A program made the position numbers and the translations under genes. This document shows, one piece after another, positions 1 to 64,000 of a stretch of DNA of 64,000 nt (the stretch's first letter is position 1; the number at the start of each line of letters is the position of its first letter). Origin of the DNA: Bacillota bacterium (lineage in GTDB: Bacteria > Bacillota > UBA4882 > UBA10575). Under the pieces are notes generated by a model that saw nothing but the letters and a program-made list of their open reading frames with translations, searched no databases and was not told where the DNA came from. Location of the stretch: contig DUNX01000094.1 of NCBI GenBank assembly GCA_012839115.1, positions 88-64,087 on the forward strand, read 5' to 3'.

Positions 1-5
1 TTTTT

Positions 6-845
6 TTGCTGGTGTTTTTGTTATTCATTTCCAGTCTAGGAGGGTGTTCCGCCGCGCGTGACAGTTTTACCGAAGAATACCAACTGAAAGAGGCGTCCAG
101 CCTTAAAATTGTTACCAAAAACGGTTCGGTGAAGGTCACCGGTTGGCAGGAAAATTACCTGCGCCTGCGGGCGACCTGGATGGTACAAGGCGAGACCGAG
201 AGCGGGCTTTTGGAATACGGCAGGGATATTGAGGTTGTCCCCAATTGGGAAGGAGAAGTTCTCGAACTGACCGTTTCCTACCCGTCCCAACCCCCATATA
301 TCCATTCGGTCAGCGTCAGTCTGGAGTTGGAGGTGCCGCGGGAGAAAATAGAAGAGATTACGGTGGAGACCAGCAACGGGTCGCTGGGTTTCTATAATCT
401 CCGGTCGGCCCTTGACGCCATAAGCACCAACGGCCGGATTACAGTGGAGGATTGCGAGGGTGAGATAAACCTTGAAACCACCAACGGGCAGATTATCCTG
501 AACCACCTGCGGTTCCTCGGGGAAAACGGGCGGGTGGTGACGACCAACGGCCGGATCGAAGCGGACGTAATGTTCCCGCCTGCTGGATATTTTCTTTTGC
601 GTACCACCAACGGCCCTGTTGACCTCAAACTGCCATCCTGGACGCAAGGGACGCTCCGCATGGAAACTTCCAACGGCAATATTCTTATCGACCACATGCC
701 CGCCGCCCACCTCCTTAGATCCGGGAAGAATTTTATGGAGCTCCAATTGCACGGGGGCGGCATGTATCTGGAGGTTGAAACTTCGAACGGAAATATCAAT
801 TTGGGAGAGAGTGATCTTCTTTATCCTTCTGCGGCAGCCATCTAA
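6..845 (+). CDS. Putative lipoprotein with DUF4097-type (putative adhesin, beta-helix) repeats
   Basis: 279-aa ORF. N-terminal signal peptide with lipobox LGGC. Seven regularly spaced (S/T)(S/T)NG-x-(I/V/L) motifs, as in DUF4097 / LiaG-YvlB-like proteins. The TTG at position 6 may not be the true start (window edge). Confidence 0.7.
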   Translation: MLVFLLFISSLGGCSAARDSFTEEYQLKEASSLKIVTKNGSVKVTGWQENYLRLRATWMVQGETESGLLEYGRDIEVVPNWEGEVLELTVSYPSQPPYIHSVSVSLELEVPREKIEEITVETSNGSLGFYNLRSALDAISTNGRITVEDCEGEINLETTNGQIILNHLRFLGENGRVVTTNGRIEADVMFPPAGYFLLRTTNGPVDLKLPSWTQGTLRMETSNGNILIDHMPAAHLLRSGKNFMELQLHGGGMYLEVETSNGNINLGESDLLYPSAAAI

Positions 846-953
846 TTGTTTTTTTTGGTTGCCGGAGGCAGCCTTTTTCCTCGTAGTAAAACGAATAATC
901 TGTATCTCCCGGAAAAAAATAAACAAAAGAGAAATTAGGAAAGAGGCAAGAAG

Positions 954-2603
954 ATGGAAAAAACCGTGGCGGAGTTCATCGCCGATCAACTAGCGGCCTG
1001 GGGTGTGCAGGCGGTTTACGGGGTCCCGGGGGATGCAATTTTGCCCTTTATTGATGCGGTGGAGAACCACCCGCAGTTACGTTTTTATGGCGTCAAGCAC
1101 GAAACCGCGGCGGCTTTCATGGCCTCCGCCGGCGCGAAACTCACGGGCAAGATCGGGGTTTGCACTGCCACCAGCGGGCCGGGGGTTGCCAATCTCGTTA
1201 ACGGCCTGGCTGATGCCAAGAGCGACCGGGCGCCGGTATTAGCCATAACAGGACAGGTGGAGACTTATAATTTCTCCACCAATCACAAGCAATACATTGA
1301 CCAGGGGATGTTGCTGGGACCGGTCACCGGTTATTCGGGGCTGGTGGTCCATAAGGAAGCCGCCAATGAGGTGATAATCAACGCCTTAAGAAGTGCCATC
1401 ACCGGAAGAACCCCTGCCCATATTAGTGTGGCGGCGGATGTATGGTCCCAAAAGATTAAAGGAGAAGGGGCGGTCCGCTCCTTTGAACCCTTTTTGAAAA
1501 CACCGGCGCAGTCTTCCCCGGAAACGATCGCCGCAGTAATCGACCTGCTTAATACGGCCGAACGCCCGGCGATCCTTGCCGGCCGGGGGGTCGGGAATAA
1601 CGGGGATCTCCTTTTTGGGCTGGCGGAAAAATGGCAAAGCGGTATTGCCCTGACGATGCCGGCTAAAGGGAGGTTACCCGGGGAACACCCGTTGGTCATG
1701 GGCGGGCTGGGTGAAGGCGGGAGCGAAGCCTCCACCGTTATGCTGAACGAGGCGGACATCATTTTTATGATCGGCGCCACCTGGTGGCCTGAACCGTACC
1801 TTCCTTTTCCCGGACGCATTGTCCAACTGGATATCCTCCCGGAGAATATCGGCCGCAATACACCGGTAACTTTCGGCTTGGTTGGCCGGGTCGAAGAGGT
1901 ATTGCCGGTGATCAGCGAAGGGATTAGGCCCCGGGAGAGATTCGCCTGGCGCGGGCGGTTGACGCAGTTGAAAAGTGACTGGTCGGAACGGATTGCCGGG
2001 GAAAAGACCGCACCGGGAAGACCGGTGCCACCGGCCCGGCTGATCAGCACTTTGGAGAGAATAATGGCCAATGATGCGGTGGTCGCTTTGGATGTCGGGG
2101 ATCATACCGTCTGGTTCAACCGGGTCTTTTCCGGGACCAACCAGACGGTTTTAGTCTCGGGGAATTGGCGCTCCACCGGTTTCGGTCTTCCGGCGGCGAT
2201 CGGGGCCAAGGTGGCCGCGCCCGGCCGCCAGGTAATCGCCTTGGTGGGGGACGGGGGGATGGCCCAGAGCCTGGCAGAGTTTTCCACCGCCGTCCGTTAC
2301 CGGTTACCCGTAACCGTTGTGGTGGTCAACAACGGTTACCTGGCGATGGAGAAAGACCGGATGCAGATGGCGGATATGGCGTATGAAGTTACTTCCCTGA
2401 CCAACCCCGATTTCGCGAAGTTTGCTGAGATCTGTGGGGGTGTCGGCTACCGGGTGGAAGATAGCGACGAATTGGACCGGGTTTTGGAGGAGGCAGTGCA
2501 GTGCGGCGAGCCGGTGGTGGTGGATGTCCTTACCGCCGCTCCGGTTTTCCCCGGGTTGCTTGATCAGGAGCAAAAAAAGGAAAAAATCCTCCAAAAACTC
2601 TAG
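954..2603 (+). CDS. Thiamine-pyrophosphate enzyme, pyruvate oxidase / PoxB-like (acetolactate-synthase superfamily)
   Basis: 549 aa. N-terminal TPP Pyr domain (GVPGD...TSGPGVANLVNGLADA...PVLAITGQV). C-terminal TPP-binding motif GDGG-x24-NNGYL. Overall layout resembles PoxB more than IlvB. RBS-like AGGAAAGAGG upstream. Confidence 0.8.
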   Translation: MEKTVAEFIADQLAAWGVQAVYGVPGDAILPFIDAVENHPQLRFYGVKHETAAAFMASAGAKLTGKIGVCTATSGPGVANLVNGLADAKSDRAPVLAITGQVETYNFSTNHKQYIDQGMLLGPVTGYSGLVVHKEAANEVIINALRSAITGRTPAHISVAADVWSQKIKGEGAVRSFEPFLKTPAQSSPETIAAVIDLLNTAERPAILAGRGVGNNGDLLFGLAEKWQSGIALTMPAKGRLPGEHPLVMGGLGEGGSEASTVMLNEADIIFMIGATWWPEPYLPFPGRIVQLDILPENIGRNTPVTFGLVGRVEEVLPVISEGIRPRERFAWRGRLTQLKSDWSERIAGEKTAPGRPVPPARLISTLERIMANDAVVALDVGDHTVWFNRVFSGTNQTVLVSGNWRSTGFGLPAAIGAKVAAPGRQVIALVGDGGMAQSLAEFSTAVRYRLPVTVVVVNNGYLAMEKDRMQMADMAYEVTSLTNPDFAKFAEICGGVGYRVEDSDELDRVLEEAVQCGEPVVVDVLTAAPVFPGLLDQEQKKEKILQKL

Positions 2604-2613
2604 TCCTTGCCGG

Positions 2614-2811
2614 TCTCATAGCGCGCGAACGCGCGCGGTAAAGGCCAACGCTGCGAATGAGATCAAGGGGATCAGTGTGTCTCATAGCGCGCGAACGCGC
2701 GCGGTAAAGGCCAACGCTGCGAATAAGATCAAGGGGCTCAGTGTGTCTCATAGCGCGCGAACGCGCGCGGTAAAGGGTAACGCTGCGAATGAGATCAAGG
2801 GGCTCAGTGTA
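2614..2811. repeat. Three head-to-tail copies of a 66-bp unit (TCTCATAGCGCGCGAACGCGCGCGGTAAAGGCCAACGCTGCGAATGAGATCAAGGGGATCAGTGTG)
   Basis: Unit starts read at 2614, 2680 and 2746, with only a few substitutions between copies. Each unit carries the inverted repeat GCGCGCGAACGCGCGC. The array begins 11 nt after the stop of the TPP enzyme gene. Confidence 0.95.
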
Positions 2812-2812
2812 A

Positions 2813-2980
2813 CAAGGAAAACGGGAGATTATTGTCTATTGCGGTGTCGGCGGTTACGCCAGTTCGTGGTGGTTTGTCCTGAGCCGGGTGTTGGGGTATG
2901 ATAAGGTCCGGTTGTATGACGGCTCAGCGGAAGAGTGGACAAAAAACAATGACATGGTCAAATACACCTGGACAAAATAG
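2813..2980 (+). pseudogene. 3' remnant of a rhodanese / thiosulfate sulfurtransferase gene (C-terminal ~55 codons only)
   Basis: The frame translates QGKREIIVYCGVGGYASSWWFVLSRVLGYDKVRLYDGSAEEWTKNNDMVKYTWTK*. This matches the active-site loop (YC-x5-S) and the C-terminal YDGSxxEW signature of two-domain sulfurtransferases. An in-frame stop lies at 2810-2812, there is no start codon, and the upstream ~230 codons are missing. Confidence 0.7.
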
Positions 2981-3022
2981 GCCGTATACATATGGTTCTC
3001 CTTTTCGTGCACGGACGCGCAG

Positions 3023-3060
3023 AAAAGAGCTCCCAGCCTTCAGGTTGGGAGCTCTTTTCG
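3023..3060 (+). terminator. Intrinsic terminator retained downstream of the rhodanese remnant
   Basis: GAGCTCCCA (3027-3035) pairs with TGGGAGCTC (3046-3054). Followed by TTTT. Confidence 0.7.
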
Positions 3061-3148
3061 TTGTGGGCCGCCAAAACATGTGGTATTTACTAAGGTATTT
3101 TGGTAAAATAGGATAGATAATGGTTATTTTTCCGCGGGCGGAAGGAGG

Positions 3149-3994
3149 ATGGGCGTGACAACCGGCAGAGATAATTCGCGCCCTTCAGGGGCACGGGACG
3201 AACCGGAACAGGCCATCGGTATCTTCGATTCCGGAGTGGGAGGGCTTTCTGTTGCCAAAGAGATCAGAGCGCTCCTGCCCGGGGAGGATCTTTTTTATTT
3301 TGCCGACTCCCGGTATTGCCAATACGGGGAGAAGCCCCCGGATTTCATCAGGGAACGGGCCTTCGCCATCACCCGTTTTCTCCTTGACCGCGGCTGCAAA
3401 ATGATTGTCGTCGCCTGCAATACTGCTTCCGAGGCGGCCTTGGGCGCACTGCGGGATGGTTTTCCGGCGGTCCCGTTTGTCGGGGTGGAACCCGCGGTAA
3501 AACAGGCTGCCTCATACACAAAAAAACAGCGGGTCGGTGTCTTGGCCACCGCCTTAACCCTCGCCGGGAACCGGTTCTCCGCCCTGGTAGAGAGGTTTGC
3601 CAGCGGTTTGACTGTTATTACCCAGCCTTCTCCCGGGCTGGTGGAGGCGGTGGAAGCGGGGAAGCTAGAGACAGAGGAGACTGAGAAGCTGCTCAAGGCG
3701 TATCTTCAGCCTTTGCTTGAACATGATGTGGACGTTATTGTCTTGGGATGCACTCATTACCCTTTCCTCCGTCCCCTGGTGGAGAAGATGACCGGCCCGG
3801 AAATCAAGATCCTGGATACGGGAAAACCGGTAGCCCGGCAAGTAATGAGGGTCCTGGGAATACGCGGGCTTCTTTCACCACGGCAGGAAGGAGGGAAGGA
3901 GCAATTTTTTACCAGCGGTGTTCCGGAAAGGGTGGCCCCGGTGCTTAGGCGTCTATGGCCAAGGCCGGTGCCGGAGGTGATACCGGTAGAATAA
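3149..3994 (+). CDS. murI: Glutamate racemase
   Basis: Motifs IGIFDSGVGGLSV, VVACNTAS and LGCTHYPF (the two catalytic Cys regions). GGAGG abuts the ATG at 3149, so the in-frame GTG at 3155 may be the real start. Confidence 0.9.
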   Translation: MGVTTGRDNSRPSGARDEPEQAIGIFDSGVGGLSVAKEIRALLPGEDLFYFADSRYCQYGEKPPDFIRERAFAITRFLLDRGCKMIVVACNTASEAALGALRDGFPAVPFVGVEPAVKQAASYTKKQRVGVLATALTLAGNRFSALVERFASGLTVITQPSPGLVEAVEAGKLETEETEKLLKAYLQPLLEHDVDVIVLGCTHYPFLRPLVEKMTGPEIKILDTGKPVARQVMRVLGIRGLLSPRQEGGKEQFFTSGVPERVAPVLRRLWPRPVPEVIPVE

Positions 3995-4052
3995 GAGTAT
4001 GGAGCCGGCTTGAAACTTTCTTAGTTTTTTATGCAAAGGAGGATTCATAGTA

Positions 4053-4922
4053 GTGAACAACAGCCCCGCAAAAATACTTGATGGTAAGGCCTTGGCCGCC
4101 CGGGTCAGGGAAGGGTTGAAAAAAGAAGTGGCGCAGTTAACGGCGGAAGGGTTTACTCCCGGCCTGGCCGTTATTCTGGTCGGCGACGATCCGGCTTCAC
4201 AGGTTTATGTCCGGAACAAGGAACGGGCCTGTGCTGAATTGGGGATTAAATCCTGGAAGCACCATCTGCCTGCGGATACCTCCCAGAAAGACCTGGTGCA
4301 ACTGGTGGAAAGGATTAACGCCGATCCGGAAGTCAACGGGATACTGGTACAACTGCCGCTGCCCGCCCATATTCAGACCGAGGCGGTACTGGATGTAATC
4401 GACCCGGCAAAGGATGTGGACGGTTTCCACCCGGTTAACCTCGGCTTGTTAACAGCCGGGCGGCCGGGAATAATCCCCTGCACGCCGGCGGGCGTTATGG
4501 AACTGGTTAAAGAGAGCGGTGTCGATGTTACCGGGAAAGAATGTGTCATTGTGGGCAGGAGCAATATTGTTGGCAAACCCCTGGCCTTTCTTTTCTTGCA
4601 GGAGCACGGGACAGTAACGATTTGCCACTCGCGCACCCGGGACCTGGCGGAGGTCTGCCGGCGGGCTGATATTCTGGTGGTCGCCACCGGCCGGCCCGGA
4701 TTGGTTAACGGCGGGATGGTTAAACCGGGAGCGGTTGTTATTGATGTTGGCATCAACCGGACAGCAGAGGGGAAATTAACCGGTGATGTGGATTTTGCCT
4801 CCGCGGTACAGCAAGCCGGGGCGATAACCCCTGTTCCCGGCGGGGTAGGGCCGATGACCATCGCCATGCTGATGAAGAATACGGTGGCGGCGGCCCGCCG
4901 TGCAGTGCAAACATTGGATTAG
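4053..4922 (+). CDS. folD: Bifunctional 5,10-methylene-THF dehydrogenase / methenyl-THF cyclohydrolase
   Basis: 289 aa. Motifs [35 protein letters not shown] and PGGVGPMT are typical FolD signatures. GGAGG lies 8 nt upstream of the GTG start. Confidence 0.93.
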
Positions 4923-5129
4923 CAAATTGTTATCAATAGGCTAAAATTTCATAAACGGCAGGAGAATAGGGGAAAATACAGAATAAAATTTAAATGTATC
5001 CAACAGGTGCGGAAAAATGCGGGTTTTACCTGCCGGTGAAGATTTGCCCTGTTATATGCAGATATGCGTATTAACGACGCGTGCGAGCGCGCGAGCAAAC
5101 CAATAGGCAAAAGAAGAGGAGGACGGCTG

Positions 5130-7838
5130 ATGTCAAAGAAACTAGTGTACTTTTTTGGCGCTGGAAAAGCAGACGGTACCGCGGAAATGAAAAATCTGTT
5201 GGGAGGTAAAGGCGCTAACCTGGCTGAGATGACCAATCTCGGCATACCGGTTCCGGCCGGGTTTACGATTACGACAGAGGTCTGCACGGCTTACTATGAA
5301 AATAATGAGCAGTGGCCGGCAGGACTGGAAGACGAGATTAAAGAGAACATCCGTAAAGTGGAAGAGGCTATGGGGGCCAAGTTTGGCGATGCAGAAAACC
5401 CCTTACTCCTTTCCGTCCGTTCGGGCGCGAGGGTTTCCATGCCGGGAATGATGGATACCGTTTTGAATCTGGGCCTCAATGACGAGACGGTACAGGGTTT
5501 GATTAAAAAATCCGGGAATGAGTGGTTTGCCTATGACAGTTACCGCCGGTTCATTCAGATGTACGGTAATGTGGTTTACGGGATCGATCACGACAAGTTC
5601 GAAGCGATACTCGATGCCAGGAAAGAAGAAAAAGGATATAAGCTTGATACGGATATGGCGGCGGAAGACTGGAAGGATATGGTGGTCCAGTTTAAGCAGT
5701 TGTTCAAGGAAGAAATGAAGATGGAGTTCCCGTCCGATCCGTGGGAACAGCTGAAGGGGTCCATAAACGCCGTTTTTTCATCTTGGATGAACCCGCGGGC
5801 AATTACTTACCGGCGCTTGAATAAGATCCCGGAACACTGGGGAACCGCTGTAAACGTCCAGACCATGGTCTTTGGCAATATGGGCGAGAGTTCCGCCACC
5901 GGGGTGGCCTTCACCAGGGACCCTGCCACCGGTGAGAATAAGTTTTACGGTGAGTTTCTCATCAACGCCCAGGGTGAAGACGTGGTGGCCGGGATCCGGA
6001 CGCCGCAGCAGATCAGCCTGGAGGCCTCGAGAGAGTGGGCGAAGAACAACGGGATCGCCGAAGAAGACCGGAAGAAGAATTTCCCGTCTTTGGAAGAGTA
6101 CATGCCCGGGATTTACCAGCAGTTGCTGGGGATCAGGGATAAATTAGAGAAACACTACCGCGAGATGCAGGATGTTGAGTTCACAATCCAGGAAAACAAG
6201 TTGTATATGTTGCAGACCCGCGCCGGGAAGCGGACCGGAGCGGCCGCGGTACGTATCGCCGTAGAGATGCAGCAGGAAGGGTTGATTGACGAAAAAACCG
6301 CCGTCCTCCGGGTCCAGCCGGAACAGTTGGACCAGTTGCTCCACCCGATGATTGACCCCAAAGCCAAGGTTACACCGGTAGCAAAAGGCCTGCCGGCCTC
6401 CCCCGGCGCCGCCGTTGGCCGGGTGGTCTTTACCGCCGCTGACGCTGAGGAATGGGCGGCCCGTGGGGAAAAGGTGATTTTGACCCGTCAGGAGACCAGC
6501 CCCGATGATATTGGCGGGATGCACGCGGCTGTCGGGATCTTGACCTCCCGTGGCGGCATGACCTCCCACGCGGCGGTGGTCGCGCGCGGAATGGGCAAGT
6601 GCTGTGTTGCCGGGTGCGGTGACGCTGTTATCAACAACAACGAAAAAACCTTGACCCTTAATGGAAATGTCCTGCGGGAAGGCGACTGGCTGACTCTGAA
6701 CGGTTCAACCGGCGAAGTAATCCTGGGCCAAACCGACCTGGTGGAACCGGAGATTACCGGGAATTTCGGAATTTTGATGTCCTGGGCGGACAAGTACCGT
6801 GACCTCCGGGTACGTACGAACGCCGATACCCCGCATGACGCGAAAGTAGCCCTGGAGTTCGGCGCCGAGGGTATCGGGCTCTGCCGGACGGAGCACATGT
6901 TCTTTGGTCCGGAAAAAGAGCGGATCCAATACATGCAGGAGATGATTTTGGCTGATAACACAGGGGACCGTGAAGCGGCTTTGGTCAAACTTCTCCCGTA
7001 CCAGAAGTCTGACTTTATCGGGATTTTCGAGGCGATGGACGGCCTGCCCGTAACCATCCGGCTTTTGGACCCGCCGTTACATGAATTTTTACCGCATGAT
7101 GCCAAGGCGCAGGCGGAGATTGCCGGAAAGATCGGCTTAGAGCCGGCTGTTTTAGCGGTCAAAGTGGAAGCCCTGGCAGAATTCAACCCCATGTTGGGTT
7201 TCCGTGGTTGCCGGTTGGGCGTGGTTTATCCGGAGATCTATAAAATGCAGGTCCGGGCGATTTTTGAAGCAGCCTGCGAGTTAGCGAAGAAAGGGAAGAA
7301 CGTCATGCCGGAGGTCATGATCCCGTTGATCGGGACCACCGGTGAGATGAAGACGATCAAGGAGTATGCCATCGAAGTAGCGGAAACGGTAATAAAAGAA
7401 TACGGCGTAGAAGTCGAGTATATGATCGGCACCATGATCGAGATCCCGCGGGCGGCCTTGCTCGCCGGTGAGATTGCCCAGGACGCGGAGTTCTTCTCCT
7501 TCGGCACCAATGACCTTACCCAATTGGCCTTTGGTTACAGCCGGGATGACGCCGGGAGATTCCTCCCGCTCTATGTAGAGAAGAAGATTCTGCCCTTTGA
7601 CGTCTTCCAGTCTCTAGATAAAGAGGGCGTAGGCGAGCTGGTGAAGATCGGGGTCGAAAGAGGGCGCGCTGCCAGGACGGACCTGAAGATCGGGATCTGC
7701 GGAGAGCACGGTGGCGATCCGGACTCGGTGAAGTTCTGCCACGAAGTGGGCATGAATTATGTTTCTTGTTCACCCTTCCGGGTGCCTTTGGCCCGCTTGG
7801 CCGCAGCACAAGCCCAGTTGACAAAGCCGCGGAACTAA
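5130..7838 (+). CDS. ppdK: Pyruvate, phosphate dikinase
   Basis: Full-length PPDK-like translation: MSKKLVYFFG...GGKGANLAEM, phospho-His region GGMTSHAAVVARG, and a C-terminal PEP-utilising domain with Cys in GICGE. The ATG at 5130 is preceded by AGAGGAGGA. The longer track ORF starting at 5064 is probably an over-extension. Confidence 0.95.
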   Translation: MSKKLVYFFGAGKADGTAEMKNLLGGKGANLAEMTNLGIPVPAGFTITTEVCTAYYENNEQWPAGLEDEIKENIRKVEEAMGAKFGDAENPLLLSVRSGARVSMPGMMDTVLNLGLNDETVQGLIKKSGNEWFAYDSYRRFIQMYGNVVYGIDHDKFEAILDARKEEKGYKLDTDMAAEDWKDMVVQFKQLFKEEMKMEFPSDPWEQLKGSINAVFSSWMNPRAITYRRLNKIPEHWGTAVNVQTMVFGNMGESSATGVAFTRDPATGENKFYGEFLINAQGEDVVAGIRTPQQISLEASREWAKNNGIAEEDRKKNFPSLEEYMPGIYQQLLGIRDKLEKHYREMQDVEFTIQENKLYMLQTRAGKRTGAAAVRIAVEMQQEGLIDEKTAVLRVQPEQLDQLLHPMIDPKAKVTPVAKGLPASPGAAVGRVVFTAADAEEWAARGEKVILTRQETSPDDIGGMHAAVGILTSRGGMTSHAAVVARGMGKCCVAGCGDAVINNNEKTLTLNGNVLREGDWLTLNGSTGEVILGQTDLVEPEITGNFGILMSWADKYRDLRVRTNADTPHDAKVALEFGAEGIGLCRTEHMFFGPEKERIQYMQEMILADNTGDREAALVKLLPYQKSDFIGIFEAMDGLPVTIRLLDPPLHEFLPHDAKAQAEIAGKIGLEPAVLAVKVEALAEFNPMLGFRGCRLGVVYPEIYKMQVRAIFEAACELAKKGKNVMPEVMIPLIGTTGEMKTIKEYAIEVAETVIKEYGVEVEYMIGTMIEIPRAALLAGEIAQDAEFFSFGTNDLTQLAFGYSRDDAGRFLPLYVEKKILPFDVFQSLDKEGVGELVKIGVERGRAARTDLKIGICGEHGGDPDSVKFCHEVGMNYVSCSPFRVPLARLAAAQAQLTKPRN

Positions 7839-7854
7839 AAAAGGCAAATATAAA

Positions 7855-7891
7855 AAAAGAGGGAGAAACGCAAGTGCTCCCTCTTTTTTTG
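7855..7891 (+). terminator. Intrinsic terminator after ppdK
   Basis: AGAGGGAG (7858-7865) pairs with CTCCCTCT (7877-7884). Followed by T6-7. Confidence 0.8.
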
Positions 7892-8206
7892 CCCCCGGAT
7901 TGGCCCAGTTCCTTCATGCTTTTTATAACCGCTTGGCTCCGGCGCCTTTCATGCTTTCCACCACTCCCGGGTAAACTGTACGGGAGAGGCTTTTCCCGCA
8001 ACAAAAGGAGTACCGGTGGGCGCCTCCGGCTGCGCGGCGTGCCGGACAACCCGGGCAGTTTCGCCAAAGCCAAGGGACTATTGGGCACGCGAAAGCTGTT
8101 GGTCTAGGATTGTTTGGAATTTTTTCTTGGTAAAGGGATTACTGCGCATGCAAAGACCGTTGGCGTGGTGAGATGCTCCAGGTAGAATACCCATTGGAGT
8201 GGTGGG

Positions 8207-9328
8207 ATGTTTCAGGTAGAATATGGAGTAGTCCTCCGGGTCACCCGGGACCTGCCCGGCCTGCAAGAGGCCGTGGTACAGGTGGGGGAGGAAACCGCTC
8301 CTGCCCTTAATTATCCGGCGTTGACAGGCCGGGTCAAAAAGGGCGACCGGGTTACGCTTAATACCACAGCCGTCCGTTTGCAACTGGGAACAGGCGGCTA
8401 CCATTTTGTCATGGGAGTTGAAGGGGCCGTTGGGGGCGCCGTGGCGAAAGGGGTGGCCGCGGGCGGCCACATTATGAAACTCCGGTATACCCCCTGGCAG
8501 GTTAAGGTGCGAGCGGCTGAAGAAGAAGAATCCCCGCATCACCAGGAGATAAAAGGCTTTTCTTCCCTGGATGGCATCCCGGTGCTTGTCGGCGGTTTGC
8601 ACAGTATGATCGCACCGGCGCTCCTGGCCTACCGGGCGTTGCAGGCCGCCCCGGTCCGGGTGGCCTATATTATGACGGACGGTGCGGCCCTGCCGCTCCC
8701 CTTCAGCAGGCTGGTGCGGAAGTTGAAAGAATGCGGGCTGTTGCAAACGACAATTACCTGCGGTCATGCCTTCGGGGGCGATCTGGAGACGGTGAATTTC
8801 TATTCGGCGCTGGCGGCGGCAAAGGCGGCGGCCGGCGCCGGGTTGATCCTGGCGGCGATGGGCCCGGGGATTGTGGGGACCGGAACCAGGTACGGTTTTT
8901 CCGGGATTGAACAGGCATATATGCTTGAGGCCGTAGAAAGGTTGGGTGGAAAACCGGTGGCCATCCCCAGGGTTAGTTTTGCCGATCCCCGCCCCCGCCA
9001 CCACGGGCTCAGTCACCACAGCAGAACCGTTCTGTCGCAACTCACTTATGCCAAGGCGTTTATTGGCTTTCCCCGCTGGCGGGATGAGCGCGGGCAACTC
9101 TTGGCCGGGCAGATCCGCGAGGAACGGCTGGTCGAGAAACACCGGGTATTTTTTGTTGATCCCCCGCCGCTGGCCGGGCTTTTTGCCGGGTATGACCTGG
9201 AGGTAAAGACCATGGGCCGTTCCTGGCAGGAAGACCCGTCTTTTTTTGAGACCGCCGCCGTCTCCGGGGTGGTGGCCGCCGCTTTGGCCGCAGGCAAAGA
9301 GGATGATCTGGAAGGAATTCAAAACTGA
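8207..9328 (+). CDS. Conserved hypothetical protein (resembles the DUF3866 family from memory)
   Basis: 373-aa ORF with normal codon and amino-acid usage. No catalytic motif recognised. It sits upstream of nudF, as in other Clostridia. The antisense 414-aa ORF is Arg/Gly/Pro-rich shadow. Confidence 0.6.
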   Translation: MFQVEYGVVLRVTRDLPGLQEAVVQVGEETAPALNYPALTGRVKKGDRVTLNTTAVRLQLGTGGYHFVMGVEGAVGGAVAKGVAAGGHIMKLRYTPWQVKVRAAEEEESPHHQEIKGFSSLDGIPVLVGGLHSMIAPALLAYRALQAAPVRVAYIMTDGAALPLPFSRLVRKLKECGLLQTTITCGHAFGGDLETVNFYSALAAAKAAAGAGLILAAMGPGIVGTGTRYGFSGIEQAYMLEAVERLGGKPVAIPRVSFADPRPRHHGLSHHSRTVLSQLTYAKAFIGFPRWRDERGQLLAGQIREERLVEKHRVFFVDPPPLAGLFAGYDLEVKTMGRSWQEDPSFFETAAVSGVVAAALAAGKEDDLEGIQN

Positions 9329-9334
9329 GGAAAG

Positions 9335-9440
9335 CCAGAACTGACCGGAGTACCAAAATCGGATAAAGTCAAAATCGAGGTAAAGTTAAAACTGGAGTAA
9401 GTCAGAACTGACCGGAGTAAAATCAAAACGGACCGGAGTC
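9335..9440. repeat. Decayed tandem array (about 17-bp period, about 6 units; the 18-nt word CAGAACTGACCGGAGTA occurs twice, 67 bp apart)
   Basis: CAGAACTGACCGGAGTA lies at 9336-9352 and 9403-9419. Related units lie between them: ACCAAAATCGGATAAAG, TCAAAATCGAGGTAAAG, TTAAAACTGGAGTAAG. Confidence 0.8.
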
Positions 9441-9463
9441 AGGAAGGAGAGGAGGAAGAGGCG

Positions 9464-10027
9464 ATGGAAAAGCCGGATTTAACTGAAAAGAAGATCCGGG
9501 GAAGCCTGGTTTATGACGGGAATTTGCTCAAACTCCACCGGGACGAAGTGCTTCTCCCCGGAGGAAAAAAAACAGCACGCGAGTGGATTGATCATCCGGG
9601 GGCGGCAGCGGTTATCCCGGTGCTCCCCGGGAACCGGGTGGTACTGGTCCGGCAGTTCCGGTACCCTGTAGGCCGGGAGACCCTGGAAATACCCGCCGGG
9701 AAGCTGGATCCGGGAGAATCCCCTGAAGAATGCGCCAAACGGGAGACGGCGGAAGAAACCGGTTTTCATATCAACTCCCTGCAGAGTATCGGCGCTTTCT
9801 TGACTACTGCCGGTTTTACCGATGAGATCATCCATCTCTTTTACACCGCCGATCTGCAACCCTGCCGCCCCGGGCGGGAAGGGCCGGCCAATGCCGATGA
9901 GGACGAACATCTTTCTGTGGTTATTCACCCGCTCACAGAGGTTTTGCAGATGATTGACGAAGGATTAATTATGGACGCAAAGACCATCATCGCCTTTTTG
10001 CGGGCGCAAAGAAAAGGCCTGTTATAA
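9464..10027 (+). CDS. nudF: ADP-ribose pyrophosphatase (NUDIX hydrolase)
   Basis: 187 aa. Nudix box GKLDPGESPEECAKRETAEETG. Strong RBS GGAGGAGG upstream. Confidence 0.85.
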   Translation: MEKPDLTEKKIRGSLVYDGNLLKLHRDEVLLPGGKKTAREWIDHPGAAAVIPVLPGNRVVLVRQFRYPVGRETLEIPAGKLDPGESPEECAKRETAEETGFHINSLQSIGAFLTTAGFTDEIIHLFYTADLQPCRPGREGPANADEDEHLSVVIHPLTEVLQMIDEGLIMDAKTIIAFLRAQRKGLL

Positions 10028-10055
10028 TTTTATTAACTTACCGGCATATCATCCC

Positions 10056-10739
10056 TTGTCCTTTCATAATTATGTAACCAGGACAGGGGGTGGGGATTTG
10101 CTCTCCGAATACCGGCGGGAGGCTGTAATCAGATACATAGAAGATCGTATTTTCATCTTTCTTCTGGTCACATTGATTTTTATCACCGGCATTATTGGCG
10201 GCGCAGTTGCCGTCAACGGGCTGCGGGAAGGGCAGAAACTGGAGTTAGCCCAATATCTCCATCTATTTTTTCAAGGGTTTAAGCAGGAGAGCCGGCCGGC
10301 AGTGGATTTTGTCCCGGCCGGGAGGATCGTTCTCTCGCATTTGAAAACCCTTTTTCTCCTTTTTCTCTTCGGCTTTAGTGTCATTGGCGCGCCAGTAATC
10401 CTCTTTATTGTTTTTACCAAAGGCTTTATTCTCGGGTTTACAGCCGGTTTTATCCTGGAACAATGGGCGGGGCGGGGCTTTCTCTTTGTCATCGCCTCTC
10501 TTATTCCCCACCATATCCTGATTGTACCGGCGGTTTTGATCGCCGCCGTTGCCAATATTGATTTTGCCGGCGCGCTTTTGAAAGGTCGTTGGGGAAAGAA
10601 GGTCCCGTATCCGTTAACCGGGGAATTACTCCGCTGTCTGGGACTGAACGGTGCTTCTTTTCTTCTCTTGCTCATTGCAGGGTTGGTGGAAGGAGTGCTT
10701 TCCCCGTATTTGATTTACTGGGTGGCGCAGCTTTTTTAA
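10056..10739 (+). CDS. spoIIM: Stage II sporulation protein M
   Basis: Polytopic membrane protein of about 210-227 aa with SpoIIM-like topology. Conserved position between nudF and xerD. The real start is possibly the TTG near 10097. Confidence 0.78.
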   Translation: MSFHNYVTRTGGGDLLSEYRREAVIRYIEDRIFIFLLVTLIFITGIIGGAVAVNGLREGQKLELAQYLHLFFQGFKQESRPAVDFVPAGRIVLSHLKTLFLLFLFGFSVIGAPVILFIVFTKGFILGFTAGFILEQWAGRGFLFVIASLIPHHILIVPAVLIAAVANIDFAGALLKGRWGKKVPYPLTGELLRCLGLNGASFLLLLIAGLVEGVLSPYLIYWVAQLF

Positions 10740-10905
10740 GTGGAAAACTTTCTCTTGAATTTAAAAAAGGAATTCCCAATTAATATGTCGAAACTGAGAG
10801 AAGAGAATAGAGGCGCGCGGGCAACAGATACGTACGCGCCGATTAATGTCTTGTGCGCCGTATCTGCCATGAGTGAGAACGAGGAGATAATCCGAGGAAA
10901 AGGAG

Positions 10906-11802
10906 TTGGCTGTCTTGTATCCGTATTTAGAAGAATTTATTGACTACCTGGCAGTAGAGCGGGGATTGGCTGCCAATACCCTGGAGTCATACGGTAGGGA
11001 TCTTCGCCAGTACCTAACCTATCTGACGGAAAAGAAGAAAATGTCACTGGCGGAGACAACTCCAGCCACTGTTGTCGGGTTTCTACTCCATCTCCAAGCT
11101 AAAGGGCGCGCTACATCCACAATTTCCCGGATGTTGGCTTCGATTAAGTGCTATTATCATTTTTTAGCAGGAGAAGAAATTATCCCCAGGGACCCCACGA
11201 TCAATCTGGACGCCCCTAAACAAGAGAAAAAATTGCCGCGGGTCTTGTCCGTGGAAAATGTCTTAAGACTCCTGCAGCAGCCGGATTTGAAAACACCGTC
11301 GGGGATTAGGGACCGGACAATGCTGGAGGTTCTCTATGCCACCGGGCTCCGTGTTTCCGAACTGGTTTCGTTGAAAATTTCCGATGTCAATTTGGAGGAA
11401 GGATACCTTCGTTGCCTGGGTAAGGGGGCAAAAGAAAGGATTATCCCGCTGGGGACGGAAGCGGTTAGATACTTAAAGTCCTATCTCAACCACGCCAGGA
11501 AGTTTTTGGCCTCGAATCCGGCGGAAGACGCCCTTTTCTTGAATCATCATGGACACAGCCTTACCCGGCAAGGCTTTTGGAAGATCATCAAAAAGTATGC
11601 GGAAAAACTGAATATCGCCGGTTCCATAACCCCTCACACCCTCCGGCATTCCTTTGCCACCCATTTACTGGAGAACGGGGCCGACCTCCGGTCTGTCCAA
11701 GAAATGCTGGGACATGCCGACATCTCGACAACGCAGATTTATACGCAACTAACAAAGAACAGGCTTAAGGAGGTCTATGACAAAGCCCATCCCCGGGCAT
11801 AA
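10906..11802 (+). CDS. xerD: Site-specific tyrosine recombinase XerD
   Basis: N-terminal SAM-like domain (LAANTLESYGRDL) and catalytic region (ATGLRVSELVSL...HTLRHSFATHLLENGADLRSVQEMLGHADISTTQIYT). The alternative start TTG at 10915 has better RBS spacing. Confidence 0.88.
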   Translation: MAVLYPYLEEFIDYLAVERGLAANTLESYGRDLRQYLTYLTEKKKMSLAETTPATVVGFLLHLQAKGRATSTISRMLASIKCYYHFLAGEEIIPRDPTINLDAPKQEKKLPRVLSVENVLRLLQQPDLKTPSGIRDRTMLEVLYATGLRVSELVSLKISDVNLEEGYLRCLGKGAKERIIPLGTEAVRYLKSYLNHARKFLASNPAEDALFLNHHGHSLTRQGFWKIIKKYAEKLNIAGSITPHTLRHSFATHLLENGADLRSVQEMLGHADISTTQIYTQLTKNRLKEVYDKAHPRA

Positions 11803-11809
11803 AAATGAC

Positions 11810-12040
11810 AATTCAGGTACATGCCATAAGGATGATGCTATAAGCCTGATGTCATAAGGATCTTTCACGTGCTCAATTAGTCCGCTTTAAGCGTGCACGC
11901 ATAAAAAAGCGTGATGCATAAGGCGTACACGCCAAAAAGCACCGTGCTCAAAAGCGTCGCGCTTTTAGTGCCGCGCTTTTAAGCGTAAGCGCAACCTTTA
12001 AACGCGTGACGCCTGTAGCGCGTGTTTTTTTATTTTTGTT
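11810..12040. repeat. Word-rich convergent spacer (CATAAGG x3-4, AAGCGT x4, GCGCTTTTA x2, GTGCTCAA x2; 10-nt palindrome GCGTGCACGC at 11891-11900)
   Basis: Read directly between the xerD stop (11802) and the stop of the minus-strand gene (12088). Ends in a T-rich run at 12024-12040. Confidence 0.6.
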
Positions 12041-12087
12041 TTATCTTTGCTTTCGGGGTTTTATTTGTCCATCTTGCGCCGGGGTTA

Positions 12088-13128
12088 TTATTTATGCATT
12101 AGGTAGCGGAGGAAGAAGAGTCCCCCAATAAGAGTGGTCAGATAGTAACTGAGGAAACGCCAGATCACCACGGAAACGGCTAAGAGGTGCTTGGGGAGGT
12201 AGATTGAGAAGAGGGAATAGAGTCCCATTTCTGTAAAACCGCTACCGCCGGGGATCGGGATCAAGGAAACCAGGAATAGGATGACGAATTCCAGAAGAAA
12301 CAGGCGGAAGAGGCGGTGGCCAATATTTACACCGAAGCCTTTCAAAACAGCGGGGGCGATGGAGAGGTTAATAAGCCAATAAAGAACGGTCAGGGAAATA
12401 ACCCCGACCACTGGTAAGAAACGGTGACGGAGAATCGTGACCAAACAGCTTTGAAACTCTTGCACTTCGCAAAGGAACCGTTCACAGATGGCTTCAGCCC
12501 GGGCGCCGAGGATCTTCCGGACCAGCCCGAGGGAGAAGACCTTTTTCACCAGGGCTCTTCCATAATGAGGCCGCCAGATAACGACCAGCAGGAAAACGAA
12601 GGAGAGAACCAGAAGGAATAGAAGCATGCTGTTGATGACGACTGACAAGTGTTGAATTCCCAGTTCCTCCAGGAGCCTGCGGCGGAATAAATAGAGGGCG
12701 GCAGGCCCGCCGATCATGAAGAAAAGGGAAGTAAAGACCATCCGGGTCGTAACAATGGCGGTAGCTTTGCCCAGGGAGACCCCTAGACGGTGGAAGAGGT
12801 AAACCTGGGCGGGGACACTCCCGGAAGTAAAAGGGGTTATATTTCCGGTAAAGAGTCCGACCATATTAATCCGGAGGATATTACTAAACCCTACTTTTTC
12901 GCCAAGGGTACCGGCGATCAGCTTTACCCTTAACGCTTCAACAAGCCAGGAAGCAATCACCAAAATCAAGAGCAAAAAGATGGTTTCCGGGTTAAAATAA
13001 AAAATGCTGCGCCAGGTATCAGGGGTGGCGGAATGGAAAAAAAGGAAGGTCAGGGTTGCCAAACTAAAAAGCAGGGTCAGGGTAAGTCCTTTTTTTAAAA
13101 AAGAAGCCGACAGTTTTCCTGTTTCCAT
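12088..13128 (-). CDS. Flippase-like / lysyl-phosphatidylglycerol-synthase transmembrane-domain family protein (UPF0104)
   Basis: 346 aa with about 8 TM segments. Lys-rich N-terminus and a conserved-looking NITPFTSGSVPAQVYL segment typical of PF03706-type proteins. RBS AGGAGG lies before the ATG at 13128. Confidence 0.7.
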   Translation of the reverse strand: METGKLSASFLKKGLTLTLLFSLATLTFLFFHSATPDTWRSIFYFNPETIFLLLILVIASWLVEALRVKLIAGTLGEKVGFSNILRINMVGLFTGNITPFTSGSVPAQVYLFHRLGVSLGKATAIVTTRMVFTSLFFMIGGPAALYLFRRRLLEELGIQHLSVVINSMLLFLLVLSFVFLLVVIWRPHYGRALVKKVFSLGLVRKILGARAEAICERFLCEVQEFQSCLVTILRHRFLPVVGVISLTVLYWLINLSIAPAVLKGFGVNIGHRLFRLFLLEFVILFLVSLIPIPGGSGFTEMGLYSLFSIYLPKHLLAVSVVIWRFLSYYLTTLIGGLFFLRYLMHK

Positions 13129-13467
13129 GAGGAGCCTCCTGAAAAATTAATGAGGGAAAACCCCCTGCGTGGCCCAGACCATATCCGGCGCCAATAGATA
13201 GCCTTCCCGGCCGCTAATAGCTAGTCTTTGCATATGAAGGTTTCGTACGAAGGTTTTATTCCAACAAATATATTTTATTCTCCAAAAAAGGCCGGTTTCC
13301 TGCTGGTGTTTTTTGTTCCTTGTTTTGCAGGAAGAAATCTATGCGCATTCTCTTGCCTGCTCCAGCGAAAAAAGGGAAAGCAGGAACCGGAAAAGGAGAA
13401 AGTAGGAATCTAATGGATAGAATAGAAAAAAAGATATATCTTAAAGAAGAACTGGAGGAGGGAAAAG

Positions 13468-14964
13468 ATGACCAGGAGCCTACGGGTGGATTGTTATGAT
13501 GAAACGGTGGAAGCTGCAGCAGAGATGGGACGCAAGGAGAACGCGGGTTTTATCCTAAGGATTCAGGAGAAAAAAGAGCTTCTCTTCAACCTGAATAACG
13601 GGGAAACGGAGGAGATTGCCACCACTTCTTTACGGGGAATGGGGATCCAGGTATGTACCTCTGAAGGGTACACCGGATTTGCTTCTTCCGACCGGATTGC
13701 CCCTTCGACTGTAAAGGAGCTTTTCCGGCAAGCCTTGGCGCTGGCCAAGAGGGTCGAAGCAATGAAAGGCGAGGTCAATACGGCGCTTTTTAACGTACCG
13801 CCCAATAACCGGCGGGTGGTTATGTCTTTGAAACACCCGTATGGCTCCTGTTCATTGGGGGAAATTGAGGAACGGTTGGTTAAGTTAAATAAAAGCCTGG
13901 CCATGGATCCCCGGCTTTCAGTCCGTACCGTTCACCGGCTGGTGGATGAAGAATGGCGGGTGGCGCGGCACGACGGGACGGATACCGTTTTTATGACACC
14001 CCGCTCCTTTATTTATAATACCTTCACTGCCCGTGAAAACGGGAGGACGGCCACTACTTACAGTAATCTGCCAGGGACCGACCTCTCGATTCTCCTGGAA
14101 CCGGCGGAAACCGCCAAGTTGTATAAAAAGTCGGTTCCCGCGGCGAAGATGGCTTTAGCTCTCTTGAACACCGGGACGGTAAAAAGCGGCTCGTATAAGC
14201 TGGTAATCGATTACGCCTTGGCCAAAGTGCTGGCTCATGAGGCCTTCGGGCACGCGGCGGAGACCGACGGGATGGAAAGCTCCATCCTGGGGGAGAACGG
14301 CCGCTTGCGCCGGGGGATGGAGGTGGCTTCCCCCATTGTTTCGATAATCGACGGCCCGGTGGAAGGGGATTATGCCTACCAGCCGGTCAGTGCCAACGGC
14401 ATTGACCGGCAGACCGTCTATATCGTCCGGGACGGGATCCTCGAGGCTGGCCTGGCCGACCTGTTTTCCGCAGAGGCGGCGGGGGTTCCCGTTACCGGGG
14501 CGGGAAGAGCCGAGGCCTTTTACCACCTGCCTCTGGCGCGAATGTCGAATATCCGGATCCAGGTGAAGGACCCCTGGCCTATTGAGGAAGAGTTTGAGGA
14601 GATAACCCCGGAAAAACTCTATAAGTACATGCTCCAGGCCGGCCTTATGGAAGAGGACGAGGAGGTCTATTACCTCTCCGGTTTCAAGGGCGGCCAGGTT
14701 AATACCGCCGAGGGAAATTTCGTTTTTAACTGTTCCGGCATCTACCGGCTGGGGCCGGTACCCCGTCTTTACCGGCCGGCCATCTATTCCGGGAGGGTCC
14801 TAACGGCGCTCCAGGCGGTCCGGGCGGGTCTTGGGCCTTTAAAGATCGATGCGATGGGGACTTGCGGGAAAATGTTTCAAGGAGTGCCGTCCAGCGGCGG
14901 TTCCCATTATTTTTTGGTTTTGGAGAAAAACCCCGGGATTATGCTTGGAGGTGAAGGCGGGTGA
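13468..14964 (+). CDS. tldD: TldD-family metalloprotease
   Basis: 498 aa. HExxxH-type motif AHEAFGHAAE plus a C-terminal GxC region (MGTCGK) typical of TldD. RBS GGAGGAGGG. Confidence 0.85.
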   Translation: MTRSLRVDCYDETVEAAAEMGRKENAGFILRIQEKKELLFNLNNGETEEIATTSLRGMGIQVCTSEGYTGFASSDRIAPSTVKELFRQALALAKRVEAMKGEVNTALFNVPPNNRRVVMSLKHPYGSCSLGEIEERLVKLNKSLAMDPRLSVRTVHRLVDEEWRVARHDGTDTVFMTPRSFIYNTFTARENGRTATTYSNLPGTDLSILLEPAETAKLYKKSVPAAKMALALLNTGTVKSGSYKLVIDYALAKVLAHEAFGHAAETDGMESSILGENGRLRRGMEVASPIVSIIDGPVEGDYAYQPVSANGIDRQTVYIVRDGILEAGLADLFSAEAAGVPVTGAGRAEAFYHLPLARMSNIRIQVKDPWPIEEEFEEITPEKLYKYMLQAGLMEEDEEVYYLSGFKGGQVNTAEGNFVFNCSGIYRLGPVPRLYRPAIYSGRVLTALQAVRAGLGPLKIDAMGTCGKMFQGVPSSGGSHYFLVLEKNPGIMLGGEGG

Positions 14965-16283
14965 GCGTATTTGGTGAACAACTGCAGGAACGCTTGAATA
15001 TGCTCCTGGGAAAGAGGCTTTCTTCCGGATTAACCCTGACCGGCTGGAGGTTTGACCTGCACGAAGAGGAGCATTTGGAAGCTGGGCTGAAAAACAATAA
15101 AATTGGCGGGCCTTATACCGCCCCGGGTTTAAAACAGGAGAGCAGCGGCGAGATCTGCCTGCTTTGGGCGGAGGAGAAATATACCATTGCCCGGATTGAA
15201 CGGCGGGTATTGGAGGAGTTCGAGGCCAACCTGGAGCTTTGGGAGAAGACGGCCTACAAGGATCCCTACAGACCGGGGCTGGTAAAACCCTATGAACCTC
15301 CGGCCGTGCCTTTGGCTCACGAAGGCGCCGTAGCGATCCTGGATGGAGAGTTTACACCGGCCTTTACTTATTTGGCGGAGGGATTAGAGACAATAACCGG
15401 TTATGGCATAAGCAAGGTCGACGGGTGGGTGAGAGTCTCCCGCGACCGCCGGCTTGTCGCCAATTCGGATGGCTTGTGGATCAGTTATGAGCAGACGCCG
15501 GTCGAGATCTACCTACAAGGAGAGGACCTTTTTGGCGAGGTTTTTGCGGAAAAACGCCTGCCCGCCCCGGAGGAATTTAGTGGATTGGCTGTTCATACCG
15601 GCCGGACGGTTAAGGAACTGAAGAAGAAGACGGTTTTGCCCCGGGAGGGCGAGATGCCTATTATCTTCACGCCCAGGGTGTTTGAGGCCTTTCTCGAGCA
15701 TTATTTGCTCAGTAATTTAAGCGGCCGGTTGGTGGCCAACAGGCAGAGCGCCTTTGCGGCCCAGGATTTTCACGAGGCTAAAAAGGTCTTCCGGGAGGAT
15801 TTGACGATCAGTGTGGATGGTACCCGTCCCTACCGTTATAGTTCGTACCGGTGTACCGGGGAGGGGGTACCGACCGGCCGTGCCGATCTGATCCGGGGAG
15901 GGCGGCTCGTGACGCCGGTCCTGAACCTTAAGTACGCCAAGAAGCTGGGGATGGAGCCGACGCCGGTGCCGGTGGCCGGCGGTCATGGTTTAGTGATTGA
16001 CCTCCCGCACCGGCGAGGCTTTGAAGAGTTCCTTGGGGAACTGGAAGACTGTCTCATCGTTTATTCGGTATTGGGTCTGCATACCCAGGATTATTCGGCG
16101 GGTAAGTTCTCACTCGCCGCCGACCAGAGTCTTTTGGTGCAAAAGGGCCGGATCCAGGGGAAGGTGGAGACTGTACTCGCCGGGGATTTCTGGCAGATCC
16201 TGGCCAGGGAAGACACGGTTTTCCTGGATTATCCGCGGGAGGAGGCTCCGGCCGTCTGTTTTACGGCCCATGTGGCCCAGTAG
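14961..16283 (+). CDS. pmbA: TldE/PmbA-family protein (non-catalytic partner of TldD)
   Basis: 440 aa. GTG start overlaps the tldD stop by 4 nt (translational coupling). TldD/PmbA-fold C-terminus (VYSVLGLHTQDYSAGKFSL) without the HExxxH motif. Confidence 0.75.
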   Translation: MSVFGEQLQERLNMLLGKRLSSGLTLTGWRFDLHEEEHLEAGLKNNKIGGPYTAPGLKQESSGEICLLWAEEKYTIARIERRVLEEFEANLELWEKTAYKDPYRPGLVKPYEPPAVPLAHEGAVAILDGEFTPAFTYLAEGLETITGYGISKVDGWVRVSRDRRLVANSDGLWISYEQTPVEIYLQGEDLFGEVFAEKRLPAPEEFSGLAVHTGRTVKELKKKTVLPREGEMPIIFTPRVFEAFLEHYLLSNLSGRLVANRQSAFAAQDFHEAKKVFREDLTISVDGTRPYRYSSYRCTGEGVPTGRADLIRGGRLVTPVLNLKYAKKLGMEPTPVPVAGGHGLVIDLPHRRGFEEFLGELEDCLIVYSVLGLHTQDYSAGKFSLAADQSLLVQKGRIQGKVETVLAGDFWQILAREDTVFLDYPREEAPAVCFTAHVAQ

Positions 16284-16447
16284 AAAGAGAACCTGTTCAC
16301 GCCGGCTTATGCTGGCAGGGCACGAGTGGAGTGTGGCGAGACTGGGGGCTGACCCGCCGGCAATCCGGCAAGGGCGCCCCCAGGCGCGCTGGGGTTGAGC
16401 GCCGGGCCCGGGTCTGGTTTTAGGCGTTTAACTTCAGCGGCATGCTT

Positions 16448-16515
16448 GAGCACGAGCAACGAGTTACGAGCAACGAGCGACGAGCAACGAGAGACGAGTC
16501 TGCGACGAGCACTGA
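16448..16515. repeat. ACGAG(C/T/A) word array (8 copies at 6-9 nt spacing)
   Basis: GAGCACGAGCAACGAGTTACGAGCAACGAGCGACGAGCAACGAGAGACGAGTCTGCGACGAGCACTGAG, read directly upstream of murD. Confidence 0.85.
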
Positions 16516-16572
16516 GAAGGATCTTCTTTATCAGCGGCGAAATGAAGTAAGAAGGAAATTCAAGGCAAGGTT

Positions 16573-17994
16573 GTGGTTTTTTTAATGACGTATACCGGTA
16601 AAAAAGTGGCGGTTATTGGTTTGGCCGTGAATAATACACCTTTAATAAGGTTTCTGGTTGAACAGGGAGCAGAAGTAACTGTCTTGGATAGAAAAACCCG
16701 TGATGAACTGCGAGAATATCTGGACCGGCTGACGGGGCTGCCGGTCACTTACCGTTTAGGCCCGGATTACCTTGAATATTTGCCTGGGCACGAGGTGGTT
16801 TTTCTCTCCCCCGGCGTCCCGAGGGGGCTTCCTGCCTTACAAGAAGCGGCGACGAGCGGCGCGGTTTTCAGCAGTGAACTGCGGGTTTTTTTGGCCGAGA
16901 ACCGGCGACGGAGCCGTTCGCCGGTTCTCGGGGTTACGGGGAGCAGCGGGAAGACCACCACCACCACTCTACTCGGGATGATGCTGGAAAAGGAGAAACC
17001 GGTGAAGGTGGGGGGGAATATTGGCCGGCCGCCGCTGTCTTTTTTACCGGAACTGACCCCGGAGACCTGGGTTATCCTTGAACTCAGCAGTTTTCAGTTG
17101 CAGGACTTGGGTTACAGTCCCCGGATCGCCGTTTTACTTAACATCACCCCCAATCACCTTGATGTGCACAGTTCCTTTGCCGAATATGTCCAGGCTAAAG
17201 AGGAGATCATCAAAAACCAGTCCAGTGACGATATTGCCATCTTTAATTGGGATAACCCGGTCACCCGCCGGTTGGCCGCGACAGCTAGAGGAAAGGTCTA
17301 TTTCTTTTCCAGGTGCACCTCCAGGTGCACCCAGCCGGAGACCGGCGCTTTCCTCAAAAACGGCGATATCATCTTGAAACTGGACGGGAAGAGGGAAGAG
17401 TATATCTGCCCGGCGGCAGAAAGGCGGCTTCCGGGGGAACACAACTTGGAGAATATCCTTGCCGCCGCCCTCGCCGCCCGCCTGGCCGGCGCTTCCCCGG
17501 CGGCGATCGCCGGTGCTATCCGGGAATTCAAAGGGGTCGAGCACCGTTTGGAGTTCCTCCGGGAGTTGGACGGGGTCGCTTATTACAACGATTCGAAGGC
17601 TACCACCCCCGAAGAGACCATCGCCGGGCTGCGCGCTCTTTCCGCCCCGGTGGTCTTGATTGCCGGCGGGTATGATAAGAAACTTCCTTTCACGGAATTG
17701 GCCAAAGTGGCGGCGGAAAGGTGCCGGGTGGTGATCCTGATGGGGGCGACCGCAGAGAAAATCCGGGAAGCCCTTGAAAAGGAGGAGGGGAGGGACCGGT
17801 TGCTTTCCGGGATCTACCAGGCGGCCACTTTGGAGGAGGCGGTGGCAATTGCCAGGAGCAAAGCCGGATCCGGTGAAACGGTATTGCTTTCACCGGCCTG
17901 TGCCAGTTATGATATGTTCCGTAATTTTGAAGAACGGGGACGGCGCTTTAAAGAGCTGGTCTTCAGTATGCAACCGCTAGAAAAGAGAGAATAG
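16573..17994 (+). CDS. murD: UDP-N-acetylmuramoyl-L-alanine--D-glutamate ligase
   Basis: N-terminal Rossmann segment KKVAVIGLAVNN, P-loop GVTGSSGKTTTT, and C-terminal LLSPACASYDMFRNFEERGRRF typical of MurD. Likely start is the ATG at 16585 (MTYTGKK). Not embedded in a dcw cluster here. Confidence 0.88.
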   Translation: MVFLMTYTGKKVAVIGLAVNNTPLIRFLVEQGAEVTVLDRKTRDELREYLDRLTGLPVTYRLGPDYLEYLPGHEVVFLSPGVPRGLPALQEAATSGAVFSSELRVFLAENRRRSRSPVLGVTGSSGKTTTTTLLGMMLEKEKPVKVGGNIGRPPLSFLPELTPETWVILELSSFQLQDLGYSPRIAVLLNITPNHLDVHSSFAEYVQAKEEIIKNQSSDDIAIFNWDNPVTRRLAATARGKVYFFSRCTSRCTQPETGAFLKNGDIILKLDGKREEYICPAAERRLPGEHNLENILAAALAARLAGASPAAIAGAIREFKGVEHRLEFLRELDGVAYYNDSKATTPEETIAGLRALSAPVVLIAGGYDKKLPFTELAKVAAERCRVVILMGATAEKIREALEKEEGRDRLLSGIYQAATLEEAVAIARSKAGSGETVLLSPACASYDMFRNFEERGRRFKELVFSMQPLEKRE

Positions 17995-18006
17995 GAGGGT
18001 CGTCAG

Positions 18007-18234
18007 TTGTGGACGGTTCTATATATTGCGCCCAGCCGGTCGGTGGCTTTGCGAATTCGGGATTTTATGGAAGCCGAAGGGATCCTGGTCCGCTTACGCC
18101 CTCTTGGCCTGCGGACGGACGATCATACTACTGATTATGAGATTCTAGTAACCGAGGTAGAGTTGGAGGAGGCGCAGGAAGTTTTGCACCAAGCCCTCCA
18201 AGTCCGTCAATTCAGGGAATTAAGAACGAAGTAA
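18007..18234 (+). CDS. Small hypothetical protein (75 aa), apparently coupled to murD
   Basis: TTG start lies 7 nt after GGAGGG, which overlaps the murD stop. Acidic C-terminal helix. No family recognised. Confidence 0.5.
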   Translation: MWTVLYIAPSRSVALRIRDFMEAEGILVRLRPLGLRTDDHTTDYEILVTEVELEEAQEVLHQALQVRQFRELRTK

Positions 18235-18352
18235 CATATTACAGAAGGAATTAGCAGAGACTTGCCGAATTCTTTTACTTTATTGTTTTTTAAGATTATT
18301 GTTTTTAAGATTATTTTCAAGGTGATGGCAGGACGGTGAGGTGTTGCAACAG

Positions 18353-19267
18353 ATGTTAAAAGACCTTTTCAAGCCGAAACCCAAATATGTAACGATTAAG
18401 CGGCCGGAGGAGAGGGGGATCCAGCCCGGGCAACCGGAAAAGAAGGAACTCCCTGACGGGCTGTGGGTTAAATGTAATAATTGCCGGCAGATTATTTACC
18501 ATAAAGATTTGGAAAGCAACTTAAAGGTCTGCCCGAAATGCAACTATCATTTCCGGCTGCGGGCCGGAGAACGCATTGCCTATCTTTTTGACGCCGACAG
18601 CATTCAGGAGTACGATTCCGGTCTCATCTCAAAGAACCCATTGGAGTTTCCTGATTATGAAGAAAAAATTGAAAAAGCCCGGAAAAGAACAGGATTGAAT
18701 GAGGGTGTGGTTACCGGCGTCGCAACGGTCCAGAATATACCTTGCGTTTTTTCTGTGATGGATTTCGGCTTTATGGGTGGTTCCATGGGTTCGGTAGTAG
18801 GGGAGAAAATTAGCAGGGCTTTTGAATATGCGGTTGAACACAACCTGCCGGTAATAAGCGTCACCGCCGGCGGCGGGGGCGCGCGCATGCAGGAAGGTAT
18901 TATTTCCCTGATGCAGATGGCCAAGACGTGCCAGGCCTTAAACCGCCTGCATGAGAAGAAGATCTTTTATCTGTCCATCCTGACCGACCCGACGATGGGC
19001 GGGGTATTTGCCAGTTTTGCCTCTCTCGGTGATGTTGTTATTGCCGAACCCGGGGCCTTGATTGGCTTTGCCGGTCCCCGGGTCATCGAGCAGACGATCA
19101 GGCAAACGCTGCCGGCGGGGTTCCAGAGATCCGAGTTTCTCCTGGAACACGGGATCATCGATCTGATTGTTGAGCGGAAAAACCTCCGGGAAACCGTAGC
19201 CCGCCTCTTACGTTTCCACCAAACAGAAGAGGTGAGAGAGGTGAGTGAGGTGAGCAAGGATGAGTAA
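18353..19267 (+). CDS. accD: Acetyl-CoA carboxylase carboxyltransferase beta subunit
   Basis: N-terminus [12 protein letters not shown] matches the usual AccD start. Zn ribbon CNNC...CPKC. GGSMG motif. The track ORF begins 12 nt earlier at a GTG. Confidence 0.92.
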
Positions 19268-20243
19268 TGGCAACAGCTATAACATGGAATTTGAAAAACC
19301 GCTGCGGGAATTGGAGAGGCAGATAAAGGAGATCGAGCTTTTCGCCAAAGAAAAAGAGATTGACATGAGCGAAGAGATCGCGCGCCTGCAAGATAAAGAA
19401 GAAGCTTTAAAGAAAAAGATCTACAGTGAACTGACCCGCTGGCAGAAGGTGCAGATTGCCCGTCATCCCAAACGCCCTACCTTCCTGGAGTTTGTTGAGA
19501 TGATCTTCAGCGGTTTTCTGGAATTACACGGCGACCGGTTGTTCCGGGACGACCCGGCGATGATCGGCGGTATTGCCTATTTAAATGATATCCCCATTAC
19601 CGTGGTGGGGCAGCAGAAAGGGCGCGATACCAAGGAAAACATCTACAGGAATTTTGGGATGCCCCATCCGGAGGGCTACCGGAAAGCCCTGCGCCTAATG
19701 AAACAGGCGGCTAAATTTAAGCGGCCGGTAATCACCCTTATCGATGTGGTAGGGGCTTATCCGGGGATCGAAGCGGAAGAAAGAGGACAGGGAGAAGCAG
19801 TGGCCCGTTCGATCATGGAGATGGCGGCCCTGGAGACCCCGATTATTGCCGTTATTACCGGCGAAGGCGGGAGCGGCGGCGCTTTGGGGATCGGGGTGGG
19901 CGACCGCATTCTCATGTTGGAGCATGCTTATTATTCCGTGATTTCTCCCGAGGGTTGCGCTTCGATTCTCTGGAAAAATGCGGCGGAGGCGCCACAGGCT
20001 GTGGAGGCCCTGCGGGTAACAGCGAAAGACCTATTGCAACTACAGGTGATTGATGAGATAATTCCGGAGCCGTTGGGCGGTGCGCACCACGATCCGGAAA
20101 AAACCGCCAAGACCATTAGAGAAGCTCTGATCCGTCATTTAGCGCCGTTATTGGAATACCCGGCCGGACAGCTGCTGGCGGAGCGGTATGAGAAGTACCG
20201 GAAGATTGGAGTTTTTGAGGAAATAGAGCAGACAGAAGAGTAG
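19260..20243 (+). CDS. accA: Acetyl-CoA carboxylase carboxyltransferase alpha subunit
   Basis: [17 protein letters not shown] start region, IARHPKRP and [10 protein letters not shown] motifs. Overlaps the accD stop. Confidence 0.92.
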
Positions 20244-20284
20244 CACGCGTGTGTCAAGTTTCAAAGAGGCTAAGGGGGAAGCAG

Positions 20285-21283
20285 ATGAAAAGGATTGCTG
20301 TTATTACCAGCGGTGGGGATGCACCGGGAATGAACGCAGCCATCAGGGCGGTGACCTTAAAAGGGCTGAATGCGGGCTGCCAGGTTTTTGGGGTGAAAAA
20401 AGGCTATCAAGGGCTGATCACCGGCGAAATTGTGGAACTGAATTCATATGCCGTTTCCCAGATTTTGCACAGGGGCGGGACGATCCTCTTTTCCACTAGA
20501 TGTCCGGAGTTTAAAGAAGAACAAGGGATGAAAAAAGCGAAGGAGCATTTGGAACGGTTAGGTATTGAAGGTCTGATCGTGATCGGCGGCGACGGTTCTT
20601 TCCGGGGCGCCATGGACCTGAGCAAAATGGGGTTTGCGGTGATCGGTATCCCGGCAACCATCGATAATGACATAGGCGGAACAGAACTCTCTTTAGGTTT
20701 TGATACCGCAGTCAATACGGCATTGGATGCCATTAACAAGATTAGGGATACCGCCATCTCCCACGAACGGGTCTATGTGGTCGAAGTTATGGGACGCAAC
20801 GCCGGGTTCATTGCCCTCTACGCCGGTCTTGCCGGGGCGGCGGACGCCATCCTCATCCCTGAGGTAGAACCGGACCTGGACGAGGTGGTCTTCAGGGTGA
20901 AAAACGCCACGGCCAAAGGACGGGGCCATTCTATTGTCGTGGTTGCCGAGGGGCTTTTCGGCAACCCCATGAGCGGGCGGACCACTGCGGAAAGCAGCGC
21001 TTTTAAAGTCGGCAACTATGTCATGGAAAAGACGGGGAAAGACACAAGAATCACCATTCTCGGCCACTTGCAGCGGGGCGGCTCGCCGTCGGCGACCGAC
21101 CGGATTTTAGGGACCAGGTTCGGAGCCAAAGCCATGGAACAGCTCTTGAGCGGCGCCACCGAGCAGATGTTGGGGTGGAATAAGAATGAGGTTACGATCG
21201 GGCCGCTGCGTGACGGGATTACCAAACGAAACCAGTTGGATCTTACGCTCTTGTCCTTAGCCGACCTTTTGGCTGTAACCTAA
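20285..21283 (+). CDS. pfkA: ATP-dependent 6-phosphofructokinase
   Basis: MKRIAVITSGGDAPGMNAAIR, GGDGS, PATIDND and MGR motifs. The ATG at 20285 lies within the longer track ORF. Confidence 0.93.
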   Translation: MKRIAVITSGGDAPGMNAAIRAVTLKGLNAGCQVFGVKKGYQGLITGEIVELNSYAVSQILHRGGTILFSTRCPEFKEEQGMKKAKEHLERLGIEGLIVIGGDGSFRGAMDLSKMGFAVIGIPATIDNDIGGTELSLGFDTAVNTALDAINKIRDTAISHERVYVVEVMGRNAGFIALYAGLAGAADAILIPEVEPDLDEVVFRVKNATAKGRGHSIVVVAEGLFGNPMSGRTTAESSAFKVGNYVMEKTGKDTRITILGHLQRGGSPSATDRILGTRFGAKAMEQLLSGATEQMLGWNKNEVTIGPLRDGITKRNQLDLTLLSLADLLAVT

Positions 21284-21341
21284 AGGCAGAAGCCATTTGG
21301 AGGATTGGCCGTTTGGAGGATTAATAAAGAGGCGGTTGTAT

Positions 21342-22844
21342 ATGAAAAGAACGAAAATTGTTTGTACCTTGGGCCCGGTTTCGACCAAGCCCAAGACGAT
21401 AAGAGAGATGATCCAGGCAGGGATGGATGTGGCTCGGATCAACCTGTCCCACGGCACCCATGAAGAGCATAAAGAACGGATTAGGCTTGTCCGGAGTATT
21501 GCCGGGGAAATGCAGAAGGAGATCGGGATCCTCGCCGATTTGCAGGGGCCAAAGATCCGTACGGGTAAATTACCGGAACCCATGGATTTAAAAGAAGGAA
21601 TGAGGCTCTGCCTGCGCTGGGCGGGGGTGGGGGCGCCGCCACCGGCAGGGGTTCCGGTGATCACTGTGGATTATCCCCACCTGGCCGCTGATCTAGAGAC
21701 GGGAAGCATGATTTACCTGCGCGACGGTCTGCTTCACCTCCGGGTGGAGAAAATCCTGGCGGAAGATGTTTACTGCCGTGTGATTAAAGGCGGTGAGCTT
21801 TGCTCCAGGCAAGGGGTGGCGCTTCCCGGTGTTTCGCTGAGCCTGCCGGCGGTAACTGAGAAAGACCTGGTTGACCTAGACTTCTTGATGAAAGAAGGGG
21901 TGGATTTTATCGCCCTCTCTTTTGTCCGGCGCGCGGAACACATTGACGAGGTGCGCCGGATTATTGCCGGTATAAAAGAGGAAAACCCGGAGGCCTGTAC
22001 CGGCGGCCCTTGCCTGATTGCCAAGATCGAGAATGAAGAGGGTTTTAAGAAACGGGGCGAGATTCTGGCGGCCGCCGACGGTATCATGGTGGCCCGGGGC
22101 GATTTGGGGGTGGAAGTTCCCCCGGAAGAGGTTCCCCTCCTGCAAGAATCCTTGATTGAGCTGGCAAACCGGCTTGGAAAACCGGTCATCACCGCCACCG
22201 AGATGCTGGAATCGATGGTGAGCAACCCCCGTCCCACCAGGGCGGAGGTTACCGATATCGCCCATGCCATCATCAGCGGGACCGACGCGGTGATGCTCTC
22301 CGCAGAGACAGCGGTCGGCCGTTATCCGGTTCAAGCCGTGGAGATGATGGCCAGGGTTGCCCGGCGGATTGAAAGCTCCCTCAACTACGCGGAGGATCTT
22401 GAACGGCGGCAAAAGAACCGGGGGAAGAAACGCCTGGGGGTGGCGGAAGCAATCAGCCACGCCACTTGCCAGATCGCTCTTGACCTGGGGGCACAGGCAA
22501 TTATTACCGCAACGCAGTCGGGTGGTACGGCCCGGATGGTCTCGATGTACCGGCCCCGGGCGCCGATCCTTGCCGCCACGCCCAACCTGGATGTGGCCAG
22601 GGTCCTCTCGCTTTCCTGGGGAGTAACCGCCATCTTGGTTCCTGTGACCACCACCACCGAAACCACCCTGGATGTGAGTGTGCGAGCGGCTGTTGCGCGC
22701 CGGTTCGTGAAAAAGGGTGATCTGGTGGTGATTACCGGCGGCTTGCGGACAGGGATCCCCGGTACCACCAACCTTCTCCAAGTGCACGAGATTGAGGCGG
22801 ACGCCTGCGATGCCGTGCCGATGGAAGAACCGGCAGGGGAGTAA
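21342..22844 (+). CDS. pyk: Pyruvate kinase
   Basis: MKRTKIVCTLGP, ARINLSHG, IAKIENEEG and MVARGDLGVE motifs. pfkA-pyk adjacency as in many Firmicutes. Confidence 0.93.
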   Translation: MKRTKIVCTLGPVSTKPKTIREMIQAGMDVARINLSHGTHEEHKERIRLVRSIAGEMQKEIGILADLQGPKIRTGKLPEPMDLKEGMRLCLRWAGVGAPPPAGVPVITVDYPHLAADLETGSMIYLRDGLLHLRVEKILAEDVYCRVIKGGELCSRQGVALPGVSLSLPAVTEKDLVDLDFLMKEGVDFIALSFVRRAEHIDEVRRIIAGIKEENPEACTGGPCLIAKIENEEGFKKRGEILAAADGIMVARGDLGVEVPPEEVPLLQESLIELANRLGKPVITATEMLESMVSNPRPTRAEVTDIAHAIISGTDAVMLSAETAVGRYPVQAVEMMARVARRIESSLNYAEDLERRQKNRGKKRLGVAEAISHATCQIALDLGAQAIITATQSGGTARMVSMYRPRAPILAATPNLDVARVLSLSWGVTAILVPVTTTTETTLDVSVRAAVARRFVKKGDLVVITGGLRTGIPGTTNLLQVHEIEADACDAVPMEEPAGE

Positions 22845-22864
22845 TTCTCCGGATAACATTGCAC

Positions 22865-22965
22865 GAAGGCGTTACACAAATGCACTATATGAATGGATTA
22901 CGCGAAGGCCCATGCGCACCGGGGGGCCTGCGAAAACGTGCCCGCGCAAGGCGTGCGAAGGATCC
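22865..22965. repeat. GCGAAGG-type word cluster in the pyk / radical-SAM spacer
   Basis: GCACGAAGGCG, TACGCGAAGGCC, CTGCGAAAACG, CGCGCAAGGCG and TGCGAAGGATCC read in series. Confidence 0.5.
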
Positions 22966-22977
22966 GGAAGGTGAAAA

Positions 22978-24543
22978 ATGCGGAAGATAAAACCCTTATT
23001 AATCGGGCTTTATGACTATAACCACCTGGGACTCAGGTACCTCTCTTCCCGCCTGAAAAGCGGCGGGTATGAGCCGGTATTGTTTTTTGTCAAGGGTTTT
23101 GCCAGTCACAAGACAAGGGAACCCTCGCCCGGTGAATACCGGCTCCTGGCCGCGAAAGCGCGGGAGTTGGCCCCGGATTTTATCGGTCTCAGTGTCATGT
23201 CCTCCTTATATCTCCAGGTAGCCATTGACCTCACACGGATCTTGCGGGAGGCCACCGGCGTGCCGGTGCTTTGGGGGGGTGTCCACCCCACTCTTTTTCC
23301 TGAAGAGAGCCTGAAACATGCGGATTTTGTCCTCAGGGGCGAAGGCGAAGACGCGCTTTTAGAGTTCTGCGCTCACCTTCCCACCGGCCGGGACTGGGGG
23401 CAGGTGCGAAACCTCTGTTACTGGGAGGAAGGAACGGGCGAAACACGGATTAATCCTCTCCGCCCGTTGCGTCAGGACCTGGACGGGCTTCCCTTTCCGG
23501 ATCTGGGACCGGGGAACAAGTATTACCTGGCCGGCAACCAACTGCCGGCCGGGGAACCGTTGGCCGGGAGGTACTGTTATGAACTGATCGGCTCCCGCGG
23601 TTGCCCTTACCAATGTTCTTTCTGTTGCAACGCCAGCCTTCGCGACCTTTACCGGGGAAAAGGAAGATACCTTCGCTTGCGCAGTGTCGAAAATGTAATC
23701 GCCGAGATTAAATGGGCCCGGGAAAACCTGCCCCGGTTGCGTTTCCTCCGTTTCTGGGACGAGATTTTCCCGGCAAAGAAAGAATGGGTGGAGGAGTTTG
23801 CCTGCAGATACCGGGAAGAAGTGGGGTTGCCTTTCGAGATCTGGGGCCACCCCAACCATCTCCGGGCGGAGAATATAAAAGAACTGGTGGCGGCGGGTTT
23901 GGAAAAGATCGTCATCGGGATTCAAAGCGGCTCCCCGCGGGTACGGCGGGAAATCTATAACCGCCGGGAGACTCAGGAACAGATTCTGGCCGGCGGGGAG
24001 GTCCTGGCTGCTGCCGGGGTACCGGTGGTGGTCTACGACCTTATCCTTGACCACCCCTTTGAAACCGCCGGCGATCTCCAGGAGACCTTGGAACTCTGCT
24101 TAAAGATACCCAAACCCTTCCGCCTGCAACTCCACGGCTTAAGCCTGCTGCCGGGAACCGCCGTCCGGCGGCTGGCAGAGGAAAAGGGGGCCAAGACCTG
24201 TGCGGAGATTGAGGCGGAATTCCGGCGTCCCTTGACCGAGCAATACCGGAGTATCCATTGGTGGCGCCGGGGAAGGGGAACCCGTGCCCAACCTTGGAAA
24301 ACCTACTGGTATTCTTTGATTTATCTTTCCCAGTTCCGGTTGGGAGAGAGAATTATCAGGTGGGCGCGGAAAGGAGAAGAAAAACCCCGGAAAAAGCTCA
24401 GGGTTCTTTTGGGGTTGCAACGCCTCTTCAATTGTTATCTCCTCTGGAAACTGGGGACCGAAAGGCTGAAGCTGATCGCCGGCGGGAAAAACCCGCGGGT
24501 ACAAACTCAGCTTAATACCTCCCAAATCCCCGGGTCTTCGTAA
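22978..24543 (+). CDS. B12-binding-domain radical SAM protein, function unknown
   Basis: 521 aa. N-terminal cobalamin-binding-like domain followed by the radical SAM cluster motif CPYQCSFC. RBS GGAAGGTG. Confidence 0.85.
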   Translation: MRKIKPLLIGLYDYNHLGLRYLSSRLKSGGYEPVLFFVKGFASHKTREPSPGEYRLLAAKARELAPDFIGLSVMSSLYLQVAIDLTRILREATGVPVLWGGVHPTLFPEESLKHADFVLRGEGEDALLEFCAHLPTGRDWGQVRNLCYWEEGTGETRINPLRPLRQDLDGLPFPDLGPGNKYYLAGNQLPAGEPLAGRYCYELIGSRGCPYQCSFCCNASLRDLYRGKGRYLRLRSVENVIAEIKWARENLPRLRFLRFWDEIFPAKKEWVEEFACRYREEVGLPFEIWGHPNHLRAENIKELVAAGLEKIVIGIQSGSPRVRREIYNRRETQEQILAGGEVLAAAGVPVVVYDLILDHPFETAGDLQETLELCLKIPKPFRLQLHGLSLLPGTAVRRLAEEKGAKTCAEIEAEFRRPLTEQYRSIHWWRRGRGTRAQPWKTYWYSLIYLSQFRLGERIIRWARKGEEKPRKKLRVLLGLQRLFNCYLLWKLGTERLKLIAGGKNPRVQTQLNTSQIPGSS

Positions 24544-25781
24544 CCAAGACGCCAGACCGCCACACCGCGCAGGTTGTACTTATCGACCAGCCGCATTTTT
24601 GCGGCGGTGCTGTGCCGGTTTTCATACCAGACTTCATGCTTCGTCCCTCCGTCCGTATAGGTGAAAAAGGGTGTCTGGTAGCGGTCATGCCACTTGGGGG
24701 TGATCTGGTAGCGTTGGATCAATCCTTCGATCCCTGCGTAGTTAAGGGCCCGTCCGGAACGGTTGTTCCAGGAATAACCATAGGCGGGTACTCCCATAAG
24801 GAGACGGTCGGGGGAAAAGTGCTGGAGAGAGTAGGCGATGGTCCTCTCCACCCACTCAAAAGAAGCGACCGGCCCGGGAGAGCTGTTGGCCTGGTGCTGG
24901 TCATAAGTCATAATTACCGCCCAATCCAGGTAGGGGGCAAGCGCGGAAAAATCGAACGCCCCCGCCCAGGAGGAATTCTCGGTTGCCGCTGTTTTGGCGG
25001 GCAGAGCGGCGGTAACCAGGAAATTATGAGGGCGCAGGGCGGTTGCCAGTTCCCGGAAGAAGGCCGTAAGATAGAGGCGGTCCCGGGCAGGCACCCCTTC
25101 GAAGTCGATATTGACGCCGCTGTAACCATTCGTCTTGAGCAGGTTTAAAATACCGGTGATCGCCTTTTGCCGGGCGCTTTTACTTCTCAGCATGCCACTG
25201 ATCACATCCCGGCTGAAGTTCGTCCCCTGAATGTTGGTGACCACAGCCAGGGCTTTCAGGCCGTTGGCTTGTGCCGTCTTGAGAAGGTCTGCACCGGTCT
25301 GGCCGTGGATATTCCCTTCCCGGTCAATCCGGTAAGAAAAGGGAGCGACGGTGGTAATGACCCCGAGATTGCCGGTAAGCGACCGCATGGCCCGGGGATC
25401 ACCGCGATAACTTTCGGCGTAGTAACCCATGACTTCACGGCTGTTATTCCCTTGACCGTCAGGCTGCAGCGCCCATTTCCTCACCCAGCCGGTTTGCCCG
25501 TCACCGGTAACCTGGTACCAGCCGTCTTTTTCTTGACGGATGGTAAGGGAGTTTCCTTCGGAGAGAACAGCCAGAACCGCTGCGTCCACCGAAGGTTCTT
25601 CCCTCAGGCTTGTCTCTTTGGCCGTGACCACCGCCCGGCGGGGAAAAGCCTGTTGCCGGTTTTCCGTCGCCGGCGACGCCTGCGGGAATCCGGGTTGAAC
25701 AGCCTGCTCGCCGCCGCCAAAAAGTGCAGTGGAGAGATAGACAATTAACGCCAAAATGGTGGCGATGGCGCCTTCTCCCAT
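24507..25781 (-). CDS. Glycoside hydrolase family 18 protein with SH3b domain (YaaH/YdhD-like spore peptidoglycan hydrolase)
   Basis: 424 aa. N-terminal TM/signal, SH3b-like segment (GWYQV...GWVRKWAL), and GH18 catalytic motif GVNIDFEG. Its 3' end overlaps the convergent radical SAM gene by 37 bp. Confidence 0.8.
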   Translation of the reverse strand: MGEGAIATILALIVYLSTALFGGGEQAVQPGFPQASPATENRQQAFPRRAVVTAKETSLREEPSVDAAVLAVLSEGNSLTIRQEKDGWYQVTGDGQTGWVRKWALQPDGQGNNSREVMGYYAESYRGDPRAMRSLTGNLGVITTVAPFSYRIDREGNIHGQTGADLLKTAQANGLKALAVVTNIQGTNFSRDVISGMLRSKSARQKAITGILNLLKTNGYSGVNIDFEGVPARDRLYLTAFFRELATALRPHNFLVTAALPAKTAATENSSWAGAFDFSALAPYLDWAVIMTYDQHQANSSPGPVASFEWVERTIAYSLQHFSPDRLLMGVPAYGYSWNNRSGRALNYAGIEGLIQRYQITPKWHDRYQTPFFTYTDGGTKHEVWYENRHSTAAKMRLVDKYNLRGVAVWRLGYEDPGIWEVLS

Positions 25782-25836
25782 GTTGTCGCCCCTTTATTTA
25801 GAACTTGTGCCCTTGTGTTCTTGTCCTTGCAAATAG

Positions 25837-25880
25837 TTGACCAGTCGCCTTGAAACGGTCGACCAGTCGCCTTGGCTTTG
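25837..25880. repeat. 22-bp tandem duplication (T[TC]GACCAGTCGCCTTG x2) in a divergent promoter region
   Basis: Copies at 25837-25852 and 25859-25874. Preceded by CTTGT x3 at 25804-25830. Confidence 0.85.
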
Positions 25881-26109
25881 GATTTCTACAGGTGGCGGTC
25901 TTATCCTTTATGTACATATCTCCAGCTTAGAATAGTTTTGCTAGTTTTGCGCAGAATTTTTGCCAATAGTAAAAAAAAAGACGGGAGAAAAGAAGAACAG
26001 AAGAGGAATTTCCCTACCTGTCGCGAATTATCTCTATTTCGGGGAAAATAGTAGGGCAAGGGTGGTAAAACCAGTATTTAGAGAACAAGCAAACAGGGTG
26101 TGACAGAAT

Positions 26110-27357
26110 ATGTATCATCGCCAGATTCTTCCCAACGGCCTGCGGGTCGTCTGCGAGCAAGTCCCTCATGTCCGCTCGGTGGCCATTGGTTTTTGGGTGC
26201 TTTGCGGTTCCAGAAATGAAACCCGGCGGGAGCAAGGGATTACTCATCTCCTTGAGCATATGGCCTTTAAAGGGACGCGCAACCGCTCGGCCCGGGAGAT
26301 CGCCGGGGTCATCGATTCCGTCGGCGGGCATCTCAACGCTTATACAACCAAAGAGTATACCTGTTTTTACGTGAAGGTTTTGGACCGCCACTTCCAGTTG
26401 GGCATGGAACTCCTTTCCGATCTGATCCTCAATGCCCTGCTGGCGCCGGAGGAGTTGGAGAAGGAACGGAATGTCGTTCTTGAAGAGATAAAAGCCTATG
26501 AAGATTCCCCGGACGAACAGGTTTTTGACCTTCTTACCCAGACCATCCTGAACGGCCACCCCCTGGGCCATTCCATCCTGGGGACGCCGGAGACCATCCG
26601 CAGCCTGACCCGGGAGGATCTGCTGGCCTATAAAGAACGGTTCTACACCCCCGGTAATTCCTGTCTGGCCGTGGCCGGAAACATCGAACCGGAACAGGTA
26701 GTTGCCACGACCGGCAAGTACTGGGGCGAATTTCATGGGAAGGCCGCCGGGGAAAAGAAGTCCCTGGTAAAGATAAAAGGAGAAAATATTCTGAAAAGTA
26801 AAAAAACAGAACAGGTCCACCTTTGTGTAGGGACACCGGGGTTTCCCAGGGATCATGAGGACCGGTATATCCTGATGGTCCTCGATAATATCCTGGGCGG
26901 CAGTGTCTCTTCCCGGCTTTTCCAGGGGCTGCGGGAGGAAAGGGGCCTGGTTTATGCCACCGGCTCTCATTATGCGGCCTTTATGGATACCGGTCTCTTT
27001 ACGGTTTATGCCGGGACCAGCCTGGAGAATTTCTCCGAGGTGTTGAAGGTAATCCGGGGGGAATTTGCAGATCTGAAAAGCGGACTCCTTTCCGCTGAAG
27101 AAGTGCAACGGGCGAAGGAACAGATTAAGGGAAACTTCTGGCTCAGCATGGAGAATTCGGCCAACCGCATGAGCCGGCTGGCCAAGGCGGAGCTGTTTTA
27201 TAAAAAAATCATTACCCCGGAGGAAGTAGCGGCCAGGATTGACCAGGTAACCGCCGATGAGGTTCTGCGTGTGGCCCGGACCCTGTTTCAGGATGATCTC
27301 CTGACTCTGACAGCGATTGGCCCCTTCCCCCCGGATTATGTAGTCGAAAGGTGGTAG
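26110..27357 (+). CDS. M16-family zinc peptidase (YmxG/MlpA-like)
   Basis: 415 aa. Inverted zincin motif HLLEHMAFKGT near the N-terminus. Confidence 0.88.
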   Translation: MYHRQILPNGLRVVCEQVPHVRSVAIGFWVLCGSRNETRREQGITHLLEHMAFKGTRNRSAREIAGVIDSVGGHLNAYTTKEYTCFYVKVLDRHFQLGMELLSDLILNALLAPEELEKERNVVLEEIKAYEDSPDEQVFDLLTQTILNGHPLGHSILGTPETIRSLTREDLLAYKERFYTPGNSCLAVAGNIEPEQVVATTGKYWGEFHGKAAGEKKSLVKIKGENILKSKKTEQVHLCVGTPGFPRDHEDRYILMVLDNILGGSVSSRLFQGLREERGLVYATGSHYAAFMDTGLFTVYAGTSLENFSEVLKVIRGEFADLKSGLLSAEEVQRAKEQIKGNFWLSMENSANRMSRLAKAELFYKKIITPEEVAARIDQVTADEVLRVARTLFQDDLLTLTAIGPFPPDYVVERW

Positions 27358-27360
27358 ACG

Positions 27361-27813
27361 ATGGAAAAAGTTAAGATCCCCCTCCGCCGGTTGCCGCATG
27401 CCGCCGGGCTACCGTTACCGCAGTATATGACCGCCGGCGCGGTAGGGATGGACCTGCTGGCAGCGGTGGAAGGAGAGGTGACCATTCCGCCCGGGAGCTT
27501 CCTTCCCATCCCTACCGGCCTGCAGATGGCTTTGCCTGAAGGCTTTGAGGGGCAAATCAGGCCCAGGAGCGGCCTGGCCGCCCGTTTTGGTGTGACTGTA
27601 CTTAATGCCCCGGGGACCATAGACAGTGATTACCGTGGCGAGGTCCAGGTTCTCTTGATCAACCATGGGCCTGCGGATTTTTTGGTCCGCCGCGGCGACC
27701 GGATTGCCCAGTTGGTCGTGGCCGGGGTGGTCCAGGGAGAATGGCAGGAGGGTACCGGGGATTTGGCAGAGACCACCCGCGGGGAAGGCGGTTTTGGCCA
27801 TACCGGTGTTTAG
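27361..27813 (+). CDS. dut: dUTP diphosphatase
   Basis: 150 aa. AGVDL-like [17 protein letters not shown] and [10 protein letters not shown] motifs. Confidence 0.92.
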
Positions 27814-27814
27814 G

Positions 27815-29209
27815 ATGAAACCCGGCCGGAGCAACGTGGAAAGGGCGGGGGCGGCTGACGCCGTGACTAACGCCGCGGAGATCCTCCGCGTTCTCCCGGG
27901 CAGCCCGGCGGAGAAGGTAAAGCTGCGGCCAGGGGAGAGGATTTTAGAGATCAATCAAGTCCGCCCGGCGGACCTCATTGACTACCTGAGAGCGGAGGCC
28001 GCGGACCGTCTCCACCTTTTAATGGCGGGACCGGAGGGAAACAGGCGGGAGATCCGGCTGGAAAAAGCAGCGGAGGAGCCTTTGGGGGTAGTTTTTACCT
28101 CCGCCGTCTTTGACCGGGTCAAGACCTGTTGCAACCGGTGCCTCTTCTGTTTTGTCGACCAGATGCCGCCCGGGCTGAGAAAAACCTTATATGTAAAGGA
28201 CGACGATTACCGTCTCTCTTTCTTGCAGGGCAGTTATATAACCCTCACCAATCTTGAGCCCGCCGATTGGGAACGGATAGAAAGGCTTCATCTGAGTCCC
28301 CTTTATATCTCCATCCACGCCACCGGGCCGGAGATCCGGCGGAAGCTTTTCCGGTCCCCGGCGGCGGCGGAGATCATGCCGTCCTTGAGAAGACTGGCTG
28401 ATTGGGGCATCAGTTTCCATGGCCAACTGGTCCTCTGCCCGGGGGTCAACGACGGGGAAGCGCTCTTCCGTACCCTTACCGACCTTGGCGGGTTGTGGCC
28501 GGCACTGGGGAGCCTGGCGGTGGTACCGGTGGGCTTGACCGCTTACCGGCAGGGATTGCCGGAACTCCGGGGCTTTACACCGGAAGAGGCCAGGGAAGTA
28601 TTGGCGATGGTCGTTTCGTTTCAGGAGAAATTCCTGGCCGCCCACGGCAGCCGGCTGGTTTTTGCCGCTGATGAACTTTACTTGTTGGCGGGGAAGGAAT
28701 TTCCACCCCTCGCCGAGTATGAGGATCTTTGGCAACTGACCAACGGGGTGGGCTTGTGGCCCCTATTTAAAGCCGAATTCCTGCACAACCTCACGGAGTT
28801 TTTCACCGGCTGCCAGGAGCGGGGGTATTCCCCCACGGGCAAACGGGTGGTCTTGACCGGCTTTGCCGCGGCTAAACTCTGGGAGGAATTAGCCGGGGAG
28901 GTGCGGAAGTATTTTCCCAGGATTGTTATGGAAGTCAGACCGGTTCCCAGTGTTTTTGGCCCGGAGGTAACCGTCGCCGGCCTGGTGACCGGGGCTGATA
29001 TCATCAGCCATCTCCTGGAGAAGGAACCCGACCCCGGAGCAACCATCCTTCTTCCCGCGGTAATGCTTCGCCGGGAGGAAGAGGATTTCCTGGACGGGTA
29101 CTCGCTCCGCCAGGTCGAAGAGGCGGTGGGCCGGCGCCTGCAGGTGGTGGAGACAACAGGAGAGGCGGCGGTCCGGGCGCTTCTGGAAGGGGAGGGGGAC
29201 CAAAGATGA
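27815..29209 (+). CDS. PDZ + radical-SAM-like + DUF512 domain protein
   Basis: The ATG at 27815 is 1 nt after the dut stop. PDZ-like N-terminus (VLPGSPAEKVKLRPGERILEIN), Cys cluster CCNRCLFC, and a long C-terminal region of DUF512 type. The track ORF from 27665 overlaps dut and is not used. Confidence 0.75.
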   Translation: MKPGRSNVERAGAADAVTNAAEILRVLPGSPAEKVKLRPGERILEINQVRPADLIDYLRAEAADRLHLLMAGPEGNRREIRLEKAAEEPLGVVFTSAVFDRVKTCCNRCLFCFVDQMPPGLRKTLYVKDDDYRLSFLQGSYITLTNLEPADWERIERLHLSPLYISIHATGPEIRRKLFRSPAAAEIMPSLRRLADWGISFHGQLVLCPGVNDGEALFRTLTDLGGLWPALGSLAVVPVGLTAYRQGLPELRGFTPEEAREVLAMVVSFQEKFLAAHGSRLVFAADELYLLAGKEFPPLAEYEDLWQLTNGVGLWPLFKAEFLHNLTEFFTGCQERGYSPTGKRVVLTGFAAAKLWEELAGEVRKYFPRIVMEVRPVPSVFGPEVTVAGLVTGADIISHLLEKEPDPGATILLPAVMLRREEEDFLDGYSLRQVEEAVGRRLQVVETTGEAAVRALLEGEGDQR

Positions 29210-30555
29210 AAAAGGCGGTTGTGGCCATTGTCGGCCGGCCGAATGTGGGAAAATCCACCCTCTTTAACCGGTTGACCGGCCGGCGGGTGGCGATCGTTGA
29301 AAGCATTCCCGGGGTAACCCGTGACCGCTTATACGCGGAAGGGGAATGGGCAGGCCGGCGTTTTTTTCTCGTCGACACCGGCGGGATCGCCCCCGTGCAG
29401 CCGGATGACCCAATACAGCAGCAGGTTTACGAACAAGCCGTATTGGCCGTGGACGAGGCGGATCTCATCCTCTTTGTCGTGGACGGGCCGGCCGGCCTTC
29501 AGGCACTGGACCGGGAGGTTGCGGATATTCTCCGCCGGGCAGCCAAACCCGTGGTTTTGGTCGTCAATAAAGTCGACTCGTTCCAACCTGGGTGGGGAGC
29601 GGATTTTTATGCCCTGGGTTTTGGCGAACCGGTCCTGGTCTCAGCGGAACACGCTTTAAACCTGGACGAACTTTTCGAAGCCATTGTTTCGCACTTGCCG
29701 CCCGCCGTGGCCGAGGATGAGACCGCTGCGGTCAAGGTGGCGATTATTGGCCGGCCGAATGTGGGCAAGTCATCGCTGGTCAATGCCTTACTCGGTGAGG
29801 AACGGGTTATTGTCAGTTCCGTTCCCGGGACTACCCGGGATGCGGTGGATACGCCCTTACGTTTTCAAGAGCAGGATTTTCTTCTTATTGATACCGCCGG
29901 GATTCGTGCGCGCGTGCGCGCGCGCTCGCGCGGGCACGCGTCCCAGGGTGCGGTGGAGTATTACAGTGTGCTCCGGGCTTTACAGGCGGTGGAGAGATCC
30001 GATGTCACCCTGGTGCTGCTGGATGCCGCGGAGTTCCTGCTGGAACAGGATAAAAAGGTGGCTGCCATCCCGCACGAAGCCGGCAGGGGCACAATTCTGG
30101 TGGTGAACAAATGGGACCTGGCGGAGAAGACCTCCCGGACAGCCCAGGAATATGAACGGCGGCTCCGGATGGAGATGCCTTTTATCCGGTATGCGCCCGC
30201 CCTTTTTCTTTCAGCCCGGACCGGTCTGCGGGTGGGACGGGTTTTCCCGGAAGTCATCCGGGTGGCCGCAGAGTACAGCCGGCGGGTGCCGACAGGCCGG
30301 CTTAACCAGGCGCTCCGTGAAGCGGTGGACAGGCGCCACCCCCCCTCCCGGAAGGGGAAAACACTGAAAATCTATTATGCCAGCCAGATCCAGGTCAAAC
30401 CGCCGACGATCCAATTTTGGGTCAATAATCCGGAACTGGTCCACTTCTCTTACCGGCGGTTTTTAGAGAACAGGATCAGGGAGGAATTCGGTTTTACCGG
30501 TACTCCCCTCCGGCTTTTTTTCAGAAAAAGAGGGAGAAAAGCAGCGGAATACTAG
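29206..30555 (+). CDS. der: Ribosome-associated GTPase Der (EngA), two tandem G domains + KH-like domain
   Basis: Two P-loops (GRPNVGKST, GRPNVGKSS), two DTAG and two NKxD motifs. The ATG overlaps the upstream stop. Confidence 0.95.
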   Translation: MKKAVVAIVGRPNVGKSTLFNRLTGRRVAIVESIPGVTRDRLYAEGEWAGRRFFLVDTGGIAPVQPDDPIQQQVYEQAVLAVDEADLILFVVDGPAGLQALDREVADILRRAAKPVVLVVNKVDSFQPGWGADFYALGFGEPVLVSAEHALNLDELFEAIVSHLPPAVAEDETAAVKVAIIGRPNVGKSSLVNALLGEERVIVSSVPGTTRDAVDTPLRFQEQDFLLIDTAGIRARVRARSRGHASQGAVEYYSVLRALQAVERSDVTLVLLDAAEFLLEQDKKVAAIPHEAGRGTILVVNKWDLAEKTSRTAQEYERRLRMEMPFIRYAPALFLSARTGLRVGRVFPEVIRVAAEYSRRVPTGRLNQALREAVDRRHPPSRKGKTLKIYYASQIQVKPPTIQFWVNNPELVHFSYRRFLENRIREEFGFTGTPLRLFFRKRGRKAAEY

Positions 30556-30594
30556 GATTCCGGGTAGGAATATCGATTTTTGGAGGAGATTTTC

Positions 30595-31206
30595 ATGCAC
30601 GGCCTTATTGCGGTGATCATCAGTTATTTTATCGGCGGTTTTCTGACAGCGGGAGTAATCGCATCCTTAAAACGAGTGGATCTCAGTAAAAAAGGCAGCG
30701 GAAACCTCGGGGCCACCAATGCCTTCCGGGTCTTCGGTCCTTTTCTTGCCACCCTGGTCCTTCTGGGCGATATCGCCAAGGGAGTGCTGGGAGTCTGGGT
30801 CGGTCTCCGGTTGGGAAGCGGTACGGAGGTGGCCGCTCTTTGTGGATTGGCGGTAATAGTCGGCCACAATTGGCCTCTCTTCTTTGGCTTCCAAGGGGGC
30901 AAAGGGATCGCGACAACGCTGGGGGCGATGATTCTCCTGGTCCCCCAGACGATTATGGTGGTGATCCCCTTATGGGCATTGGTGGTTTTGCTCACCCGTT
31001 ATGTTTCCCTGGCCTCGTTAGTGGCAGCCGTGGCTTTGCCGGTGACTACTTACTTCTTCTACCCCGGACAGAAATTGGTGCTGTTGTTTGCTGCCGGCAG
31101 CGCCCTTTTAGCGCTTTACCGGCATCAAGAGAATATCCGGCGGCTCCTGGCCGGAAAAGAGCATAAAATCCAGCTTCTACGCAGGAGCGGGAGGGAAGAT
31201 AAATGA
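30595..31206 (+). CDS. plsY: Glycerol-3-phosphate acyltransferase PlsY
   Basis: The ATG at 30595 follows GGAGGAG. SGNLGATNAFR and HNWPLFFGFQGGKG motifs. Confidence 0.9.
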   Translation: MHGLIAVIISYFIGGFLTAGVIASLKRVDLSKKGSGNLGATNAFRVFGPFLATLVLLGDIAKGVLGVWVGLRLGSGTEVAALCGLAVIVGHNWPLFFGFQGGKGIATTLGAMILLVPQTIMVVIPLWALVVLLTRYVSLASLVAAVALPVTTYFFYPGQKLVLLFAAGSALLALYRHQENIRRLLAGKEHKIQLLRRSGREDK

Positions 31207-32210
31207 GAATTGGAGTTATCGGCGCCGGAGGCTGGGGCACTGCGCTGGCCCGGCTTTTAGCAGAAAACGGGCACCAGGTGAAGATCTGGGCCCATGAGAA
31301 AGAGACGGTCGAACAAATTAACGGGTTTCATTATAATCCCCGGTTTTTGCCAGGGGTGGAGCTTCCCTCGACCCTGAAGGCTGGCAATGATCCGGATGAA
31401 GTCGGAGCAGACCAGGAAATGTTGGTTTTTGCGGTCCCTTCCCAATGGCTGCGAAGCATTGCTTCGTTGTTCACACCTTATGCTTCCCCCGGTACCCTGG
31501 TGGTAAATGCCGGTAAAGGGATTGAGGTGGAGACCTTAAAAGCCCTCTCCACAGTACTTGAGGAGGAATTGGCAGTCCCCTCCGGGCAAATTGTCGCCCT
31601 TTCCGGCCCCAACCACAGCGAAGAAGTGGGGAAGGGGTATCCTTCAGCCACTGTTGTGGCCTCCCCGGACCTGACAGCCGCTGAAGCCGTTCAGGATGTG
31701 TTTATCTCCTCCTATTTCCGGGTCTACACAAACCCGGACCGCCGCGGGGTTGAACTGGGCGGCGCTTTGAAAAACGTCTTTGCCCTCGCCGCCGGGATCT
31801 GCGAGGGACTCGGTTATGAAGACAACACCAAAGCCGCTTTAATCACCAGGGGATTGGCGGAAATGCGCCGTCTTGGCGAGAAGATGGGGGCGTTGCCCTT
31901 GACTTTTGCCGGTCTTTCCGGGCTGGGGGATCTTTTTGCCACCGCTTCCGGTCGCCACAGCCGGAACGCCTGGGCCGGACGGGAGATCGGGCGGGGGCGG
32001 AAAGTCCATGAGGTCTTGGCCTCCACGCCATTTGTCGTTGAGGGGGTCCCTACCACCAAGGCCGCTTACCGCCTGGGTGAGAAGTTTGGCATTGAATTGC
32101 CGATTATTGCCAATATGTACCGGGTGCTTTTTGAAGGCTTCCCCCCGCAAAAAGCGGTGGAGGTTTTAATGAGCAGGGACCGCCGTCACGAACTGGAAAG
32201 ACTGGATTGA
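31203..32210 (+). CDS. gpsA: NAD(P)H-dependent glycerol-3-phosphate dehydrogenase
   Basis: GAGGWGTALA Rossmann motif, GALKNV and GLGDL motifs. Overlaps the plsY stop. Confidence 0.93.
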   Translation: MRIGVIGAGGWGTALARLLAENGHQVKIWAHEKETVEQINGFHYNPRFLPGVELPSTLKAGNDPDEVGADQEMLVFAVPSQWLRSIASLFTPYASPGTLVVNAGKGIEVETLKALSTVLEEELAVPSGQIVALSGPNHSEEVGKGYPSATVVASPDLTAAEAVQDVFISSYFRVYTNPDRRGVELGGALKNVFALAAGICEGLGYEDNTKAALITRGLAEMRRLGEKMGALPLTFAGLSGLGDLFATASGRHSRNAWAGREIGRGRKVHEVLASTPFVVEGVPTTKAAYRLGEKFGIELPIIANMYRVLFEGFPPQKAVEVLMSRDRRHELERLD

Positions 32211-32262
32211 GCCGCCTGTCCCTGCCCAACAAAAAAAAAGAGGCAAGCAACCAAAGAAACAG

Positions 32263-32290
32263 GCAACCTCTTCATGGGGTTGTTTTTTTT
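32263..32290 (+). terminator. Intrinsic terminator after gpsA
   Basis: 8-bp stem (32263-32270 with 32276-32283, including two G-U pairs) followed by T8. Confidence 0.7.
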
Positions 32291-32421
32291 GTCCTATTTT
32301 TCCCAAGGCGCTCATATAATGTTGACTAAAGAAATGGCACCATTGGGGTTCTCCGGGGAGGTGGAGACAGCGTAAGACCAGTAGATGCCATAAGGAAATC
32401 ATGGGAAAAGGGGGGAGATGG

Positions 32422-33897
32422 ATGGAAGGTTTTGCAATCTTCAAGGATATTGCCGAGCGTACGGGGGGAGATATTTATATCGGAGTTGTCGGCCCTGTGC
32501 GGACAGGAAAATCCACTTTTATCAAGCGTTTTATGGAATTGATGGTCTTGCCGGAGATCAACGACCCGTATGACCTGGAACGGACAGAAGATGAATTGCC
32601 GCAAAGCGGGGCGGGTAAGACCATTATGACCACGGAACCCAAATTTGTCCCGGATGAGGCTGTCCCTTTGAAAATGGAGAACGTAGAATTCCGCGTCCGT
32701 CTGGTCGATTGCGTCGGTTATACCGTAAACGGCGCTGTGGGATATATGGATGAACATGGGCCCCGGATGGTGATTACACCATGGAGTCCGGAACCGGTGA
32801 CTTTTCAGGCTGCGGCAGAGATGGGGACGAGAAAGGTCATCAGGGATCATTCCACCATCGGACTGGTGGTTACCACCGACGGGAGTATCACCGAGATCCC
32901 GCGGGAGAATTACCTGGCTGCTGAGGAAAGGGTCGTTAATGAACTGACCCTCCTGGGAAAGCCCTTTATTATCCTTTTAAACTCTGTAAATCCCGGCGCA
33001 GAAAGCACCATTGCCCTGGGCAGGGAATTGGCGGAGAAGTACCAAGTGCCCGTGTTGCCCATTGATTGCTTGAAGATGGAGACAAAGGAGATCAACCGGA
33101 TTGTTCAGGAGATCCTCCGGATGTTCCCGGTGCAGGAGATCCAGTTTGATTTCCCGCTTTGGGTGGAGGAACTGGCCGGTGATTTCTGGCTGCGCCGGCA
33201 GTACGAGGAGGCAATATATTCGGCGGTGGAAGAGATAGAAAAGGTTAGGGATGTGGAAAGGGCTTTGGCTCTCCTTTCCGCCGCCGAACATGTGGAGACG
33301 GCTGCTCTTCCCTCTGTTAGCCTGGGCCAGGGAAAAGTAACCATCACCATTGAACCGCCGGCCGGCCTGTTTTACCAGGTTTTGCAGGAGATCACCGGCT
33401 TGGGCCTGGCCAATGAGGGCGACCTCCTGCGCAATCTTAAGGAACTTGCGGTGGTCAAGAAGGAATACAGCAGGGTGGCAGGGGCATTGCAACAGTTGAA
33501 AGAGCTTGGTTACGGGCTGGTTACCCCGGAAATGGATGAGATCGAATTTGCAGAACCGGAATTAATCCGCCAGGGCAGCCGTTGCGGGATCCGGATCCGG
33601 GCTTCCGCCCCGTCCTACCATATGATCCGGGCGGTAATTACTACCGAAGTGATTCCGGTGGTGGGAACGGAAAAACAAGGCGAAGAGTTCATTCGCTTCC
33701 TTACGGAAGAGTTCGAAAAAAACCCCGACCAGATTTGGAAGACAGAATTCTTCGGGAAAACCCTTCATGATTTGGTGAAAGAGGGGATCCAGGCCAAATT
33801 GAACAGGTTGCCTGCATATGCCCAGGAAAAACTGCAGGAGACCTTAAGCAAGATCATTAATGAGGGTAGCGGCGGATTGGTTTGCATAATAATCTAG
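32422..33897 (+). CDS. spoIVA: Stage IV sporulation protein A (spore coat morphogenetic ATPase)
   Basis: MEGFAIFKDIAERTGGDIYIGVVGPVRTGKSTFIKRFM is near-identical in pattern to the B. subtilis SpoIVA N-terminus (Walker A). The ATG at 32422 follows a G-rich RBS. Confidence 0.95.
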   Translation: MEGFAIFKDIAERTGGDIYIGVVGPVRTGKSTFIKRFMELMVLPEINDPYDLERTEDELPQSGAGKTIMTTEPKFVPDEAVPLKMENVEFRVRLVDCVGYTVNGAVGYMDEHGPRMVITPWSPEPVTFQAAAEMGTRKVIRDHSTIGLVVTTDGSITEIPRENYLAAEERVVNELTLLGKPFIILLNSVNPGAESTIALGRELAEKYQVPVLPIDCLKMETKEINRIVQEILRMFPVQEIQFDFPLWVEELAGDFWLRRQYEEAIYSAVEEIEKVRDVERALALLSAAEHVETAALPSVSLGQGKVTITIEPPAGLFYQVLQEITGLGLANEGDLLRNLKELAVVKKEYSRVAGALQQLKELGYGLVTPEMDEIEFAEPELIRQGSRCGIRIRASAPSYHMIRAVITTEVIPVVGTEKQGEEFIRFLTEEFEKNPDQIWKTEFFGKTLHDLVKEGIQAKLNRLPAYAQEKLQETLSKIINEGSGGLVCIII

Positions 33898-34085
33898 TTA
33901 CACGTGTAATTACTCGCGTGCTCGCAGGCGTATTCATACGCACGCGTGTTTGTACGCACACGTACTTGCGCGAAAATCGGATCGCCGCAGGGGTGGGGCG
34001 AAATGGAGCACACTCGCACGTGTGCGAACTCGCGTGGACGCGAACTCGCATAACGTGCGAATTCGCGTCCACGAGCGCGAGAATA
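33898..34085. repeat. CG-rich alternating purine-pyrimidine word block with a 17-bp hairpin, between the spoIVA stop and its terminator
   Basis: Perfectly alternating R/Y runs at 33899-33908, 33935-33949, 33951-33965 and 34015-34026. Direct repeat GCGAACTCGC x2. Hairpin GTGGACGCGAACTCGCA / TGCGAATTCGCGTCCAC at 34034-34072. Confidence 0.85.
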
Positions 34086-34328
34086 ATTTAACCCCTGCAA
34101 CAAAAAGGGAGCTCACCGCTCCTTTTTTGTTGTCGCCGCGCGTGCCCACCCACGCAACACAAACCCGGCAAGAGCTGCGGAAATTTTGTGAACTTCGATG
34201 ACTACTGGAAAATATAAAAAAAATCGGATAGGAGAGAAGGAAAAAGGGGAATTATCTAGAATAGATAAAAGACGTTTTTTATCCCAGTGTTTTCCTCTAA
34301 CATTCAAAGACTGGAAGGAGGTGAGCTA

Positions 34329-34604
34329 ATGACCAAGGCAGAATTAATTGAAAAAGTAGCAGATAAGAGCAATCTGACCAAAAAGGACTCCGGAAAGGCA
34401 GTGGACGCCGTTTTGGCAACCATGACAGAGGCTTTAGCCCGGGGGGAAAAGATACAACTGGTTGGTTTTGGAAGCTTTGAGGTGAGAAAAAGAGGAGCCC
34501 GTACCGGACGGAATCCTCAGACCGGAGCGGCAATTAAGATTGCTGCCAGAAAGGTGCCGGTTTTCAAGCCGGGCAAGGCTCTAAAGGATGCAGTGGACAA
34601 GTAG
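34329..34604 (+). CDS. hup: DNA-binding protein HU
   Basis: [11 protein letters not shown]...[21 protein letters not shown]...[28 protein letters not shown]. spoIVA-hbs synteny as in Bacillus. Confidence 0.93.
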
Positions 34605-34626
34605 ACTTCCTTTCGGTTCAATACTT

Positions 34627-34652
34627 AAAGCGGGGTAAATCCCGCTTTTTTT
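34627..34652 (+). terminator. Intrinsic terminator after hup
   Basis: AGCGGG (34629-34634) pairs with CCCGCT (34641-34646). Followed by T6. Confidence 0.85.
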
Positions 34653-34752
34653 ATATTTTTTTTCGGCCGCTCTCTGCTTAACTTTCGGGAGCGCTTATGG
34701 TATAATCTAATAGTTGCCGTAAACGCGGCAAGCGCACGATATCCGCGAGACC

Positions 34753-35331
34753 ATGGAGGCGATGGTTGTGGATGGGAAAAGGGTTTTCCGGGAGATCCTT
34801 GAAGTAGTTATTCCGGCTTTAATTCTCTTCTTGATAATCAGGGCTTTTCTCTTTGAGGCCAGGTATGTACCGAGCCCGTCAATGCATCCCACGATCATGG
34901 TTTGGGACCGTTTTCTTGTGGAGAAGGTTACTTACCGTTTTCGCAAGCCCGAACGCGGTGAAATTGTGGTTTTTCGCCCGCCTGAACAGGTGCTCAAAAT
35001 GATGAAAGAGGCGCCTGTGCCGAACACGCCCTTGCAAACCCAGGATTTTATCAAACGCATCATCGGCCTGCCCGGGGAGACGGTCTGGATCCGGGAAGGA
35101 ACGGTTTATATTGACGGCCGGCCGTTAGCTGAAGACTACATCTCGCCGGAACGGGAACCTTTATATGAATTCGGGCCGGTGCGGATCCCGGCGGATCATT
35201 ATCTGATGTTGGGAGATAACAGGAATCAAAGCTGGGATGGGCACAATTGGGGTTTTGTCCCGCGGAAAAACATTATCGGCCGGGCGTTTTGGCGGTTCTG
35301 GCCCTTGAACCGGATGGGTCCTATCCGGTGA
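34753..35331 (+). CDS. lepB: Signal peptidase I
   Basis: TM anchor, catalytic Ser box (PSPSMHPT), Lys box (FIKRIIGLPGE) and GDNRNQSWD box. Confidence 0.88.
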   Translation: MEAMVVDGKRVFREILEVVIPALILFLIIRAFLFEARYVPSPSMHPTIMVWDRFLVEKVTYRFRKPERGEIVVFRPPEQVLKMMKEAPVPNTPLQTQDFIKRIIGLPGETVWIREGTVYIDGRPLAEDYISPEREPLYEFGPVRIPADHYLMLGDNRNQSWDGHNWGFVPRKNIIGRAFWRFWPLNRMGPIR

Positions 35332-35411
35332 GGAATGGTCATCCGCTGACGGATGGGGCGCCAATGATGGGCAGATTTTCCGTGACGAATGGGCATCCGC
35401 TGATGGGTTCC
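35328..35411. repeat. Imperfect 30-nt direct repeat (GTGA[GC]GAATGG[TG]CATCCGCTGA...) spaced 54 bp
   Basis: Copies at 35328-35358 and 35382-35411. Followed by the palindrome ATCCGTAAACGGAT at about 35453-35466. Confidence 0.6.
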
Positions 35412-35529
35412 ACCCGTTGCTGGACGGGCAGCTGTTCACAGGTGTTCCGGTCCATCCGTAAACGGATATCCGGACGGGAACGGTTTTTTTCTCTTTTTCG
35501 TTCTTTAAGAAAGAAGAAGGAGAGGTCCG

Positions 35530-36183
35530 ATGCGGTTAGAAGCTTTTGTTTTAGGGGAGATAGCGGTCAATTCCTATCTACTCTGGGATGAAGGGACAAA
35601 AGAGGCTGTTTGTATCGACCCGGGCCGGCCTGCTGCCGAAGTTGTCAAGGCTGTTAAAGCAAAAGGGTTGCGTTTGACGAGGATCCTTCTTACCCACGGA
35701 CATGCCGACCATATCGGCGGGGTGGCAGAAGTGAAGAACGCAACCGGCGCTTCAGTCGCAGCCCATTCTGCCACCGCGCCCGTGTTGGCTAACCCCGCGC
35801 TCAACCTCTCACAGCTCTTTGGGGAAGAAATTGTGGTCTACCCCGACACTTTGCTGGCCGATGGCGATATTATCCCTATTGGCAGTGTTCTTTTGAAAGT
35901 CCGGCATACCCCGGGGCATTCCCCGGGCGGTATTTGCGTATTTGGACCGGGGTTGGTCTTTACCGGGGATCTGATTTTTGCCGGGAGTGTCGGCCGGACG
36001 GATTTACCCGGCGGCAACCTGGCAACACTGATGCAAAGCGTAACAGAACTGATGCAACTGCCCGATGAGACCAGGCTTTTTCCCGGACACGGGCCCCCGA
36101 CCATGGTCGGCCGGGAACGGTTGACCAATCCGTTCGTAAAAGAATTGGGTGGTAAAGACGGCCGGCCGTCGCATCCTGATTGA
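35530..36183 (+). CDS. MBL-fold metallo-hydrolase (hydroxyacylglutathione-hydrolase-like)
   Basis: HGHADHIGG metal motif and a later HTPGHSPG motif. 217 aa. RBS AAGGAGAGG. Confidence 0.85.
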   Translation: MRLEAFVLGEIAVNSYLLWDEGTKEAVCIDPGRPAAEVVKAVKAKGLRLTRILLTHGHADHIGGVAEVKNATGASVAAHSATAPVLANPALNLSQLFGEEIVVYPDTLLADGDIIPIGSVLLKVRHTPGHSPGGICVFGPGLVFTGDLIFAGSVGRTDLPGGNLATLMQSVTELMQLPDETRLFPGHGPPTMVGRERLTNPFVKELGGKDGRPSHPD

Positions 36184-36347
36184 CAAGATAGGGGCCTTTG
36201 GGTAAAATATTGAAAGAATTCCCGCCGGTTTTTCCTCGCCGCGATGGACTTGCGCGCCCGCGCGCAATCGGCCATGGAAAGCAGCGAGTTTTTTTATAGA
36301 CGCCCCCACAAAGGGTTATCAATTTTGACTTTAAGGAGGAGTTTATC

Positions 36348-37844
36348 GTGATTGTGAAAATCCGCCAGTTATCGCAGGTCTTGTTGGCTCCGATTGTCGT
36401 TCTTATTGTCGCCGGTCTTTTGGTTACTATTTTTATCGGTATGCCACGCAGGGACCAGAGCCCTTACATTTATAAAGGGCCCTCCGTGAAGATAAACGGG
36501 GTCAAGGTAAAAGATGATGATTTTAACAAGGTTTATATGGAATTGGTGCGGTTATACGGCCATCGGCAGACTCAGGAGAGCCTCATGAATCAAGCACTGG
36601 AGATCCTAATCAACGAGGAACTGATCAAGCAGATCCTGAAGGAACGCAAGATTGAAGCCGACCGCGAGGAGATTAAGGCCTTTATCACAAGGGTACAGCA
36701 GGTTTATCCAACTGAAGAAGAGTTGGAGATGTACCTTTACCAGGTAGGGGTACAAGACCTGAAAGCATTGGAGGACTTTTACCGCGAGATTTTGCTGCGG
36801 CAAACCCTTTATCTGCAGGTGGCGGAGGAAAGAGGTATTGAAGTACCCGAAGACAAAATCCGCGCGGCGGAAGACCAACTCCGCCAGGTGTACGAAACCA
36901 TCGAGTTTTCTCACATCTTGATCGCCACCGATCCGGAGTTGACGGGAATATCCCGTTCCGACCGGGAGGCTTTGCAAAAGGCCGAGGATATTTATGAACG
37001 GATTATGGCCGGAGAGGACTTTGCCAAGCTGGCGGCGGAGCATTCGGATGACGAGAGCACCGCGGAGTTGGGCGGACGGATAGAAGAGAGAACTATTGCC
37101 TATTTCCGGCAGACCCTGGAGCAGAACTTTATCGAAACCGCCTTGCAACTGGCGGCCGGGGAGGTCAGCAGGCCGGTTAAAACCCGGTATGGTTACCACA
37201 TTATCAGGGTTGAGAACGTGAAATCTGCCAAAGGCGAAGAATGGGAAAAAGAAAAGGAGACTCTCCGCAAGGGATTATTGCTGGACGAGTTGGATGAGAG
37301 CGGGGAGATGAACAACTGGGTGACGGCAGAGCGGGAGAAGGCGGATATCAAGGTCCTGGATCCGGCACTCCGGGGATACCGTTTCAAGCAAGAGGAGAAA
37401 TGGGGGGAGGCGGCTCTGGCTTATGCCAAAGCCCTGAAGGATAAGAGATACCGCCGGAATCTGGAGGTACACCTTTCCGCGGTTGAGGCTTACCGGCAGA
37501 TCGGGGATTATGAGACGGCCCTGGATGTCCTGGCGAAGACCCCGGAAAAGATCCGGAGAGAACCGGATTATGCCTTGGCCAAAGCCCGTGTCTTGCATGC
37601 CCGGGGAACGGTGGACGAGGCGAAAACAACCTTGGCTGCTGCCGTGGAAAAAGCAGGAGAGGACATCAGCGGCCTCAACTATATCCTTATGGTCGCGGAG
37701 GAACTGGAACTGACGGAAGAGGCGGAGGCTTTAAAAGCAAAGCTCGACAAGATCGAGGAGGAAAGAGAAGCGGAACGGCAGGAACTGGAACGGTTGTTCA
37801 TGGAAGAACAGAAGAAATTGGAGGAAGCTGCCGGGGAAAAATAG
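36348..37844 (+). CDS. Membrane-anchored parvulin-type peptidyl-prolyl isomerase (PrsA/SurA-like) with helical C-terminal extension
   Basis: N-terminal TM, SurA-N-like helical region, PpiC domain (FSHILI...GYHIIRV), then TPR-like and E/K-rich coiled-coil tail. RBS AAGGAGGAG. Confidence 0.8.
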   Translation: MIVKIRQLSQVLLAPIVVLIVAGLLVTIFIGMPRRDQSPYIYKGPSVKINGVKVKDDDFNKVYMELVRLYGHRQTQESLMNQALEILINEELIKQILKERKIEADREEIKAFITRVQQVYPTEEELEMYLYQVGVQDLKALEDFYREILLRQTLYLQVAEERGIEVPEDKIRAAEDQLRQVYETIEFSHILIATDPELTGISRSDREALQKAEDIYERIMAGEDFAKLAAEHSDDESTAELGGRIEERTIAYFRQTLEQNFIETALQLAAGEVSRPVKTRYGYHIIRVENVKSAKGEEWEKEKETLRKGLLLDELDESGEMNNWVTAEREKADIKVLDPALRGYRFKQEEKWGEAALAYAKALKDKRYRRNLEVHLSAVEAYRQIGDYETALDVLAKTPEKIRREPDYALAKARVLHARGTVDEAKTTLAAAVEKAGEDISGLNYILMVAEELELTEEAEALKAKLDKIEEEREAERQELERLFMEEQKKLEEAAGEK

Positions 37845-37887
37845 GAATCCCCATGAGTTGCCGGCAGCGGAGTGAGGTTGAGAACGA

Positions 37888-39159
37888 ATGAAGATTACCG
37901 CGCCCCGGGGGACCTTCGATATCCTGCCGGGGGATGCATTACGTTGGCACTGGCTGGAAGCGGCGGTCCGTCGGGTCTTTGGTTACTATGGGTATCAGGA
38001 GATCCGGACACCCGTTTTTGAACACACCGAACTTTTCCAGCGCGGGATTGGGGAAACCACCGATATCGTGGAAAAAGAGATGTATACCTTCACAGATAAA
38101 GGGGAAAGAAGCCTGACCTTGCGCCCGGAAGGGACCGCGCCGGTCGTCCGTTCCTATGTCGAACACAAGCTTTACAGTAAGGGCGGGATAACCAAGCTTT
38201 TCTATATGGGTCCAATGTTTCGCCAGGAACGGCCGCAGGCCGGCAGGTTTCGTCAATTTCACCAGTTCGGGGTGGAGCTTTTTGGGACGGAAAGCCCGTT
38301 GGCTGATGCCGAAGTAATAACCGTCGCGGTGGAGCTCTATAAGGAACTGGGGTTGACCGGTCTGGAAGTTTTGCTTAATTCCATCGGCTGCCCGGCCTGT
38401 CGCGGGGAATACCAGAAGGCGCTTCTTTCCCGGTTGACCCCGCTCAAGGAAGAGTTGTGCGCCAGTTGCCAACAGCGCCTGCATAAAAACCCCATGCGCC
38501 TCCTGGATTGCAAAAACCCCCGTTGCCGGGAGTTAACGGAAGATGTCCCGCCGGTCACGGATTACCTTTGTTCTTCCTGCCGCGGGCACCTGGAGCAAAC
38601 CCTTTCTTCCCTGGACGGGGTGGGGATTGGCTACCGCCTGGAGCCGCGCCTGGTCCGGGGGTTTGATTATTACACGCGCACGGTCTTTGAGGTGATCAAC
38701 ACCGGGCTTGGCGCGCAAAATGCCGTTTGCGGCGGTGGACGCTACGATCATCTGGTGGAAGAGTGCGGCGGCCCCCCCACGCCGGGAGTGGGGTTTGCTT
38801 CCGGTATGGAAAGGCTGCTGTTGACCCTTGAGCAACAGGGGAAATTTGCCGGTTTCTCCTCCGCGCCGCAGGTCTTCCTCATCGCCTTGGATGAAAAATT
38901 GGCGGCCGACGGTTTTGCGCTGGCAACCGGGTTCCGCCGGGAGGGAATAGCTACCGGGTCCTGCCTGGAGGTAAAGAGCCTCAAAGCGCAGTTGCGGGCG
39001 GCCGATAAACTTCAGGCGGAGTTTGTTGTTATTCTGGGTGAGGACGAATGGAAAGACGGCCAGGTTTCGGTGCGGAGGATGGCCGACGGCAAGCAATGGC
39101 GGGTCGACCGTGAAGAGGTGCGCCAGTTTATTAAAGACCTTCTTGGCCGGGAACTTTAA
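37888..39159 (+). CDS. hisS: Histidine--tRNA ligase
   Basis: Class II motifs ([38 protein letters not shown]) and a C-terminal anticodon-binding domain. Confidence 0.95.
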
Positions 39160-39215
39160 AGACCGTTCTTCCGGGCGGTTTTTTTCCGGGCGGGAGCAGG
39201 AAAGGGGAAGTCTTC

Positions 39216-40997
39216 TTGTTTGAGTGGAAAAGAACACATTACTGCGGCAAGTTACGTCCTGAAGATGCCGGTGTAACCGTCTGTCTCAACGGGTGGGTCC
39301 ACCGTTGGCGGGACCACGGGGGGGTGCTCTTTGTTGATCTCCGGGATTCCACCGGCCTGGTACAGGTGGTTTTCAACCCGGAAAGCAATAAGGACCTCTT
39401 TCAACAGGCGGAAACGCTCCGGAACGAGTATGTGATTGCGGTCCGGGGACGGCTGGAAAAACGGCCAGAAGAGACAGTCAACCCTAACCTGCCCACCGGC
39501 GAGGTGGAAGTGATCGGGCAGGAGCTTGTAATTTTAAACAAGGCCAAAACCCCGCCTTTACAGATTGACGACCGGATAACAGTGGATGAAGCCCTCCGCT
39601 TGCGCTACCGTTACCTTGATCTGCGCCGTCCGGAGATGCAAACATATCTTGCAACCCGGCACCGTATGGCCAAATTGACCCGGGATTTCCTGGACCAAAA
39701 GGGTTTTTTGGAGATCGAGACACCGATGCTGACCAGAAGTACACCAGAGGGCGCGCGGGACTTTTTGACCCCCAGCAGGCTCAATCCGGGGAGTTTTTAT
39801 GCTCTTCCCCAGTCGCCGCAGCTTTTTAAACAGATTCTGATGGTCGCCGGGGTAGAAAAGTACTTCCAAATTGCCCGGTGTTTCCGGGACGAGGATCTCC
39901 GTGCCGACCGGCAACCGGAGTTTACCCAGATCGACCTGGAGATGGCCTTTGTTGACCGGGAAGAGATCTTTGCGCTTATGGAAGAATTGGTGCAGGTGCT
40001 TTTTAAAGAGTTGACCGGGTTCGAACCGGACAGGCCTTTTCCCCGCCTGAGTTATCATGAGGCGGTCCGCCGGTTTGGCACGGACAAACCGGATACCAGG
40101 TTTGGGATGGAGCTGACGGACTTTTCCGATCAGGTGCAGGAGGCAGAATTCTCCGTCTTCCGGCAAGTTGTGGCCGGCGGCGGCTCGGTTATTGGCATTA
40201 CCGCCCCGGGTTGCGGCAATTATTCCCGCCGTGAACTGGATGAGCTTCCCCGGTTGGCGGCGGATTTCGGCGCCCGCGGCCTTGTCTACCTGGCCTTGAC
40301 CAGCGAAGGGATCAAATCGCCGGTGGCCAAGTTCTTCACCCCCGGGCAGTTGGACGCCATCTGTCAACGGGCGCAGGCCCGGGAAGACGACCTGATCATG
40401 ATGGTTGCCGACGAAACAGAGAAGGCCCGGGAGATTCTGGGTGGGTTGCGGCTGGAGTTTGCCCGGCGGCTGAACCTGATTCCCCAGGGGCGCCATGACT
40501 TCTTGTGGGTGGTGGATTTTCCCCTGTTTGAGCTGGATAAGGAGACCCGCCGGATCGAGTCGATGCATAATCCTTTTGCCGCTCCCCTGCCGGAGGACCG
40601 CGCTTTGCTTGAGAGTGAACCGTTGAAAGTCCGGGGTAACTCCTATGATCTGGTCCTGGACGGGGTGGAACTCGGCAGCGGCAGCATCCGCATGCACGAA
40701 CGGGAACTCCAGGAGAAGGTCTTTGCGATCCTGGGGATTTCGCCGGAGGAATCCCGGGAGAAATTTGGCTTTCTGCTCAATGCTTTTGCGTACGGGGCTC
40801 CGCCCCACGGGGGGATTGCCTTGGGCATGGACCGGCTGGTCATGATTCTGACCGGGGCGGAGAGCATGCGGGATGTGATTGCCTTCCCCAAGACCGCTAC
40901 AGGCGCTTGCCTGTTGACCGGGGCGCCGGCAGAGGTTGAACCCGGCCAGTTGCAGGAGTTATCCATTGTGAGCCTGGCGGGGAAGGATAAAGAATAA
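39216..40997 (+). CDS. aspS: Aspartate--tRNA ligase
   Basis: OB-fold N-terminus ([19 protein letters not shown]), [26 protein letters not shown] and GGIALGMDR motifs. Confidence 0.95.
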
Positions 40998-41033
40998 GGC
41001 CGGAAGAAGATTTTCACATCAGCCATTAGGCTC

Positions 41034-41063
41034 TTGCGCGGACCGGCTTACTTATGATATTAT
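41034..41063 (+). promoter_or_regulatory. Candidate sigma-A promoter for 6S RNA
   Basis: TTGCGC (41034-41039), 18-bp spacer, extended -10 TGaTATTAT (41055-41063). Confidence 0.5.
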
Positions 41064-41069
41064 TATACC

Positions 41070-41255
41070 AGAAGCGATACCCTGCCGTGTGCGTGGTGAA
41101 GCTGAAGTTATGAACCAACACCATTACCTGGGGAGCCGGACTCTGTTAGCGGCATGTAAGCCTTCGTGGTAAGGACACATAAAGCGAACAGGAGGCGCCC
41201 ACCTGCAAGAGCGGGTTCAGGTAACATTCAGCGATAGCGCCATGGCGGGGTTTTT
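41070..41255 (+). ncRNA. ssrS: 6S RNA
   Basis: About 185-nt non-coding segment directly after aspS (as for B. subtilis 6S-1) and directly before the 5-formyl-THF cyclo-ligase gene (as for E. coli ssrS-ygfA). The 5' arm ACCCTGCCGTG (41079-41089) pairs with the 3' arm CATGGCGGGGT (41241-41251) to form the closing stem. Ends in T5. Internal sequence is compatible with a large central bubble. Confidence 0.7.
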
Positions 41256-41302
41256 GTATCTCTGTTTACAGGGAGTTTTTTCCGGAGGGGGCAGGGACGA
41301 AA

Positions 41303-41911
41303 TTGAACACCGGCGAGGAGAAAAAGCGGGTACGCTGGGAATACCGGCGGCGCCTGGCTGCGCTTGACCGTGAGGAGATTGTGCAAAAGAGCGCTTTAAT
41401 TACAGCCAGGGCTCTGGCGCTGCCGCAGTTGCAGACAGCGGAGACGGTGGGGGCGTACGCGTCCATCGGTAACGAAGTGGCTACGGGGAACCTCATTGCC
41501 TCGTTACTTTCTGCAGGGAAAGACCTGGTCTTGCCGGTGGTAAAGGGAGACGGGATCATGGAATTCCGGGCGGTTACGGATCCGGCCCGCTTAACCCCGG
41601 GGGTTTTCGGGATCCCGGAGCCGCGGTCGGGGGAACTCTGTCCCCCGGAAAAGATTGATTTTCTTTTCGTCCCCGGCCTGGCTTTTGACCGTCACGGCGG
41701 ACGGTTGGGACGGGGAAAAGGTTATTACGACCGCTACCTGGCTCGTGCCGGCGCGCTCCGCCCGGATCTGACCAAAGCCGGTCTGGCCTTCTCCGGGCAA
41801 CTGGCGGCGGCCGTCCCCCTGGACGACCGGGATCTCCTCATGGATCTGATTGTTACGGAAGAAGAGGTTATTATTTGTCACGGAGATCCGCGTAAAGATC
41901 CGGAAGAATGA
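41303..41911 (+). CDS. 5-formyltetrahydrofolate cyclo-ligase
   Basis: 202 aa. C-terminal GRLGRGKGYYDRYL motif characteristic of MTHFS. Confidence 0.85.
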   Translation: MNTGEEKKRVRWEYRRRLAALDREEIVQKSALITARALALPQLQTAETVGAYASIGNEVATGNLIASLLSAGKDLVLPVVKGDGIMEFRAVTDPARLTPGVFGIPEPRSGELCPPEKIDFLFVPGLAFDRHGGRLGRGKGYYDRYLARAGALRPDLTKAGLAFSGQLAAAVPLDDRDLLMDLIVTEEEVIICHGDPRKDPEE

Positions 41912-42080
41912 GAGACGAGTGACGGGGTCCGGGATGTAAGGGCCCCGGATGTACTGATACGGGACGTACGGATCCATGGCATACAGACCCGTGATTAGGA
42001 ACCTGGGGATGTACGGATCTGTGATGTAGGGACCCGGGATCCGGGGAACCGGGTTGCACGGATCCCGGATGTACAAGCCA
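41912..42080. repeat. GGATGTA(A/C)-type word array (5-6 copies with related CGGGAT / GTACGG words)
   Basis: CCGGGATGTAAGG, CCGGATGTACTG, GGGACGTACGG, GGGGATGTACGG, GTGATGTAGGG and CCGGATGTACAAG, read across the spacer. Confidence 0.8.
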
Positions 42081-42105
42081 AGGGAAAGAGAATGGGGGGG
42101 AGAAG

Positions 42106-42999
42106 ATGCGGCTGGGAACTTTTGCCGATTACCGGGGAAGGGTTTTTCCCGGAATCTGCCTGGGTGATGAAGTCTTTGACCTTTCTCAGGGTTTGGCGGA
42201 GGTGTGCCCGGAGGAAGGATTCCCGGATTTAAAAACCCTGCTGGCAACAGAAGGCGGGCTCGGACACGCCGGACGCTTCCAGAGCCTGTTGGCAGCCGGT
42301 GAAAGAACCGGGCTGTCCTACCCCTTGCAGGAACTACGGGTCCTGGCGCCGGTCCTCAATCCGGCGAAGATTATTTGTATCGGCCTTAATTACCTGGATC
42401 ACGCCTTGGAATCCGGGGCGCCGGTCCCGGAAGAACCGGTGATTTTTACTAAGTTTGCCACAGCCATTATTGGCCCGGAGGCGCCCATTATTTTGCCGCC
42501 CGTCACCAAAGAAGTGGATTATGAGGCGGAACTGGCGGTGGTTATCGGCAAGAAAGGGAAGAATGTGCCGGAGAAAGAAGCCATGGAGTATGTGGCCGGG
42601 TATACGGTTTTTAATGACGTCAGCGCGCGGGATCTCCAGTTTCGCGACGGGCAATGGACCAAAGGCAAAACCCTGGACACTTTTGCCCCCATGGGTCCTT
42701 ATCTGGTTACCGCGGATGAGGTCGGCGACCCCCACCGGTTGGCGATCAAGCTCTGGCTTAACGACCGGTTGATGCAGGATTCTTCCACAGAAAAACTGAT
42801 CTTTAAAATCCCTGTTCTGATCAGCTTCTTATCCCAACTTTTCACTTTGGAACCGGGTGATATCATCGCTACCGGAACCCCGCCCGGGGTGGGCTTTGCC
42901 CGGAAACCCCCGGTTTACCTTAAACCCGGTGATACGGTACGGATCACCATCGAAAAAATCGGGACCCTTGTCAACCCCGTTGCCACCCCCAAAAGATGA
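42106..42999 (+). CDS. Fumarylacetoacetate hydrolase (FAH) family protein
   Basis: 297 aa. FAH-fold C-terminal domain with the metal-binding pattern EAELAVVIG...FNDVSARD...KGKTLD and PGDIIATGTPPGVG. Confidence 0.88.
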   Translation: MRLGTFADYRGRVFPGICLGDEVFDLSQGLAEVCPEEGFPDLKTLLATEGGLGHAGRFQSLLAAGERTGLSYPLQELRVLAPVLNPAKIICIGLNYLDHALESGAPVPEEPVIFTKFATAIIGPEAPIILPPVTKEVDYEAELAVVIGKKGKNVPEKEAMEYVAGYTVFNDVSARDLQFRDGQWTKGKTLDTFAPMGPYLVTADEVGDPHRLAIKLWLNDRLMQDSSTEKLIFKIPVLISFLSQLFTLEPGDIIATGTPPGVGFARKPPVYLKPGDTVRITIEKIGTLVNPVATPKR

Positions 43000-43306
43000 G
43001 ACTGGATAAAAGTCACCCTCCGTAGAATACCCTTCTTCCCGGGAGATTTCACCAAGGATGGGGGAATTGCCAGGATAAGGAAGTAAAGGCCCGGATTTAC
43101 TGCGCTTAGGAGAAAAGCCGGAGAAGAAGTGTGGTTGTTTCCATGGGGGGCAAGTGATATAATAGCAGAAGTAAGATCCATGCGCAACGGGCGCGGAAAC
43201 CCCCGCTCTTTTTTTGCGTTATGAAAAGCAGGGTCAACAAGGTCGAAAAGAAGAAATTTTCACCGCGCGCGAGTCTGCCTATAGAGAGTTTGGACAGGAA
43301 GAAGGG

Positions 43307-45958
<2,652 letters not shown>

Positions 45959-46035
45959 TTTCCCAATAAATGCGGGAAACGGTGCGAAACGCGGCCAAGG
46001 GCATACCGCGTTGAGCGGACAAAGGAGTGAGTTTA

Positions 46036-47149
46036 TTGGTAGAGCCTGCAGAATTAAAGGCAAAAATCATTGCGGCCATGAAACGCTTGGGAGAAATGAG
46101 GGAGTATCTTTGACCTTGAGGCCAAAGAAGAACGGATAAAAACCTTAACCGGGAAGACCGTGGCGCCGGATTTCTGGACGGACCAGGCTGCCGCCCAGGA
46201 GACCCTGAGAGAACTGAATTCCTTAAGGGAAACGGTGGACAAACTTACCCGGCTGGAGAAGGATTTTCAGGATCTCCAGGAGTTGCTGGAATTGGCCTTG
46301 GAAAGCGGTGAAGAGGAGGTGCTCGAGGAGATCGAGGAAGGTTTGGCCGGAGCCCTCCCGGCCTTGGAAGAATTGGAACTTACCACCCTTCTGGAGGGGG
46401 AGTTTGACCACTGCAACGTCTATCTCTCGATCCACCCCGGCGCGGGTGGTACCGAGTCCCAGGACTGGGCGGGGATGCTACTGAGGATGTATACCCGGTG
46501 GACGGAGAAAAAAGGTTATAAAGTTGATCTGATCGAACTCCTTCCCGGTGATGAAGCGGGGATTAAAAGCGCAACCCTGTATATCCAGGGAACAAATGCC
46601 TTTGGGTATCTGCGCGGGGAGAAGGGGGTGCACCGGTTGGTCAGGATTTCTCCTTTTGACGCTTCCGGGCGCCGGCACACCTCTTTTGTTTCGATTGATA
46701 TCCTTCCGGAACTAAGTGATGATTTGACCGTCGAGATCCGGCCGGAAGAGATCAAAACGGACACCTTCCGGGCGGGCGGCGCCGGGGGGCAGCATGTGAA
46801 TAAGACCGAATCGGCGGTGCGCTTAACCCACCTGCCTACAGGGATCGTTGTTACCTGCCAGAACGAACGTTCACAACACCAGAACCGGGAGATGGCCATG
46901 AAGCTGCTCAAGGCCAAGCTGGCCGAGGAACAACGCAGGCAACAGGCGGAGAAGTTGGACCAGATTAAGGGGGAACAGACGGAGATCGCCTGGGGAAACC
47001 AGATCCGGTCCTATGTCTTTTGCCCTTATACCATGGTCAAAGACCACCGGACAGAGAAGGAAACCGGAAATATCCAGGCGGTAATGGACGGCGACTTGGA
47101 CCCGTTTATTGAGGCGTTTTTGCGTTCGCCGTATAACAAGGCCAATTAA
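46036..47149 (+). CDS. prfB: Peptide chain release factor 2 (requires programmed +1 frameshift at 46108-46114)
   Basis: ORF0 (TTG 46036 ... TAT CTT TGA at 46105-46113) encodes [25 protein letters not shown]. Skipping T46111 continues in the frame of the 46160-47149 ORF ([10 protein letters not shown]...). SPF and GGQ ([16 protein letters not shown]) motifs are present. Confidence 0.92.
46099..46114 (+). promoter_or_regulatory. prfB autoregulatory +1 frameshift site (SD-like AGGGAG + TAT CTT TGA C)
   Basis: Matches the canonical bacterial RF2 recoding cassette: internal Shine-Dalgarno 3 nt upstream of slippery CUU, then UGA-C. Confidence 0.88.
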
Positions 47150-47283
47150 GATAACGGCGTGCGTGCGCCCGTAGAACCGGGCGGATGACGTGTGGCGGCG
47201 TGCGCGCAGGAGCGGGTAATAAATTTGGGGCGTGCGGCGTAGAAACAGGTGATAAATTTATGGTGCGCGGCACAGAAACGGAG
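47148..47283. repeat. About four degenerate ~33-bp units (..ATAA..GGCGTGCG..GTAGAAAC..)
   Basis: TAATAAATTTGGGGCGTGCGGCGTAGAAACAGG (47217-47249) and TGATAAATTTATGGTGCGCGGCACAGAAACGGA (47250-47282), plus two more diverged units upstream. Confidence 0.7.
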
Positions 47284-47292
47284 TGAGGCAGA

Positions 47293-48006
47293 TTGCCGTT
47301 CTTAAAAAAATGGGCCAGGCTGGTTCTCATCTGCAGCCTGCTGGTAATAGCCATAATCCTTTTTTCCGGCGTGACCCTTTTCAACCACTACCTGGAGAAG
47401 GAGTTTACGCAAACGATCACGAGAGAGACCAAAATAGCGGAGGATATAGATTGGCATCTGGCGCCGTTGGGCTTATTTGATCTGATCCGGGGGCGAACAA
47501 GGGATCTTCAATTTTCCGCCGGCCGCTTGGCTTTTCAGGACGGACCGGTCCTTGAGGATTTTACTCTCAAGAGCCGGGGTATTCAGTTGAACCGGAATGC
47601 CTTCTTGTTTGAGGGGAAGATCGAGGTTCAGAAATTGGCCGAAACGGAATTGACCTTCCGGATCGCCGAAACGGAATTGACCTCCTTTTTGCAGGATGAG
47701 TGGCCGGAATTCGTTCCTTCCGTAGAGTTATCGCCCGGGGCCGTCAGGATCGAAGGAATAGTCAAGGAGCCGCTTTTAAAAGAGGAATTACCCTTTACCG
47801 CTTCCGTCCGCCTGGAACAGGCCTCCGGTAACAGTTTACGCCTAACCCCTGTCAACATTAAGATCGGTGATTTTGAGGTGCCGCCCGGGGTATTTGCGAA
47901 AGAGATCTTGAACTGGCAGTTTCCCCTGGAACTGCCCTGGCCTTTAATGATCAAAGATTTCCAGGTGGAAGAGGGGTTTTTGCGCATGCAATGGCGGGAG
48001 AAATAA
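47293..48006 (+). CDS. Membrane-anchored hypothetical protein, DUF2993 / LmeA-like (tentative)
   Basis: 237 aa. N-terminal TM, then beta-rich repeats with the pattern seen in DUF2993 proteins. Family assignment is from memory only. Confidence 0.5.
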   Translation: MPFLKKWARLVLICSLLVIAIILFSGVTLFNHYLEKEFTQTITRETKIAEDIDWHLAPLGLFDLIRGRTRDLQFSAGRLAFQDGPVLEDFTLKSRGIQLNRNAFLFEGKIEVQKLAETELTFRIAETELTSFLQDEWPEFVPSVELSPGAVRIEGIVKEPLLKEELPFTASVRLEQASGNSLRLTPVNIKIGDFEVPPGVFAKEILNWQFPLELPWPLMIKDFQVEEGFLRMQWREK

Positions 48007-48051
48007 AACGGCAAAGAGTGTACCGGCCCCTGGTTTGAGGAGGGAGAGAAG

Positions 48052-49263
48052 ATGAGGTATTTCGTTTCCGCCGGGGATCACTCCGGGGATATGCATGGTG
48101 CAACTTTGGTCCGGGAGATCAGAAAACTTGACCCGGGGGCGGAGTTCTACGGGATGGGCGGACCGCTGCTGGCCGGGGCGGGAGTTAAGATTTCCTTTGA
48201 TCCCACCCGGTACAGTACGATTGGTTTTTTGGAGGCAGCCGGCCAATATTTTCGTTTTCGCCGTTTACTCCGGGTTTTTACCCGCCTATTAACGGAAAAC
48301 CGGCCCGACGTTTTGCTCTGGATTGATTTTGGCGGCTTTAACCTGGCCTTGGCAGAGCAGGCACGGAAACTATCCATTCCGGTCGTCTGCCTTTTTGCCC
48401 CTTCCGCCTGGGCCTACGGGAAAAAAAGGGCCGTCCGGATGAGGAATTGTGTCTCGCATTTGGCCGCGGTCATGGGGTTCGAAGCCGATTTTTTCCGCAG
48501 TTTCGGGCTGAAAGTGACCTATACCGGCCATCCCCTGCTCGATAGAGTTGAGGGCGTTCTTCCCCGGGAACAATGGCGGAAGACCCGGGGGATTGGGGAT
48601 GAAGAAACCGTTGTGGTTTTAATGCCGGGAAGCCGCAGGCAAGAGGTGGAGGCTTTGCTCCCGGTGATGCTGGCGGCGGCAAAAAAACTTGCCGGCGAAG
48701 ACCCGGAGGCGGGCAAAAAAATCCGGTTCTTTTTGCCCCTGGCGCCGACGATCGAGAAATGGCGGTTAAATGCTTTACTGGCGAATTTCCCGGAGGTCAC
48801 CGTGGTCAATGAAGATATCTATCCTTTGCTGGCCGGGGCCGACCTTGGCGTGATTACTTCCGGTACCGCCACTTTGGAAGCGGCGCTCCTGGGGTTGCCG
48901 GCGGTTGTCGTTTACCGCCTTTCCCCCATTACGGTCTTTATCTTCCGGCGGTGGCTACGGAATAAGGAGGAGAAGAACAGGGAATTATTGGTTGCCCTCC
49001 CGAACCTGATTGCCGGGAGGAAAGTCATCCCCGAGCTTATCCAGGAAGACCTGACCCCGGAAAACCTGAAAAACGAGATGGCAAAGTTATTATGGGACGA
49101 AAAGGCCCGGGCGGAGATCAAGGCGGAATACACAAAGCTCCAGGGCCAACTGGGTCCGCCCGGGGTGATGGCCAGAGTCGCCCGGATCGTTATGGCGGAA
49201 GCCCAGGCCCGCCCCAGTCCTAAAGCAGGGCAAGATACACAAGAGAATGAACATGCCCAATAG
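48052..49263 (+). CDS. lpxB: Lipid-A-disaccharide synthase homologue (GT19, LpxB-like)
   Basis: 403 aa. Alignable by eye with E. coli LpxB along its length: SAGDHSGDMHG (cf. AGETSGD), APSAWAYGKKR (cf. SPSVWAWRQKR), LMPGSRRQEVE (cf. LLPGSRGAEVE), LPNLIAGRKVIPELIQ (cf. LPNLLAGRELVKELLQ). Confidence 0.85.
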   Translation: MRYFVSAGDHSGDMHGATLVREIRKLDPGAEFYGMGGPLLAGAGVKISFDPTRYSTIGFLEAAGQYFRFRRLLRVFTRLLTENRPDVLLWIDFGGFNLALAEQARKLSIPVVCLFAPSAWAYGKKRAVRMRNCVSHLAAVMGFEADFFRSFGLKVTYTGHPLLDRVEGVLPREQWRKTRGIGDEETVVVLMPGSRRQEVEALLPVMLAAAKKLAGEDPEAGKKIRFFLPLAPTIEKWRLNALLANFPEVTVVNEDIYPLLAGADLGVITSGTATLEAALLGLPAVVVYRLSPITVFIFRRWLRNKEEKNRELLVALPNLIAGRKVIPELIQEDLTPENLKNEMAKLLWDEKARAEIKAEYTKLQGQLGPPGVMARVARIVMAEAQARPSPKAGQDTQENEHAQ

Positions 49264-49402
49264 CGTGCAGCCTTGGCAGCGTGACCATGCGCAGCAGCGT
49301 GACACCGCAAAGAGCGGGACGAACCCGGAAGGAAAATAGCAGGATGGTGTTCTAGGTCTCCCCCTTCTGACATATGGTAAACTGTGAAGATCAGAAGACG
49401 GG

Positions 49403-50278
49403 GTGGAGGCCTTGCGCATCCTGGTTTTTTCAAAAAAACACTTTTTCGGCCTTACCCTGCTGATATTATTGGCAGGGTCTTTTTTTCTCCGGCCGGCGGG
49501 TATGGTTGATATTATCCGGCAGGCTTCCGTCGTTTTGAGCGGACGAATTATCCCCATTTACTCTGTGGAGACCCCCGAAAAAAAGGTGGCCATCTCTTTT
49601 GATGCGACTTGGGGTGCGGACCAAACCCCTAAACTGTTGGAGATTTTAGCAAAAAACCAAGTACGGGCCAGTTTTTTCCTTTGCGGCCTTTGGCTGGAGA
49701 AATACCCGGAGATGGTGAAGGCGATTGCCCGGGCGGGCCATGAGATCGGTAACCATACATATACCCATCCCCACCTGAACAAGATGGCAAAGGAAGAGAT
49801 CGCCCGGGAACTGCTGAAGACCCACCGCTTAATCCAGGAGTTGACAGGGCAAACCGCCACCCTTTTTCGTCCCCCCTTTGGCGAATACAACAACAAAGTG
49901 ATTGAGACGGCAGCCGGGTGCGGTTATACCACAATAATTTGGGATATTGACTCCCTGGACTGGCAGGATCTCTCCGCCGCCGCCATGCTGGAACGGGTCC
50001 AAAAACAGCTACGGCCCGGAGCGATCATTCTCTTTCATAATGCCGGGAAGCACACGCCGGAAGCGGTTGCCGCCCTTTTGCCAATCCTGAAGAGCAAAGG
50101 GTATTCGGTGGTACCCATCTCCCAGCTTTTGCTTAAGGGGGAGACCTATACGGATCATACCGGACGCCAGCGGTTGAAGATGCGCACGCGCGCGAGTCCT
50201 CCTGCAGGGGACGGGTCAATTCGCGGGCGGGCGTACGACTTCTACCATTTGCTGGTATCGGGGAGGGGGTACAGGTAA
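49403..50278 (+). CDS. Polysaccharide deacetylase (NodB homology domain; PdaB-like sporulation type)
   Basis: FDATWG, GHEIGNHTYTH and LFRPPFGEY motifs with an N-terminal TM. Has an unusual Arg-rich C-terminal tail of about 45 aa. Confidence 0.85.
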   Translation: MEALRILVFSKKHFFGLTLLILLAGSFFLRPAGMVDIIRQASVVLSGRIIPIYSVETPEKKVAISFDATWGADQTPKLLEILAKNQVRASFFLCGLWLEKYPEMVKAIARAGHEIGNHTYTHPHLNKMAKEEIARELLKTHRLIQELTGQTATLFRPPFGEYNNKVIETAAGCGYTTIIWDIDSLDWQDLSAAAMLERVQKQLRPGAIILFHNAGKHTPEAVAALLPILKSKGYSVVPISQLLLKGETYTDHTGRQRLKMRTRASPPAGDGSIRGRAYDFYHLLVSGRGYR

Positions 50279-51261
50279 TGGCGGTTCTTGTTTTAGAGCG
50301 GGTGAAGATCGTCCGCTTTTTTTGCGGGGTCTTTTTGGTTTTAATGATTATCTGGGGGATCTCCCGTTGGCCGGAGGCCGGGCGGAGCCTTTACGGTGTA
50401 AAAGACCGGGTGACCCTGGAGGGGTTATCCGTGGAACGTCTCCTCCCCCATGAACTCCAGGCGCTGGTGGAGGAGTTGGCAAAAAGATGCATGCTGCAAC
50501 CGGAAAATGCCGGGTTTTTCCCGGAAACCGGGGAGCTGATCCCGGAAAAAACGGGTTTAGGGGTTGACATCGAAAGTACGGTAGAGAACGTTTTACGGGC
50601 CCAGCCGGGGGAGGCGCTATCACTTGTCACTTACTCGATTCCGGCAGCGGTGACCAAGGATTTTTTTACCCCCGTTTTCAAAGGAGATACCACCGGGAAA
50701 AAAGCCGGCATCAGTATTAATGTGGCATGGGGGGAAGAAGAAATCCCTGCCATGCTTTCGATCTTTCGTGAACATAAGGTAAAGGCCACATTTTTCTTTG
50801 TCGGGGATTGGGTCCGGAAATTTCCGGATTTGGTGAGAGAGATCAGCCGGGAAGGACATGAAATTGCCAACCACGGGCTCTATCACGGCCATCCGAACAA
50901 GATGGGCCGCACGGAGCTGCAGAAACTGATTGTGGAGAACGCCCGGTTGCTGGATGAGGTGACGGGGGAACCGCCGGTAAAGCTGTTTGCCCCGCCTTAC
51001 GGGGAATTCAACAACGAAGTGCTGGCCGTTGCCGGGAACCTGGGCTACCGGACGATCCTTTGGACCATCGATACAGTTGACTGGAAGCGGCCGGCGCCGG
51101 AGGTCATCATCCAACGGGTGACAGAAAGGATCGAACCGGGGGCAATCATCCTTATGCACCCCACCGCACCTACGGTCGAGGCGTTAAGCCCGATCATCAA
51201 GAACCTCAAGGAACAGGGTTACAGCTTTCTTCCTGTTGGCAAGTTGCTGCGGGAAGGATAG
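50278..51261 (+). CDS. Polysaccharide deacetylase (NodB homology domain; YlxY-like)
   Basis: N-terminal TM, middle domain, then NVAWGEE, GHEIANHGLYH and LFAPPYGEF motifs. The ATG overlaps the upstream stop. Confidence 0.85.
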   Translation: MAVLVLERVKIVRFFCGVFLVLMIIWGISRWPEAGRSLYGVKDRVTLEGLSVERLLPHELQALVEELAKRCMLQPENAGFFPETGELIPEKTGLGVDIESTVENVLRAQPGEALSLVTYSIPAAVTKDFFTPVFKGDTTGKKAGISINVAWGEEEIPAMLSIFREHKVKATFFFVGDWVRKFPDLVREISREGHEIANHGLYHGHPNKMGRTELQKLIVENARLLDEVTGEPPVKLFAPPYGEFNNEVLAVAGNLGYRTILWTIDTVDWKRPAPEVIIQRVTERIEPGAIILMHPTAPTVEALSPIIKNLKEQGYSFLPVGKLLREG

Positions 51262-51579
51262 GATTCGCACGGTGGCGCCTATAAAAAGCAAAATACGCAT
51301 TATTACCATTATTTGCTAGATTGAGTTACTCTTTTTTTAACATCGAGAAAAAGGAAGAAAGAGAAATATGGCGTATATAGTAAAAGAAAACAGATACTCC
51401 AGGAAGTAAACAAGCCGTGCGCAAGAGCGTGCAAATTCCCGCCTACACAGGTCCCGCATACGCGGGCGTCGCGTACAAGGGAAGGGGTGAAAAAATAAAA
51501 CGGGCGTCAAGTCCCGCGCCCGCGCGCTGGTGCGCCGCTTACGCAGTAGCTTGTGGAGTAAAGAGGAGGCGTTTTTAAG

Positions 51580-52074
51580 TTGAAAAGAATAACCACTGTT
51601 TTGCTGGCGGTAATCATTTTGGCAGTTTTTCCTGCGGCCGCGTGGGGTCTGAACACACCTGCTGTCTCGCGGAATCATGGAGTGGTCACCGCCAGATTCA
51701 TCAGTGATGCCGGCCTGTTCCTCGGAGGAGAATATGGGGTCACCGAGGATCTGGCGATCCTGGCGGAGCTTGGATCCAAGAACTCGAACAGGATAGGCCT
51801 GAAATACCAGATCGGCCGGTTGGCTGTGACGGGAGGAGTAATGAGCTCCTCAGTCTTTTTCGGGCTTAATGGCGGCGGGGCGCTGGGCAATAAGCTCACC
51901 GGGATCTTTGAGGTCGATGCGGTGATGGCCAGCGGCGAACTGGGTTTCCTTTATGAAGTAGGGGTTAAGTTCGATATTGACCGGAAAATTGATCTCCGGG
52001 GCGGGCTGTATGGCGCCACTTTTGGGTCATTCAGTTCCCTGCAATTCCAGATCGGCGTGGGGTATAGTTTTTAA
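51580..52074 (+). CDS. Small secreted protein with outer-membrane beta-barrel-like features
   Basis: 164 aa. Cleavable signal peptide (..FPAAAWG/L). About 8-10 amphipathic alternating-hydrophobic segments separated by G/N/D/S turns. C-terminal QIGVGYSF ends in Phe, like the beta-signal of OMPs. RBS AGAGGAGG. Confidence 0.55.
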   Translation: MKRITTVLLAVIILAVFPAAAWGLNTPAVSRNHGVVTARFISDAGLFLGGEYGVTEDLAILAELGSKNSNRIGLKYQIGRLAVTGGVMSSSVFFGLNGGGALGNKLTGIFEVDAVMASGELGFLYEVGVKFDIDRKIDLRGGLYGATFGSFSSLQFQIGVGYSF

Positions 52075-52079
52075 CTCCC

Positions 52080-52108
52080 TTGACAAACAGTACATTAATG
52101 AGTATATT
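52080..52108 (+). promoter_or_regulatory. Sigma-A-type promoter for the valS leader
   Basis: TTGACA (52080-52085), 17-bp spacer, TATATT (52103-52108). Confidence 0.6.
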
Positions 52109-52139
52109 GGGTATATTGGCAAGTAAAATATAAACGTGG

Positions 52140-52465
52140 GATTATAACGATGACCGGAAGGAGTAGCCCCGCGTGCGGATCCCGCCACAGCAGACTTTCA
52201 CCATATGTGGCAGGGAATCGCGGGCGAACCTGCAGCAGAGAACGGGTCCGGCGCAGGCGCGCAAGGCTGGAAGACCCGGCAGGGGCAGGGGTGAAGGTCG
52301 TCCGGGAGTTCTCCGGCTGAAAAGCTGCAAAAAGGCACAGGAGTAAGCCGGAGCGGCCAGGCCCGTTAACGCCGCGCAAGCGCCCCTGTTCCGCCCTGGC
52401 GTACAGGGGAAAAAAGGTGGTACCGCGAAGACCTTTCGTCCTTTAGTGATGGAAGGTCTTTTTTC
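52140..52465 (+). promoter_or_regulatory. T-box riboswitch leader (valS)
   Basis: Stem I start AACGATGA..GGAAGGAGTAG (GA motif + AGTA box), AGAGA box (CAGAGAAC), F-box-like CCGTTAA, and the conserved T-box sequence AAAAAGGTGGTACCGCG (52411-52427). This overlaps a terminator (AAGACCTTTC / GGAAGGTCTT + T6, 52428-52465). GTC triplets occur in the candidate specifier region GAAGGTCGTCC (~52293-52303). Confidence 0.85.
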
Positions 52466-52553
52466 TCGTCATGGTTATACAGCGCGCACTAAATGAAGGA
52501 ACGGGAAACGGCAAAACAGATACGTTATACTTGTTATACGGCGTGCACGCAAA

Positions 52554-55211
52554 ATGGAGGGGATTAAGTTGTACCGGCAATTGCCCAAAGTCTATGAACC
52601 GCAGAAGGTAGAGACAAAGTGGTATGATTACTGGCTGGAGAAGGGTTTTTTCCATGCTGAGGTGGAGAAGGAGAGGAAGCCTTTTTGTATTGTGATCCCG
52701 CCGCCGAATGTTACGGGAAAACTCCATCTCGGCCACGCCCTGAACAATACCTTGCAGGATATTCTCACCCGTTACCACCGGATGAAGGGAGATAATGCCC
52801 TCTGGCTTCCCGGGACGGACCACGCCGGCATCGCCACGCAGGTCCGGGTGGAAGAGGAATTGGCGAAGGAAGGCCTAAGCCGCCATGAACTAGGACGGGA
52901 AGAGTTCCTCAAACGGGTCTGGGCTTGGAAGGAAGAATACGGCGGGACCATCATCCGGCAGCTGAAGCGGTTGGGCGCCTCCTGCGATTGGGACCGGGAA
53001 CGGTTCACCATGGACGAGGGGTGCTCCCGTGCGGTAAAAGAGGTCTTTCTCCGCCTCTACCGGAAAGGCTTGATTTACCGCGGGAGTTATCTGGTAAACT
53101 GGTGCCCCCAATGCGCCACCACCCTGTCGGATATCGAGGTGGAACATGAGGAGAGCGAAGGAAGGCTCTGGCATATCCGTTACCCGCTGGCCAGTGGGGA
53201 CGGTTACATCCAGGTGGCCACCACCCGGCCTGAGACGATGCTGGGTGATACGGCCGTGGCCGTCCACCCGGGAGACGACCGCTACCGGGGACTGGTAGGG
53301 AAAAAGGCCATCCTGCCCCTGATGAACAGGGAGATCCCGATTGTTGCCGATCCGATGGTGGACCGGGAATTCGGGACCGGGGCGGTGAAGATCACCCCCG
53401 CCCATGATCTTAACGACTTTGAACTGGGACTCCGGCATAACCTGCCCCAGGTTACGGTGATCGGTTTTGACGCCCGGATGACCGTGGAGGCGGGTAAATA
53501 TACGGGGCTGGACAGATATGAGGCAAGAAAAAAGGTGCTGGCGGATCTGGCGGCCGAAGGCCTCCTGGCCGGAGAGGAAGTACACCATCATGCCCTGGGG
53601 ACCTGTTACCGCTGTGATACGGTGGTGGAACCGCTCATCTCCAAACAGTGGTTTGTCCGGATGAAACCCCTGGCGGAACCGGCGGCCCGGGTGGTCAGGG
53701 AAGGGAAGATCCGCTTTGTCCCTGAACGTTTCGCCAAGGTCTACCTGAACTGGCTGGAGAATATCAGGGACTGGTGTATCTCGCGGCAGCTTTGGTGGGG
53801 ACACCGGGTCCCGGTCTGGTATTGCCTGGATTGCGGTACGGAAATCGCCGCCGCCGAGACGCCGGAAATCTGCCCCGATTGCGGGAGCAACCGTATGGAA
53901 CAGGACCCGGATGTCCTGGATACCTGGTTCTCTTCGGCGCTTTGGCCCTTTTCCACCCTGGGCTGGCCGGAGAACACGCCTGAACTGGAGCATTTCTATC
54001 CCACCTCGGTCTTGGTCACCGCCCGTGACATTATCTTCTTCTGGGTGGCCCGCATGGTCTTTATGGGCCTGGAATTCATGGAGGAGATCCCCTTTGCCGA
54101 TGTGCTCATGCACGGGCTTGTTTTGGACAAGGACGGGAAGAAAATGAGCAAGTCGCGGCCGGAGACAATTGTGGACCCGCAGGATGTCATTGATGAGTAC
54201 GGTGCGGATATCCTCCGCTTTACCCTGGCCACCGGCACCGCCCTTGGCCAAGACCAGCGTTTCCAGATGGAACGGGTGGAAGGGGTCCGTAACTTTGCCA
54301 ACAAAATTTGGAATGCCGCCCGTTTCCTCGGGATGAACCTGGATGATTATGATGAGACAAAGGGAGAAGAAGACGGATTCTCCCTCCCGGATCAGTATAT
54401 CCTCTCCCGCCTGCAGCGGGTTACCGCCGAAACCGGGGAGATGATCGACCGCTATGACTTGGGAGGCGCGGCCAACCTCCTCTATGATTTTATCTGGAAC
54501 GAATACTGCGACTGGTACATTGAGATGGCAAAACCGCAGTTAAAAGCAGGCGGGGCGGAACGCCGCCGCACCCAGCAGGTGCTGGTGAAGGTTTTCCGCC
54601 AGATTATGGTTCTCCTCCATCCTTACATGCCCTTTATTACCGAGGAAATCTGGCAGGTTCTCCCCCATGAGGGCGAGAGTATCATGGTGGTTCCCTGGCC
54701 GGAACCGGACGAAAAACTCTTGAACCCGGAGGCCGAAGAGAAGATGGGGCTGTTGATGGAAGTAACGCGGGCGATCCGGAACCTCCGGGCCGAAAGCCGG
54801 GTGGAGCCCGGACGGAAAGTTGAGGCAATCCTCCTGGCCGGCCCCGGGGAGAAAAAAGTCCTCGAAGAAAACCGCTTGTACCTGGAGGTCCTGGCCGGCC
54901 TGGGGCAACTGGCAATCCTACCGGAAGGGAGCGCCAAACCGGAACAGGCGGTCACTGCCGTGGTGAGCGGGGTTGAGGTCTACCTGCCCCTGGCGGGCCT
55001 GGTTGATCTGGAAAAGGAAAAGGAGCGGCTGGAGAAAGAACTGGCCGAACTGGAGGAGGAAAAAGAGCGACTGGGCAAGAAACTAAGCAACACCCAGTTC
55101 CTGGCGAAAGCCCCCGAAGCGGTGGTGGCAAAAGAAAAACAGAAGCTCGCCGCAGTGGCGGAGAAATACGGGAAGGTCTCCGACCGGTTGCGGGCGTTGC
55201 TGCGCGCGTGA
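52554..55211 (+). CDS. valS: Valine--tRNA ligase
   Basis: HIGH motif ([12 protein letters not shown]), KMSKS motif (KMSKS), CP1 editing domain and C-terminal coiled coil. The TTG at 52569 has better RBS spacing than the ATG at 52554. Confidence 0.95.
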
Positions 55212-55235
55212 TCATAAACAGATTGGGTTGATGCT

Positions 55236-55263
55236 CAGGCCGGATGTGAGTCCGGCCTTTTTA
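55236..55263 (+). terminator. Intrinsic terminator after valS
   Basis: AGGCCGGA (55237-55244) pairs with TCCGGCCT (55251-55258). Followed by TTTT. Confidence 0.8.
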
Positions 55264-55269
55264 AACAAA

Positions 55270-55515
55270 AGGAAGCTGCATGAAGCATAAGGAAGCTTTA
55301 TAAACCGGAGGGAACATTATAAGCCAAAAAAGTTTTACGAACGAAACTGTGGAACCAAAAAGAAGCATTCTAAACCAAGAAAAGTTTTACGAACGAAACT
55401 GTGCGAACCAAAAAGAAGCATTCTAAACCAAGAAAAGTTTTACGAACGAAACTCTGCGAACCAAAAGAAACTTTATAAGCCAAAGGAAGCTTTCTAAACC
55501 AAAAGGAAGCTTTAT
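55270..55515. repeat. Composite A-rich repeat: three 52-53-bp units (AAGTTTTACGAACGAAACTGTGCGAACCAAAAAGAAGCATTCTAAACCAAGAA) bracketed by GGAAGCT(T/G) words
   Basis: Unit starts at 55330, 55382 and 55435. GGAAGCT words at about 55271, 55291, 55485 and 55504. Confidence 0.9.
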
Positions 55516-55543
55516 GAACCTGACGAAGGAGGAAGATGAAATA

Positions 55544-56527
55544 ATGAACTACAGGGAGTTGGGAAGGACCGGCTGGAAGGTATCGGAGATCTCCTTCGGC
55601 TCCTGGGCGATCGGCGGAAGCTGGGGGCAGGTGGACGACGGGGAGTCGCTGGCGGCCCTACATAAAGCGGTGGATCTGGGGGTGAATTTCTTTGACACCG
55701 CCGATGTGTACGGGGACGGCCACAGTGAAAGGCTTCTGGCCAGGTTGCGGAAGGAACGAAGCGAAGAGATTTATATCGCCACCAAAGCCGGGCGGAGGTT
55801 AAACCCGCATACGGCCGAGGGCTATAACCGGGAGAATTTGACGGCTTTTGTCGAGAGGAGCCTGCGGAACCTGGAAACAGAGGCCATCGACTTGCTGCAG
55901 TTGCATTGCCCCCCCACCGAAGTCTTTTACATGCCGGAGGTCTTCGGGATCCTTGACGACCTGGCAGCCGCGGGGAAGATCAGGTATTACGGGGTAAGTG
56001 TGGAAAAAGTGGAAGAGGCGCTCAAAGCCATCGAATACCCGAACGTCCAAAGCGTGCAGATGATCTTCAATATCTTCCGGCAGCGTCCGGCGGAGTTGTT
56101 CTTTGCTGAGGCAAAAAAGAAGCAAGTAGGGATCCTGGCGCGGGTTCCGCTGGCCTCAGGGTTGCTGACCGGTAAATTTACGGCGGATTCCCGTTTTGAA
56201 GGAGATGACCATCGCAGTTACAACCGGCACGGGGAAGCCTTTGACCGGGGCGAGACTTTTTCCGGGGTTGATTACGACCTGGGATTGCGGGCGGTTGCTG
56301 CGCTTAAGGAGGTTTGCCCGGAAGGGATGAGCCTGGCGCAGTTTGCCCTGAAATGGATCCTGATGTTTGCCGCTGTGACCTGTGCGATCCCAGGGGCGAA
56401 AAGAGCCGGTCAGGTGGAGGAGAATGCCAAAGCCGCTGATTTTCCGTCCCTCCCGGCAGAGACCATGACCGCGGTTAAAGAAATCTACGAACAGCAGGTG
56501 AAGGCGGTTGTCCACCATTACTGGTAG
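55544..56527 (+). CDS. Aldo/keto reductase
   Basis: MNYRELGRTGWKVSEISFGSW, DTADVYG and the typical AKR C-terminus. The ATG at 55544 follows GAAGGAGG. Confidence 0.9.
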   Translation: MNYRELGRTGWKVSEISFGSWAIGGSWGQVDDGESLAALHKAVDLGVNFFDTADVYGDGHSERLLARLRKERSEEIYIATKAGRRLNPHTAEGYNRENLTAFVERSLRNLETEAIDLLQLHCPPTEVFYMPEVFGILDDLAAAGKIRYYGVSVEKVEEALKAIEYPNVQSVQMIFNIFRQRPAELFFAEAKKKQVGILARVPLASGLLTGKFTADSRFEGDDHRSYNRHGEAFDRGETFSGVDYDLGLRAVAALKEVCPEGMSLAQFALKWILMFAAVTCAIPGAKRAGQVEENAKAADFPSLPAETMTAVKEIYEQQVKAVVHHYW

Positions 56528-56624
56528 GCGCGCGTGCCACTCATCCTTGGGGACCATAGCGGGCGCCTTGGCGAACCCCGTTTGCTTTTCCACCGTGTGA
56601 AACTGAAAAAACACAGAAAAAAAC

Positions 56625-56653
56625 TTGACATCCAGGCGGCGAAAGGCTATACT
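56625..56653 (+). promoter_or_regulatory. Near-consensus sigma-A promoter for ylxM-ffh
   Basis: TTGACA (56625-56630), 17-bp spacer, TATACT (56648-56653). Confidence 0.7.
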
Positions 56654-56698
56654 GCTAATGTAAAGTAAATATACTTGTCAGTAAGGAGGCTCATCACC

Positions 56699-57064
56699 AT
56701 GGAACAGGTGGCAAAGATGAGCCTGTATTATGATTTTTATAGTGGACTTTTAACCCCCAAACAGCAGCGGGTCTTTAGTCTCTACCATATGGAAAACCTC
56801 TCCCTGGCGGAGATTGCGGAGGAGGAAGGAACCACGCGCCAGGCGGTCCACGATCTCCTGCAGCGCACGGAGAAGATCCTCGAGCGCTGGGAGAAGGAAC
56901 TGTTACTGGTTGACAGGTTTTTAAAGGAGAAAAGGGCTGTCGGGGAGATCAAGGAAGGCCTGGAGGAACTGGGGCGGTACCTCTCCAATCAAGGCGAGGC
57001 TTACCGCCGGTTTTTGGCGGTTAAAAAGAAGGTTATGGATCTCGAGGCCCACCTTGAAGGCTAA
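56699..57064 (+). CDS. ylxM: YlxM / UPF0122 putative helix-turn-helix protein
   Basis: YYDFYSGLLTPKQQRVFSLYHMENLSLAEIAEEEGTTRQAV is the family signature. Conserved position before ffh. RBS TAAGGAGG. Confidence 0.85.
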   Translation: MEQVAKMSLYYDFYSGLLTPKQQRVFSLYHMENLSLAEIAEEEGTTRQAVHDLLQRTEKILERWEKELLLVDRFLKEKRAVGEIKEGLEELGRYLSNQGEAYRRFLAVKKKVMDLEAHLEG

Positions 57065-57173
57065 CCCCGTTGGGACCCCTAACGGGTCCCGGAAGGGGAT
57101 CCCGCCAGCGACTCCCAGGTGAGATCCGGGCGGGGAACCCGGCGGGGACTAACGGGCGAAAGGGGAAAAACCG

Positions 57174-58502
57174 ATGGTCTTTTCCAACCTGGCCGGGCGG
57201 TTACAGGAGGCCCTCCGCCAACTGCGCGGTAAAGGAAAACTCACCGAGAAAGATGTGGATGAAGCCCTACGCGAAGTGAAACTGGCCTTGCTTGAAGCTG
57301 ATGTCAACTTCCGGGTGGTGCGGAGTTTTATCAACCGGGTCCGGGAAAGAGCCGTTGGGAAAGAGGTAACATCTAGCCTGACCCCTGGGCAGATGGTGGT
57401 GAAGATCGTCCACCAGGAACTCACAGCTTTGATGGGGGAAAAGGAAGAAAAGATCCGGGTGGCGCCGGAACCGCCCACCGTGGTCCTGCTGGTGGGGTTG
57501 CAGGGTTCAGGGAAGACAACCACCGCCGCCAAACTCGGGCGCCATCTGAAGATGCAAGGGCGGCGGCCGATGCTGGCAGCGGCTGATATCTACCGGCCTG
57601 CGGCCGTTCGTCAACTCCAGATCCTCGGGGAAAAACTGGAGCTGCCGGTATATTTTAGCGAAGAGAAAAGCCCGGTGGCGATTGCCAGGGAAGCGGTGGC
57701 CGCAGCGAGAAAGAACAACAGCGACTATCTTTTGGTTGATACCGCCGGCCGCCTGCACGTGAATGAAGAACTAATGGAGGAATTACGTGCGATCAAAGAG
57801 GCGGTCAAGCCGGAGGAGATCCTGCTGGTTGTGGACGCCATGACCGGCCAGGATGCGGTGAATGTCGCCCGGAGCTTCCATGAGAGATTATCCCTGACCG
57901 GTCTGGTCTTGACCAAACTGGAGAGTGACACCAGGGGAGGAGCGGCCCTTTCCATCCGGGAGGTGACCGGGTGCCCCATCAAACTTGTTGGGACCGGGGA
58001 AAAACTGGAGGACCTGGAGGTTTTTCATCCCCAGCGGCTGGCCTCCCGGATTTTGGGTATGGGCGATCTCCTTTCCCTGATTGAAAAGGCCGAGACGGCG
58101 GTGGAGAAAGATCAAGCCCGGGATCTTTTGAAAAAGATCCAGGACGACCGTTTAACCTTGGAGGATTTTCTGGACCAACTGCGGCAGTTGCGGACGACAG
58201 GCCTTTGGGAGCAGGCCCTTTCCTTGCTGCCGGGGGTTAATCCAAAACAGCTCCGGGGAATGCAGGTGAGTGAGGAGGATTTTAAGCACCTGGAAGCGAT
58301 TATCCAGTCTATGACCCCGGAGGAACGGCAGGATCCTTCCATTATTAACGCCAGCCGCCGGAAGCGGATTGCCCGCGGGTCCGGACGGAAGATTCAGGAA
58401 GTCAACAGGTTATTGAACCAGTTTGAACAGAGCAAAAAGATGATGAAGCAACTGGCCAGGATGGGAAAGGGCGGTCTACGGATGAAATTCCCTTTCCCCT
58501 GA
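57174..58502 (+). CDS. ffh: Signal recognition particle protein Ffh
   Basis: N domain (LREVKLALLEADVN), G domain (GLQGSGKTTT, DTAGR, TKLD) and Met-rich M domain. Confidence 0.95.
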   Translation: MVFSNLAGRLQEALRQLRGKGKLTEKDVDEALREVKLALLEADVNFRVVRSFINRVRERAVGKEVTSSLTPGQMVVKIVHQELTALMGEKEEKIRVAPEPPTVVLLVGLQGSGKTTTAAKLGRHLKMQGRRPMLAAADIYRPAAVRQLQILGEKLELPVYFSEEKSPVAIAREAVAAARKNNSDYLLVDTAGRLHVNEELMEELRAIKEAVKPEEILLVVDAMTGQDAVNVARSFHERLSLTGLVLTKLESDTRGGAALSIREVTGCPIKLVGTGEKLEDLEVFHPQRLASRILGMGDLLSLIEKAETAVEKDQARDLLKKIQDDRLTLEDFLDQLRQLRTTGLWEQALSLLPGVNPKQLRGMQVSEEDFKHLEAIIQSMTPEERQDPSIINASRRKRIARGSGRKIQEVNRLLNQFEQSKKMMKQLARMGKGGLRMKFPFP

Positions 58503-58570
58503 TTTGAAGGGTGTTCCAGCTTGTCCGGGCCGGCCTTTCCACGGCGAAAGGACGAGCCCGTACAGTTAAT

Positions 58571-58624
58571 CGCGCACTGTATGCGCGTGCCAACGCAATG
58601 CGTGCGCATGCGCGTATACGCGCA
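58571..58624. repeat. Cluster of alternating purine-pyrimidine CG-rich palindromes upstream of rpsP
   Basis: 27 nt of perfect R/Y alternation at 58598-58624 (ATGCGTGCGCATGCGCGTATACGCGCA). It contains the overlapping perfect palindromes GCGCATGCGC (58604-58613) and CGCGTATACGCG (58611-58622). A further 13-nt alternating run lies at 58578-58590. Confidence 0.9.
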
Positions 58625-58661
58625 AATAGAGTAATCAACTTACAGGAGGTGGTATCTACGG

Positions 58662-58928
58662 ATGGCGGTACGGATTAGATTAACCAGAATGGGAGCGAAG
58701 AAGCGTCCTTTTTACCGGTTTGTGGTGGCCGACAGCAGAGCCCCGCGGGACGGGCGTTTCATTGAGATTTTGGGGCATTACAACCCAATCGCGAACCCTG
58801 TAGAACTGGTAGTGGACAAGGAGAAGGCCCTTGAGTGGATGACCAAAGGCGCACAACCCTCGGAACGGGTGAAGAGCCTCTTTCGGAAAGCAGGAGTGCT
58901 GCCGGATAAGGAAGCGGTCGGAGAATGA
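58662..58928 (+). CDS. rpsP: 30S ribosomal protein S16
   Basis: [35 protein letters not shown]. Confidence 0.95.
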
Positions 58929-59173
58929 AAGGAAGTGGCTCCTTGAAAGAACTTGTGGAATTGCTGGTAAAATCTTTGGTTGACAGGACGGAAGCTGTTT
59001 CTGTGGAGAAGATGGAGAACTCCGGTTCGATCCTGTTCGAGGTCAGTGTGCATCCGGATGAATTGGGCAAGGTCATCGGTAGGCAAGGAAGGGTTATCAA
59101 GGCCATCAGAACGCTGGTCCGGTCTTGTGCGCCCCCCGGGAAAAAAGTCCTTGTCGAGCTGGTAGAAGAATGA
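58925..59173 (+). CDS. KH-domain RNA-binding protein (YlqC family)
   Basis: LVKSLVD...[17 protein letters not shown] (GxxG KH motif). Conserved position between rpsP and rimM. Confidence 0.85.
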
Positions 59174-59739
59174 ACCCCGCTCCCTGGCACGCGCGCGGGC
59201 GTGCGAACCCCCCGGCGGATCTGGCGGCGGTGGGAGAGGTCCTTACCACCCAGGGGAACAAGGGTGAACTCAAGGTTCGTCCTTTAACCGACGATCCGCA
59301 GCGGTGGTCCGAGTTGACCCGGGTTTTTTTCTGCCGGGCGGACGCGCGGGAAGAATTAACCGTGGAGCGGGTCCGTTATTTCCGCGGGTTTGTCGTGGTG
59401 AAATTCAAAGAGATTAACAGTTTGACGGAAGCGGAAAAATTGCGGGGCGGTTTCCTCTGTATCCCGCTGGCGGAACGAAGGCTTTTGCCTGCAGGCAGTT
59501 ATTATTTTGATCAGATCCTTGGCCTTTCCGTTCTGGATGAAACCGGCTCTTTCCTGGGAAAAGTCGAGGATATCCTGCCTACCGGGGCCAATGACGTATA
59601 TGTGGTGCGCGGTGGCCCGCACGGGGAATTTTTGCTTCCCGCCCTGAAATCGGTGGTTCTCACGGTTGATCTGGCCGCCGGCGCGATGAAGGTGCGGCTC
59701 CCTGCCGGGCTGATAGATGAGGATGATGGTGAACGATGA
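59170..59739 (+). CDS. rimM: 16S rRNA processing protein RimM
   Basis: VGEVLTTQGNKGELKVRP (canonical RimM N-terminus) and a PRC-barrel C-terminus. The ATG at 59170 gives a 20-aa Arg/Ala-rich extension, so the GTG near 59230 may be the true start. Confidence 0.85.
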   Translation: MNPAPWHARGRANPPADLAAVGEVLTTQGNKGELKVRPLTDDPQRWSELTRVFFCRADAREELTVERVRYFRGFVVVKFKEINSLTEAEKLRGGFLCIPLAERRLLPAGSYYFDQILGLSVLDETGSFLGKVEDILPTGANDVYVVRGGPHGEFLLPALKSVVLTVDLAAGAMKVRLPAGLIDEDDGER

Positions 59740-60539
59740 AGATTACAATCCTCACCCTGTTTCCGGAGATGTTCACCGGCCCTTTTTCCTGCAGTATTAT
59801 TAAGCGGGCGGCGGAAAAAGGCCTGGTGGAACTGGAAACGGTTAATCTTCGTGATTTTACCAAAGACCGGCACCGGACGGTGGATGATACCCCCTACGGC
59901 GGCGGTCCGGGAATGGTCCTCAAGCCGGAACCGGTTTTTGAGGCGGTCGAAACGATAATCGGGAAAAAGGGGCGTAAACCCTATACCGTTCTTACCACCC
60001 CGCAGGGGGAGGTTTTCCGGCAGCAGATCGCCACCGAACTGGCCGGCAAAGAAGAGCTCCTCTTTATTTGCGGCCATTACGAAGGGTATGACGAGCGCAT
60101 CCGTACCCTGGCCGACCGGGAACTCTCCATTGGTGATTACGTTTTAACCGGAGGGGAACTCCCGGCGATGGTGATGATTGACGCCGTTGTGCGGTTGCTC
60201 CCGGGGGCGCTGGGGGCTCCGGAAGCGGCAAGCAATGATTCTTTCAGTGCGGGGCTGCTGGATTACCCGCAATACACCAAACCGGCGGTCTATAAAGGCC
60301 TGGTTGTCCCCGATGTTTTACTTTCCGGGCACCACCAACAGATCGCCGCCTGGAGAAGGAGAGAGGCCTTGCTCAGGACAGCGGAAAGACGGCGGGATCT
60401 GCTGGTTCAGGCTGATCTGAGCCGGGAAGAGCGGGCTTTTCTCGCGGAAAAGTTTCCCGGGCTTTATGGGTCGGAAGATGCGCCGGCCGGAAGAACACTG
60501 AGGGGTCGCGCGCGCGGCAAAAGAGAGGAAAAGGGATAA
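59736..60539 (+). CDS. trmD: tRNA (guanine37-N1)-methyltransferase
   Basis: ILTLFPEMF, YGGGPGMV, CGHYEGYDER and LTGGELPA motifs. About 25-aa basic C-terminal extension. Confidence 0.93.
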   Translation: MKITILTLFPEMFTGPFSCSIIKRAAEKGLVELETVNLRDFTKDRHRTVDDTPYGGGPGMVLKPEPVFEAVETIIGKKGRKPYTVLTTPQGEVFRQQIATELAGKEELLFICGHYEGYDERIRTLADRELSIGDYVLTGGELPAMVMIDAVVRLLPGALGAPEAASNDSFSAGLLDYPQYTKPAVYKGLVVPDVLLSGHHQQIAAWRRREALLRTAERRRDLLVQADLSREERAFLAEKFPGLYGSEDAPAGRTLRGRARGKREEKG

Positions 60540-60564
60540 TTTTTGAAAGCAAGGAGGGTTCCAA

Positions 60565-60909
60565 ATGAACCTCATTGATTTGGTGGAACAAAAACAAATG
60601 AAGAAAGATCTCCCGGAATTTATCCCCGGGGATACGGTCCGCGTTCATCTGAAAGTGGTGGAAGGTGAGCGGGAACGGATCCAGGTATTTGAAGGGGTAG
60701 TGATCGCCCGGGCCAACGGGGGGTTAAAAGAGACTTTTACCGTACGGAAGATCTCCGGCGGCGTGGGTGTGGAAAGGATTTTTCCTTTGCACTCTCCCAT
60801 GATTAGCAAGATTGAAGTGGTTCGCCGCGGCCGGGTGCGCCGGGCTAAACTTTATTACCTGCGTAAACGTGCAGGTAAGGCAGCCCGGATCGCCGAACGC
60901 CAAGGTTAA
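60565..60909 (+). CDS. rplS: 50S ribosomal protein L19
   Basis: [31 protein letters not shown]...[20 protein letters not shown]. Confidence 0.95.
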
Positions 60910-60949
60910 AATGCGCACGCGGGCGTGTGCGTAGATAGGGGGAGTACCG

Positions 60950-61555
60950 GTGGACTTTAAAAAGTCGGAACTGCGGGAGACCATTGAATCCATAGCCGGA
61001 TCGGTAATCACCATCTTGTTTATTATGATCTTTCTTGTTCAATCATATAAGGTGGACGGCAGTTCCATGGAACCAACACTATCTCATAACCAGAGGTTAT
61101 TGGTGGACAAGATCACTTACCGTTTCCGCCTCCCCCGGACGGGAGAGATTATTGTTTTTAAATATCCCCGGGATCCTGATAAAAAGTTCATTAAACGGGT
61201 GATTGCCGTTGAGGGACAGGATGTCAGCATTTACGGCGGCCAGGTGAAAGTTGACGGGCTGGTCTTGGAGGAAGACTATATTAAAGATACAACGGATGGG
61301 GAGTTCGAATGGACCATCGTCCCCACGGATTCCCTTTTTGTCATGGGCGATAACCGCAACCGGAGCCTGGACAGCAGGGATACGGATAATGTGGGGTATG
61401 TGCCCTTGGCAAATGTTGTCGGCAGGGCGGTGGTGGTGTACTGGCCGCCCCGGGGAGCCCAGGTTTTAAGCAGGCCGGTTTACCAGAAATCAATGGACCA
61501 GGATGGCGTTGATAACGGTTGGTATAGCTATCCTCCACCCGGTAATCTTCAATAA
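60950..61555 (+). CDS. lepB: Signal peptidase I (second paralogue)
   Basis: TM anchor, DGSSMEPT Ser box, FIKRVIAVEGQ Lys box and GDNRNRSLDSR box. rplS-lepB adjacency is typical of Clostridia. Confidence 0.88.
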   Translation: MDFKKSELRETIESIAGSVITILFIMIFLVQSYKVDGSSMEPTLSHNQRLLVDKITYRFRLPRTGEIIVFKYPRDPDKKFIKRVIAVEGQDVSIYGGQVKVDGLVLEEDYIKDTTDGEFEWTIVPTDSLFVMGDNRNRSLDSRDTDNVGYVPLANVVGRAVVVYWPPRGAQVLSRPVYQKSMDQDGVDNGWYSYPPPGNLQ

Positions 61556-61580
61556 CCACCAGTGGTGGTCTCTTTTTTTA
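61556..61580 (+). terminator. Possible weak intrinsic terminator after lepB
   Basis: CCACC (61556-61560) pairs with GGTGG (61564-61568), with a 3-nt loop. Followed by TCTCT7. Confidence 0.4.
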
Positions 61581-61681
61581 CCGGGGTTTACCGATCTCTC
61601 CGGTTTAAGCGCGCGCCGTGCGCGCGCTGGCCGACGGTATCTCCGGTGGTATCCGGAGTCGGAGCGAAGGAGCGGGCGTAG

Positions 61682-62986
61682 ATGCAAATGGTCGAAATGA
61701 TCCGTAAAAAAAGGGACGGCAGGGAACATACACCCGAAGAACTGGCCTGGCTGGTGCAGGGGATCACCGGCGGACGCCTCCCCGATTACCAGGTGGCCGC
61801 CTGGTGTATGGCCGTTTATTTCCAGGGGATGTCCCCCCGGGAAGCGAGGAGTCTTACCCTGGAGATGGCCGCCTCCGGTGAACAACTTGACCTTTCCGCC
61901 CTGCCGCAACCGGTGATTGATAAACATTCCAGTGGCGGGGTGGGCGATAAGACCTCCCTGGTACTCGCCCCCTTAATTGCCGCGGCGGGGGTACCGGTCT
62001 GTAAAATGTCCGGCCGTGGCCTGGGGCATACCGGCGGGACCATCGATAAACTGGAGTCGATCCCCGGTTTCCAGGTGGAACTGTCGCGGGAGAAGTTTAT
62101 CCGGCAGGCGCAGGCCATCGGGGTTGCCCTGACGGCACAGAGCGAAGAACTCTGTCCCGCCGACAAGATCCTCTACGCCCTGCGGGATGCCACCGGAACG
62201 GTAGAGAGTATTCCCTTGATTGCCGCCAGTATTATGAGTAAGAAGCTGGCTGGCGGCGCCGGCGGGTTTGTTCTTGATGTAAAAGTGGGCAACGGCGCTT
62301 TTATGAAAGATCTGGAAGAGGCGAAAACCCTGGCCCAGTTAATGGTGGCAATCGGCAAAGGGGCCGGGAAAAAAACAGTGGCGGTACTGACCAATATGGA
62401 CCAACCCCTGGGCCGGGCCGCCGGCAATGCCCTGGAAGTCCGGGAAGCCATTGCCTTTCTCCGGGGAGAGGCCGCTCCCGACCTTTTAGAGGTTACCCTG
62501 GCCCTGGGGGCGCAGATGTTGAAGTTGGCCGGCGCCGTCGCCGGCATGGAGGAAGGCAGGGAGAAACTAAACGGGCTTTTGTACTCCGGCCGGGGTCTTG
62601 AGGTTTTTGCCAAATGGGTGGCTGCCCAAGGCGGGGACCCGCGGGTGGTAGAAAGACCGGAGATGTTGCCGGGCGCCCCTGTTGTCCGGCCGGTCCTCTC
62701 GCCCGGAGGGGGCTTTGTGGCCAGGATGGCCACGGATCTCCTCGGGCGGGTTGTCGCGAATTTGGGAGCAGGCCGGAAGGAAAAAGAGGATATCATTGAT
62801 CCGGTGGTGGGCCTGGTTTTCCATAAGAAACCCGGTGAATCCGTGGCGCCCGGGGAACCCCTGGCCGAGGTCCACGCCCGCACTGAAGAACAGGCGGCCG
62901 AAGCCGGGCGGGCTGTGCTTCAAGCCATAAAGGTGACACCGGAACCGTCTTTTCCCCAGCCGTTGATTTACGGTTATATTGTTTAG
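61682..62986 (+). CDS. pdp: Pyrimidine-nucleoside phosphorylase
   Basis: IRKKRDG, DKHSSGGVGDKT and SGRGLGHTGGTIDKLE motifs. 434 aa. Confidence 0.92.
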   Translation: MQMVEMIRKKRDGREHTPEELAWLVQGITGGRLPDYQVAAWCMAVYFQGMSPREARSLTLEMAASGEQLDLSALPQPVIDKHSSGGVGDKTSLVLAPLIAAAGVPVCKMSGRGLGHTGGTIDKLESIPGFQVELSREKFIRQAQAIGVALTAQSEELCPADKILYALRDATGTVESIPLIAASIMSKKLAGGAGGFVLDVKVGNGAFMKDLEEAKTLAQLMVAIGKGAGKKTVAVLTNMDQPLGRAAGNALEVREAIAFLRGEAAPDLLEVTLALGAQMLKLAGAVAGMEEGREKLNGLLYSGRGLEVFAKWVAAQGGDPRVVERPEMLPGAPVVRPVLSPGGGFVARMATDLLGRVVANLGAGRKEKEDIIDPVVGLVFHKKPGESVAPGEPLAEVHARTEEQAAEAGRAVLQAIKVTPEPSFPQPLIYGYIV

Positions 62987-63079
62987 CCTATTGCAGCGGT
63001 GTTCTCATCTAGCGCCGCAGTTGGCGTGGTAAGTAAAGGCATATTTTTCATTGTATTGCTGCAGCCCCTGGTGGAACCG

Positions 63080-63146
63080 GCTATTAACAACCGGTTATTA
63101 ACAACCGATTGTTCACAACCGATTGTTCACAACCGATTGTTAACGG
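63080..63146. repeat. 14-bp periodic array of pseudo-palindromic units (TTATTAACAACCGG / TTGTTCACAACCGA x4.5) upstream of rnfC
   Basis: CTATTAACAACCGG TTATTAACAACCGA TTGTTCACAACCGA TTGTTCACAACCGA TTGTTAACGG, read directly about 150-210 nt upstream of the rnfC start. Confidence 0.9.
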
Positions 63147-63291
63147 TTTTTGCATTGCGCTAACAGAGGATTTGCGTTAAGATTAAGGACGGGAAGGATT
63201 CGCGCACGTGCGCGAGTAATCATATATGGCAGTGAATTGTAGGCACGCGCAGCTCTGCGCAGAATGCACGTAGAGAATGGAGTGAAACCGA

Positions 63292-64000
63292 ATGTATGCC
63301 AAGACTTTTCGCAAGGGGACTCATCCTCCGGGGAACAAGGAAAAAACCGCTGCTTTGCCCATTGAGGTTCTTCCTGCCCCTAATAAAGTGGTGCTGCCTT
63401 TGTCTCAGCATATCGGCGCACCGGCGCAGCCGTTGGTTTCTGTCGGGGATGAGGTGGCGCCGGGACAGAGGATCGGCGAGGCACAGGGAATGGTTTCTGC
63501 GGCGCTGCATGCCAGTATCGGCGGTAAAATAACAGCCATTGAAGAGCGACCGCACCCGGCAGGGAAGATGTTGCCGGCGATCGTCATTGAGAACACCGGC
63601 GGGCAGGAACTTTCTCCCGTACCGGAGGTTAATCCCGGCCGGCCGCTGGAGGAGATAACTGGAGAAGAGATTAAGGAGCTTATGCGTGCCGGCGGCTTGG
63701 TGGGGATGGGCGGCGCCGCTTTCCCGACCCATGTCAAGTACTACCCCCCGGCCGGCAAGAAAATCGAATATGTCATCTTGAACGGTGCGGAATGCGAGCC
63801 GTATCTCACCAGTGACCACCGGTTGATGCTGGAGCGGCCGGGGGCGGTTCTTTACGGCCTGAAAGCCATGATGAAGGCGGCAGGCGCCGAAAGGGGTTAT
63901 ATCGGCGTTGAACTGAATAAGGTTGATGTGATTAAGGTTCTGCAGGAAGAGACCCGGGGCGACGCCACCATTGAAATCGTCCCCCTGCAGGTGAAATACC
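63292..64000 (+). CDS. rnfC: Electron transport complex subunit RnfC (5' part; runs off the window)
   Basis: Absent from the ORF track because no stop is reached. My translation from the ATG at 63292 gives MYAKTFRKGTHPPGNKEKTAALPIEVLPAPNKVVLPLSQHIGAPAQPLVSVGDEV...GLVGMGGAAFPTHVKY...VILNGAECEPYLTSDHRLM, the RnfC N-terminal barrel-sandwich plus NADH-binding SLBB region. Confidence 0.85.
   Translation, partial: MYAKTFRKGTHPPGNKEKTAALPIEVLPAPNKVVLPLSQHIGAPAQPLVSVGDEVAPGQRIGEAQGMVSAALHASIGGKITAIEERPHPAGKMLPAIVIENTGGQELSPVPEVNPGRPLEEITGEEIKELMRAGGLVGMGGAAFPTHVKYYPPAGKKIEYVILNGAECEPYLTSDHRLMLERPGAVLYGLKAMMKAAGAERGYIGVELNKVDVIKVLQEETRGDATIEIVPLQVKY

Follow-up and report, generated by a model that had tools for sequence, protein, structure and literature searches.

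Introduction

Several kinds of short, repetitive or palindrome-prone sequence have been described that resemble the tracts analysed here. Tautz, Trick and Dover are said to have described in 1986 'cryptically simple' sequence, which derives from slippage. REP/BIME elements have one 20–40 nt consensus, an imperfect palindrome that recurs in many copies, carry a terminal motif such as a 5' GTAG-type tetranucleotide and have a cognate RAYT (Y1 transposase). Rickettsia palindromic elements (RPE), reportedly introduced by Ogata et al. in 2000, are 100–150 bp copies of defined families, and the cyanobacterial highly iterated palindrome HIP1 (GCGATCGC) is one fixed octamer that is abundant in coding and noncoding DNA. 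Patterns of alternating purines and pyrimidines (R/Y) are normally under-represented in bacterial genomes, and their suppression, which is general among prokaryotes, is weaker at high growth temperature (PMC4060949). A general suppression in prokaryotes also affects simple repeats (PMC4060949).

The window analysed here is a stretch of 64,000 nt from contig DUNX01000094.1 of an uncultured Bacillota bacterium of digester origin, the nearest cultured relative of which is a thermophile (PMC8375423). A sequence-only reading of this window had drawn attention to CG-rich alternating tracts in its intergenic spacers. The main property of these tracts, which that reading missed, is that they are lineage-specific, are gained and lost rapidly as indels and enter coding sequence in frame.

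Results

The analysis covered the 64 kb of the window and, in total, about 100 kb of related loci. Run densities were compared among 86 ffh loci, with L081–L086 as relatives and 80 loci as controls. A homologue scan of genome contigs returned only relatives of about 60% identity, while neither a scan of metagenome contigs with the LmeA-like protein nor an exact-protein look-up with Ffh gave a match. Runs were scored if they were strictly alternating R/Y, had at least 60% GC and were at least 10 nt long (at least 8 nt where stated), and expectations were taken from 300 dinucleotide-preserving shuffles. Spacer occupancy was determined for the 40 spacers that were 30 nt or longer. An assembly artefact was ruled out, as L086, an independent contig from another sample that is 99% identical to the window, carries the same tracts base for base.

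GC-rich R/Y runs of at least 10 nt occurred 18 times in 7.9 kb of spacer, compared to 3.7 ± 1.8 (maximum of 9) in the shuffles, which amounts to an over-representation of about 5-fold in the spacers of this lineage. Coding DNA contained 10 such runs in 56 kb, giving a spacer density 12.6 times that of coding DNA, and was itself depleted of runs of at least 8 nt (25 observed versus 45 expected). The ratio of spacer to coding density was 2.8–3.4 for CGCG, GCGC and ACGC/GCGT. The most enriched hexamer pair was GCGTGC/GCACGC, which was about 11 times denser in spacers (24 in 8.0 kb) than in coding DNA (12 in 56 kb). Chance or composition was ruled out by the dinucleotide-preserving shuffles together with the 80 control loci, and restriction avoidance was unable to account for the spacer excess. 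Every string quoted in the sequence-only reading was found where that reading had placed it, and the count of R/Y runs and k-mers that it had called for, in intergenic versus coding and shuffled DNA, confirmed an intergenic excess in the window. Its view that the tracts are nonrandom, unusual for noncoding DNA and like no described element also held; the only Rfam matches in the window were 6S RNA and a T-box leader. However, while the spacer enrichment stood, the reading overstated the frequency, placement and palindromy of the tracts. Runs of at least 8 nt were present in 20 of the 40 spacers (12.2 ± 2.1 in shuffles) and runs of at least 10 nt in 13, rather than in most spacers. Two of the listed tracts (22865–22965 and 49262–49310) are largely non-alternating, and a third (59187–59205) lies inside rimM.

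A CG-rich tract at 5075–5096, with the core ACGCGTGCG at 5077–5085, lies in the spacer before ppdK (start at 5130), the run TGCGCATGCA (8143–8152) in the spacer before a DUF3866 gene, and the run ATACGTACGCGC (10828–10839) about 75 nt before an xerD-like recombinase gene. The runs GCGTGCACGCATA and GCGTACACGC (11891–11932) are situated between convergent genes, and GCACGCGTGTGT (20243–20254) overlaps the stop codon of accA and precedes pfkA by 30 nt. The spoIVA-to-HU spacer contains a cluster of four runs (33935–34145) as well as a hairpin with a 17-bp stem (34030–34075; RNA fold z = −4.4). Further downstream, TGCGCGC-C-CGCGCGCA (36251–36267) forms a 17-nt alternating tract with one base out of phase, and a pure (CG)4 (43264–43271) is found 35 nt before secA. 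The runs GCGTGCGTGCGC and GCGTGCGCGCA (47157–47270) lie inside a locally duplicated 33-nt unit before an lmeA-like gene, three short runs follow at 51416–51477, and GCGCGCAC and GCGTGCACGCA (52482–52551) lie downstream of the T-box terminator and upstream of the ribosome-binding site of valS. The run GCGCGCGTGC (56528–56537) comes right after a stop codon and precedes the ylxM promoter by about 90 nt. The largest cluster (58571–58624), located before rpsP, contains an R/Y run of 27 nt as well as a 16-nt palindrome, TGCGCGTATACGCGCA. The rplS-to-lepB spacer holds a 23-nt tract with one G out of phase (60911–60933), which folds into a hairpin of 9 bp, GCGCGCGC-CGTGCGCGCGC (61609–61627) forms a hairpin with a 9-bp stem, and the perfect 16-nt palindrome TCGCGCACGTGCGCGA is found with GCACGCGCA upstream of rnfC (63200–63251). 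Two tracts absent from the earlier list are located on the + strand within structured RNAs, CGTGTGCGTG (41086–41095) within 6S RNA (41076–41255) and CGCGTGCG (52170–52177) in an expanded stem I of the valS T-box leader (52141–52446). Both occupy variable helices of these RNAs, and the stem I tract is expanded in L082.

The placement of tracts inside spacers fits a random model. Only 12 of 58 tracts end 8–45 nt before a start codon, compared to 12.9 expected at random (P = 0.67), which contradicts the claim that they usually lie just upstream of the ribosome-binding site; a preference for positions after stop codons was not significant (P = 0.11). Some tracts are upstream of promoters, some directly follow stop codons and some are within genes.

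The lengths of the tracts form a continuum between 8 and 27 nt, with most runs at 8–14 nt. The runs are about 74% G+C, with A or T at about 26% of positions. CG accounts for 102 of the 187 pyrimidine-purine steps in spacer runs, and pure (CG)4–5 cores occur at 43264, 60507 and 29916, although most tracts are degenerate mixtures of CG, TG, CA and TA steps. The palindromy of the tracts was not a property of its own, as had been supposed, since palindromes were no longer than under a null model with the same alternation and composition (P ~0.4); R/Y alternation by itself brings about both palindromy and hairpin potential. No shared motif was found within the window. Dispersed repeats of at least 11 nt among the tracts were limited to one 11-mer and one 13-mer with two copies each, no k-mer was in excess over a null that keeps the composition of each run, and no boundary motif was common to the flanks and terminal bases of 37 tracts. 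GCGTGC/GCACGC was mildly above the run-composition null (23 observed versus 13.6 expected, z = 2.7), and GCGTGCACGC occurs twice. On the sense strand GCGTGC was found 16 times and GCACGC 7 times. This T-over-A bias was rejected as a sign of G-U pairing or strand-specific deamination because it involves few hexamers and does not extend over whole runs, in which T and A are symmetric (0.27 versus 0.26). A Chi-like site was also rejected; GCGCGTG is the Lactococcus Chi site, and GCGCGT and ACGCGC had neither strand skew nor coding abundance. A LexA (Cheo) box, prompted by enriched GCGAAC, was discarded as the inverted half-site GTTCGC is missing from the spacers. A Pfam scan of 30 window proteins revealed no transposase and no RAYT, and Rfam covariance models run over the window placed the tracts themselves in no family.

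Tracts were also found in frame within coding sequence, all on the + strand, where they fall in protein loops and tails. A 21-nt R/Y run (29905–29925) inside der encodes RARVRAR and is an in-frame expansion in the switch-II loop of the second GTPase domain, the loop reading RKAR, RARGRA and RARVRARSRG, in this order, across relatives. A 15-nt in-frame insertion at the RimM N-terminus (59187–59205) is common to the window, L085 and L081 and is absent in L082, L087, L088 and L089. The window alone carries a 12-nt in-frame insertion (MRTR; 50180–50194) near the C-terminus of a polysaccharide deacetylase. In addition, (CG)5 (60507–60516) lies in the variable C-terminal tail of TrmD, and TGCGCGCGTG (55201–55210) lies in the last valS codons, as part of a variable tail.

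At orthologous sites tracts are present or absent as clean indels. The tract at accA is absent in L090 and L091, the entire segment with the three short runs (51416–51477) is deleted in L081, the pair before valS is absent in L081 and L082, and the 61609–61627 hairpin is absent in L085 and L081. The site after the stop codon upstream of ylxM reads GCGCGCACGC in L085 and is without a tract in L081, while the 60911–60933 position is occupied by unrelated sequence in relatives. Tract lengths differ between relatives in the ffh-to-rpsP spacer, and L082 has a 43-nt insertion between the lmeA-like gene and lpxB that is complex rather than pure (CG)n. Identity of tract columns compared to other spacer columns was 65% versus 55% for L085, 31% versus 48% for L081 and 34% versus 51% for L082. 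Tracts are thus no better conserved than the surrounding spacer, whereas promoters, ribosome-binding sites and the T-box core are conserved in the same spacers. CpG/TpG transitions were prominent among the differences in two well-aligned shared tracts. Over all spacer alignments, however, the transition/transversion ratio was no higher in tracts than outside, so that a step of decay by transition would rest on those two cases.

The highest spacer run densities among the 86 ffh loci were those of the window and L082–L084/L086, at 2–6 runs/kb; the corresponding shuffle values were about 0.45/kb for the window and 0.1–0.7/kb for the other four. Relative to shuffles, the window was about 5-fold above and L082–L084 and L086 were higher still, despite rapid sequence turnover. 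L085 was weaker (one run, 1.1/kb) and L081 was at shuffle level. The best control locus reached 1.3/kb from a single run, and GC-matched controls were at shuffle level. More distant kin (Ffh 70–80% identical) had few runs or none, and L090 and L091 (Der 85–86% identical) had few. Tract density differs sharply among sub-lineages with 85–90% identical proteins. Tandem-repeat arrays are also unusually dense in this sub-lineage, at 2.0–5.3 per 10 kb versus a median of 0, yet L082 is rich in tracts and has no such arrays.

Discussion

The tracts are neither copies of one element nor binding sites of one factor. For the combination of spacer enrichment, lineage restriction, lack of a motif, random placement, turnover by indels and in-frame coding insertions, the explanation that we favor, with some reservation, is that they are lineage-specific, degenerate simple sequence of the (CG)n type that arises by local expansion or insertion and persists where selection is weak. 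The slippage or expansion and the near-neutrality in this account are what we infer from these patterns. Tracts would originate repeatedly by local insertion or expansion, with CG-rich sequence as the seed; the CG repeats, being self-complementary, would probably slip or be mis-replicated with the help of hairpins. Thereafter they would drift by substitution and might survive only under weak selection, i.e. between genes, in those helices of leader RNAs that vary, and at the ends and in the surface loops of proteins. Several points count against this explanation: insertions such as the 43-nt one in L082 are complex, multiples of two are not evident among the indel lengths, tracts show no raised transition/transversion ratio over all spacer alignments, and L082 is rich in tracts without tandem-repeat arrays. 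Moreover, selection for the property itself could likewise keep density high in several relatives as tracts turn over.

Among described systems, dinucleotide microsatellites and cryptically simple sequence share with the window low complexity based on two-base alternation, here with pure (CG)4–5 cores, and gain and loss by indels between close relatives. As in simple sequence repeats, length changes by indels were observed in Der, RimM, the deacetylase and the 43-nt insertion. The tracts are likewise tolerated in spacers and disordered protein segments, and tandem-repeat density is raised too. Judged as tandem repeats of a 1–6 nt unit, the tracts have R/Y alternation throughout, (CG)4–5 cores in some and about 26% A/T; most mix CG, TG, CA and TA steps instead of forming perfect repeats, and the CG unit is rare, while prokaryotes generally suppress simple repeats. 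Between the window and the 99%-identical L086 contig the tracts are the same. RY12-type Z-DNA-prone tracts (PMC4060949) have the identical definition, G+C-rich alternating R/Y runs of 10–27 nt, but are usually under-represented in bacteria. HIP1 resembles the tracts as a lineage-specific excess of CG-containing palindromic words, but the window has no fixed word and its coding DNA is depleted. RPEs also enter protein genes in frame with palindrome-prone sequence at tolerated surface positions, but the window insertions are only 12–21 nt and lack a common sequence.

Could the tracts instead be selected RNA hairpins, i.e. transcribed generic GC-rich stem-loops that protect or punctuate segments of operon mRNA as 5'/3' stabilizers or sites of processing? 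An alternating CG sequence of any kind would then serve, and sequence and position could vary freely. Stable folds at 61608 (9 bp, z −2.5), 60911 (z −2.8), 63201 (z −3.1) and 34030–34075 (z −4.4), a different hairpin in L085 at the rplS-to-lepB position, the excess of sense-strand GCGTGC over GCACGC, which would suit G-U pairing, and the density that remains high in several relatives all agree with this idea. We nonetheless consider it unlikely, as other tracts fold like shuffles (z +0.1 to −0.9), T and A are symmetric over runs, neither stop nor start codons are preferred, one tract is upstream of the ylxM promoter, coding loops contain tracts too, and the close relatives L081, L090 and L091 manage without them. 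The suggestion that the tracts are 5'-UTR stem-loops holds for some only (fold z from +0.1 to −4.4); others are located upstream of promoters, after stops or in genes. Z-DNA or cruciforms that would form under negative supercoiling, and insulate transcription units from one another or buffer torsion between them, are a poorer prospect. Strict R/Y alternation with about 74% G+C is the sequence feature that defines potential Z-DNA, the runs are rich in CG steps and the longest has 27 nt; R/Y patterns are also less suppressed at high growth temperature, and the nearest cultured relative is a thermophile. However, most runs are only 8–14 nt with TG/CA steps, placement is random relative to promoters, and sister lineages lack tracts. 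Runs of this length and composition require more negative supercoiling for the B-Z transition than is usual in vivo.

The two remaining proposals, each already largely refuted, are both highly improbable. If the tracts were tiny palindromic mobile elements of a REP- or MITE-like family, mobilized by a RAYT-type transposase whose gene lies elsewhere in the genome, this would explain why they are short, extragenic, partly palindromic, variable in presence between strains, gained and lost as units, and inserted in frame into genes like RPEs. Such a dispersed family is contradicted by the absence of a consensus, conserved ends and multi-copy identity (no repeated word of at least 12 nt except the 13-mer), by the continuous range of lengths, by palindromy equal to the alternation null and by the lack of a transposase or RAYT among the scanned window proteins. 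A role as operators, with a single global transcription factor recognizing palindromes like GCGTGC or TGCGCA, would be in line with the top-ranking hexamer pair and the two copies of GCGTGCACGC, but the excess of that pair is mild, there is no motif, placement is random, some tracts are inside genes, and sites are not kept at orthologous promoters although true promoter elements are. Two further readings, in both of which the tracts are more than inert debris, appeal to a density that persists through rapid turnover and yet differs sharply between sub-lineages. We assign a low joint probability, only a little below that of the RNA hairpins, to active enzyme-driven synthesis or insertion of alternating CG-rich DNA or to retention of tracts as interchangeable structural modules. 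Insertion might occur at breaks or stalled forks, with a hairpin-primed or template-independent polymerase or reverse-transcriptase activity as candidates; modules would be torsional buffers formed by Z-DNA or cruciforms, or RNA hairpin punctuation, and turnover would hide the conserved property.

If the cause is mutational, comparison with tract-poor sisters could point toward the responsible change in repair or replication; if the property is selected, the tracts would be a rare case of Z-DNA-prone or generic-hairpin elements in bacterial gene organization. The spacer excess and its spill into protein loops constitute a natural experiment in the creation and tolerance of simple sequence in a compact genome. 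Annotators may misread the Arg/Ala-rich insertions that tracts produce. Tracts also raise spacer G+C and disturb covariance-model scores, and the valS T-box scores below the Rfam threshold.

Alternating CG-rich runs are enriched in spacers

The window (G+C 55%) was mapped using codon-usage scoring, inspection of ribosome-binding sites and Pfam. This map divides it into 56 kb of coding DNA and 7.9 kb of spacer, and almost every gene lies on the + strand. All are housekeeping genes: ppdK, an xerD-like recombinase gene, accD/accA, pfkA, pyk, der, spoIVA, an HU gene, hisS, aspS, 6S RNA, secA, prfB, an LmeA-like gene, lpxB, two deacetylase genes, valS with a T-box leader, ylxM-ffh-rpsP-KH-rimM-trmD-rplS-lepB and rnfC. 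No transposase was identified by Pfam among the 30 window proteins scanned.

Tracts were defined as maximal alternating purine/pyrimidine (R/Y) runs with a G+C content of at least 60%. Every string quoted in the sequence-only reading was found where that reading had placed it. CGCG was 3.4-fold denser in spacers than in coding DNA, ACGC/GCGT 2.9-fold and GCGC 2.8-fold; the top hexamer pair, GCGTGC/GCACGC, occurred 24 times in spacers vs 12 times in coding DNA, which is seven-fold longer. Spacers contained 18 runs of at least 10 nt, compared to 3.7 ± 1.8 in 300 dinucleotide-preserving shuffles (maximum of 9). Coding DNA contained 10 such runs (8.3 expected) and was depleted of runs of at least 8 nt (25 observed vs 45 expected). 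The proposed enrichment was borne out over coding DNA for the k-mers, and over both coding DNA and shuffles for the R/Y runs. A published survey reports suppression of R/Y patterns in prokaryotes in general, and to a lesser degree in thermophiles (PMC4060949), which makes the spacer excess observed here unusual. Base-for-base identical tracts were present in L086, an independent contig from another sample with a 99% identical Ffh, which rules out an assembly artefact.

Tract density is high and patchy within one lineage

The host is an uncultured organism. Its best Ffh and Der matches were 85-100% identical and, where a source was stated, came from anaerobic-digester metagenomes; matches from Hydrogenispora and Capillibacterium were 60-70% identical and those from Moorella ~60%. 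The analysis drew on 64 kb from the window genome and ~100 kb from relatives; a scan of a genome collection missed the close relatives, and a scan of metagenome contigs gave no match. The genes lpxB and LmeA-like co-occur with the sporulation genes spoIVA and spoIIM (window 10098-10739, 32401-33897 and 47293-49263). This combination suggests that the host forms spores, has an outer membrane and belongs to the neighbourhood of Hydrogenispora and Capillibacterium.

The run count was repeated on 86 ffh loci using the same criteria. Spacer densities were highest, at 2-6 runs per kb, in the window and in the related loci L082, L083, L084 and L086, with shuffle expectations of about 0.45 per kb for the window and about 0.1-0.7 per kb for the other four. 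Among the 80 control loci, taken from other Bacillota and beyond and including 27 with a G+C content of at least 50%, the top density was 1.3 per kb, from one run, and GC-matched controls were at the shuffle level. Tract intensity was patchy within the lineage. L085 (Ffh 92% identical) was weaker, with a single run (1.1 per kb) at the R/Y-run threshold; alignments show that its tracts are shorter and less G+C-rich. Long runs were few in L081 (Ffh 89% identical), as were runs in L090 and L091 (Der 85-86% identical). L088 (73%) had a few runs, and both L087 (80%) and the Hydrogenispora contig L089 (70%) had none.

Tracts share neither a motif nor a preferred position

The only dispersed repeated words of at least 11 nt among the tracts were GCGTGCACGCA and CGCGCCCGCGCGC, with two copies each; all longer repeats were local tandem arrays. 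No 6- to 8-mer stood out against a null that preserved the composition and alternation of each run, under which GCGTGC/GCACGC was observed 23 times vs 13.6 expected (z = 2.7). No common boundary was found in the tract-flanking bases, and Rfam matches in the window were limited to 6S RNA and the T-box leader. The tracts are no single element and have no shared motif.

Placement was assessed for 58 tracts from the window and three relatives, each placed randomly within its own spacer. Twelve tracts ended 8-45 nt before a start codon vs 12.9 at random (P = 0.67), with the reservation that a few assignments near starts could shift because gene starts are predictions. Seven started within 10 nt of a stop codon vs 4.1 at random (P = 0.11), which the null nearly matches. 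The sequence-only reading had put tracts in most spacers, usually just upstream of the RBS; a tract of at least 8 nt was present in 20 of 40 spacers, i.e. half, and the RBS preference disappeared. Some tracts precede a strong promoter, such as 56528, about 90 nt upstream of that of ylxM (TTGACA-17-TATACT), and others lie within the T-box leader, past the T-box terminator, in 6S RNA and in genes. Nor is palindromy a separate property, since permuting the purines of a run among themselves, and likewise its pyrimidines, gave palindromes just as long (P about 0.4).

Without a shared k-mer, boundary or further dispersed repeat, the tracts do not form the REP-like family that had been suggested. Random placement and the lack of a standout 6- to 8-mer likewise dispose of operator sites for one regulator. 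Direct tests of Chi-like, LexA-box and restriction-avoidance readings also failed.

Tracts turn over rapidly in orthologous spacers

Comparison of orthologous spacers revealed that tracts are gained or lost as clean indels. Between the LmeA-like gene and lpxB, a tract-made 43-nt insertion is present in L082 and missing from the window and L081, and tracts between ylxM and ffh occur in L082 only. The ffh-to-rpsP spacer contains a 54-nt cluster common to the window and L085, with a short version in L081, while the L082 tract sits at the opposite end of the spacer. Tracts between rplS and lepB, and between lepB and the next gene, are found in the window only. Conservation of tract columns across all aligned spacers does not exceed that of the remaining spacer columns, with identities of 65% vs 55% for L085, 31% vs 48% for L081 and 34% vs 51% for L082. 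CpG/TpG transitions were prominent among the differences in two cleanly aligning tracts (the RimM N-terminus and ffh-to-rpsP); the overall transition/transversion ratio of tracts was not above that elsewhere.

Signals kept in tract-bearing spacers include promoter hexamers, ribosome-binding sites, the T-box core, terminators and the TTGCGTTAAGATTAAGGACGG box upstream of rnfC. Also upstream of rnfC, GCATTGCGCTAACAG...TTTGCGTTAAGATTAAGGACGG (window about 63150-63195) is kept in L081, L085, L087 and L088 and the adjoining tracts are not; it probably represents a genuine operator or leader. At the rplS-lepB position, L085 carries an unrelated hairpin, GGGGACGGTTCCCTGTC. This exact 17-mer (L085 6313-6329, - strand) recurs in a different spacer of L091 (1038-1054) and does not occur in the window; sister lineages may carry it as a small dispersed palindromic element.

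Some tracts lie inside genes

Five of the 10 coding runs were no more than about 85 nt from a gene end, and the coding tracts are in-frame insertions specific to the lineage. In RimM, 15 nt (HARGR) were added in the common ancestor of the window, L085 and L081; this insertion is missing in L082, L087, L088 and L089. In a polysaccharide deacetylase, a 12-nt gain (MRTR) is unique to the window, and the C-terminal tails of TrmD and ValS are CG-alternating and variable. The switch-II loop in the second GTPase domain of Der lengthens stepwise over the relatives, from IRRKAR through IRRARGRAS to IRARVRARSRGHAS in the window; there, some 36 nt consist almost purely of alternating CG. Six to seven of these loop residues are missing from the solved Der of Bacillus subtilis. 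Given these in-frame insertions together with the spacer tracts, the process that makes tracts hits coding and non-coding DNA alike, with selection leaving tracts in place only where they are tolerated. Such action is easy to square with a mutational origin and hard to square with a dedicated regulatory role.

RNA hairpin potential is limited to a subset of tracts

The suggestion that the tracts are 5'-UTR stem-loops held for some of them. As RNA, tract 61608 forms a 9-bp stem (z = -2.5), and tracts 60911 and 63201 form hairpins (z = -2.8 and -3.1). Between spoIVA and the HU gene, window 34030-34075 forms a 17-bp stem, CGCGTGGACGCGAA...TTCGCGTCCACG (z = -4.4; none of 200 shuffles folded equally well), with no Rfam match. 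Tracts 5075, 36250 and 51410 fold like shuffles (z from +0.1 to -0.6). Within runs, T accounts for 0.27 of pyrimidines and A for 0.26 of purines; as these fractions are equal, a general sense-strand bias is absent. A few hexamers are biased on the sense strand (GCGTGC 16 vs GCACGC 7). Mixed runs of 8-14 bp would require unusually strong negative supercoiling for the B-Z transition.

The 6S RNA (window 41076-41255; 90 bits in Rfam) is flanked by aspS and a 5-formyltetrahydrofolate cyclo-ligase gene. The valS T-box leader (window 52141-52446) scores 80 bits, under the Rfam gathering score of 93; the distal region of its stem I is 113 nt vs the usual 47 or so and holds CG-alternating helices.

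A probable burst of simple sequence

The best-supported explanation is that the tracts are degenerate simple sequence of the (CG)n type that arose in a burst specific to this lineage, by local insertion or expansion, and is tolerated under weak constraint. We favour a mechanism in which slippage or hairpin-assisted mis-replication of self-complementary CG repeats would generate the tracts, with CG-rich sequence, as in the Der loop, serving as the seed. In the main rival explanation, selection acts on alternation itself, in the form of generic RNA hairpins or torsion-absorbing DNA. Such selection would also account for high density with sequence and position left free, but it fits poorly with the coding insertions, the tract-poor close relatives and the random placement. 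Dense tandem-repeat arrays provide supporting context for the simple-sequence account: the window, L085 and L086 have 2.0-5.3 per 10 kb, against a median of 0 for 91 loci. L082, with zero arrays, departs from this pattern.

Several individual arrays were apparent. In the spacer separating a TPP-enzyme gene from a racemase gene, a 66-nt unit is repeated three times in tandem (window 2613-2810; 96% identity), with AGCGCGCGAACGCGCGCGG in every unit and no Rfam match. The AT-rich spacer 3' of valS (55315-55520) contains 2.9 copies of a 53-nt unit followed by 19-20-nt repeats, an array missing in L081 and L085. Upstream of rnfC, the window has about four copies of the 14-nt unit AACCGATTGTTCAC (63075-63144), and the corresponding L085 spacer has at least five copies of a different 14-nt unit, GCAGGTACGATTACC (about 8650-8746). 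A heptamer array, (GAGCRAC)n, occupies the spacer 5' of murD (window 16448-16498); aacgagcaacgagcgacg, in the ffh-to-rpsP spacer of L087, resembles it in a different spacer.

Follow-up and report, generated by a model that had tools for sequence, protein, structure and literature searches.

An lpxB Locus with Three Probable Transcription Units for the Envelope of a Diderm Endospore-Forming Firmicute

Overview of the Locus

Five consecutive genes at positions 47293-52074 of a window of 64,000 nucleotides, the whole stretch of Bacillota DNA that was analysed, probably constitute three adjacent envelope transcription units, and not a single pathway cluster, in a diderm endospore-forming Firmicute. 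The first unit would be an lmeA-like/lpxB operon, the second a pdaB-like/ylxY-like sporulation pair and the third a lone gene for a 10-stranded outer-membrane barrel. All five open reading frames were recovered on the + strand where a sequence-only reading had placed them, and they are flanked upstream by secA and prfB and downstream by valS. We favour three units over one operon because of the gene spacing and of conserved blocks in two of the spacers, and the proposed operon boundaries are drawn from spacing and conservation.

Outer-Membrane Genes of the Host

The host belongs to an anaerobic-digester MAG lineage related to Hydrogenispora. The window carries spoIVA (TIGR02836, 714 bits) and spoIIM (TIGR02831, 131 bits), both of which had been recognised earlier, and, as had also been reported, no lpx gene other than lpxB occurs within its 64 kb. 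In the assembly as a whole (completeness 96.9%), matches to LpxC, LpxA, LpxI, LpxD and BamA are confined to contigs C28 and C94, with none on C69. Contig C28 shows the order lpxC-fabZ-lpxA-lpxI-lptA-lptB-lptFG, with LpxC at C28:34276, and contig C94 the order tamB-bamA-skp-lpxD-lptFG, in which BamA carries POTRA domains. LptF/G occurs twice in the genome, and an MsbA-like protein is also encoded. This outer-membrane kit on C28 and C94, taken together with spoIVA and spoIIM in the window, indicates by gene content a diderm sporeformer that bears LPS and has its lipid A genes scattered, one of two possibilities that the sequence-only reading had raised.

Antunes 2016 (PMC5007114) and Taib 2020 (as cited in PMC11456536) describe corresponding clusters of diderm Firmicutes (Negativicutes, Halanaerobiales and Limnochordia). 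The features in common with these accounts are lpxC-fabZ-lpxA-lpxI, two OstA-domain proteins, lptB, lptF/G and tamB-bamA-skp-lpxD, together with a large unannotated protein and an ABC ATPase encoded ahead of lpxC, and the lack of any LptD-type gene recognisable by Pfam in the two outer-membrane clusters scanned. Unlike those clusters, the present one is divided between two or more loci, lpxB has moved out to lie beside a DUF2993 gene and ylxY, and the genus lacks the late genes lpxK, waaA and kdsA.

Gene Order and the PdaB-Like/YlxY-Like Pair

Conservation of the neighbourhood, a check proposed at the outset, was observed directly. The order secA-prfB-LmeA-LpxB-PdaB-YlxY is kept in 17 of the 17 other genomes examined from the host family f1 (18 with its own), and LmeA-LpxB-PdaB-YlxY in the sole genome of family f2. 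LmeA-like, LpxB and YlxY genes stand together in four of five genomes of family f5, in H. ethanolica (GCA_004340685) and on one JGI contig, and one further contig carries LmeA-like and LpxB genes without YlxY. The earlier caveat that the clustering might be coincidental is thus too strong for the LmeA-like/LpxB pair.

The third and fourth genes encode membrane-anchored NodB proteins, one PdaB-type and of the NodB/CE4 kind (49403..50278, + strand, 291 aa; PF01522, E 2.4e-39) and one YlxY-type (50278..51261, + strand, 327 aa; PF01522, with TIGR02873 the best NCBIfam match). These names denote best-matching families only, both proteins scoring under the equivalog cut-offs (TIGR02764, 217.2 against 237.4 bits; TIGR02873, 212.6 against 391.5 bits), and they bear out the caveat that the two are ordinary sporulation types. 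The stop codon of the first gene overlaps the start of the second by one base in the window, and by 1-4 nt across relatives, consistent with a translation-coupled pair of spore-peptidoglycan proteins.

Both had been read as deacetylases, a description that suits the first better than the second. Aligned to PDB 6HM9 and 7BKF, the PdaB-like motifs SFDATWG, HTYTH and FRPPFG keep the catalytic Asp, the Arg and the His-x3-His, with the metal-binding D of SFDATWG replaced by A, and the protein is probably active. The YlxY-like protein finds its best PDB matches in 7BKF, 6HPA and 6HM9 (E 9e-54), which we take to be structures of the Bacillus CE4 protein BA3943. Its INVAWG motif has N for the catalytic D and V for the metal-binding D, and its FAPPYG motif has A for R, while His-x3-His is retained (HGLYH). 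The three substitutions are identical to those of the wild-type structure 7BKF, whereas 6HPA reads IDVAWG and 6HM9 reads IDDAWG with FRPP. Since the active-site substitutions of 7BKF are present, deacetylase activity is improbable, and comparison with the crystal structures suggests that the protein is probably catalytically dead and serves as a non-catalytic binding protein.

By best NCBIfam and PDB matches the two proteins fall in the same subfamilies as the Bacillus sporulation CE4 proteins YlxY and PdaB (BA0150); unlike in Bacillus, they lie below the equivalog cut-offs, their genes are adjacent and apparently translation-coupled, and the host is diderm. In family f5 and in H. ethanolica, genes for an M16 peptidase and a dUTPase lie 3' of YlxY, which we take to be the gene order (ylxY-mlpA) of monoderm Bacillus. 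The adjoining M16 peptidase gene supports YlxY orthology, and the shared order suggests that the position of YlxY is probably older than its contact with LpxB. The PdaB-like protein is confined to families f1 and f2.

A Lineage-Specific Outer-Membrane Barrel

The last gene (51580..52074, + strand) encodes a protein of 164 aa with a signal peptide and the C-terminus GYSF. It had been described as a small secreted protein resembling outer-membrane proteins, and its AF2 model (pLDDT 78.3), a signal helix followed by 10 strands that form a closed barrel, agrees; a reading with eight strands does not match this prediction. In a Foldseek search of the PDB every match at E<=0.001 was a natural or designed transmembrane beta-barrel, including KdgM, the OprF N-terminal domain, OmpA, OmpW, OmpX and designed 10-strand barrels, and the Pfam score for OMP_b-brl was sub-threshold (19.6 against 28.7). 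Together with the terminal aromatic-x-Phe and the BamA encoded on C94, the model identifies the protein as a predicted outer-membrane barrel, which the BamA of the genome would insert. The gene is single-copy, and homologues are restricted to two genera (g1 and g5) and close metagenomic relatives, so that the barrel is lineage-specific. Reference small outer-membrane proteins (OmpX, OmpW, KdgM, the OprF N-terminal domain and the small uncharacterised outer-membrane proteins of Acetonema longum, PMC13018214) share with it the signal peptide, the antiparallel barrel, the C-terminal aromatic-x-Phe and about 140 mature residues; unlike them, it shows no sequence-level family membership, has ten predicted strands and occurs in two genera only.

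Spacer Blocks and the Number of Transcription Units

Two non-coding blocks on the + strand appear to separate the units. The first, at 49342..49384 in the spacer between lpxB and the PdaB-like gene, is nearly invariant in an alignment of four genomes from two genera in which the remaining spacer has diverged, and is a candidate promoter for the deacetylase pair. It contains CATATGGTA at 49371-49379, a -10-like motif that fits the sigmaK pattern CATA-N3-TA; no matching -35 element was found, and the sigma-factor assignment is tentative. The second block, at 51350..51386, about 200 nt 5' of the barrel gene, is likewise conserved in the alignment of four genomes and may be that gene's own promoter. 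In the window and in genome G001 this block and the barrel start codon stand apart by a GC-rich insert of about 140 nt.

These blocks bear on an alternative that we consider unlikely, namely that all five genes form one co-regulated module for outer-membrane construction in sporulating or germinating cells. A diderm spore has to rebuild its outer membrane, and for this reason LpxB (LPS synthesis), the LmeA-like protein (a lipid carrier), PdaB/YlxY (cortex remodelling) and the structural barrel would be induced as a set. The common strand and short gaps of the five genes are in keeping with this, as is the LpxB/YlxY adjacency kept from f1 to f5 and in H. ethanolica, and sporulation in Acetonema longum brings a rise in LPS synthesis and transport transcripts, with LPS enzymes found in the dormant spores (PMC13018214). 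However, the conserved blocks suggest separate promoters, only two genera have the barrel gene and only two families have PdaB, LmeA-LpxB stands without YlxY on one contig, and the f5 order YlxY-M16 peptidase-dUTPase matches that presumed for Bacillus.

The LmeA-Like Protein and Its Pairing with LpxB

Within the three-unit arrangement the first gene (47293..48006, + strand, 237 aa) encodes an LmeA/DUF2993-like protein, and its earlier assignment as DUF2993-type is upheld by PF11209 (51.7 bits against a gathering score of 27.3, covering 207 of 217 profile positions). Its hydrophobic stretch, residues 10-30, follows K5, K6 and R9, and the positive-inside rule predicts an N-terminal inner-membrane anchor with a periplasmic body. 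The AF2 model (pLDDT 73) has a helix at 3-45 and then an alpha/beta body, for which Foldseek against the PDB returned nothing at E<0.1; since the model has no PDB relative, the proposed lipid-transfer fold follows from Pfam membership and from the literature. DUF2993 proteins are described there as combining Chorein-N-like and TULIP-like domains, with a predicted inner-membrane, periplasm-facing location (Levine 2019, PMC6791001), and mycobacterial LmeA is called periplasmic in the title of PMC7643837. The present protein resembles mycobacterial LmeA in PF11209 membership, in length (about 240 aa) and in a predicted N-terminal anchor with an extracytoplasmic body. It differs in that its gene partner is LpxB, that its host is a diderm Firmicute with LPS and not a mycobacterium with lipomannan, and that the likeness is one of sequence without a fold match.

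The gene is the immediate 5' neighbour of LpxB in H. ethanolica as well as in families f1, f2 and f5, and in most f1 genera and in f2 its stop overlaps the LpxB start by 4 nt; in the window the two genes are 45 nt apart, without overlap. We infer that the protein may act on lipid A/LPS or phospholipid once MsbA has flipped it to the periplasmic side. A direct partnership with LpxB is unlikely, because LpxB acts at the cytoplasmic face and a periplasmic position is predicted for the LmeA-like body.

Adjacency within a single class could be an inherited order without function, and it is conceivable, if distinctly improbable, that the whole gene order is a historical accident in which the neighbours of LpxB share neither function nor regulation with it. 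The pairing has so far been seen in one class only, in other diderm Firmicute relatives lpxB remains within the lpx operon and has no DUF2993 neighbour, and the predicted compartments of the two proteins differ. The LmeA-like neighbour is missing beside LpxB in three f4 genomes and in one genome each of f5 and f6. Against an accident, the 4-nt overlap is kept across genera despite an identity of only 33-45% between their LmeA-like proteins, the pair persists where YlxY has gone from the neighbourhood, and a class-derived HMM finds the LmeA-like gene as a single copy in the genome.

Identity and Relocation of LpxB

The second gene (48052..49263, + strand, 403 aa) is a full-length homologue of LpxB, lipid A disaccharide synthase (GT19), as had been claimed (PF02684, E 2.9e-78; TIGR00215 equivalog, 242.6 bits against a cut-off of 190.25). 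It aligns to E. coli LpxB 5W8S over residues 6-363 (E 8.7e-41), with D92, R195, E276 and N318 opposite E. coli D98, R201, E281 and N316, presumably the functionally important residues from E. coli mutagenesis and structure work. It is the sole full-length PF02684 match and the sole canonical copy in its genome, which encodes the substrate-making enzymes LpxA, LpxC and LpxI on C28 and LpxD on C94. The equivalog score, the conserved residues, the single canonical copy and the presence of substrate-supplying enzymes all argue that the gene encodes a canonical LpxB and not the enzyme of a non-lipid-A glycolipid pathway. It is apparently an ordinary lipid A disaccharide synthase in a spore-forming Firmicute with two membranes. 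The second possibility raised by the sequence-only reading, an orphan GT19 in a monoderm sporeformer whose product would be a glucosamine glycolipid other than lipid A, was suggested by a 64-kb window without other lpx genes, but it is rejected as exceedingly improbable since the protein exceeds the LpxB cut-off and genome searches found LpxA, LpxC, LpxD, LpxI, MsbA-like, LptA/B/F/G, BamA, TamB and Skp. The term orphan holds within the window and fails genome-wide, the early lpx genes lying on other contigs.

On the cytoplasmic side of the inner membrane LpxB would couple lipid X to UDP-2,3-diacyl-GlcN, two substrates supplied by LpxA, LpxC, LpxD and LpxI encoded on the other contigs. Compared with E. 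coli LpxB (GT19; PDB 5W8S, 5W8N and 5W8X), which it resembles in full-length homology, the four aligned residues and the encoded substrate enzymes, the window gene lies outside any lpx operon, its C-terminal tail is about 20 residues longer, lipid X would come from LpxI instead of LpxH, and no LpxK or WaaA follows downstream in the pathway. Other lineages keep LpxB directly 3' of lpxI, and genome G017 has it 1.5 kb from lpxC, which shows that the gene was relocated. It probably left the usual lpxC-fabZ-lpxA-lpxI-lpxB operon in the ancestor of most of the class and then travelled with the membrane-anchored, putatively periplasmic DUF2993 protein.

Missing Late Lipid A Steps and a Replacement Cassette

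The complete canonical lipid A, Bam and Lpt set named in the sequence-only reading as the mark of an ordinary diderm Firmicute was found in part: Bam, Lpt and the early Raetz steps are present, but LpxK, WaaA and KdsA gave no match in this genome or in two other genomes of the genus. Relatives match the same searches at E 1e-50 to 1e-124, and the three genes are truly absent from the genus. Since lpxK, waaA and kdsA are absent, the LpxB disaccharide in this genus would carry neither a 4'-phosphate nor Kdo.

Outside the window, a cassette of the genus combines a TIGR03492 LpxB-related transferase, dTDP-rhamnose genes and a second LpxB-like protein. It occupies the site where a sister genus has lpxK, waaA and kdsA, and the swap is visible on one contiguous contig. 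TIGR03492 and WaaA never occur together in 58 genomes of the class (19 with the former, 34 with the latter). The genus shares a TIGR03492 LpxB-related protein with the Synechococcus control genome, and its state resembles the lipid A pathway of four enzymes in Cyanobacteria and Dictyoglomi (Opiyo 2010, PMC3087551). Unlike that pathway, the present state is found among Firmicutes and is polymorphic in one family and even in one genus, LpxI is also present, and there is a replacement cassette with dTDP-rhamnose genes and a third GT19-like protein.

Concluding Remarks

The TIGR03492 cassette and the missing late steps were an unexpected finding, made outside the window. The less ordinary aspects of this organism are the conserved pairing of LpxB with a lipid-transfer-like protein and a genome without Kdo or LpxK genes.

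LpxB and the outer-membrane genes

The sequence-only reading placed five open reading frames on the + strand of the window, and all five were recovered: an LmeA/DUF2993 profile match (47293-48006), LpxB (48052-49263), two NodB/CE4 proteins whose best families are PdaB (49403-50278) and YlxY (50278-51261), and a small protein (51580-52074). LpxB is a profile match above the TIGR00215 equivalog cut-off, the two NodB/CE4 proteins fall below the equivalog cut-offs and the small protein has a sub-threshold match only, to OMP_b-brl. Upstream lie secA and prfB and downstream valS, and since the G+C content of the locus equals that of the remaining window there is no sign of its recent import.

The LpxB protein aligns with residues 6-363 of the E. 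coli enzyme (E 8.7e-41), and the positions matching D98, R201, E281 and N316 of the latter are conserved. From its equivalog score and single-copy status we consider it an ordinary LpxB. It had been described as an orphan GT19 enzyme, a description that does not survive a search of the whole genome (a draft assembly of 2.35 Mb in 148 contigs, 96.9% complete, in which the window belongs to contig C69). Contig C28 carries, in order, an MsbA-like ABC exporter, an 847-aa unannotated protein with an ABC ATPase, lpxC, fabZ, lpxA and lpxI, followed by genes for a 203-aa protein and an OstA-domain LptA-like protein, lptB and lptF/G. Contig C94 carries tamB, bamA (POTRA and Omp85 domains), skp, lpxD, a second lptF/G and a 793-aa unannotated protein. 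Among relatives, LpxC was found in 19 of the 21 searched and LpxB in 29 of 31. Given this outer-membrane kit, and with spoIVA and spoIIM both in the window, the organism is a diderm sporeformer whose lipid A genes are scattered, one of the two possibilities that had been suggested, and the puzzle of a GT19 enzyme in a possible non-lipid-A glycolipid pathway dissolves.

The kit is the one described for diderm Firmicutes, in which LptE was not recognised either and no LptD was found (Antunes 2016, PMC5007114). A Pfam scan of the two outer-membrane clusters gave, as the sole LptD-type match, the LptD_N domain of the small LptA-like protein. The predicted outer-membrane proteins of Acetonema include LptD and a 729-aa outer-membrane protein with an OstA-like N-domain (2026 paper, PMC13018214).

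Two large proteins lack a Pfam match. The 847-aa protein and its ABC ATPase (C28:30876-34168; 877-4169 of fetched locus L024) stand directly ahead of lpxC, an arrangement kept in G006, a genome of the sister genus, and in other lineages (loci L057 and L060), while the 793-aa protein (C94:8650-11031, locus L054) follows lptF/G. Each is a candidate for a missing LPS component of the outer membrane.

Among public records the closest is Bacillota bacterium AS09scLD_203, a MAG from a digester with 87% LpxB identity, which corresponds to the earlier bin DTU055 (Campanaro 2020). LpxB homologues at 54% and 47% identity are labelled by NCBI as 'Hydrogenispora sp.' and Hydrogenispora ethanolica; SILVA places Hydrogenispora in the Limnochordia, which are reported to be diderm. 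From these names and the literature, rather than from a tree, we infer a Hydrogenispora-related class. Two genomes of the same class (G014 and G018 of family f3, both 95% complete) yielded no LpxC, LpxB, LpxK, WaaA, TIGR03492 or above-cut-off KdsA match, and may have secondarily lost LPS, or the outer membrane itself, within a diderm class.

Gene order and transcription units

About 15 kb around LpxB was taken from 27 relatives and compared by tblastn, phmmer and HMM searches. In family f1 the order secA-prfB-LmeA-LpxB-PdaB-YlxY is present in 17 of the 17 other genomes examined, from six further genera, with two contigs stopping inside the block, and the single f2 genome shows LmeA-LpxB-PdaB-YlxY. 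Four of five f5 genomes carry LmeA-like-LpxB-YlxY, with an M16 peptidase and a dUTPase further on (shown in three of the four); H. ethanolica and a JGI contig have the same order but with an opposite-strand GH18 gene between YlxY and the peptidase. One further contig has LmeA-like-LpxB and no YlxY, and LpxB occurs without the LmeA-like gene in three f4 genomes, one of f6 and one of f5. The LmeA-LpxB pairing was surveyed inside the class only. PdaB has been added in f1 and f2 only, and the OMP gene is confined to genera g1 (that of the present organism) and g5. Word-based homologue searches, which reached close relatives only, returned 8 LmeA-like and 11 OMP proteins.

An f6 genome (G017) and two metagenomic contigs encode LpxB inside or beside the lpxC-fabZ-lpxA-lpxI block, which is its usual place in diderm Firmicutes, and therefore lpxB moved within the class and has remained beside the DUF2993 gene since.

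In f2 and in most genera of f1, the stop of the LmeA-like gene and the start of LpxB share 4 nt; in genus g1 they are 45-46 nt apart. An overlap of 1-4 nt between PdaB and YlxY is found throughout. The 139-nt lpxB-pdaB spacer has diverged save for a 43-nt block containing CATATGGTA, and a conserved block also lies inside the 318-nt ylxY-OMP spacer. From the overlaps and the conserved spacer blocks we infer three transcription units. The proposed five-gene envelope cluster accordingly stands as regards its genes and their adjacency but not as a single cluster; the preferred reading is of three units that common descent has kept adjacent. When the block before the PdaB-like gene was compared with the sigmaE, sigmaK and sigmaG consensus sequences, only a -10-like CATA-N3-TA fitted, which does not suffice to assign a sigma factor.

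Consensus promoter and terminator sites were no commoner than in shuffled sequence, except that a strong sigma70-like site follows the OMP gene, where it probably serves the valS leader. Ahead of valS lie this near-consensus promoter (TTGACA-17-TATATT, 52080-52108) and, at 52427-52461, a hairpin that resembles a terminator and has a T-run; the region 52080-52461 looks like a leader or attenuator. An Rfam scan of 42-56 kb of the window at the gathering threshold gave no match, including no T-box before valS.

Other features of the region include a classical programmed +1 frameshift site in prfB, GGGAG TAT CTT TGA C at about 46100-46114 (within 46036-46115), upstream of a long ORF starting at 46160. 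The spacers ahead of the OMP gene (51400-51545) and the LmeA-like gene (47150-47290) are occupied by GC-rich sequence of the GCGTGC/GCGCGC type. An insert of about 140 nt ahead of the OMP gene is shared by the window and the relative G001 but not by G002 or G006, the behaviour of a repeat inserted recently.

Proteins encoded beside LpxB

The LmeA-like gene occurs once in the genome, and its product has a predicted N-terminal anchor preceded by K, K and R. A model of the protein (pLDDT 73) gave no significant Foldseek match against the PDB. DUF2993 proteins are predicted to be anchored in the inner membrane facing the intermembrane space, and to combine Chorein-N-like and TULIP lipid-transfer domains (Levine 2019, PMC6791001). 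Mycobacterial LmeA is described as periplasmic (PMC7643837).

In the PdaB-like protein the catalytic Asp and the Arg are retained, as is the His-x3-His motif. Its neighbour had also been called a deacetylase; in this YlxY-like protein N and V replace the two motif-1 aspartates and A replaces the motif-3 arginine. The same substitutions are present in PDB entry 7BKF, and at these positions the residues of sister entries 6HPA and 6HM9 are D, DD and R; we take these entries to be the CE4 pseudoenzyme BA3943 of B. anthracis and mutants of it with restored activity. Because its substitutions equal those of 7BKF, the YlxY-like protein is probably non-catalytic. BA3943 deviates from the TFDDG motif (PMC6115787).

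The suggestion of a beta-barrel for the small protein was borne out by its model, a signal helix and a 10-strand barrel for which the structural matches are membrane barrels only.

Late lipid A steps and a cassette exchange

LpxK (PF02606), WaaA (PF04413) and above-cut-off KdsA (TIGR01362) matches were absent from this genome and from the two others of its genus, and were found in many relatives (E 1e-44 to 1e-124). The genome encodes instead a 419-aa TIGR03492 'lipid-A-disaccharide synthase-related protein' (C28:19598-20857; 314.8 bits against a cut-off of 219.2). Among 58 genomes of the class TIGR03492 occurs in 19 and WaaA in 34, never together; five have neither, two of which also lack LpxB and LpxC. 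The WaaA set includes every one of the 28 genomes with LpxK and of the 31 with KdsA. The split runs through families and through genus g2, and therefore several switches must have occurred. In control genomes, TIGR03492 was found in Synechococcus and Deinococcus only.

Contig C28 and contig C20 of G006 have collinear flanks and differ in the middle; the left flank is speE/speB, and the right one runs from the 847-aa protein and the ABC ATPase to lpxC and on through lptFG. On C28 this part (17815-30858, loci L023/L024, outside the window) encodes the MsbA-like exporter, TIGR03492, rmlD, rmlB, rmlC, a 455-aa LpxB-like protein and a GT2; on C20, judged by the position of family matches, it holds lpxK, two waaA genes, kdsA, several unannotated ORFs and a GT2-like gene. 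By sequence comparison this is a one-locus cassette replacement. The replacement agrees with the 'four-enzyme' lipid A pathway of Cyanobacteria and Dictyoglomi, organisms with neither Kdo nor phosphate in their LPS (PMC3087551).

Proposed pathway and significance

LpxA, LpxC, LpxD and LpxI would supply UDP-diacyl-GlcN and lipid X, to be joined by the LpxB of the window. In this genus the product would be a disaccharide-1-phosphate carrying neither a 4' phosphate nor Kdo, to which TIGR03492 and/or the 455-aa paralogue may add the first core sugar, after which the MsbA-like exporter would flip it and LptB/F/G/C/A carry it outward. The LmeA-like protein is most plausibly a lipid-binding protein at the periplasmic face, and its direct contact with cytoplasmic LpxB is unlikely. 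The PdaB/YlxY pair would act on spore peptidoglycan and the barrel would be a BamA client.

A wider scheme, which we regard as speculative, is that the class builds two interchangeable versions of the LPS inner core on one LpxB product. One would use LpxK, KdsA and WaaA to add Kdo; the other, free of Kdo and 4'-phosphate, would be glycosylated directly by TIGR03492 and a second LpxB-like GT19 fed by the dTDP-rhamnose genes. The DUF2993 protein encoded with LpxB would be a dedicated periplasmic carrier of lipid A/LPS or phospholipid in both, in a lineage with no recognisable LptD in the two outer-membrane clusters scanned. Direct glycosylation of the lipid A disaccharide, as in the Kdo-free version, is suspected in Cyanobacteria.

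Two results appear new, modest but real: a putative class-wide lmeA-like/lpxB operon, read from spacing and conservation, and an apparent Kdo/LpxK-free LPS variant arising by cassette exchange. LPS and phospholipid export in diderm Firmicutes is incompletely known, and a DUF2993 lipid-transfer-type protein apparently joined at operon level with a lipid A enzyme is a candidate for an envelope lipid-handling step in these bacteria. The clean swap at one locus between close relatives, of Kdo/LpxK genes for TIGR03492, rhamnose and LpxB-like genes, provides a natural experiment that could give TIGR03492, an unexplained relative of LpxB, a function and could explain how Kdo-free LPS is assembled.

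Follow-up and report, generated by a model that had tools for sequence, protein, structure and literature searches.

A small predicted outer membrane beta-barrel from an unnamed protein family of two-membraned Firmicutes

The gene at positions 51580-52074 of the window (the whole 64,000-nucleotide stretch of Bacillota DNA that was analysed) encodes a 164-residue precursor that probably matures into a very small, ten-stranded outer membrane (OM) barrel. The explanation favoured here, with moderate confidence, is that the product is a monomeric, BAM-inserted barrel whose role is structural or low-conductance and not that of a porin. It belongs to an unnamed family that, among the genomes sampled, is confined to two-membraned Firmicutes.

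The gene and its leader

51580..52074, + strand: coding sequence of the 164-residue small OM barrel precursor, stop codon included (colinear orthologues; dN/dS)
51564..51569, + strand: Shine-Dalgarno sequence AGGAGG, 10 nt upstream of the TTG initiation codon (read from the sequence)
51348..51386, + strand: promoter-like block AAAAGGAAGAAAGAGAAATATGGCGTATATAGTAAAAG, conserved in the orthologue alignment and preceding the barrel gene
51410..51555, + strand: inserted stretch of about 150 nt within the 5' leader, rich in GC and palindromes (orthologue alignment)

The reading frame of 164 residues is a real gene. It begins with TTG, and its orthologues have ATG at the equivalent aligned codon; comparison with two of them gives dN/dS values of 0.22 and 0.33, which point to purifying selection. 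Upstream, about 318 nt of non-coding DNA separate it from the nearest genes, two deacetylase genes. The sole conserved stretch of this region, when the window is aligned with three other loci (L009, L007 and L004; proteins down to 57% identical), is the block at 51348..51386. A sigma-70 scan found no promoter in the block, which does not follow the sigma-70 consensus, and the arrangement GGAAG-N14-CGTAT within it may loosely recall ECF-type promoters. The window shares the leader insertion with L007; L009 and L004 lack it. With part of the spacer thus missing in orthologues, and with Hrs13 as the only Rfam match (E = 0.38, chance level), the idea of a riboswitch or small RNA in the spacer was dropped.

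A host with an outer membrane

The search for bamA proposed by the initial annotation found a BamA of 559 residues, with POTRA and Omp85 domains, encoded in the host genome. Its gene is clustered with those for TamB, Skp/OmpH, LpxD, and LptF/G; LpxC, LpxA, and LpxI are encoded elsewhere in the genome, and LpxB within the window. This gene content indicates that the host is an LPS-making diderm. The initial annotation had called such a protein unexpected if the organism were monoderm, a premise that fails here: the host encodes complete BAM/LPS machinery, and a small OM barrel is therefore not out of place, so the apparent paradox is gone.

The distribution of the family follows the same line. 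In a sample of the phylum, 18 of 401 genomes are family-positive, all of them within the 99 genomes that are Omp85-positive, and the family was undetected at E <= 1e-5 in the other Omp85-positive families sampled. Every genome sampled from the host's class has Omp85 (58/58) and 40 have the barrel family, which is also present in 20 of 20 genomes of the host's own taxonomic family. The barrel family comprises about 50 clusters at 50% identity, with proteins of 158-177 residues that are all named 'hypothetical' in databases; members of named origin belong to Halanaerobiales and GTDB Firmicutes_G, and a cultured carrier is Halanaerocella petrolearia (protein JCM16358_00950). Within the host's own genome, a search for paralogues (family HMM against six-frame ORFs) returned only the 51580-52074 gene. 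As a separate observation, the Pfam profile PF13505 (OMP_b-brl) picks out two further sub-threshold frames in this genome, both with internal stops.

Export signal, ten strands, and C-terminal signal

51580..51648, + strand: Sec signal peptide, residues 1-23 (sequence reading; family alignment)
51649..51678, + strand: mature N-terminal decapeptide L-N-T-P-A-V-S-R-N-H, residues 24-33 (48-sequence alignment, DSSP)
51679..52068, + strand: ten-stranded beta-barrel body, residues 34-163 (AlphaFold2, Foldseek, face analysis)
52042..52071, + strand: C-terminal strand with the BAM beta-signal Q-F-Q-I-G-V-G-Y-S-F (48-sequence alignment)

The signal peptide recognized at the outset consists of MKR, a hydrophobic core, and the signal peptidase I site A-W-G|L; neither a lipobox nor a Cys is found on reading the protein sequence. 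Cleavage falls between A-x-A/G and a conserved [LFMIV]-N/T-T/S-P, at a position kept across the 48 relatives aligned, leaving a mature protein of 141 residues and roughly 14.8 kDa that contains no Cys. In the AlphaFold2 prediction, residues 2-16 are helical, with low to moderate confidence. The decapeptide that precedes strand 1 has no regular secondary structure by DSSP in the AlphaFold2 model, and it fits a family consensus of LNTPxVxxxHG in which P27 is at least 90% conserved, while at the position of His33 the His is merely a majority of at least 50%. This peptide may lie on the periplasmic side, as a plug or a partner-binding tail.

Given the 48-sequence alignment, AlphaFold2 returns a confident, all-beta model (mean pLDDT 90.4, pTM 0.76, five models at 89-90) with strands at residues 34-41, 45-53, 58-64, 71-78, 81-88, 91-101, 106-117, 120-132, 137-148, and 151-163. 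A run on 9 sequences gives the same ten strands at pLDDT 78. In both models the strands are unequal, those numbered 1-5 having 7-9 residues and those numbered 6-10 having 11-13, and the connections are predicted to be 2-6 residues long on both membrane sides. With ten strands in 141 residues, the product is indeed the unusually small barrel that had been suspected. All ten strands are two-faced, hydrophobic on one side (Kyte-Doolittle +1.5 to +3.5) and polar or occupied by Gly on the other, and the mean 180-degree hydrophobic moment of 1.23 exceeds that of shuffled sequences (0.84 +/- 0.11; z = 3.4), only 7 of 5000 shuffles reaching this value.

When compared with the PDB by Foldseek, the model superposes over its full length on outer-membrane barrels, the only kind of structure among the 50 matches listed; these include designed 8- and 10-strand TMBs, OmpA, OprF-N, KdgM, OmpX, and NspA. 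TM-scores to the solved barrels are just 0.4-0.55, and thus there is no close structural relative. Since the barrels matched are closed ones, the superposition suggests that the protein would form a closed barrel with its hydrophobic face outward.

Sequence profiles give a fainter signal of the same kind. PF13505 matches the protein from position 3 to position 175 of its 175 positions, at 19.6 bits and E = 1.1e-3, a score below the gathering cut-off of 28.7 bits; among the 48 relatives, 31 reach E <= 0.01, with 1.3e-8 as the lowest E-value. The protein would thus be a remote relative of OMP_b-brl and not a member by Pfam's criterion. The Pfam families for the OmpA transmembrane domain, OmpX/Ail, and OmpW gave no match at E <= 1, so that of the HMM relationships first suggested, OMP_b-brl holds end to end, below its cut-off, and OmpW and OmpA-TM do not. 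No NCBIfam family was matched. Profiles built from 9 and from 48 sequences yielded nothing significant when searched against PDB sequences; the best match of the larger profile is Ail/OmpX (E = 0.19, last three strands), and another match is a chance metalloprotease.

The C-terminal aromatic-x-Phe, read initially as a BAM beta-signal, proves to be a family trait with the consensus G-x-G-Y-x-F. All 48 relatives end in an aromatic residue (F in 44, Y in 4), and 44 of them have Y or F at position -3; G159 is invariant, and G161 is at least 90% conserved. Across the family, conserved identities lie on the polar/Gly face, and the other face is variable yet still hydrophobic (family mean Kyte-Doolittle +2.08 versus -0.76). 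In the model, the lipid-facing side carries interchangeable L/I/V/F, with conserved Tyr residues (Y52, Y76, Y125, Y162) at the predicted periplasmic interface. The predicted lumen side bears conserved Gly at 49, 53, 73, 86, 95, 128, 142, 159, and 161 and, in its periplasmic half, a charged/polar cluster of E51, K75, N97, E111, E126, D138, and R140. In the 48-sequence family, the lipid face has no His, Ser, or acidic residue that is conserved; Ser90 is invariant in nine close relatives alone, and its column does not count as invariant or nearly invariant in the family as a whole.

Together, the ten-strand model, the OM-barrel Foldseek matches, the OMP_b-brl signal, and the BamA of the host bear out the initial reading of the protein as an OM beta-barrel, and the ten alternating hydrophobic stretches from which that reading started correspond one-to-one with the ten AlphaFold2 strands.

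Route to the membrane and state of the lumen

The proposed route would run in a diderm member of the Bacillota that makes LPS and comes from an anaerobic digester (GTDB genus JAAYGG01, Firmicutes_G). The precursor would be exported by Sec and cut by signal peptidase I after A-W-G. Skp/OmpH would then carry the protein across the periplasm to the BamA/TamB machinery, which would insert it after recognizing the C-terminal G-x-G-Y-x-F, so that the protein probably resides in the outer membrane. There, the mature 141 residues would fold into ten antiparallel strands with turns so short on both faces that almost nothing would protrude from the membrane.

The conserved Gly of the lumen face, together with E51, K75, E111, D138, and R140, suggests a lumen that is packed or very narrow. 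The full cluster may form an internal salt-bridge network, as inside OmpA/OmpX-type barrels, leaving the lumen packed or a few angstroms wide. Rough ideal geometry for n = 10 gives R ~9-9.6 A, and the side chains predicted to face the lumen add up to about 3150 A^3; there would thus be little free lumen, and the barrel is probably occluded. The 10-stranded barrels of the diderm Firmicute Veillonella parvula are reported to have occluded lumens and very low permeation (PMC10628300). Under the favoured explanation, the protein would be a compact structural OM protein, offering at most a low-conductance and possibly gated path for water or small ions. A role as a general porin, adhesin, or receptor is most likely excluded. 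'Structural' is a default assignment, and the physiological role proposed here is to be read in that sense.

It is possible, if unlikely, that the protein is instead a channel for small solutes or ions, a minimal nanopore of natural origin. Gly and the conserved E/K/D/R ring would then line a path that stays open and filled with water, the ring serving as a gate or selectivity filter for ions, water, or a very small metabolite. Gly occupies 12 of the 52 positions predicted to face the lumen, where the mean side-chain volume is just ~61 A^3, and the conserved charges are confined to one half of the lumen. The structure closest in size, the designed barrel TMB10, has a pore of 4-5 A, and its variant TMB10_165 conducts 108 pS (bioRxiv 10.1101/2023.12.20.572500); given this conductance and the Gly content, a small pore could still be present. 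In addition, a 10-strand barrel of Veillonella slowly passed glycine and putrescine (PMC10628300). However, natural 10-stranded barrels studied to date are occluded (same source), the volume estimate with packing density nearly fills the ideal n = 10 lumen, and none of the genomic contexts of the family contains a transport-related neighbour gene.

Rather unlikely is a more specific proposal, in which the family is nature's minimal OM barrel, free of loops and the natural counterpart of the de novo TMB10 nanopores, with a specific job. That job would be done by the charge ring of the periplasmic half and the N-terminal L-N-T-P-x-V peptide: the barrel might be a salt-bridge-gated ion or water channel, or might thin the membrane by means of its short strands 1-5 and so aid lipid/LPS handling. 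Among the diderm Firmicutes, such a job would be found in the Halanaerobiia and Firmicutes_G branches only.

Gene neighbourhood

In the window and in relatives down to 57% protein identity, the gene order secA-prfB-LmeA-lpxB-pda-pda-OMP-valS is kept, with secA 6 kb upstream of the barrel gene. Downstream, valS has its own promoter and, as the initial annotation stated, adjoins the barrel gene under T-box control:

52141-52446: T-box upstream of valS (full-length match, 80.3 bits, E = 1.9e-17; the score is below the Rfam cut-off of 93)

The order of the locus suggested an envelope or lipid A accessory, that is, a PagP/PagL-like enzyme or a lipid-handling barrel tied to the LmeA-like protein, LpxB, and the two NodB deacetylases. 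The asymmetric strand lengths of both models fit a variant of this idea, in which the shorter N-terminal wall (strands 1-5) thins the membrane locally. The proposal is nevertheless quite unlikely. No conserved His/Ser/Asp/Glu set lies on the lipid face, Pfam and NCBIfam enzyme families are unmatched, and the 318-nt spacer with its own promoter-like block sets the gene apart from the deacetylases. Moreover, distant members and second copies within the same taxonomic family adjoin unrelated genes, being found beside RseP-like M50/DUF4015/M29, GNAT/Hsp20/RlmA, or serine dehydratase genes. Clustering of the neighbour genes at 17 loci revealed no conserved operon partner, the host's taxonomic family alone accounting for three unrelated contexts; because other members sit in unrelated contexts, there is no such partner. 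The idea that the barrel gene is functionally tied to lpxB, the deacetylases, or valS was accordingly rejected, as the adjacency holds in close relatives only. Its place beside lpxB and the T-box valS is a matter of synteny within the lineage, not of function.

Strand number and membrane insertion

The favoured reading as a ten-stranded OM barrel has also been weighed against two other folds. An ordinary 8-stranded OmpX/OmpA-type barrel, with its strands over-split by AlphaFold2, seems improbable. It is true that Pfam OMP_b-brl members and the weak PDB match, Ail/OmpX, are 8-stranded and that the top Foldseek match is an 8-strand design. However, ten separate amphipathic segments, bounded by Gly/Asn/Asp/Ser turns, are visible in the raw sequence; ten strands appear in two independent AlphaFold2 runs, with all five models of the second at pLDDT ~90; and eight strands would have to be 15-18 residues long, which the conserved turn positions disallow. 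A soluble secreted or periplasmic beta-barrel with its hydrophobic face inward (lipocalin, FABP, or avidin-like) is very improbable: hydrophobic alternation by itself fits either case and FABP-type barrels likewise have ten strands in ~130 residues, but none of the 50 Foldseek matches listed is soluble, the conserved G-x-G-Y-x-F closes the chain, down to its last residue, in all 48 relatives, OMP_b-brl is matched, the family occurs in Omp85-positive genomes only, and the conserved identities lie on the polar face, which would be the variable surface of a soluble protein.

Significance

In the debate about the origin of one-membraned bacteria, the outer membranes of diderm Firmicutes have a central place, and their OM protein inventory is known mainly from Veillonella. 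The small barrel overturns nothing. It adds to that inventory an unannotated, widely conserved family specific to Halanaerobiales and Firmicutes_G lineages, which could serve as a marker for calling a metagenome-assembled genome diderm, as a candidate abundant OM protein for anaerobic-digester metaproteomics, and as a natural template that matches designed 10-strand nanopores in size.

Comparison with known systems

Several classes of OM barrel were considered and rejected. General diffusion porins (OmpF/OmpM) have 16-18 strands and a constriction loop and are usually trimeric; the present protein, of 141 residues, is predicted to have ten strands and no loop longer than 6 residues. Omptins and OpcA, which are natural 10-stranded barrels, are proteins of ~250-300 residues with long extracellular strands and, in omptins, an Asp/His groove. 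The chain here is half as long, Pfam omptin is unmatched, and the Foldseek match to Pla reaches a target-normalised TM of just 0.33-0.35. The lipid A-modifying barrels PagP, PagL, and LpxR have a conserved catalytic His/Ser/Asp or Glu on the barrel exterior; membership of these families is improbable, given the unmatched Pfam and NCBIfam profiles and the hydrophobic face devoid of conserved His, Ser, or acidic residues.

Closer in kind are OmpX, Ail, NspA, and the transmembrane domains of OmpA and OprF. Like the present protein, these have a Sec signal peptide, ~140-170 residues, amphipathic antiparallel strands, a G-x-G-Y-x-F-type beta-signal, and an interior of Gly and charged residues. They differ in that OmpX/Ail-type barrels have eight strands, compared with the ten predicted here, and in that OmpX and Ail have long projecting strands and loops, compared with loops of 2-6 residues. 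With barrels of the OMP_b-brl / MBB clan in general, the protein shares the weak end-to-end PF13505 match and a Foldseek probability of 1.0; unlike these comparators, it has no periplasmic domain.

Distant relatives are found among ~180-residue Halanaerobiales proteins annotated as 'outer membrane protein beta-barrel domain' (e.g. Anoxybacter fermentans BBF96_10855), with profile E-values of 1e-7 to 1e-8. They have in common with the present family the N-terminal motif, an E-G-E/D-Y/F-G-L-T motif, and the overall layout. They are ~16-18 residues longer, however, and end in I or L rather than F/Y. They form a separate subfamily, likewise uncharacterised.

Among barrels of other diderm Firmicutes, the likeness, by description, is to Veillonella parvula FNLLGLLA_00833 ('porin') and the barrel of the OmpA-like FNLLGLLA_00518, for which AlphaFold2 also predicts ten strands. 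FNLLGLLA_00518 has an OmpA domain, which the present protein lacks. Both have been argued not to be general porins, as shown for 00518 by liposome swelling, and FNLLGLLA_00833 is the sixth most abundant OM protein of V. parvula (PMC10628300).

Closest in size are the de novo designed barrels TMB10_163 and TMB10_165 (PDB 8UZL), which have 141-143 residues, ten strands, and minimal hairpins on both sides, much as here. TMB10_163 aligns over 144-148 columns at an rmsd of 4.8-5.3 A and a TM-score of ~0.5, the lowest rmsd among the Foldseek matches of 141-143 residues. The designs are artificial, are 14-15% identical to the present protein, and were made for a water pore of 4-5 A. Compared with them, the natural family adds a conserved charged cluster, a conserved N-terminal peptide, and strands of unequal length.

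The gene and its product

The protein encoded just ahead of valS is a small secreted polypeptide that is very probably an outer-membrane barrel. Its gene starts with TTG, and in orthologues the codon aligned with it is ATG or TTG.

51564-51569, + strand: AGGAGG, 10 nt upstream of the TTG start
51580-52074, + strand: open reading frame of 164 codons, TTG start

The precursor carries a signal peptide of the classic type (MKR, a hydrophobic core, and A-W-G↓L) and has no Cys; the mature chain comprises 141 residues (~14.8 kDa, 18% Gly). Its amphipathic β periodicity is above chance (z = 3.4, a value reached by 7 of 5000 shuffles). Purifying selection acts on the gene: dN/dS is 0.22 and 0.33 in comparisons with two orthologues. 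These results confirm the initial annotation, which had read the sequence as a signal peptide followed by ten stretches of alternating hydrophobic residues.

Fold prediction

AlphaFold2 yields a pLDDT of 78 with nine sequences, and a pLDDT of 90.4 and pTM of 0.76 with 48 aligned relatives, all five models lying at 89-90. Both runs give the identical ten strands: 34-41, 45-53, 58-64, 71-78, 81-88, 91-101, 106-117, 120-132, 137-148, and 151-163. Together with an analysis of strand faces, they match the ten segments of the initial annotation exactly. Among the 50 hits listed in a Foldseek search of the PDB there are only outer-membrane barrels, including designed 8-, 10-, and 12-strand transmembrane barrels (TMBs), OmpA, OprF-N, KdgM, OmpX, NspA, OmpW, and Pla. 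The structure prediction thus supports the proposed barrel. TM-scores are 0.4-0.55, and the protein is therefore without a close structural relative. Among matches of the same chain length, the lowest rmsd (4.8-5.3 Å over 144-148 columns) is that of TMB10_163, a designed ten-strander of 141-143 residues; this superposition provides indirect evidence that the predicted barrel closes. A count of ten strands is likely, if a little less secure than the assignment as an outer-membrane barrel.

Sequence profiles point in the same direction. The sole Pfam match is OMP_b-brl (PF13505), and the expectation of a β-barrel profile hit held in part: the match runs end to end (profile positions 3-175 of 175), but its 19.6 bits fall below the cut-off of 28.7, and because of that the protein is left outside Pfam OMP_b-brl membership. 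The same profile is found at E ≤ 0.01 in 31 of the 48 relatives (best 1.3e-8). Its relation to the OMP_b-brl clan is remote. An NCBIfam scan gave no match, and searches of PDB sequences with the family gave none that was significant, the best being Ail/OmpX (E = 0.19), a match confined to the last three strands with their G-x-G-Y-x-F.

Anatomy of the barrel

Under the usual topology, both termini would be periplasmic. Face analysis assigns the connections as follows.

Extracellular: SDA, GSKNSN, SS, SG, GS
Periplasmic: VTED, GR, LGNK, IDRK

Such minimal connections on both sides are unusual among natural outer-membrane proteins. Strands 1-5 span 7-9 residues, and strands 6-10 are longer, at 11-13. 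The hydrophobic face has a family-wide mean KD of +2.08, with L, I, V, and F freely interchangeable. Tyr or Phe is conserved near the periplasmic ends (Y52, Y76, F/Y131, Y162, F164), as is Y125. The non-hydrophobic face holds conserved glycines (49, 53, 73, 86, 95, 128, 142, 159, 161) and the conserved residues E51, K75, N97, E111, E126, D138, and R140, the latter confined to the periplasmic half of the lumen; its extracellular half varies. Such a distribution is consistent with a membrane barrel that has a structured polar interior; a soluble barrel would be expected to show the reverse. The mature N-terminus is a conserved peptide, L-N-T-P-x-V..H-G, and the chain ends in Phe in 44 and in Tyr in 4 of the 48 relatives.

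Family and distribution

Eleven close relatives came from a word-based search, and the sole name among them is "hypothetical protein". Searched exhaustively with the family profile, 1.84 billion representatives gave 52 clusters at E ≤ 1e-3, 48 of them at E ≤ 1e-10, and no known larger family among the matches. Full-length members have 158-177 residues (one exception, 187), the few shorter hits being fragments. Named members include Halanaerocella petrolearia JCM16358_00950 as well as MAGs that carry the label Firmicutes or Bacillota; each is "hypothetical". Distant relatives of ~180 residues occur in Halanaerobiales, e.g., Anoxybacter fermentans BBF96_10855, which UniRef labels an OM beta-barrel domain protein.

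The family is present in 40 of 58 genomes of the host's class, all 20 of its taxonomic family among them, and some genomes have two or three copies. The host genome's only copy is that at the lpxB/valS locus; two copies occur in several genomes of the same taxonomic family (G011, G012, G018, G005, G009, G019, and others; loci L033-L035, L040, L041). In a phylum sample of 401 genomes, all 18 with the family lie within the 99 that are Omp85-positive. If the traits were independent, the chance of this overlap would be ~(99/401)^18, roughly 1e-11, a figure that treats related genomes as independent and so overstates the significance. The other Omp85-positive families of the sample gave no match at E ≤ 1e-5.

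The host envelope

The initial annotation had found such a protein puzzling should the organism be monoderm. The host is diderm, and the puzzle dissolves. Two genes upstream of the barrel gene lies lpxB (48052-49263, 263.8 bits), and the assembly (2.35 Mb, 148 contigs, 96.9% complete, 52.6% GC) encodes three Omp85-family proteins, the best being a 559-residue BamA with POTRA repeats and a terminal Phe, as the barrel assignment had led one to look for. Its neighbours on contig C94 (about 8650-20971) are TamB (1486 residues), Skp/OmpH, LpxD, and LptF/G. LpxC, LpxA, and LpxI lie together on a separate contig, C28 (about 34180-37552), with a 142-residue ORF between LpxC and LpxA that we guess to be FabZ. 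Since Lpx, LptF/G, BamA, and TamB genes are found, the Raetz pathway (in its LpxI version, spread over at least three loci), LPS export, and BAM/TAM machinery are all present, and the window lpxB is not an orphan. SLH-domain proteins are also encoded, and Omp85 occurs in 58 of 58 species genomes of the class. Contig JAAYGG010000144.1 belongs to G016, a genome of the host's genus; GTDB genus JAAYGG01 (phylum Firmicutes_G) is a hydrolytic and acidogenic inhabitant of biogas reactors according to PMC10608942.

The outer-membrane biogenesis cluster also contains, adjoining LptF/G, a 793-residue ORF without a Pfam match (C94 8650-11031; locus L042 2653-5031, minus strand), by position a candidate divergent LptD-like or other outer-membrane component.

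The precursor would be exported by Sec, cut by signal peptidase I, chaperoned by Skp, and inserted by BamA/TamB via its C-terminal signal. All of these parts are encoded; from them we infer the pathway as such.

Genomic context

Relatives down to 57% identity share the order secA-prfB-LmeA-like-lpxB-NodB-NodB-barrel gene-(T-box) valS. Further members, among them second copies within the same taxonomic family, sit in different contexts, and the family is therefore without a conserved partner:

between an RseP-like M50 protease and a DUF4015/M29 pair
between GNAT/Hsp20 genes and an RlmA-like methyltransferase
beside serine dehydratase

In two-copy genomes, the RseP/DUF4015/M29 and Hsp20/GNAT/RlmA contexts are each individually conserved.

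The barrel gene is separated by 318 nt from the upstream deacetylase gene and looks like a stand-alone unit; ompA and ompX are stand-alone units in proteobacteria. The flanking features are:

51348-51386: promoter-like block, conserved upstream in all four orthologous loci (alignment)
about 51410-51555: GC-rich, palindrome-rich insertion of ~150 nt in the 5' leader, present in the window and L007, absent from L009 and L004
52080-52108: valS promoter, near-consensus σ70 (11/12), directly after the barrel gene's stop codon
52141-52446: valS T-box leader, full-length Rfam match (E = 1.9e-17; 80.3 bits, gathering score 93)

The 51348-51386 block is purine-rich, ends in ...GGAAGAAAGAGAAATATGGCGTATATAGT, and contains no σ70 -35 box; its GGAAG-N14-CGTAT is reminiscent of ECF-sigma promoters. 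A small mobile element or repeat could account for the leader insertion. The T-box that had been noted upstream of valS is borne out by the full-length match, and an enlarged Stem I region (113 nt versus 47 in the model) may account for the sub-threshold score.

The gene directly upstream of lpxB encodes an LmeA-like putative lipid-binding protein (PF11209, DUF2993; 47293-48006), a candidate for partnering LpxB in envelope lipid transfer; relatives as far as genus g5 retain the pairing. Elsewhere in the window, 6S RNA (RF00013, 90.3 bits) lies at 41076-41255, between aspS and the 5-formyltetrahydrofolate cyclo-ligase gene.

Function

An ideal ten-strand barrel has R of ~9-9.6 Å, and the 52 lumen-facing side chains total ~3150 Å^3 (a rough estimate). 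At normal packing density these would, on the same rough estimate, nearly fill a cavity ~25 Å high. In the diderm Firmicute Veillonella parvula, two predicted 10-strand outer-membrane proteins are said to have occluded lumens; the one tested allowed slow passage of glycine and putrescine only, and the other ranks sixth in abundance among the outer-membrane proteins (PMC10628300). We somewhat favour a structural or very-low-permeability protein. A small channel is unlikely; because the designed TMB10_165, whose pore measures ~4 Å, has a conductance of 108 pS (bioRxiv 10.1101/2023.12.20.572500), the barrel might, by analogy, hold a small, possibly salt-bridge-gated ion path. A role as an enzyme or lipid-handling protein is very improbable.

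Comparison with known barrels

The protein matches no named family in Pfam (at cut-off) or NCBIfam and is best described as a new family without a name, within a known kind of barrel. It would work much as small barrels of the OmpX/OmpA type do. What sets it apart from the small barrels known is the number of strands, ten, and the near absence of loops.
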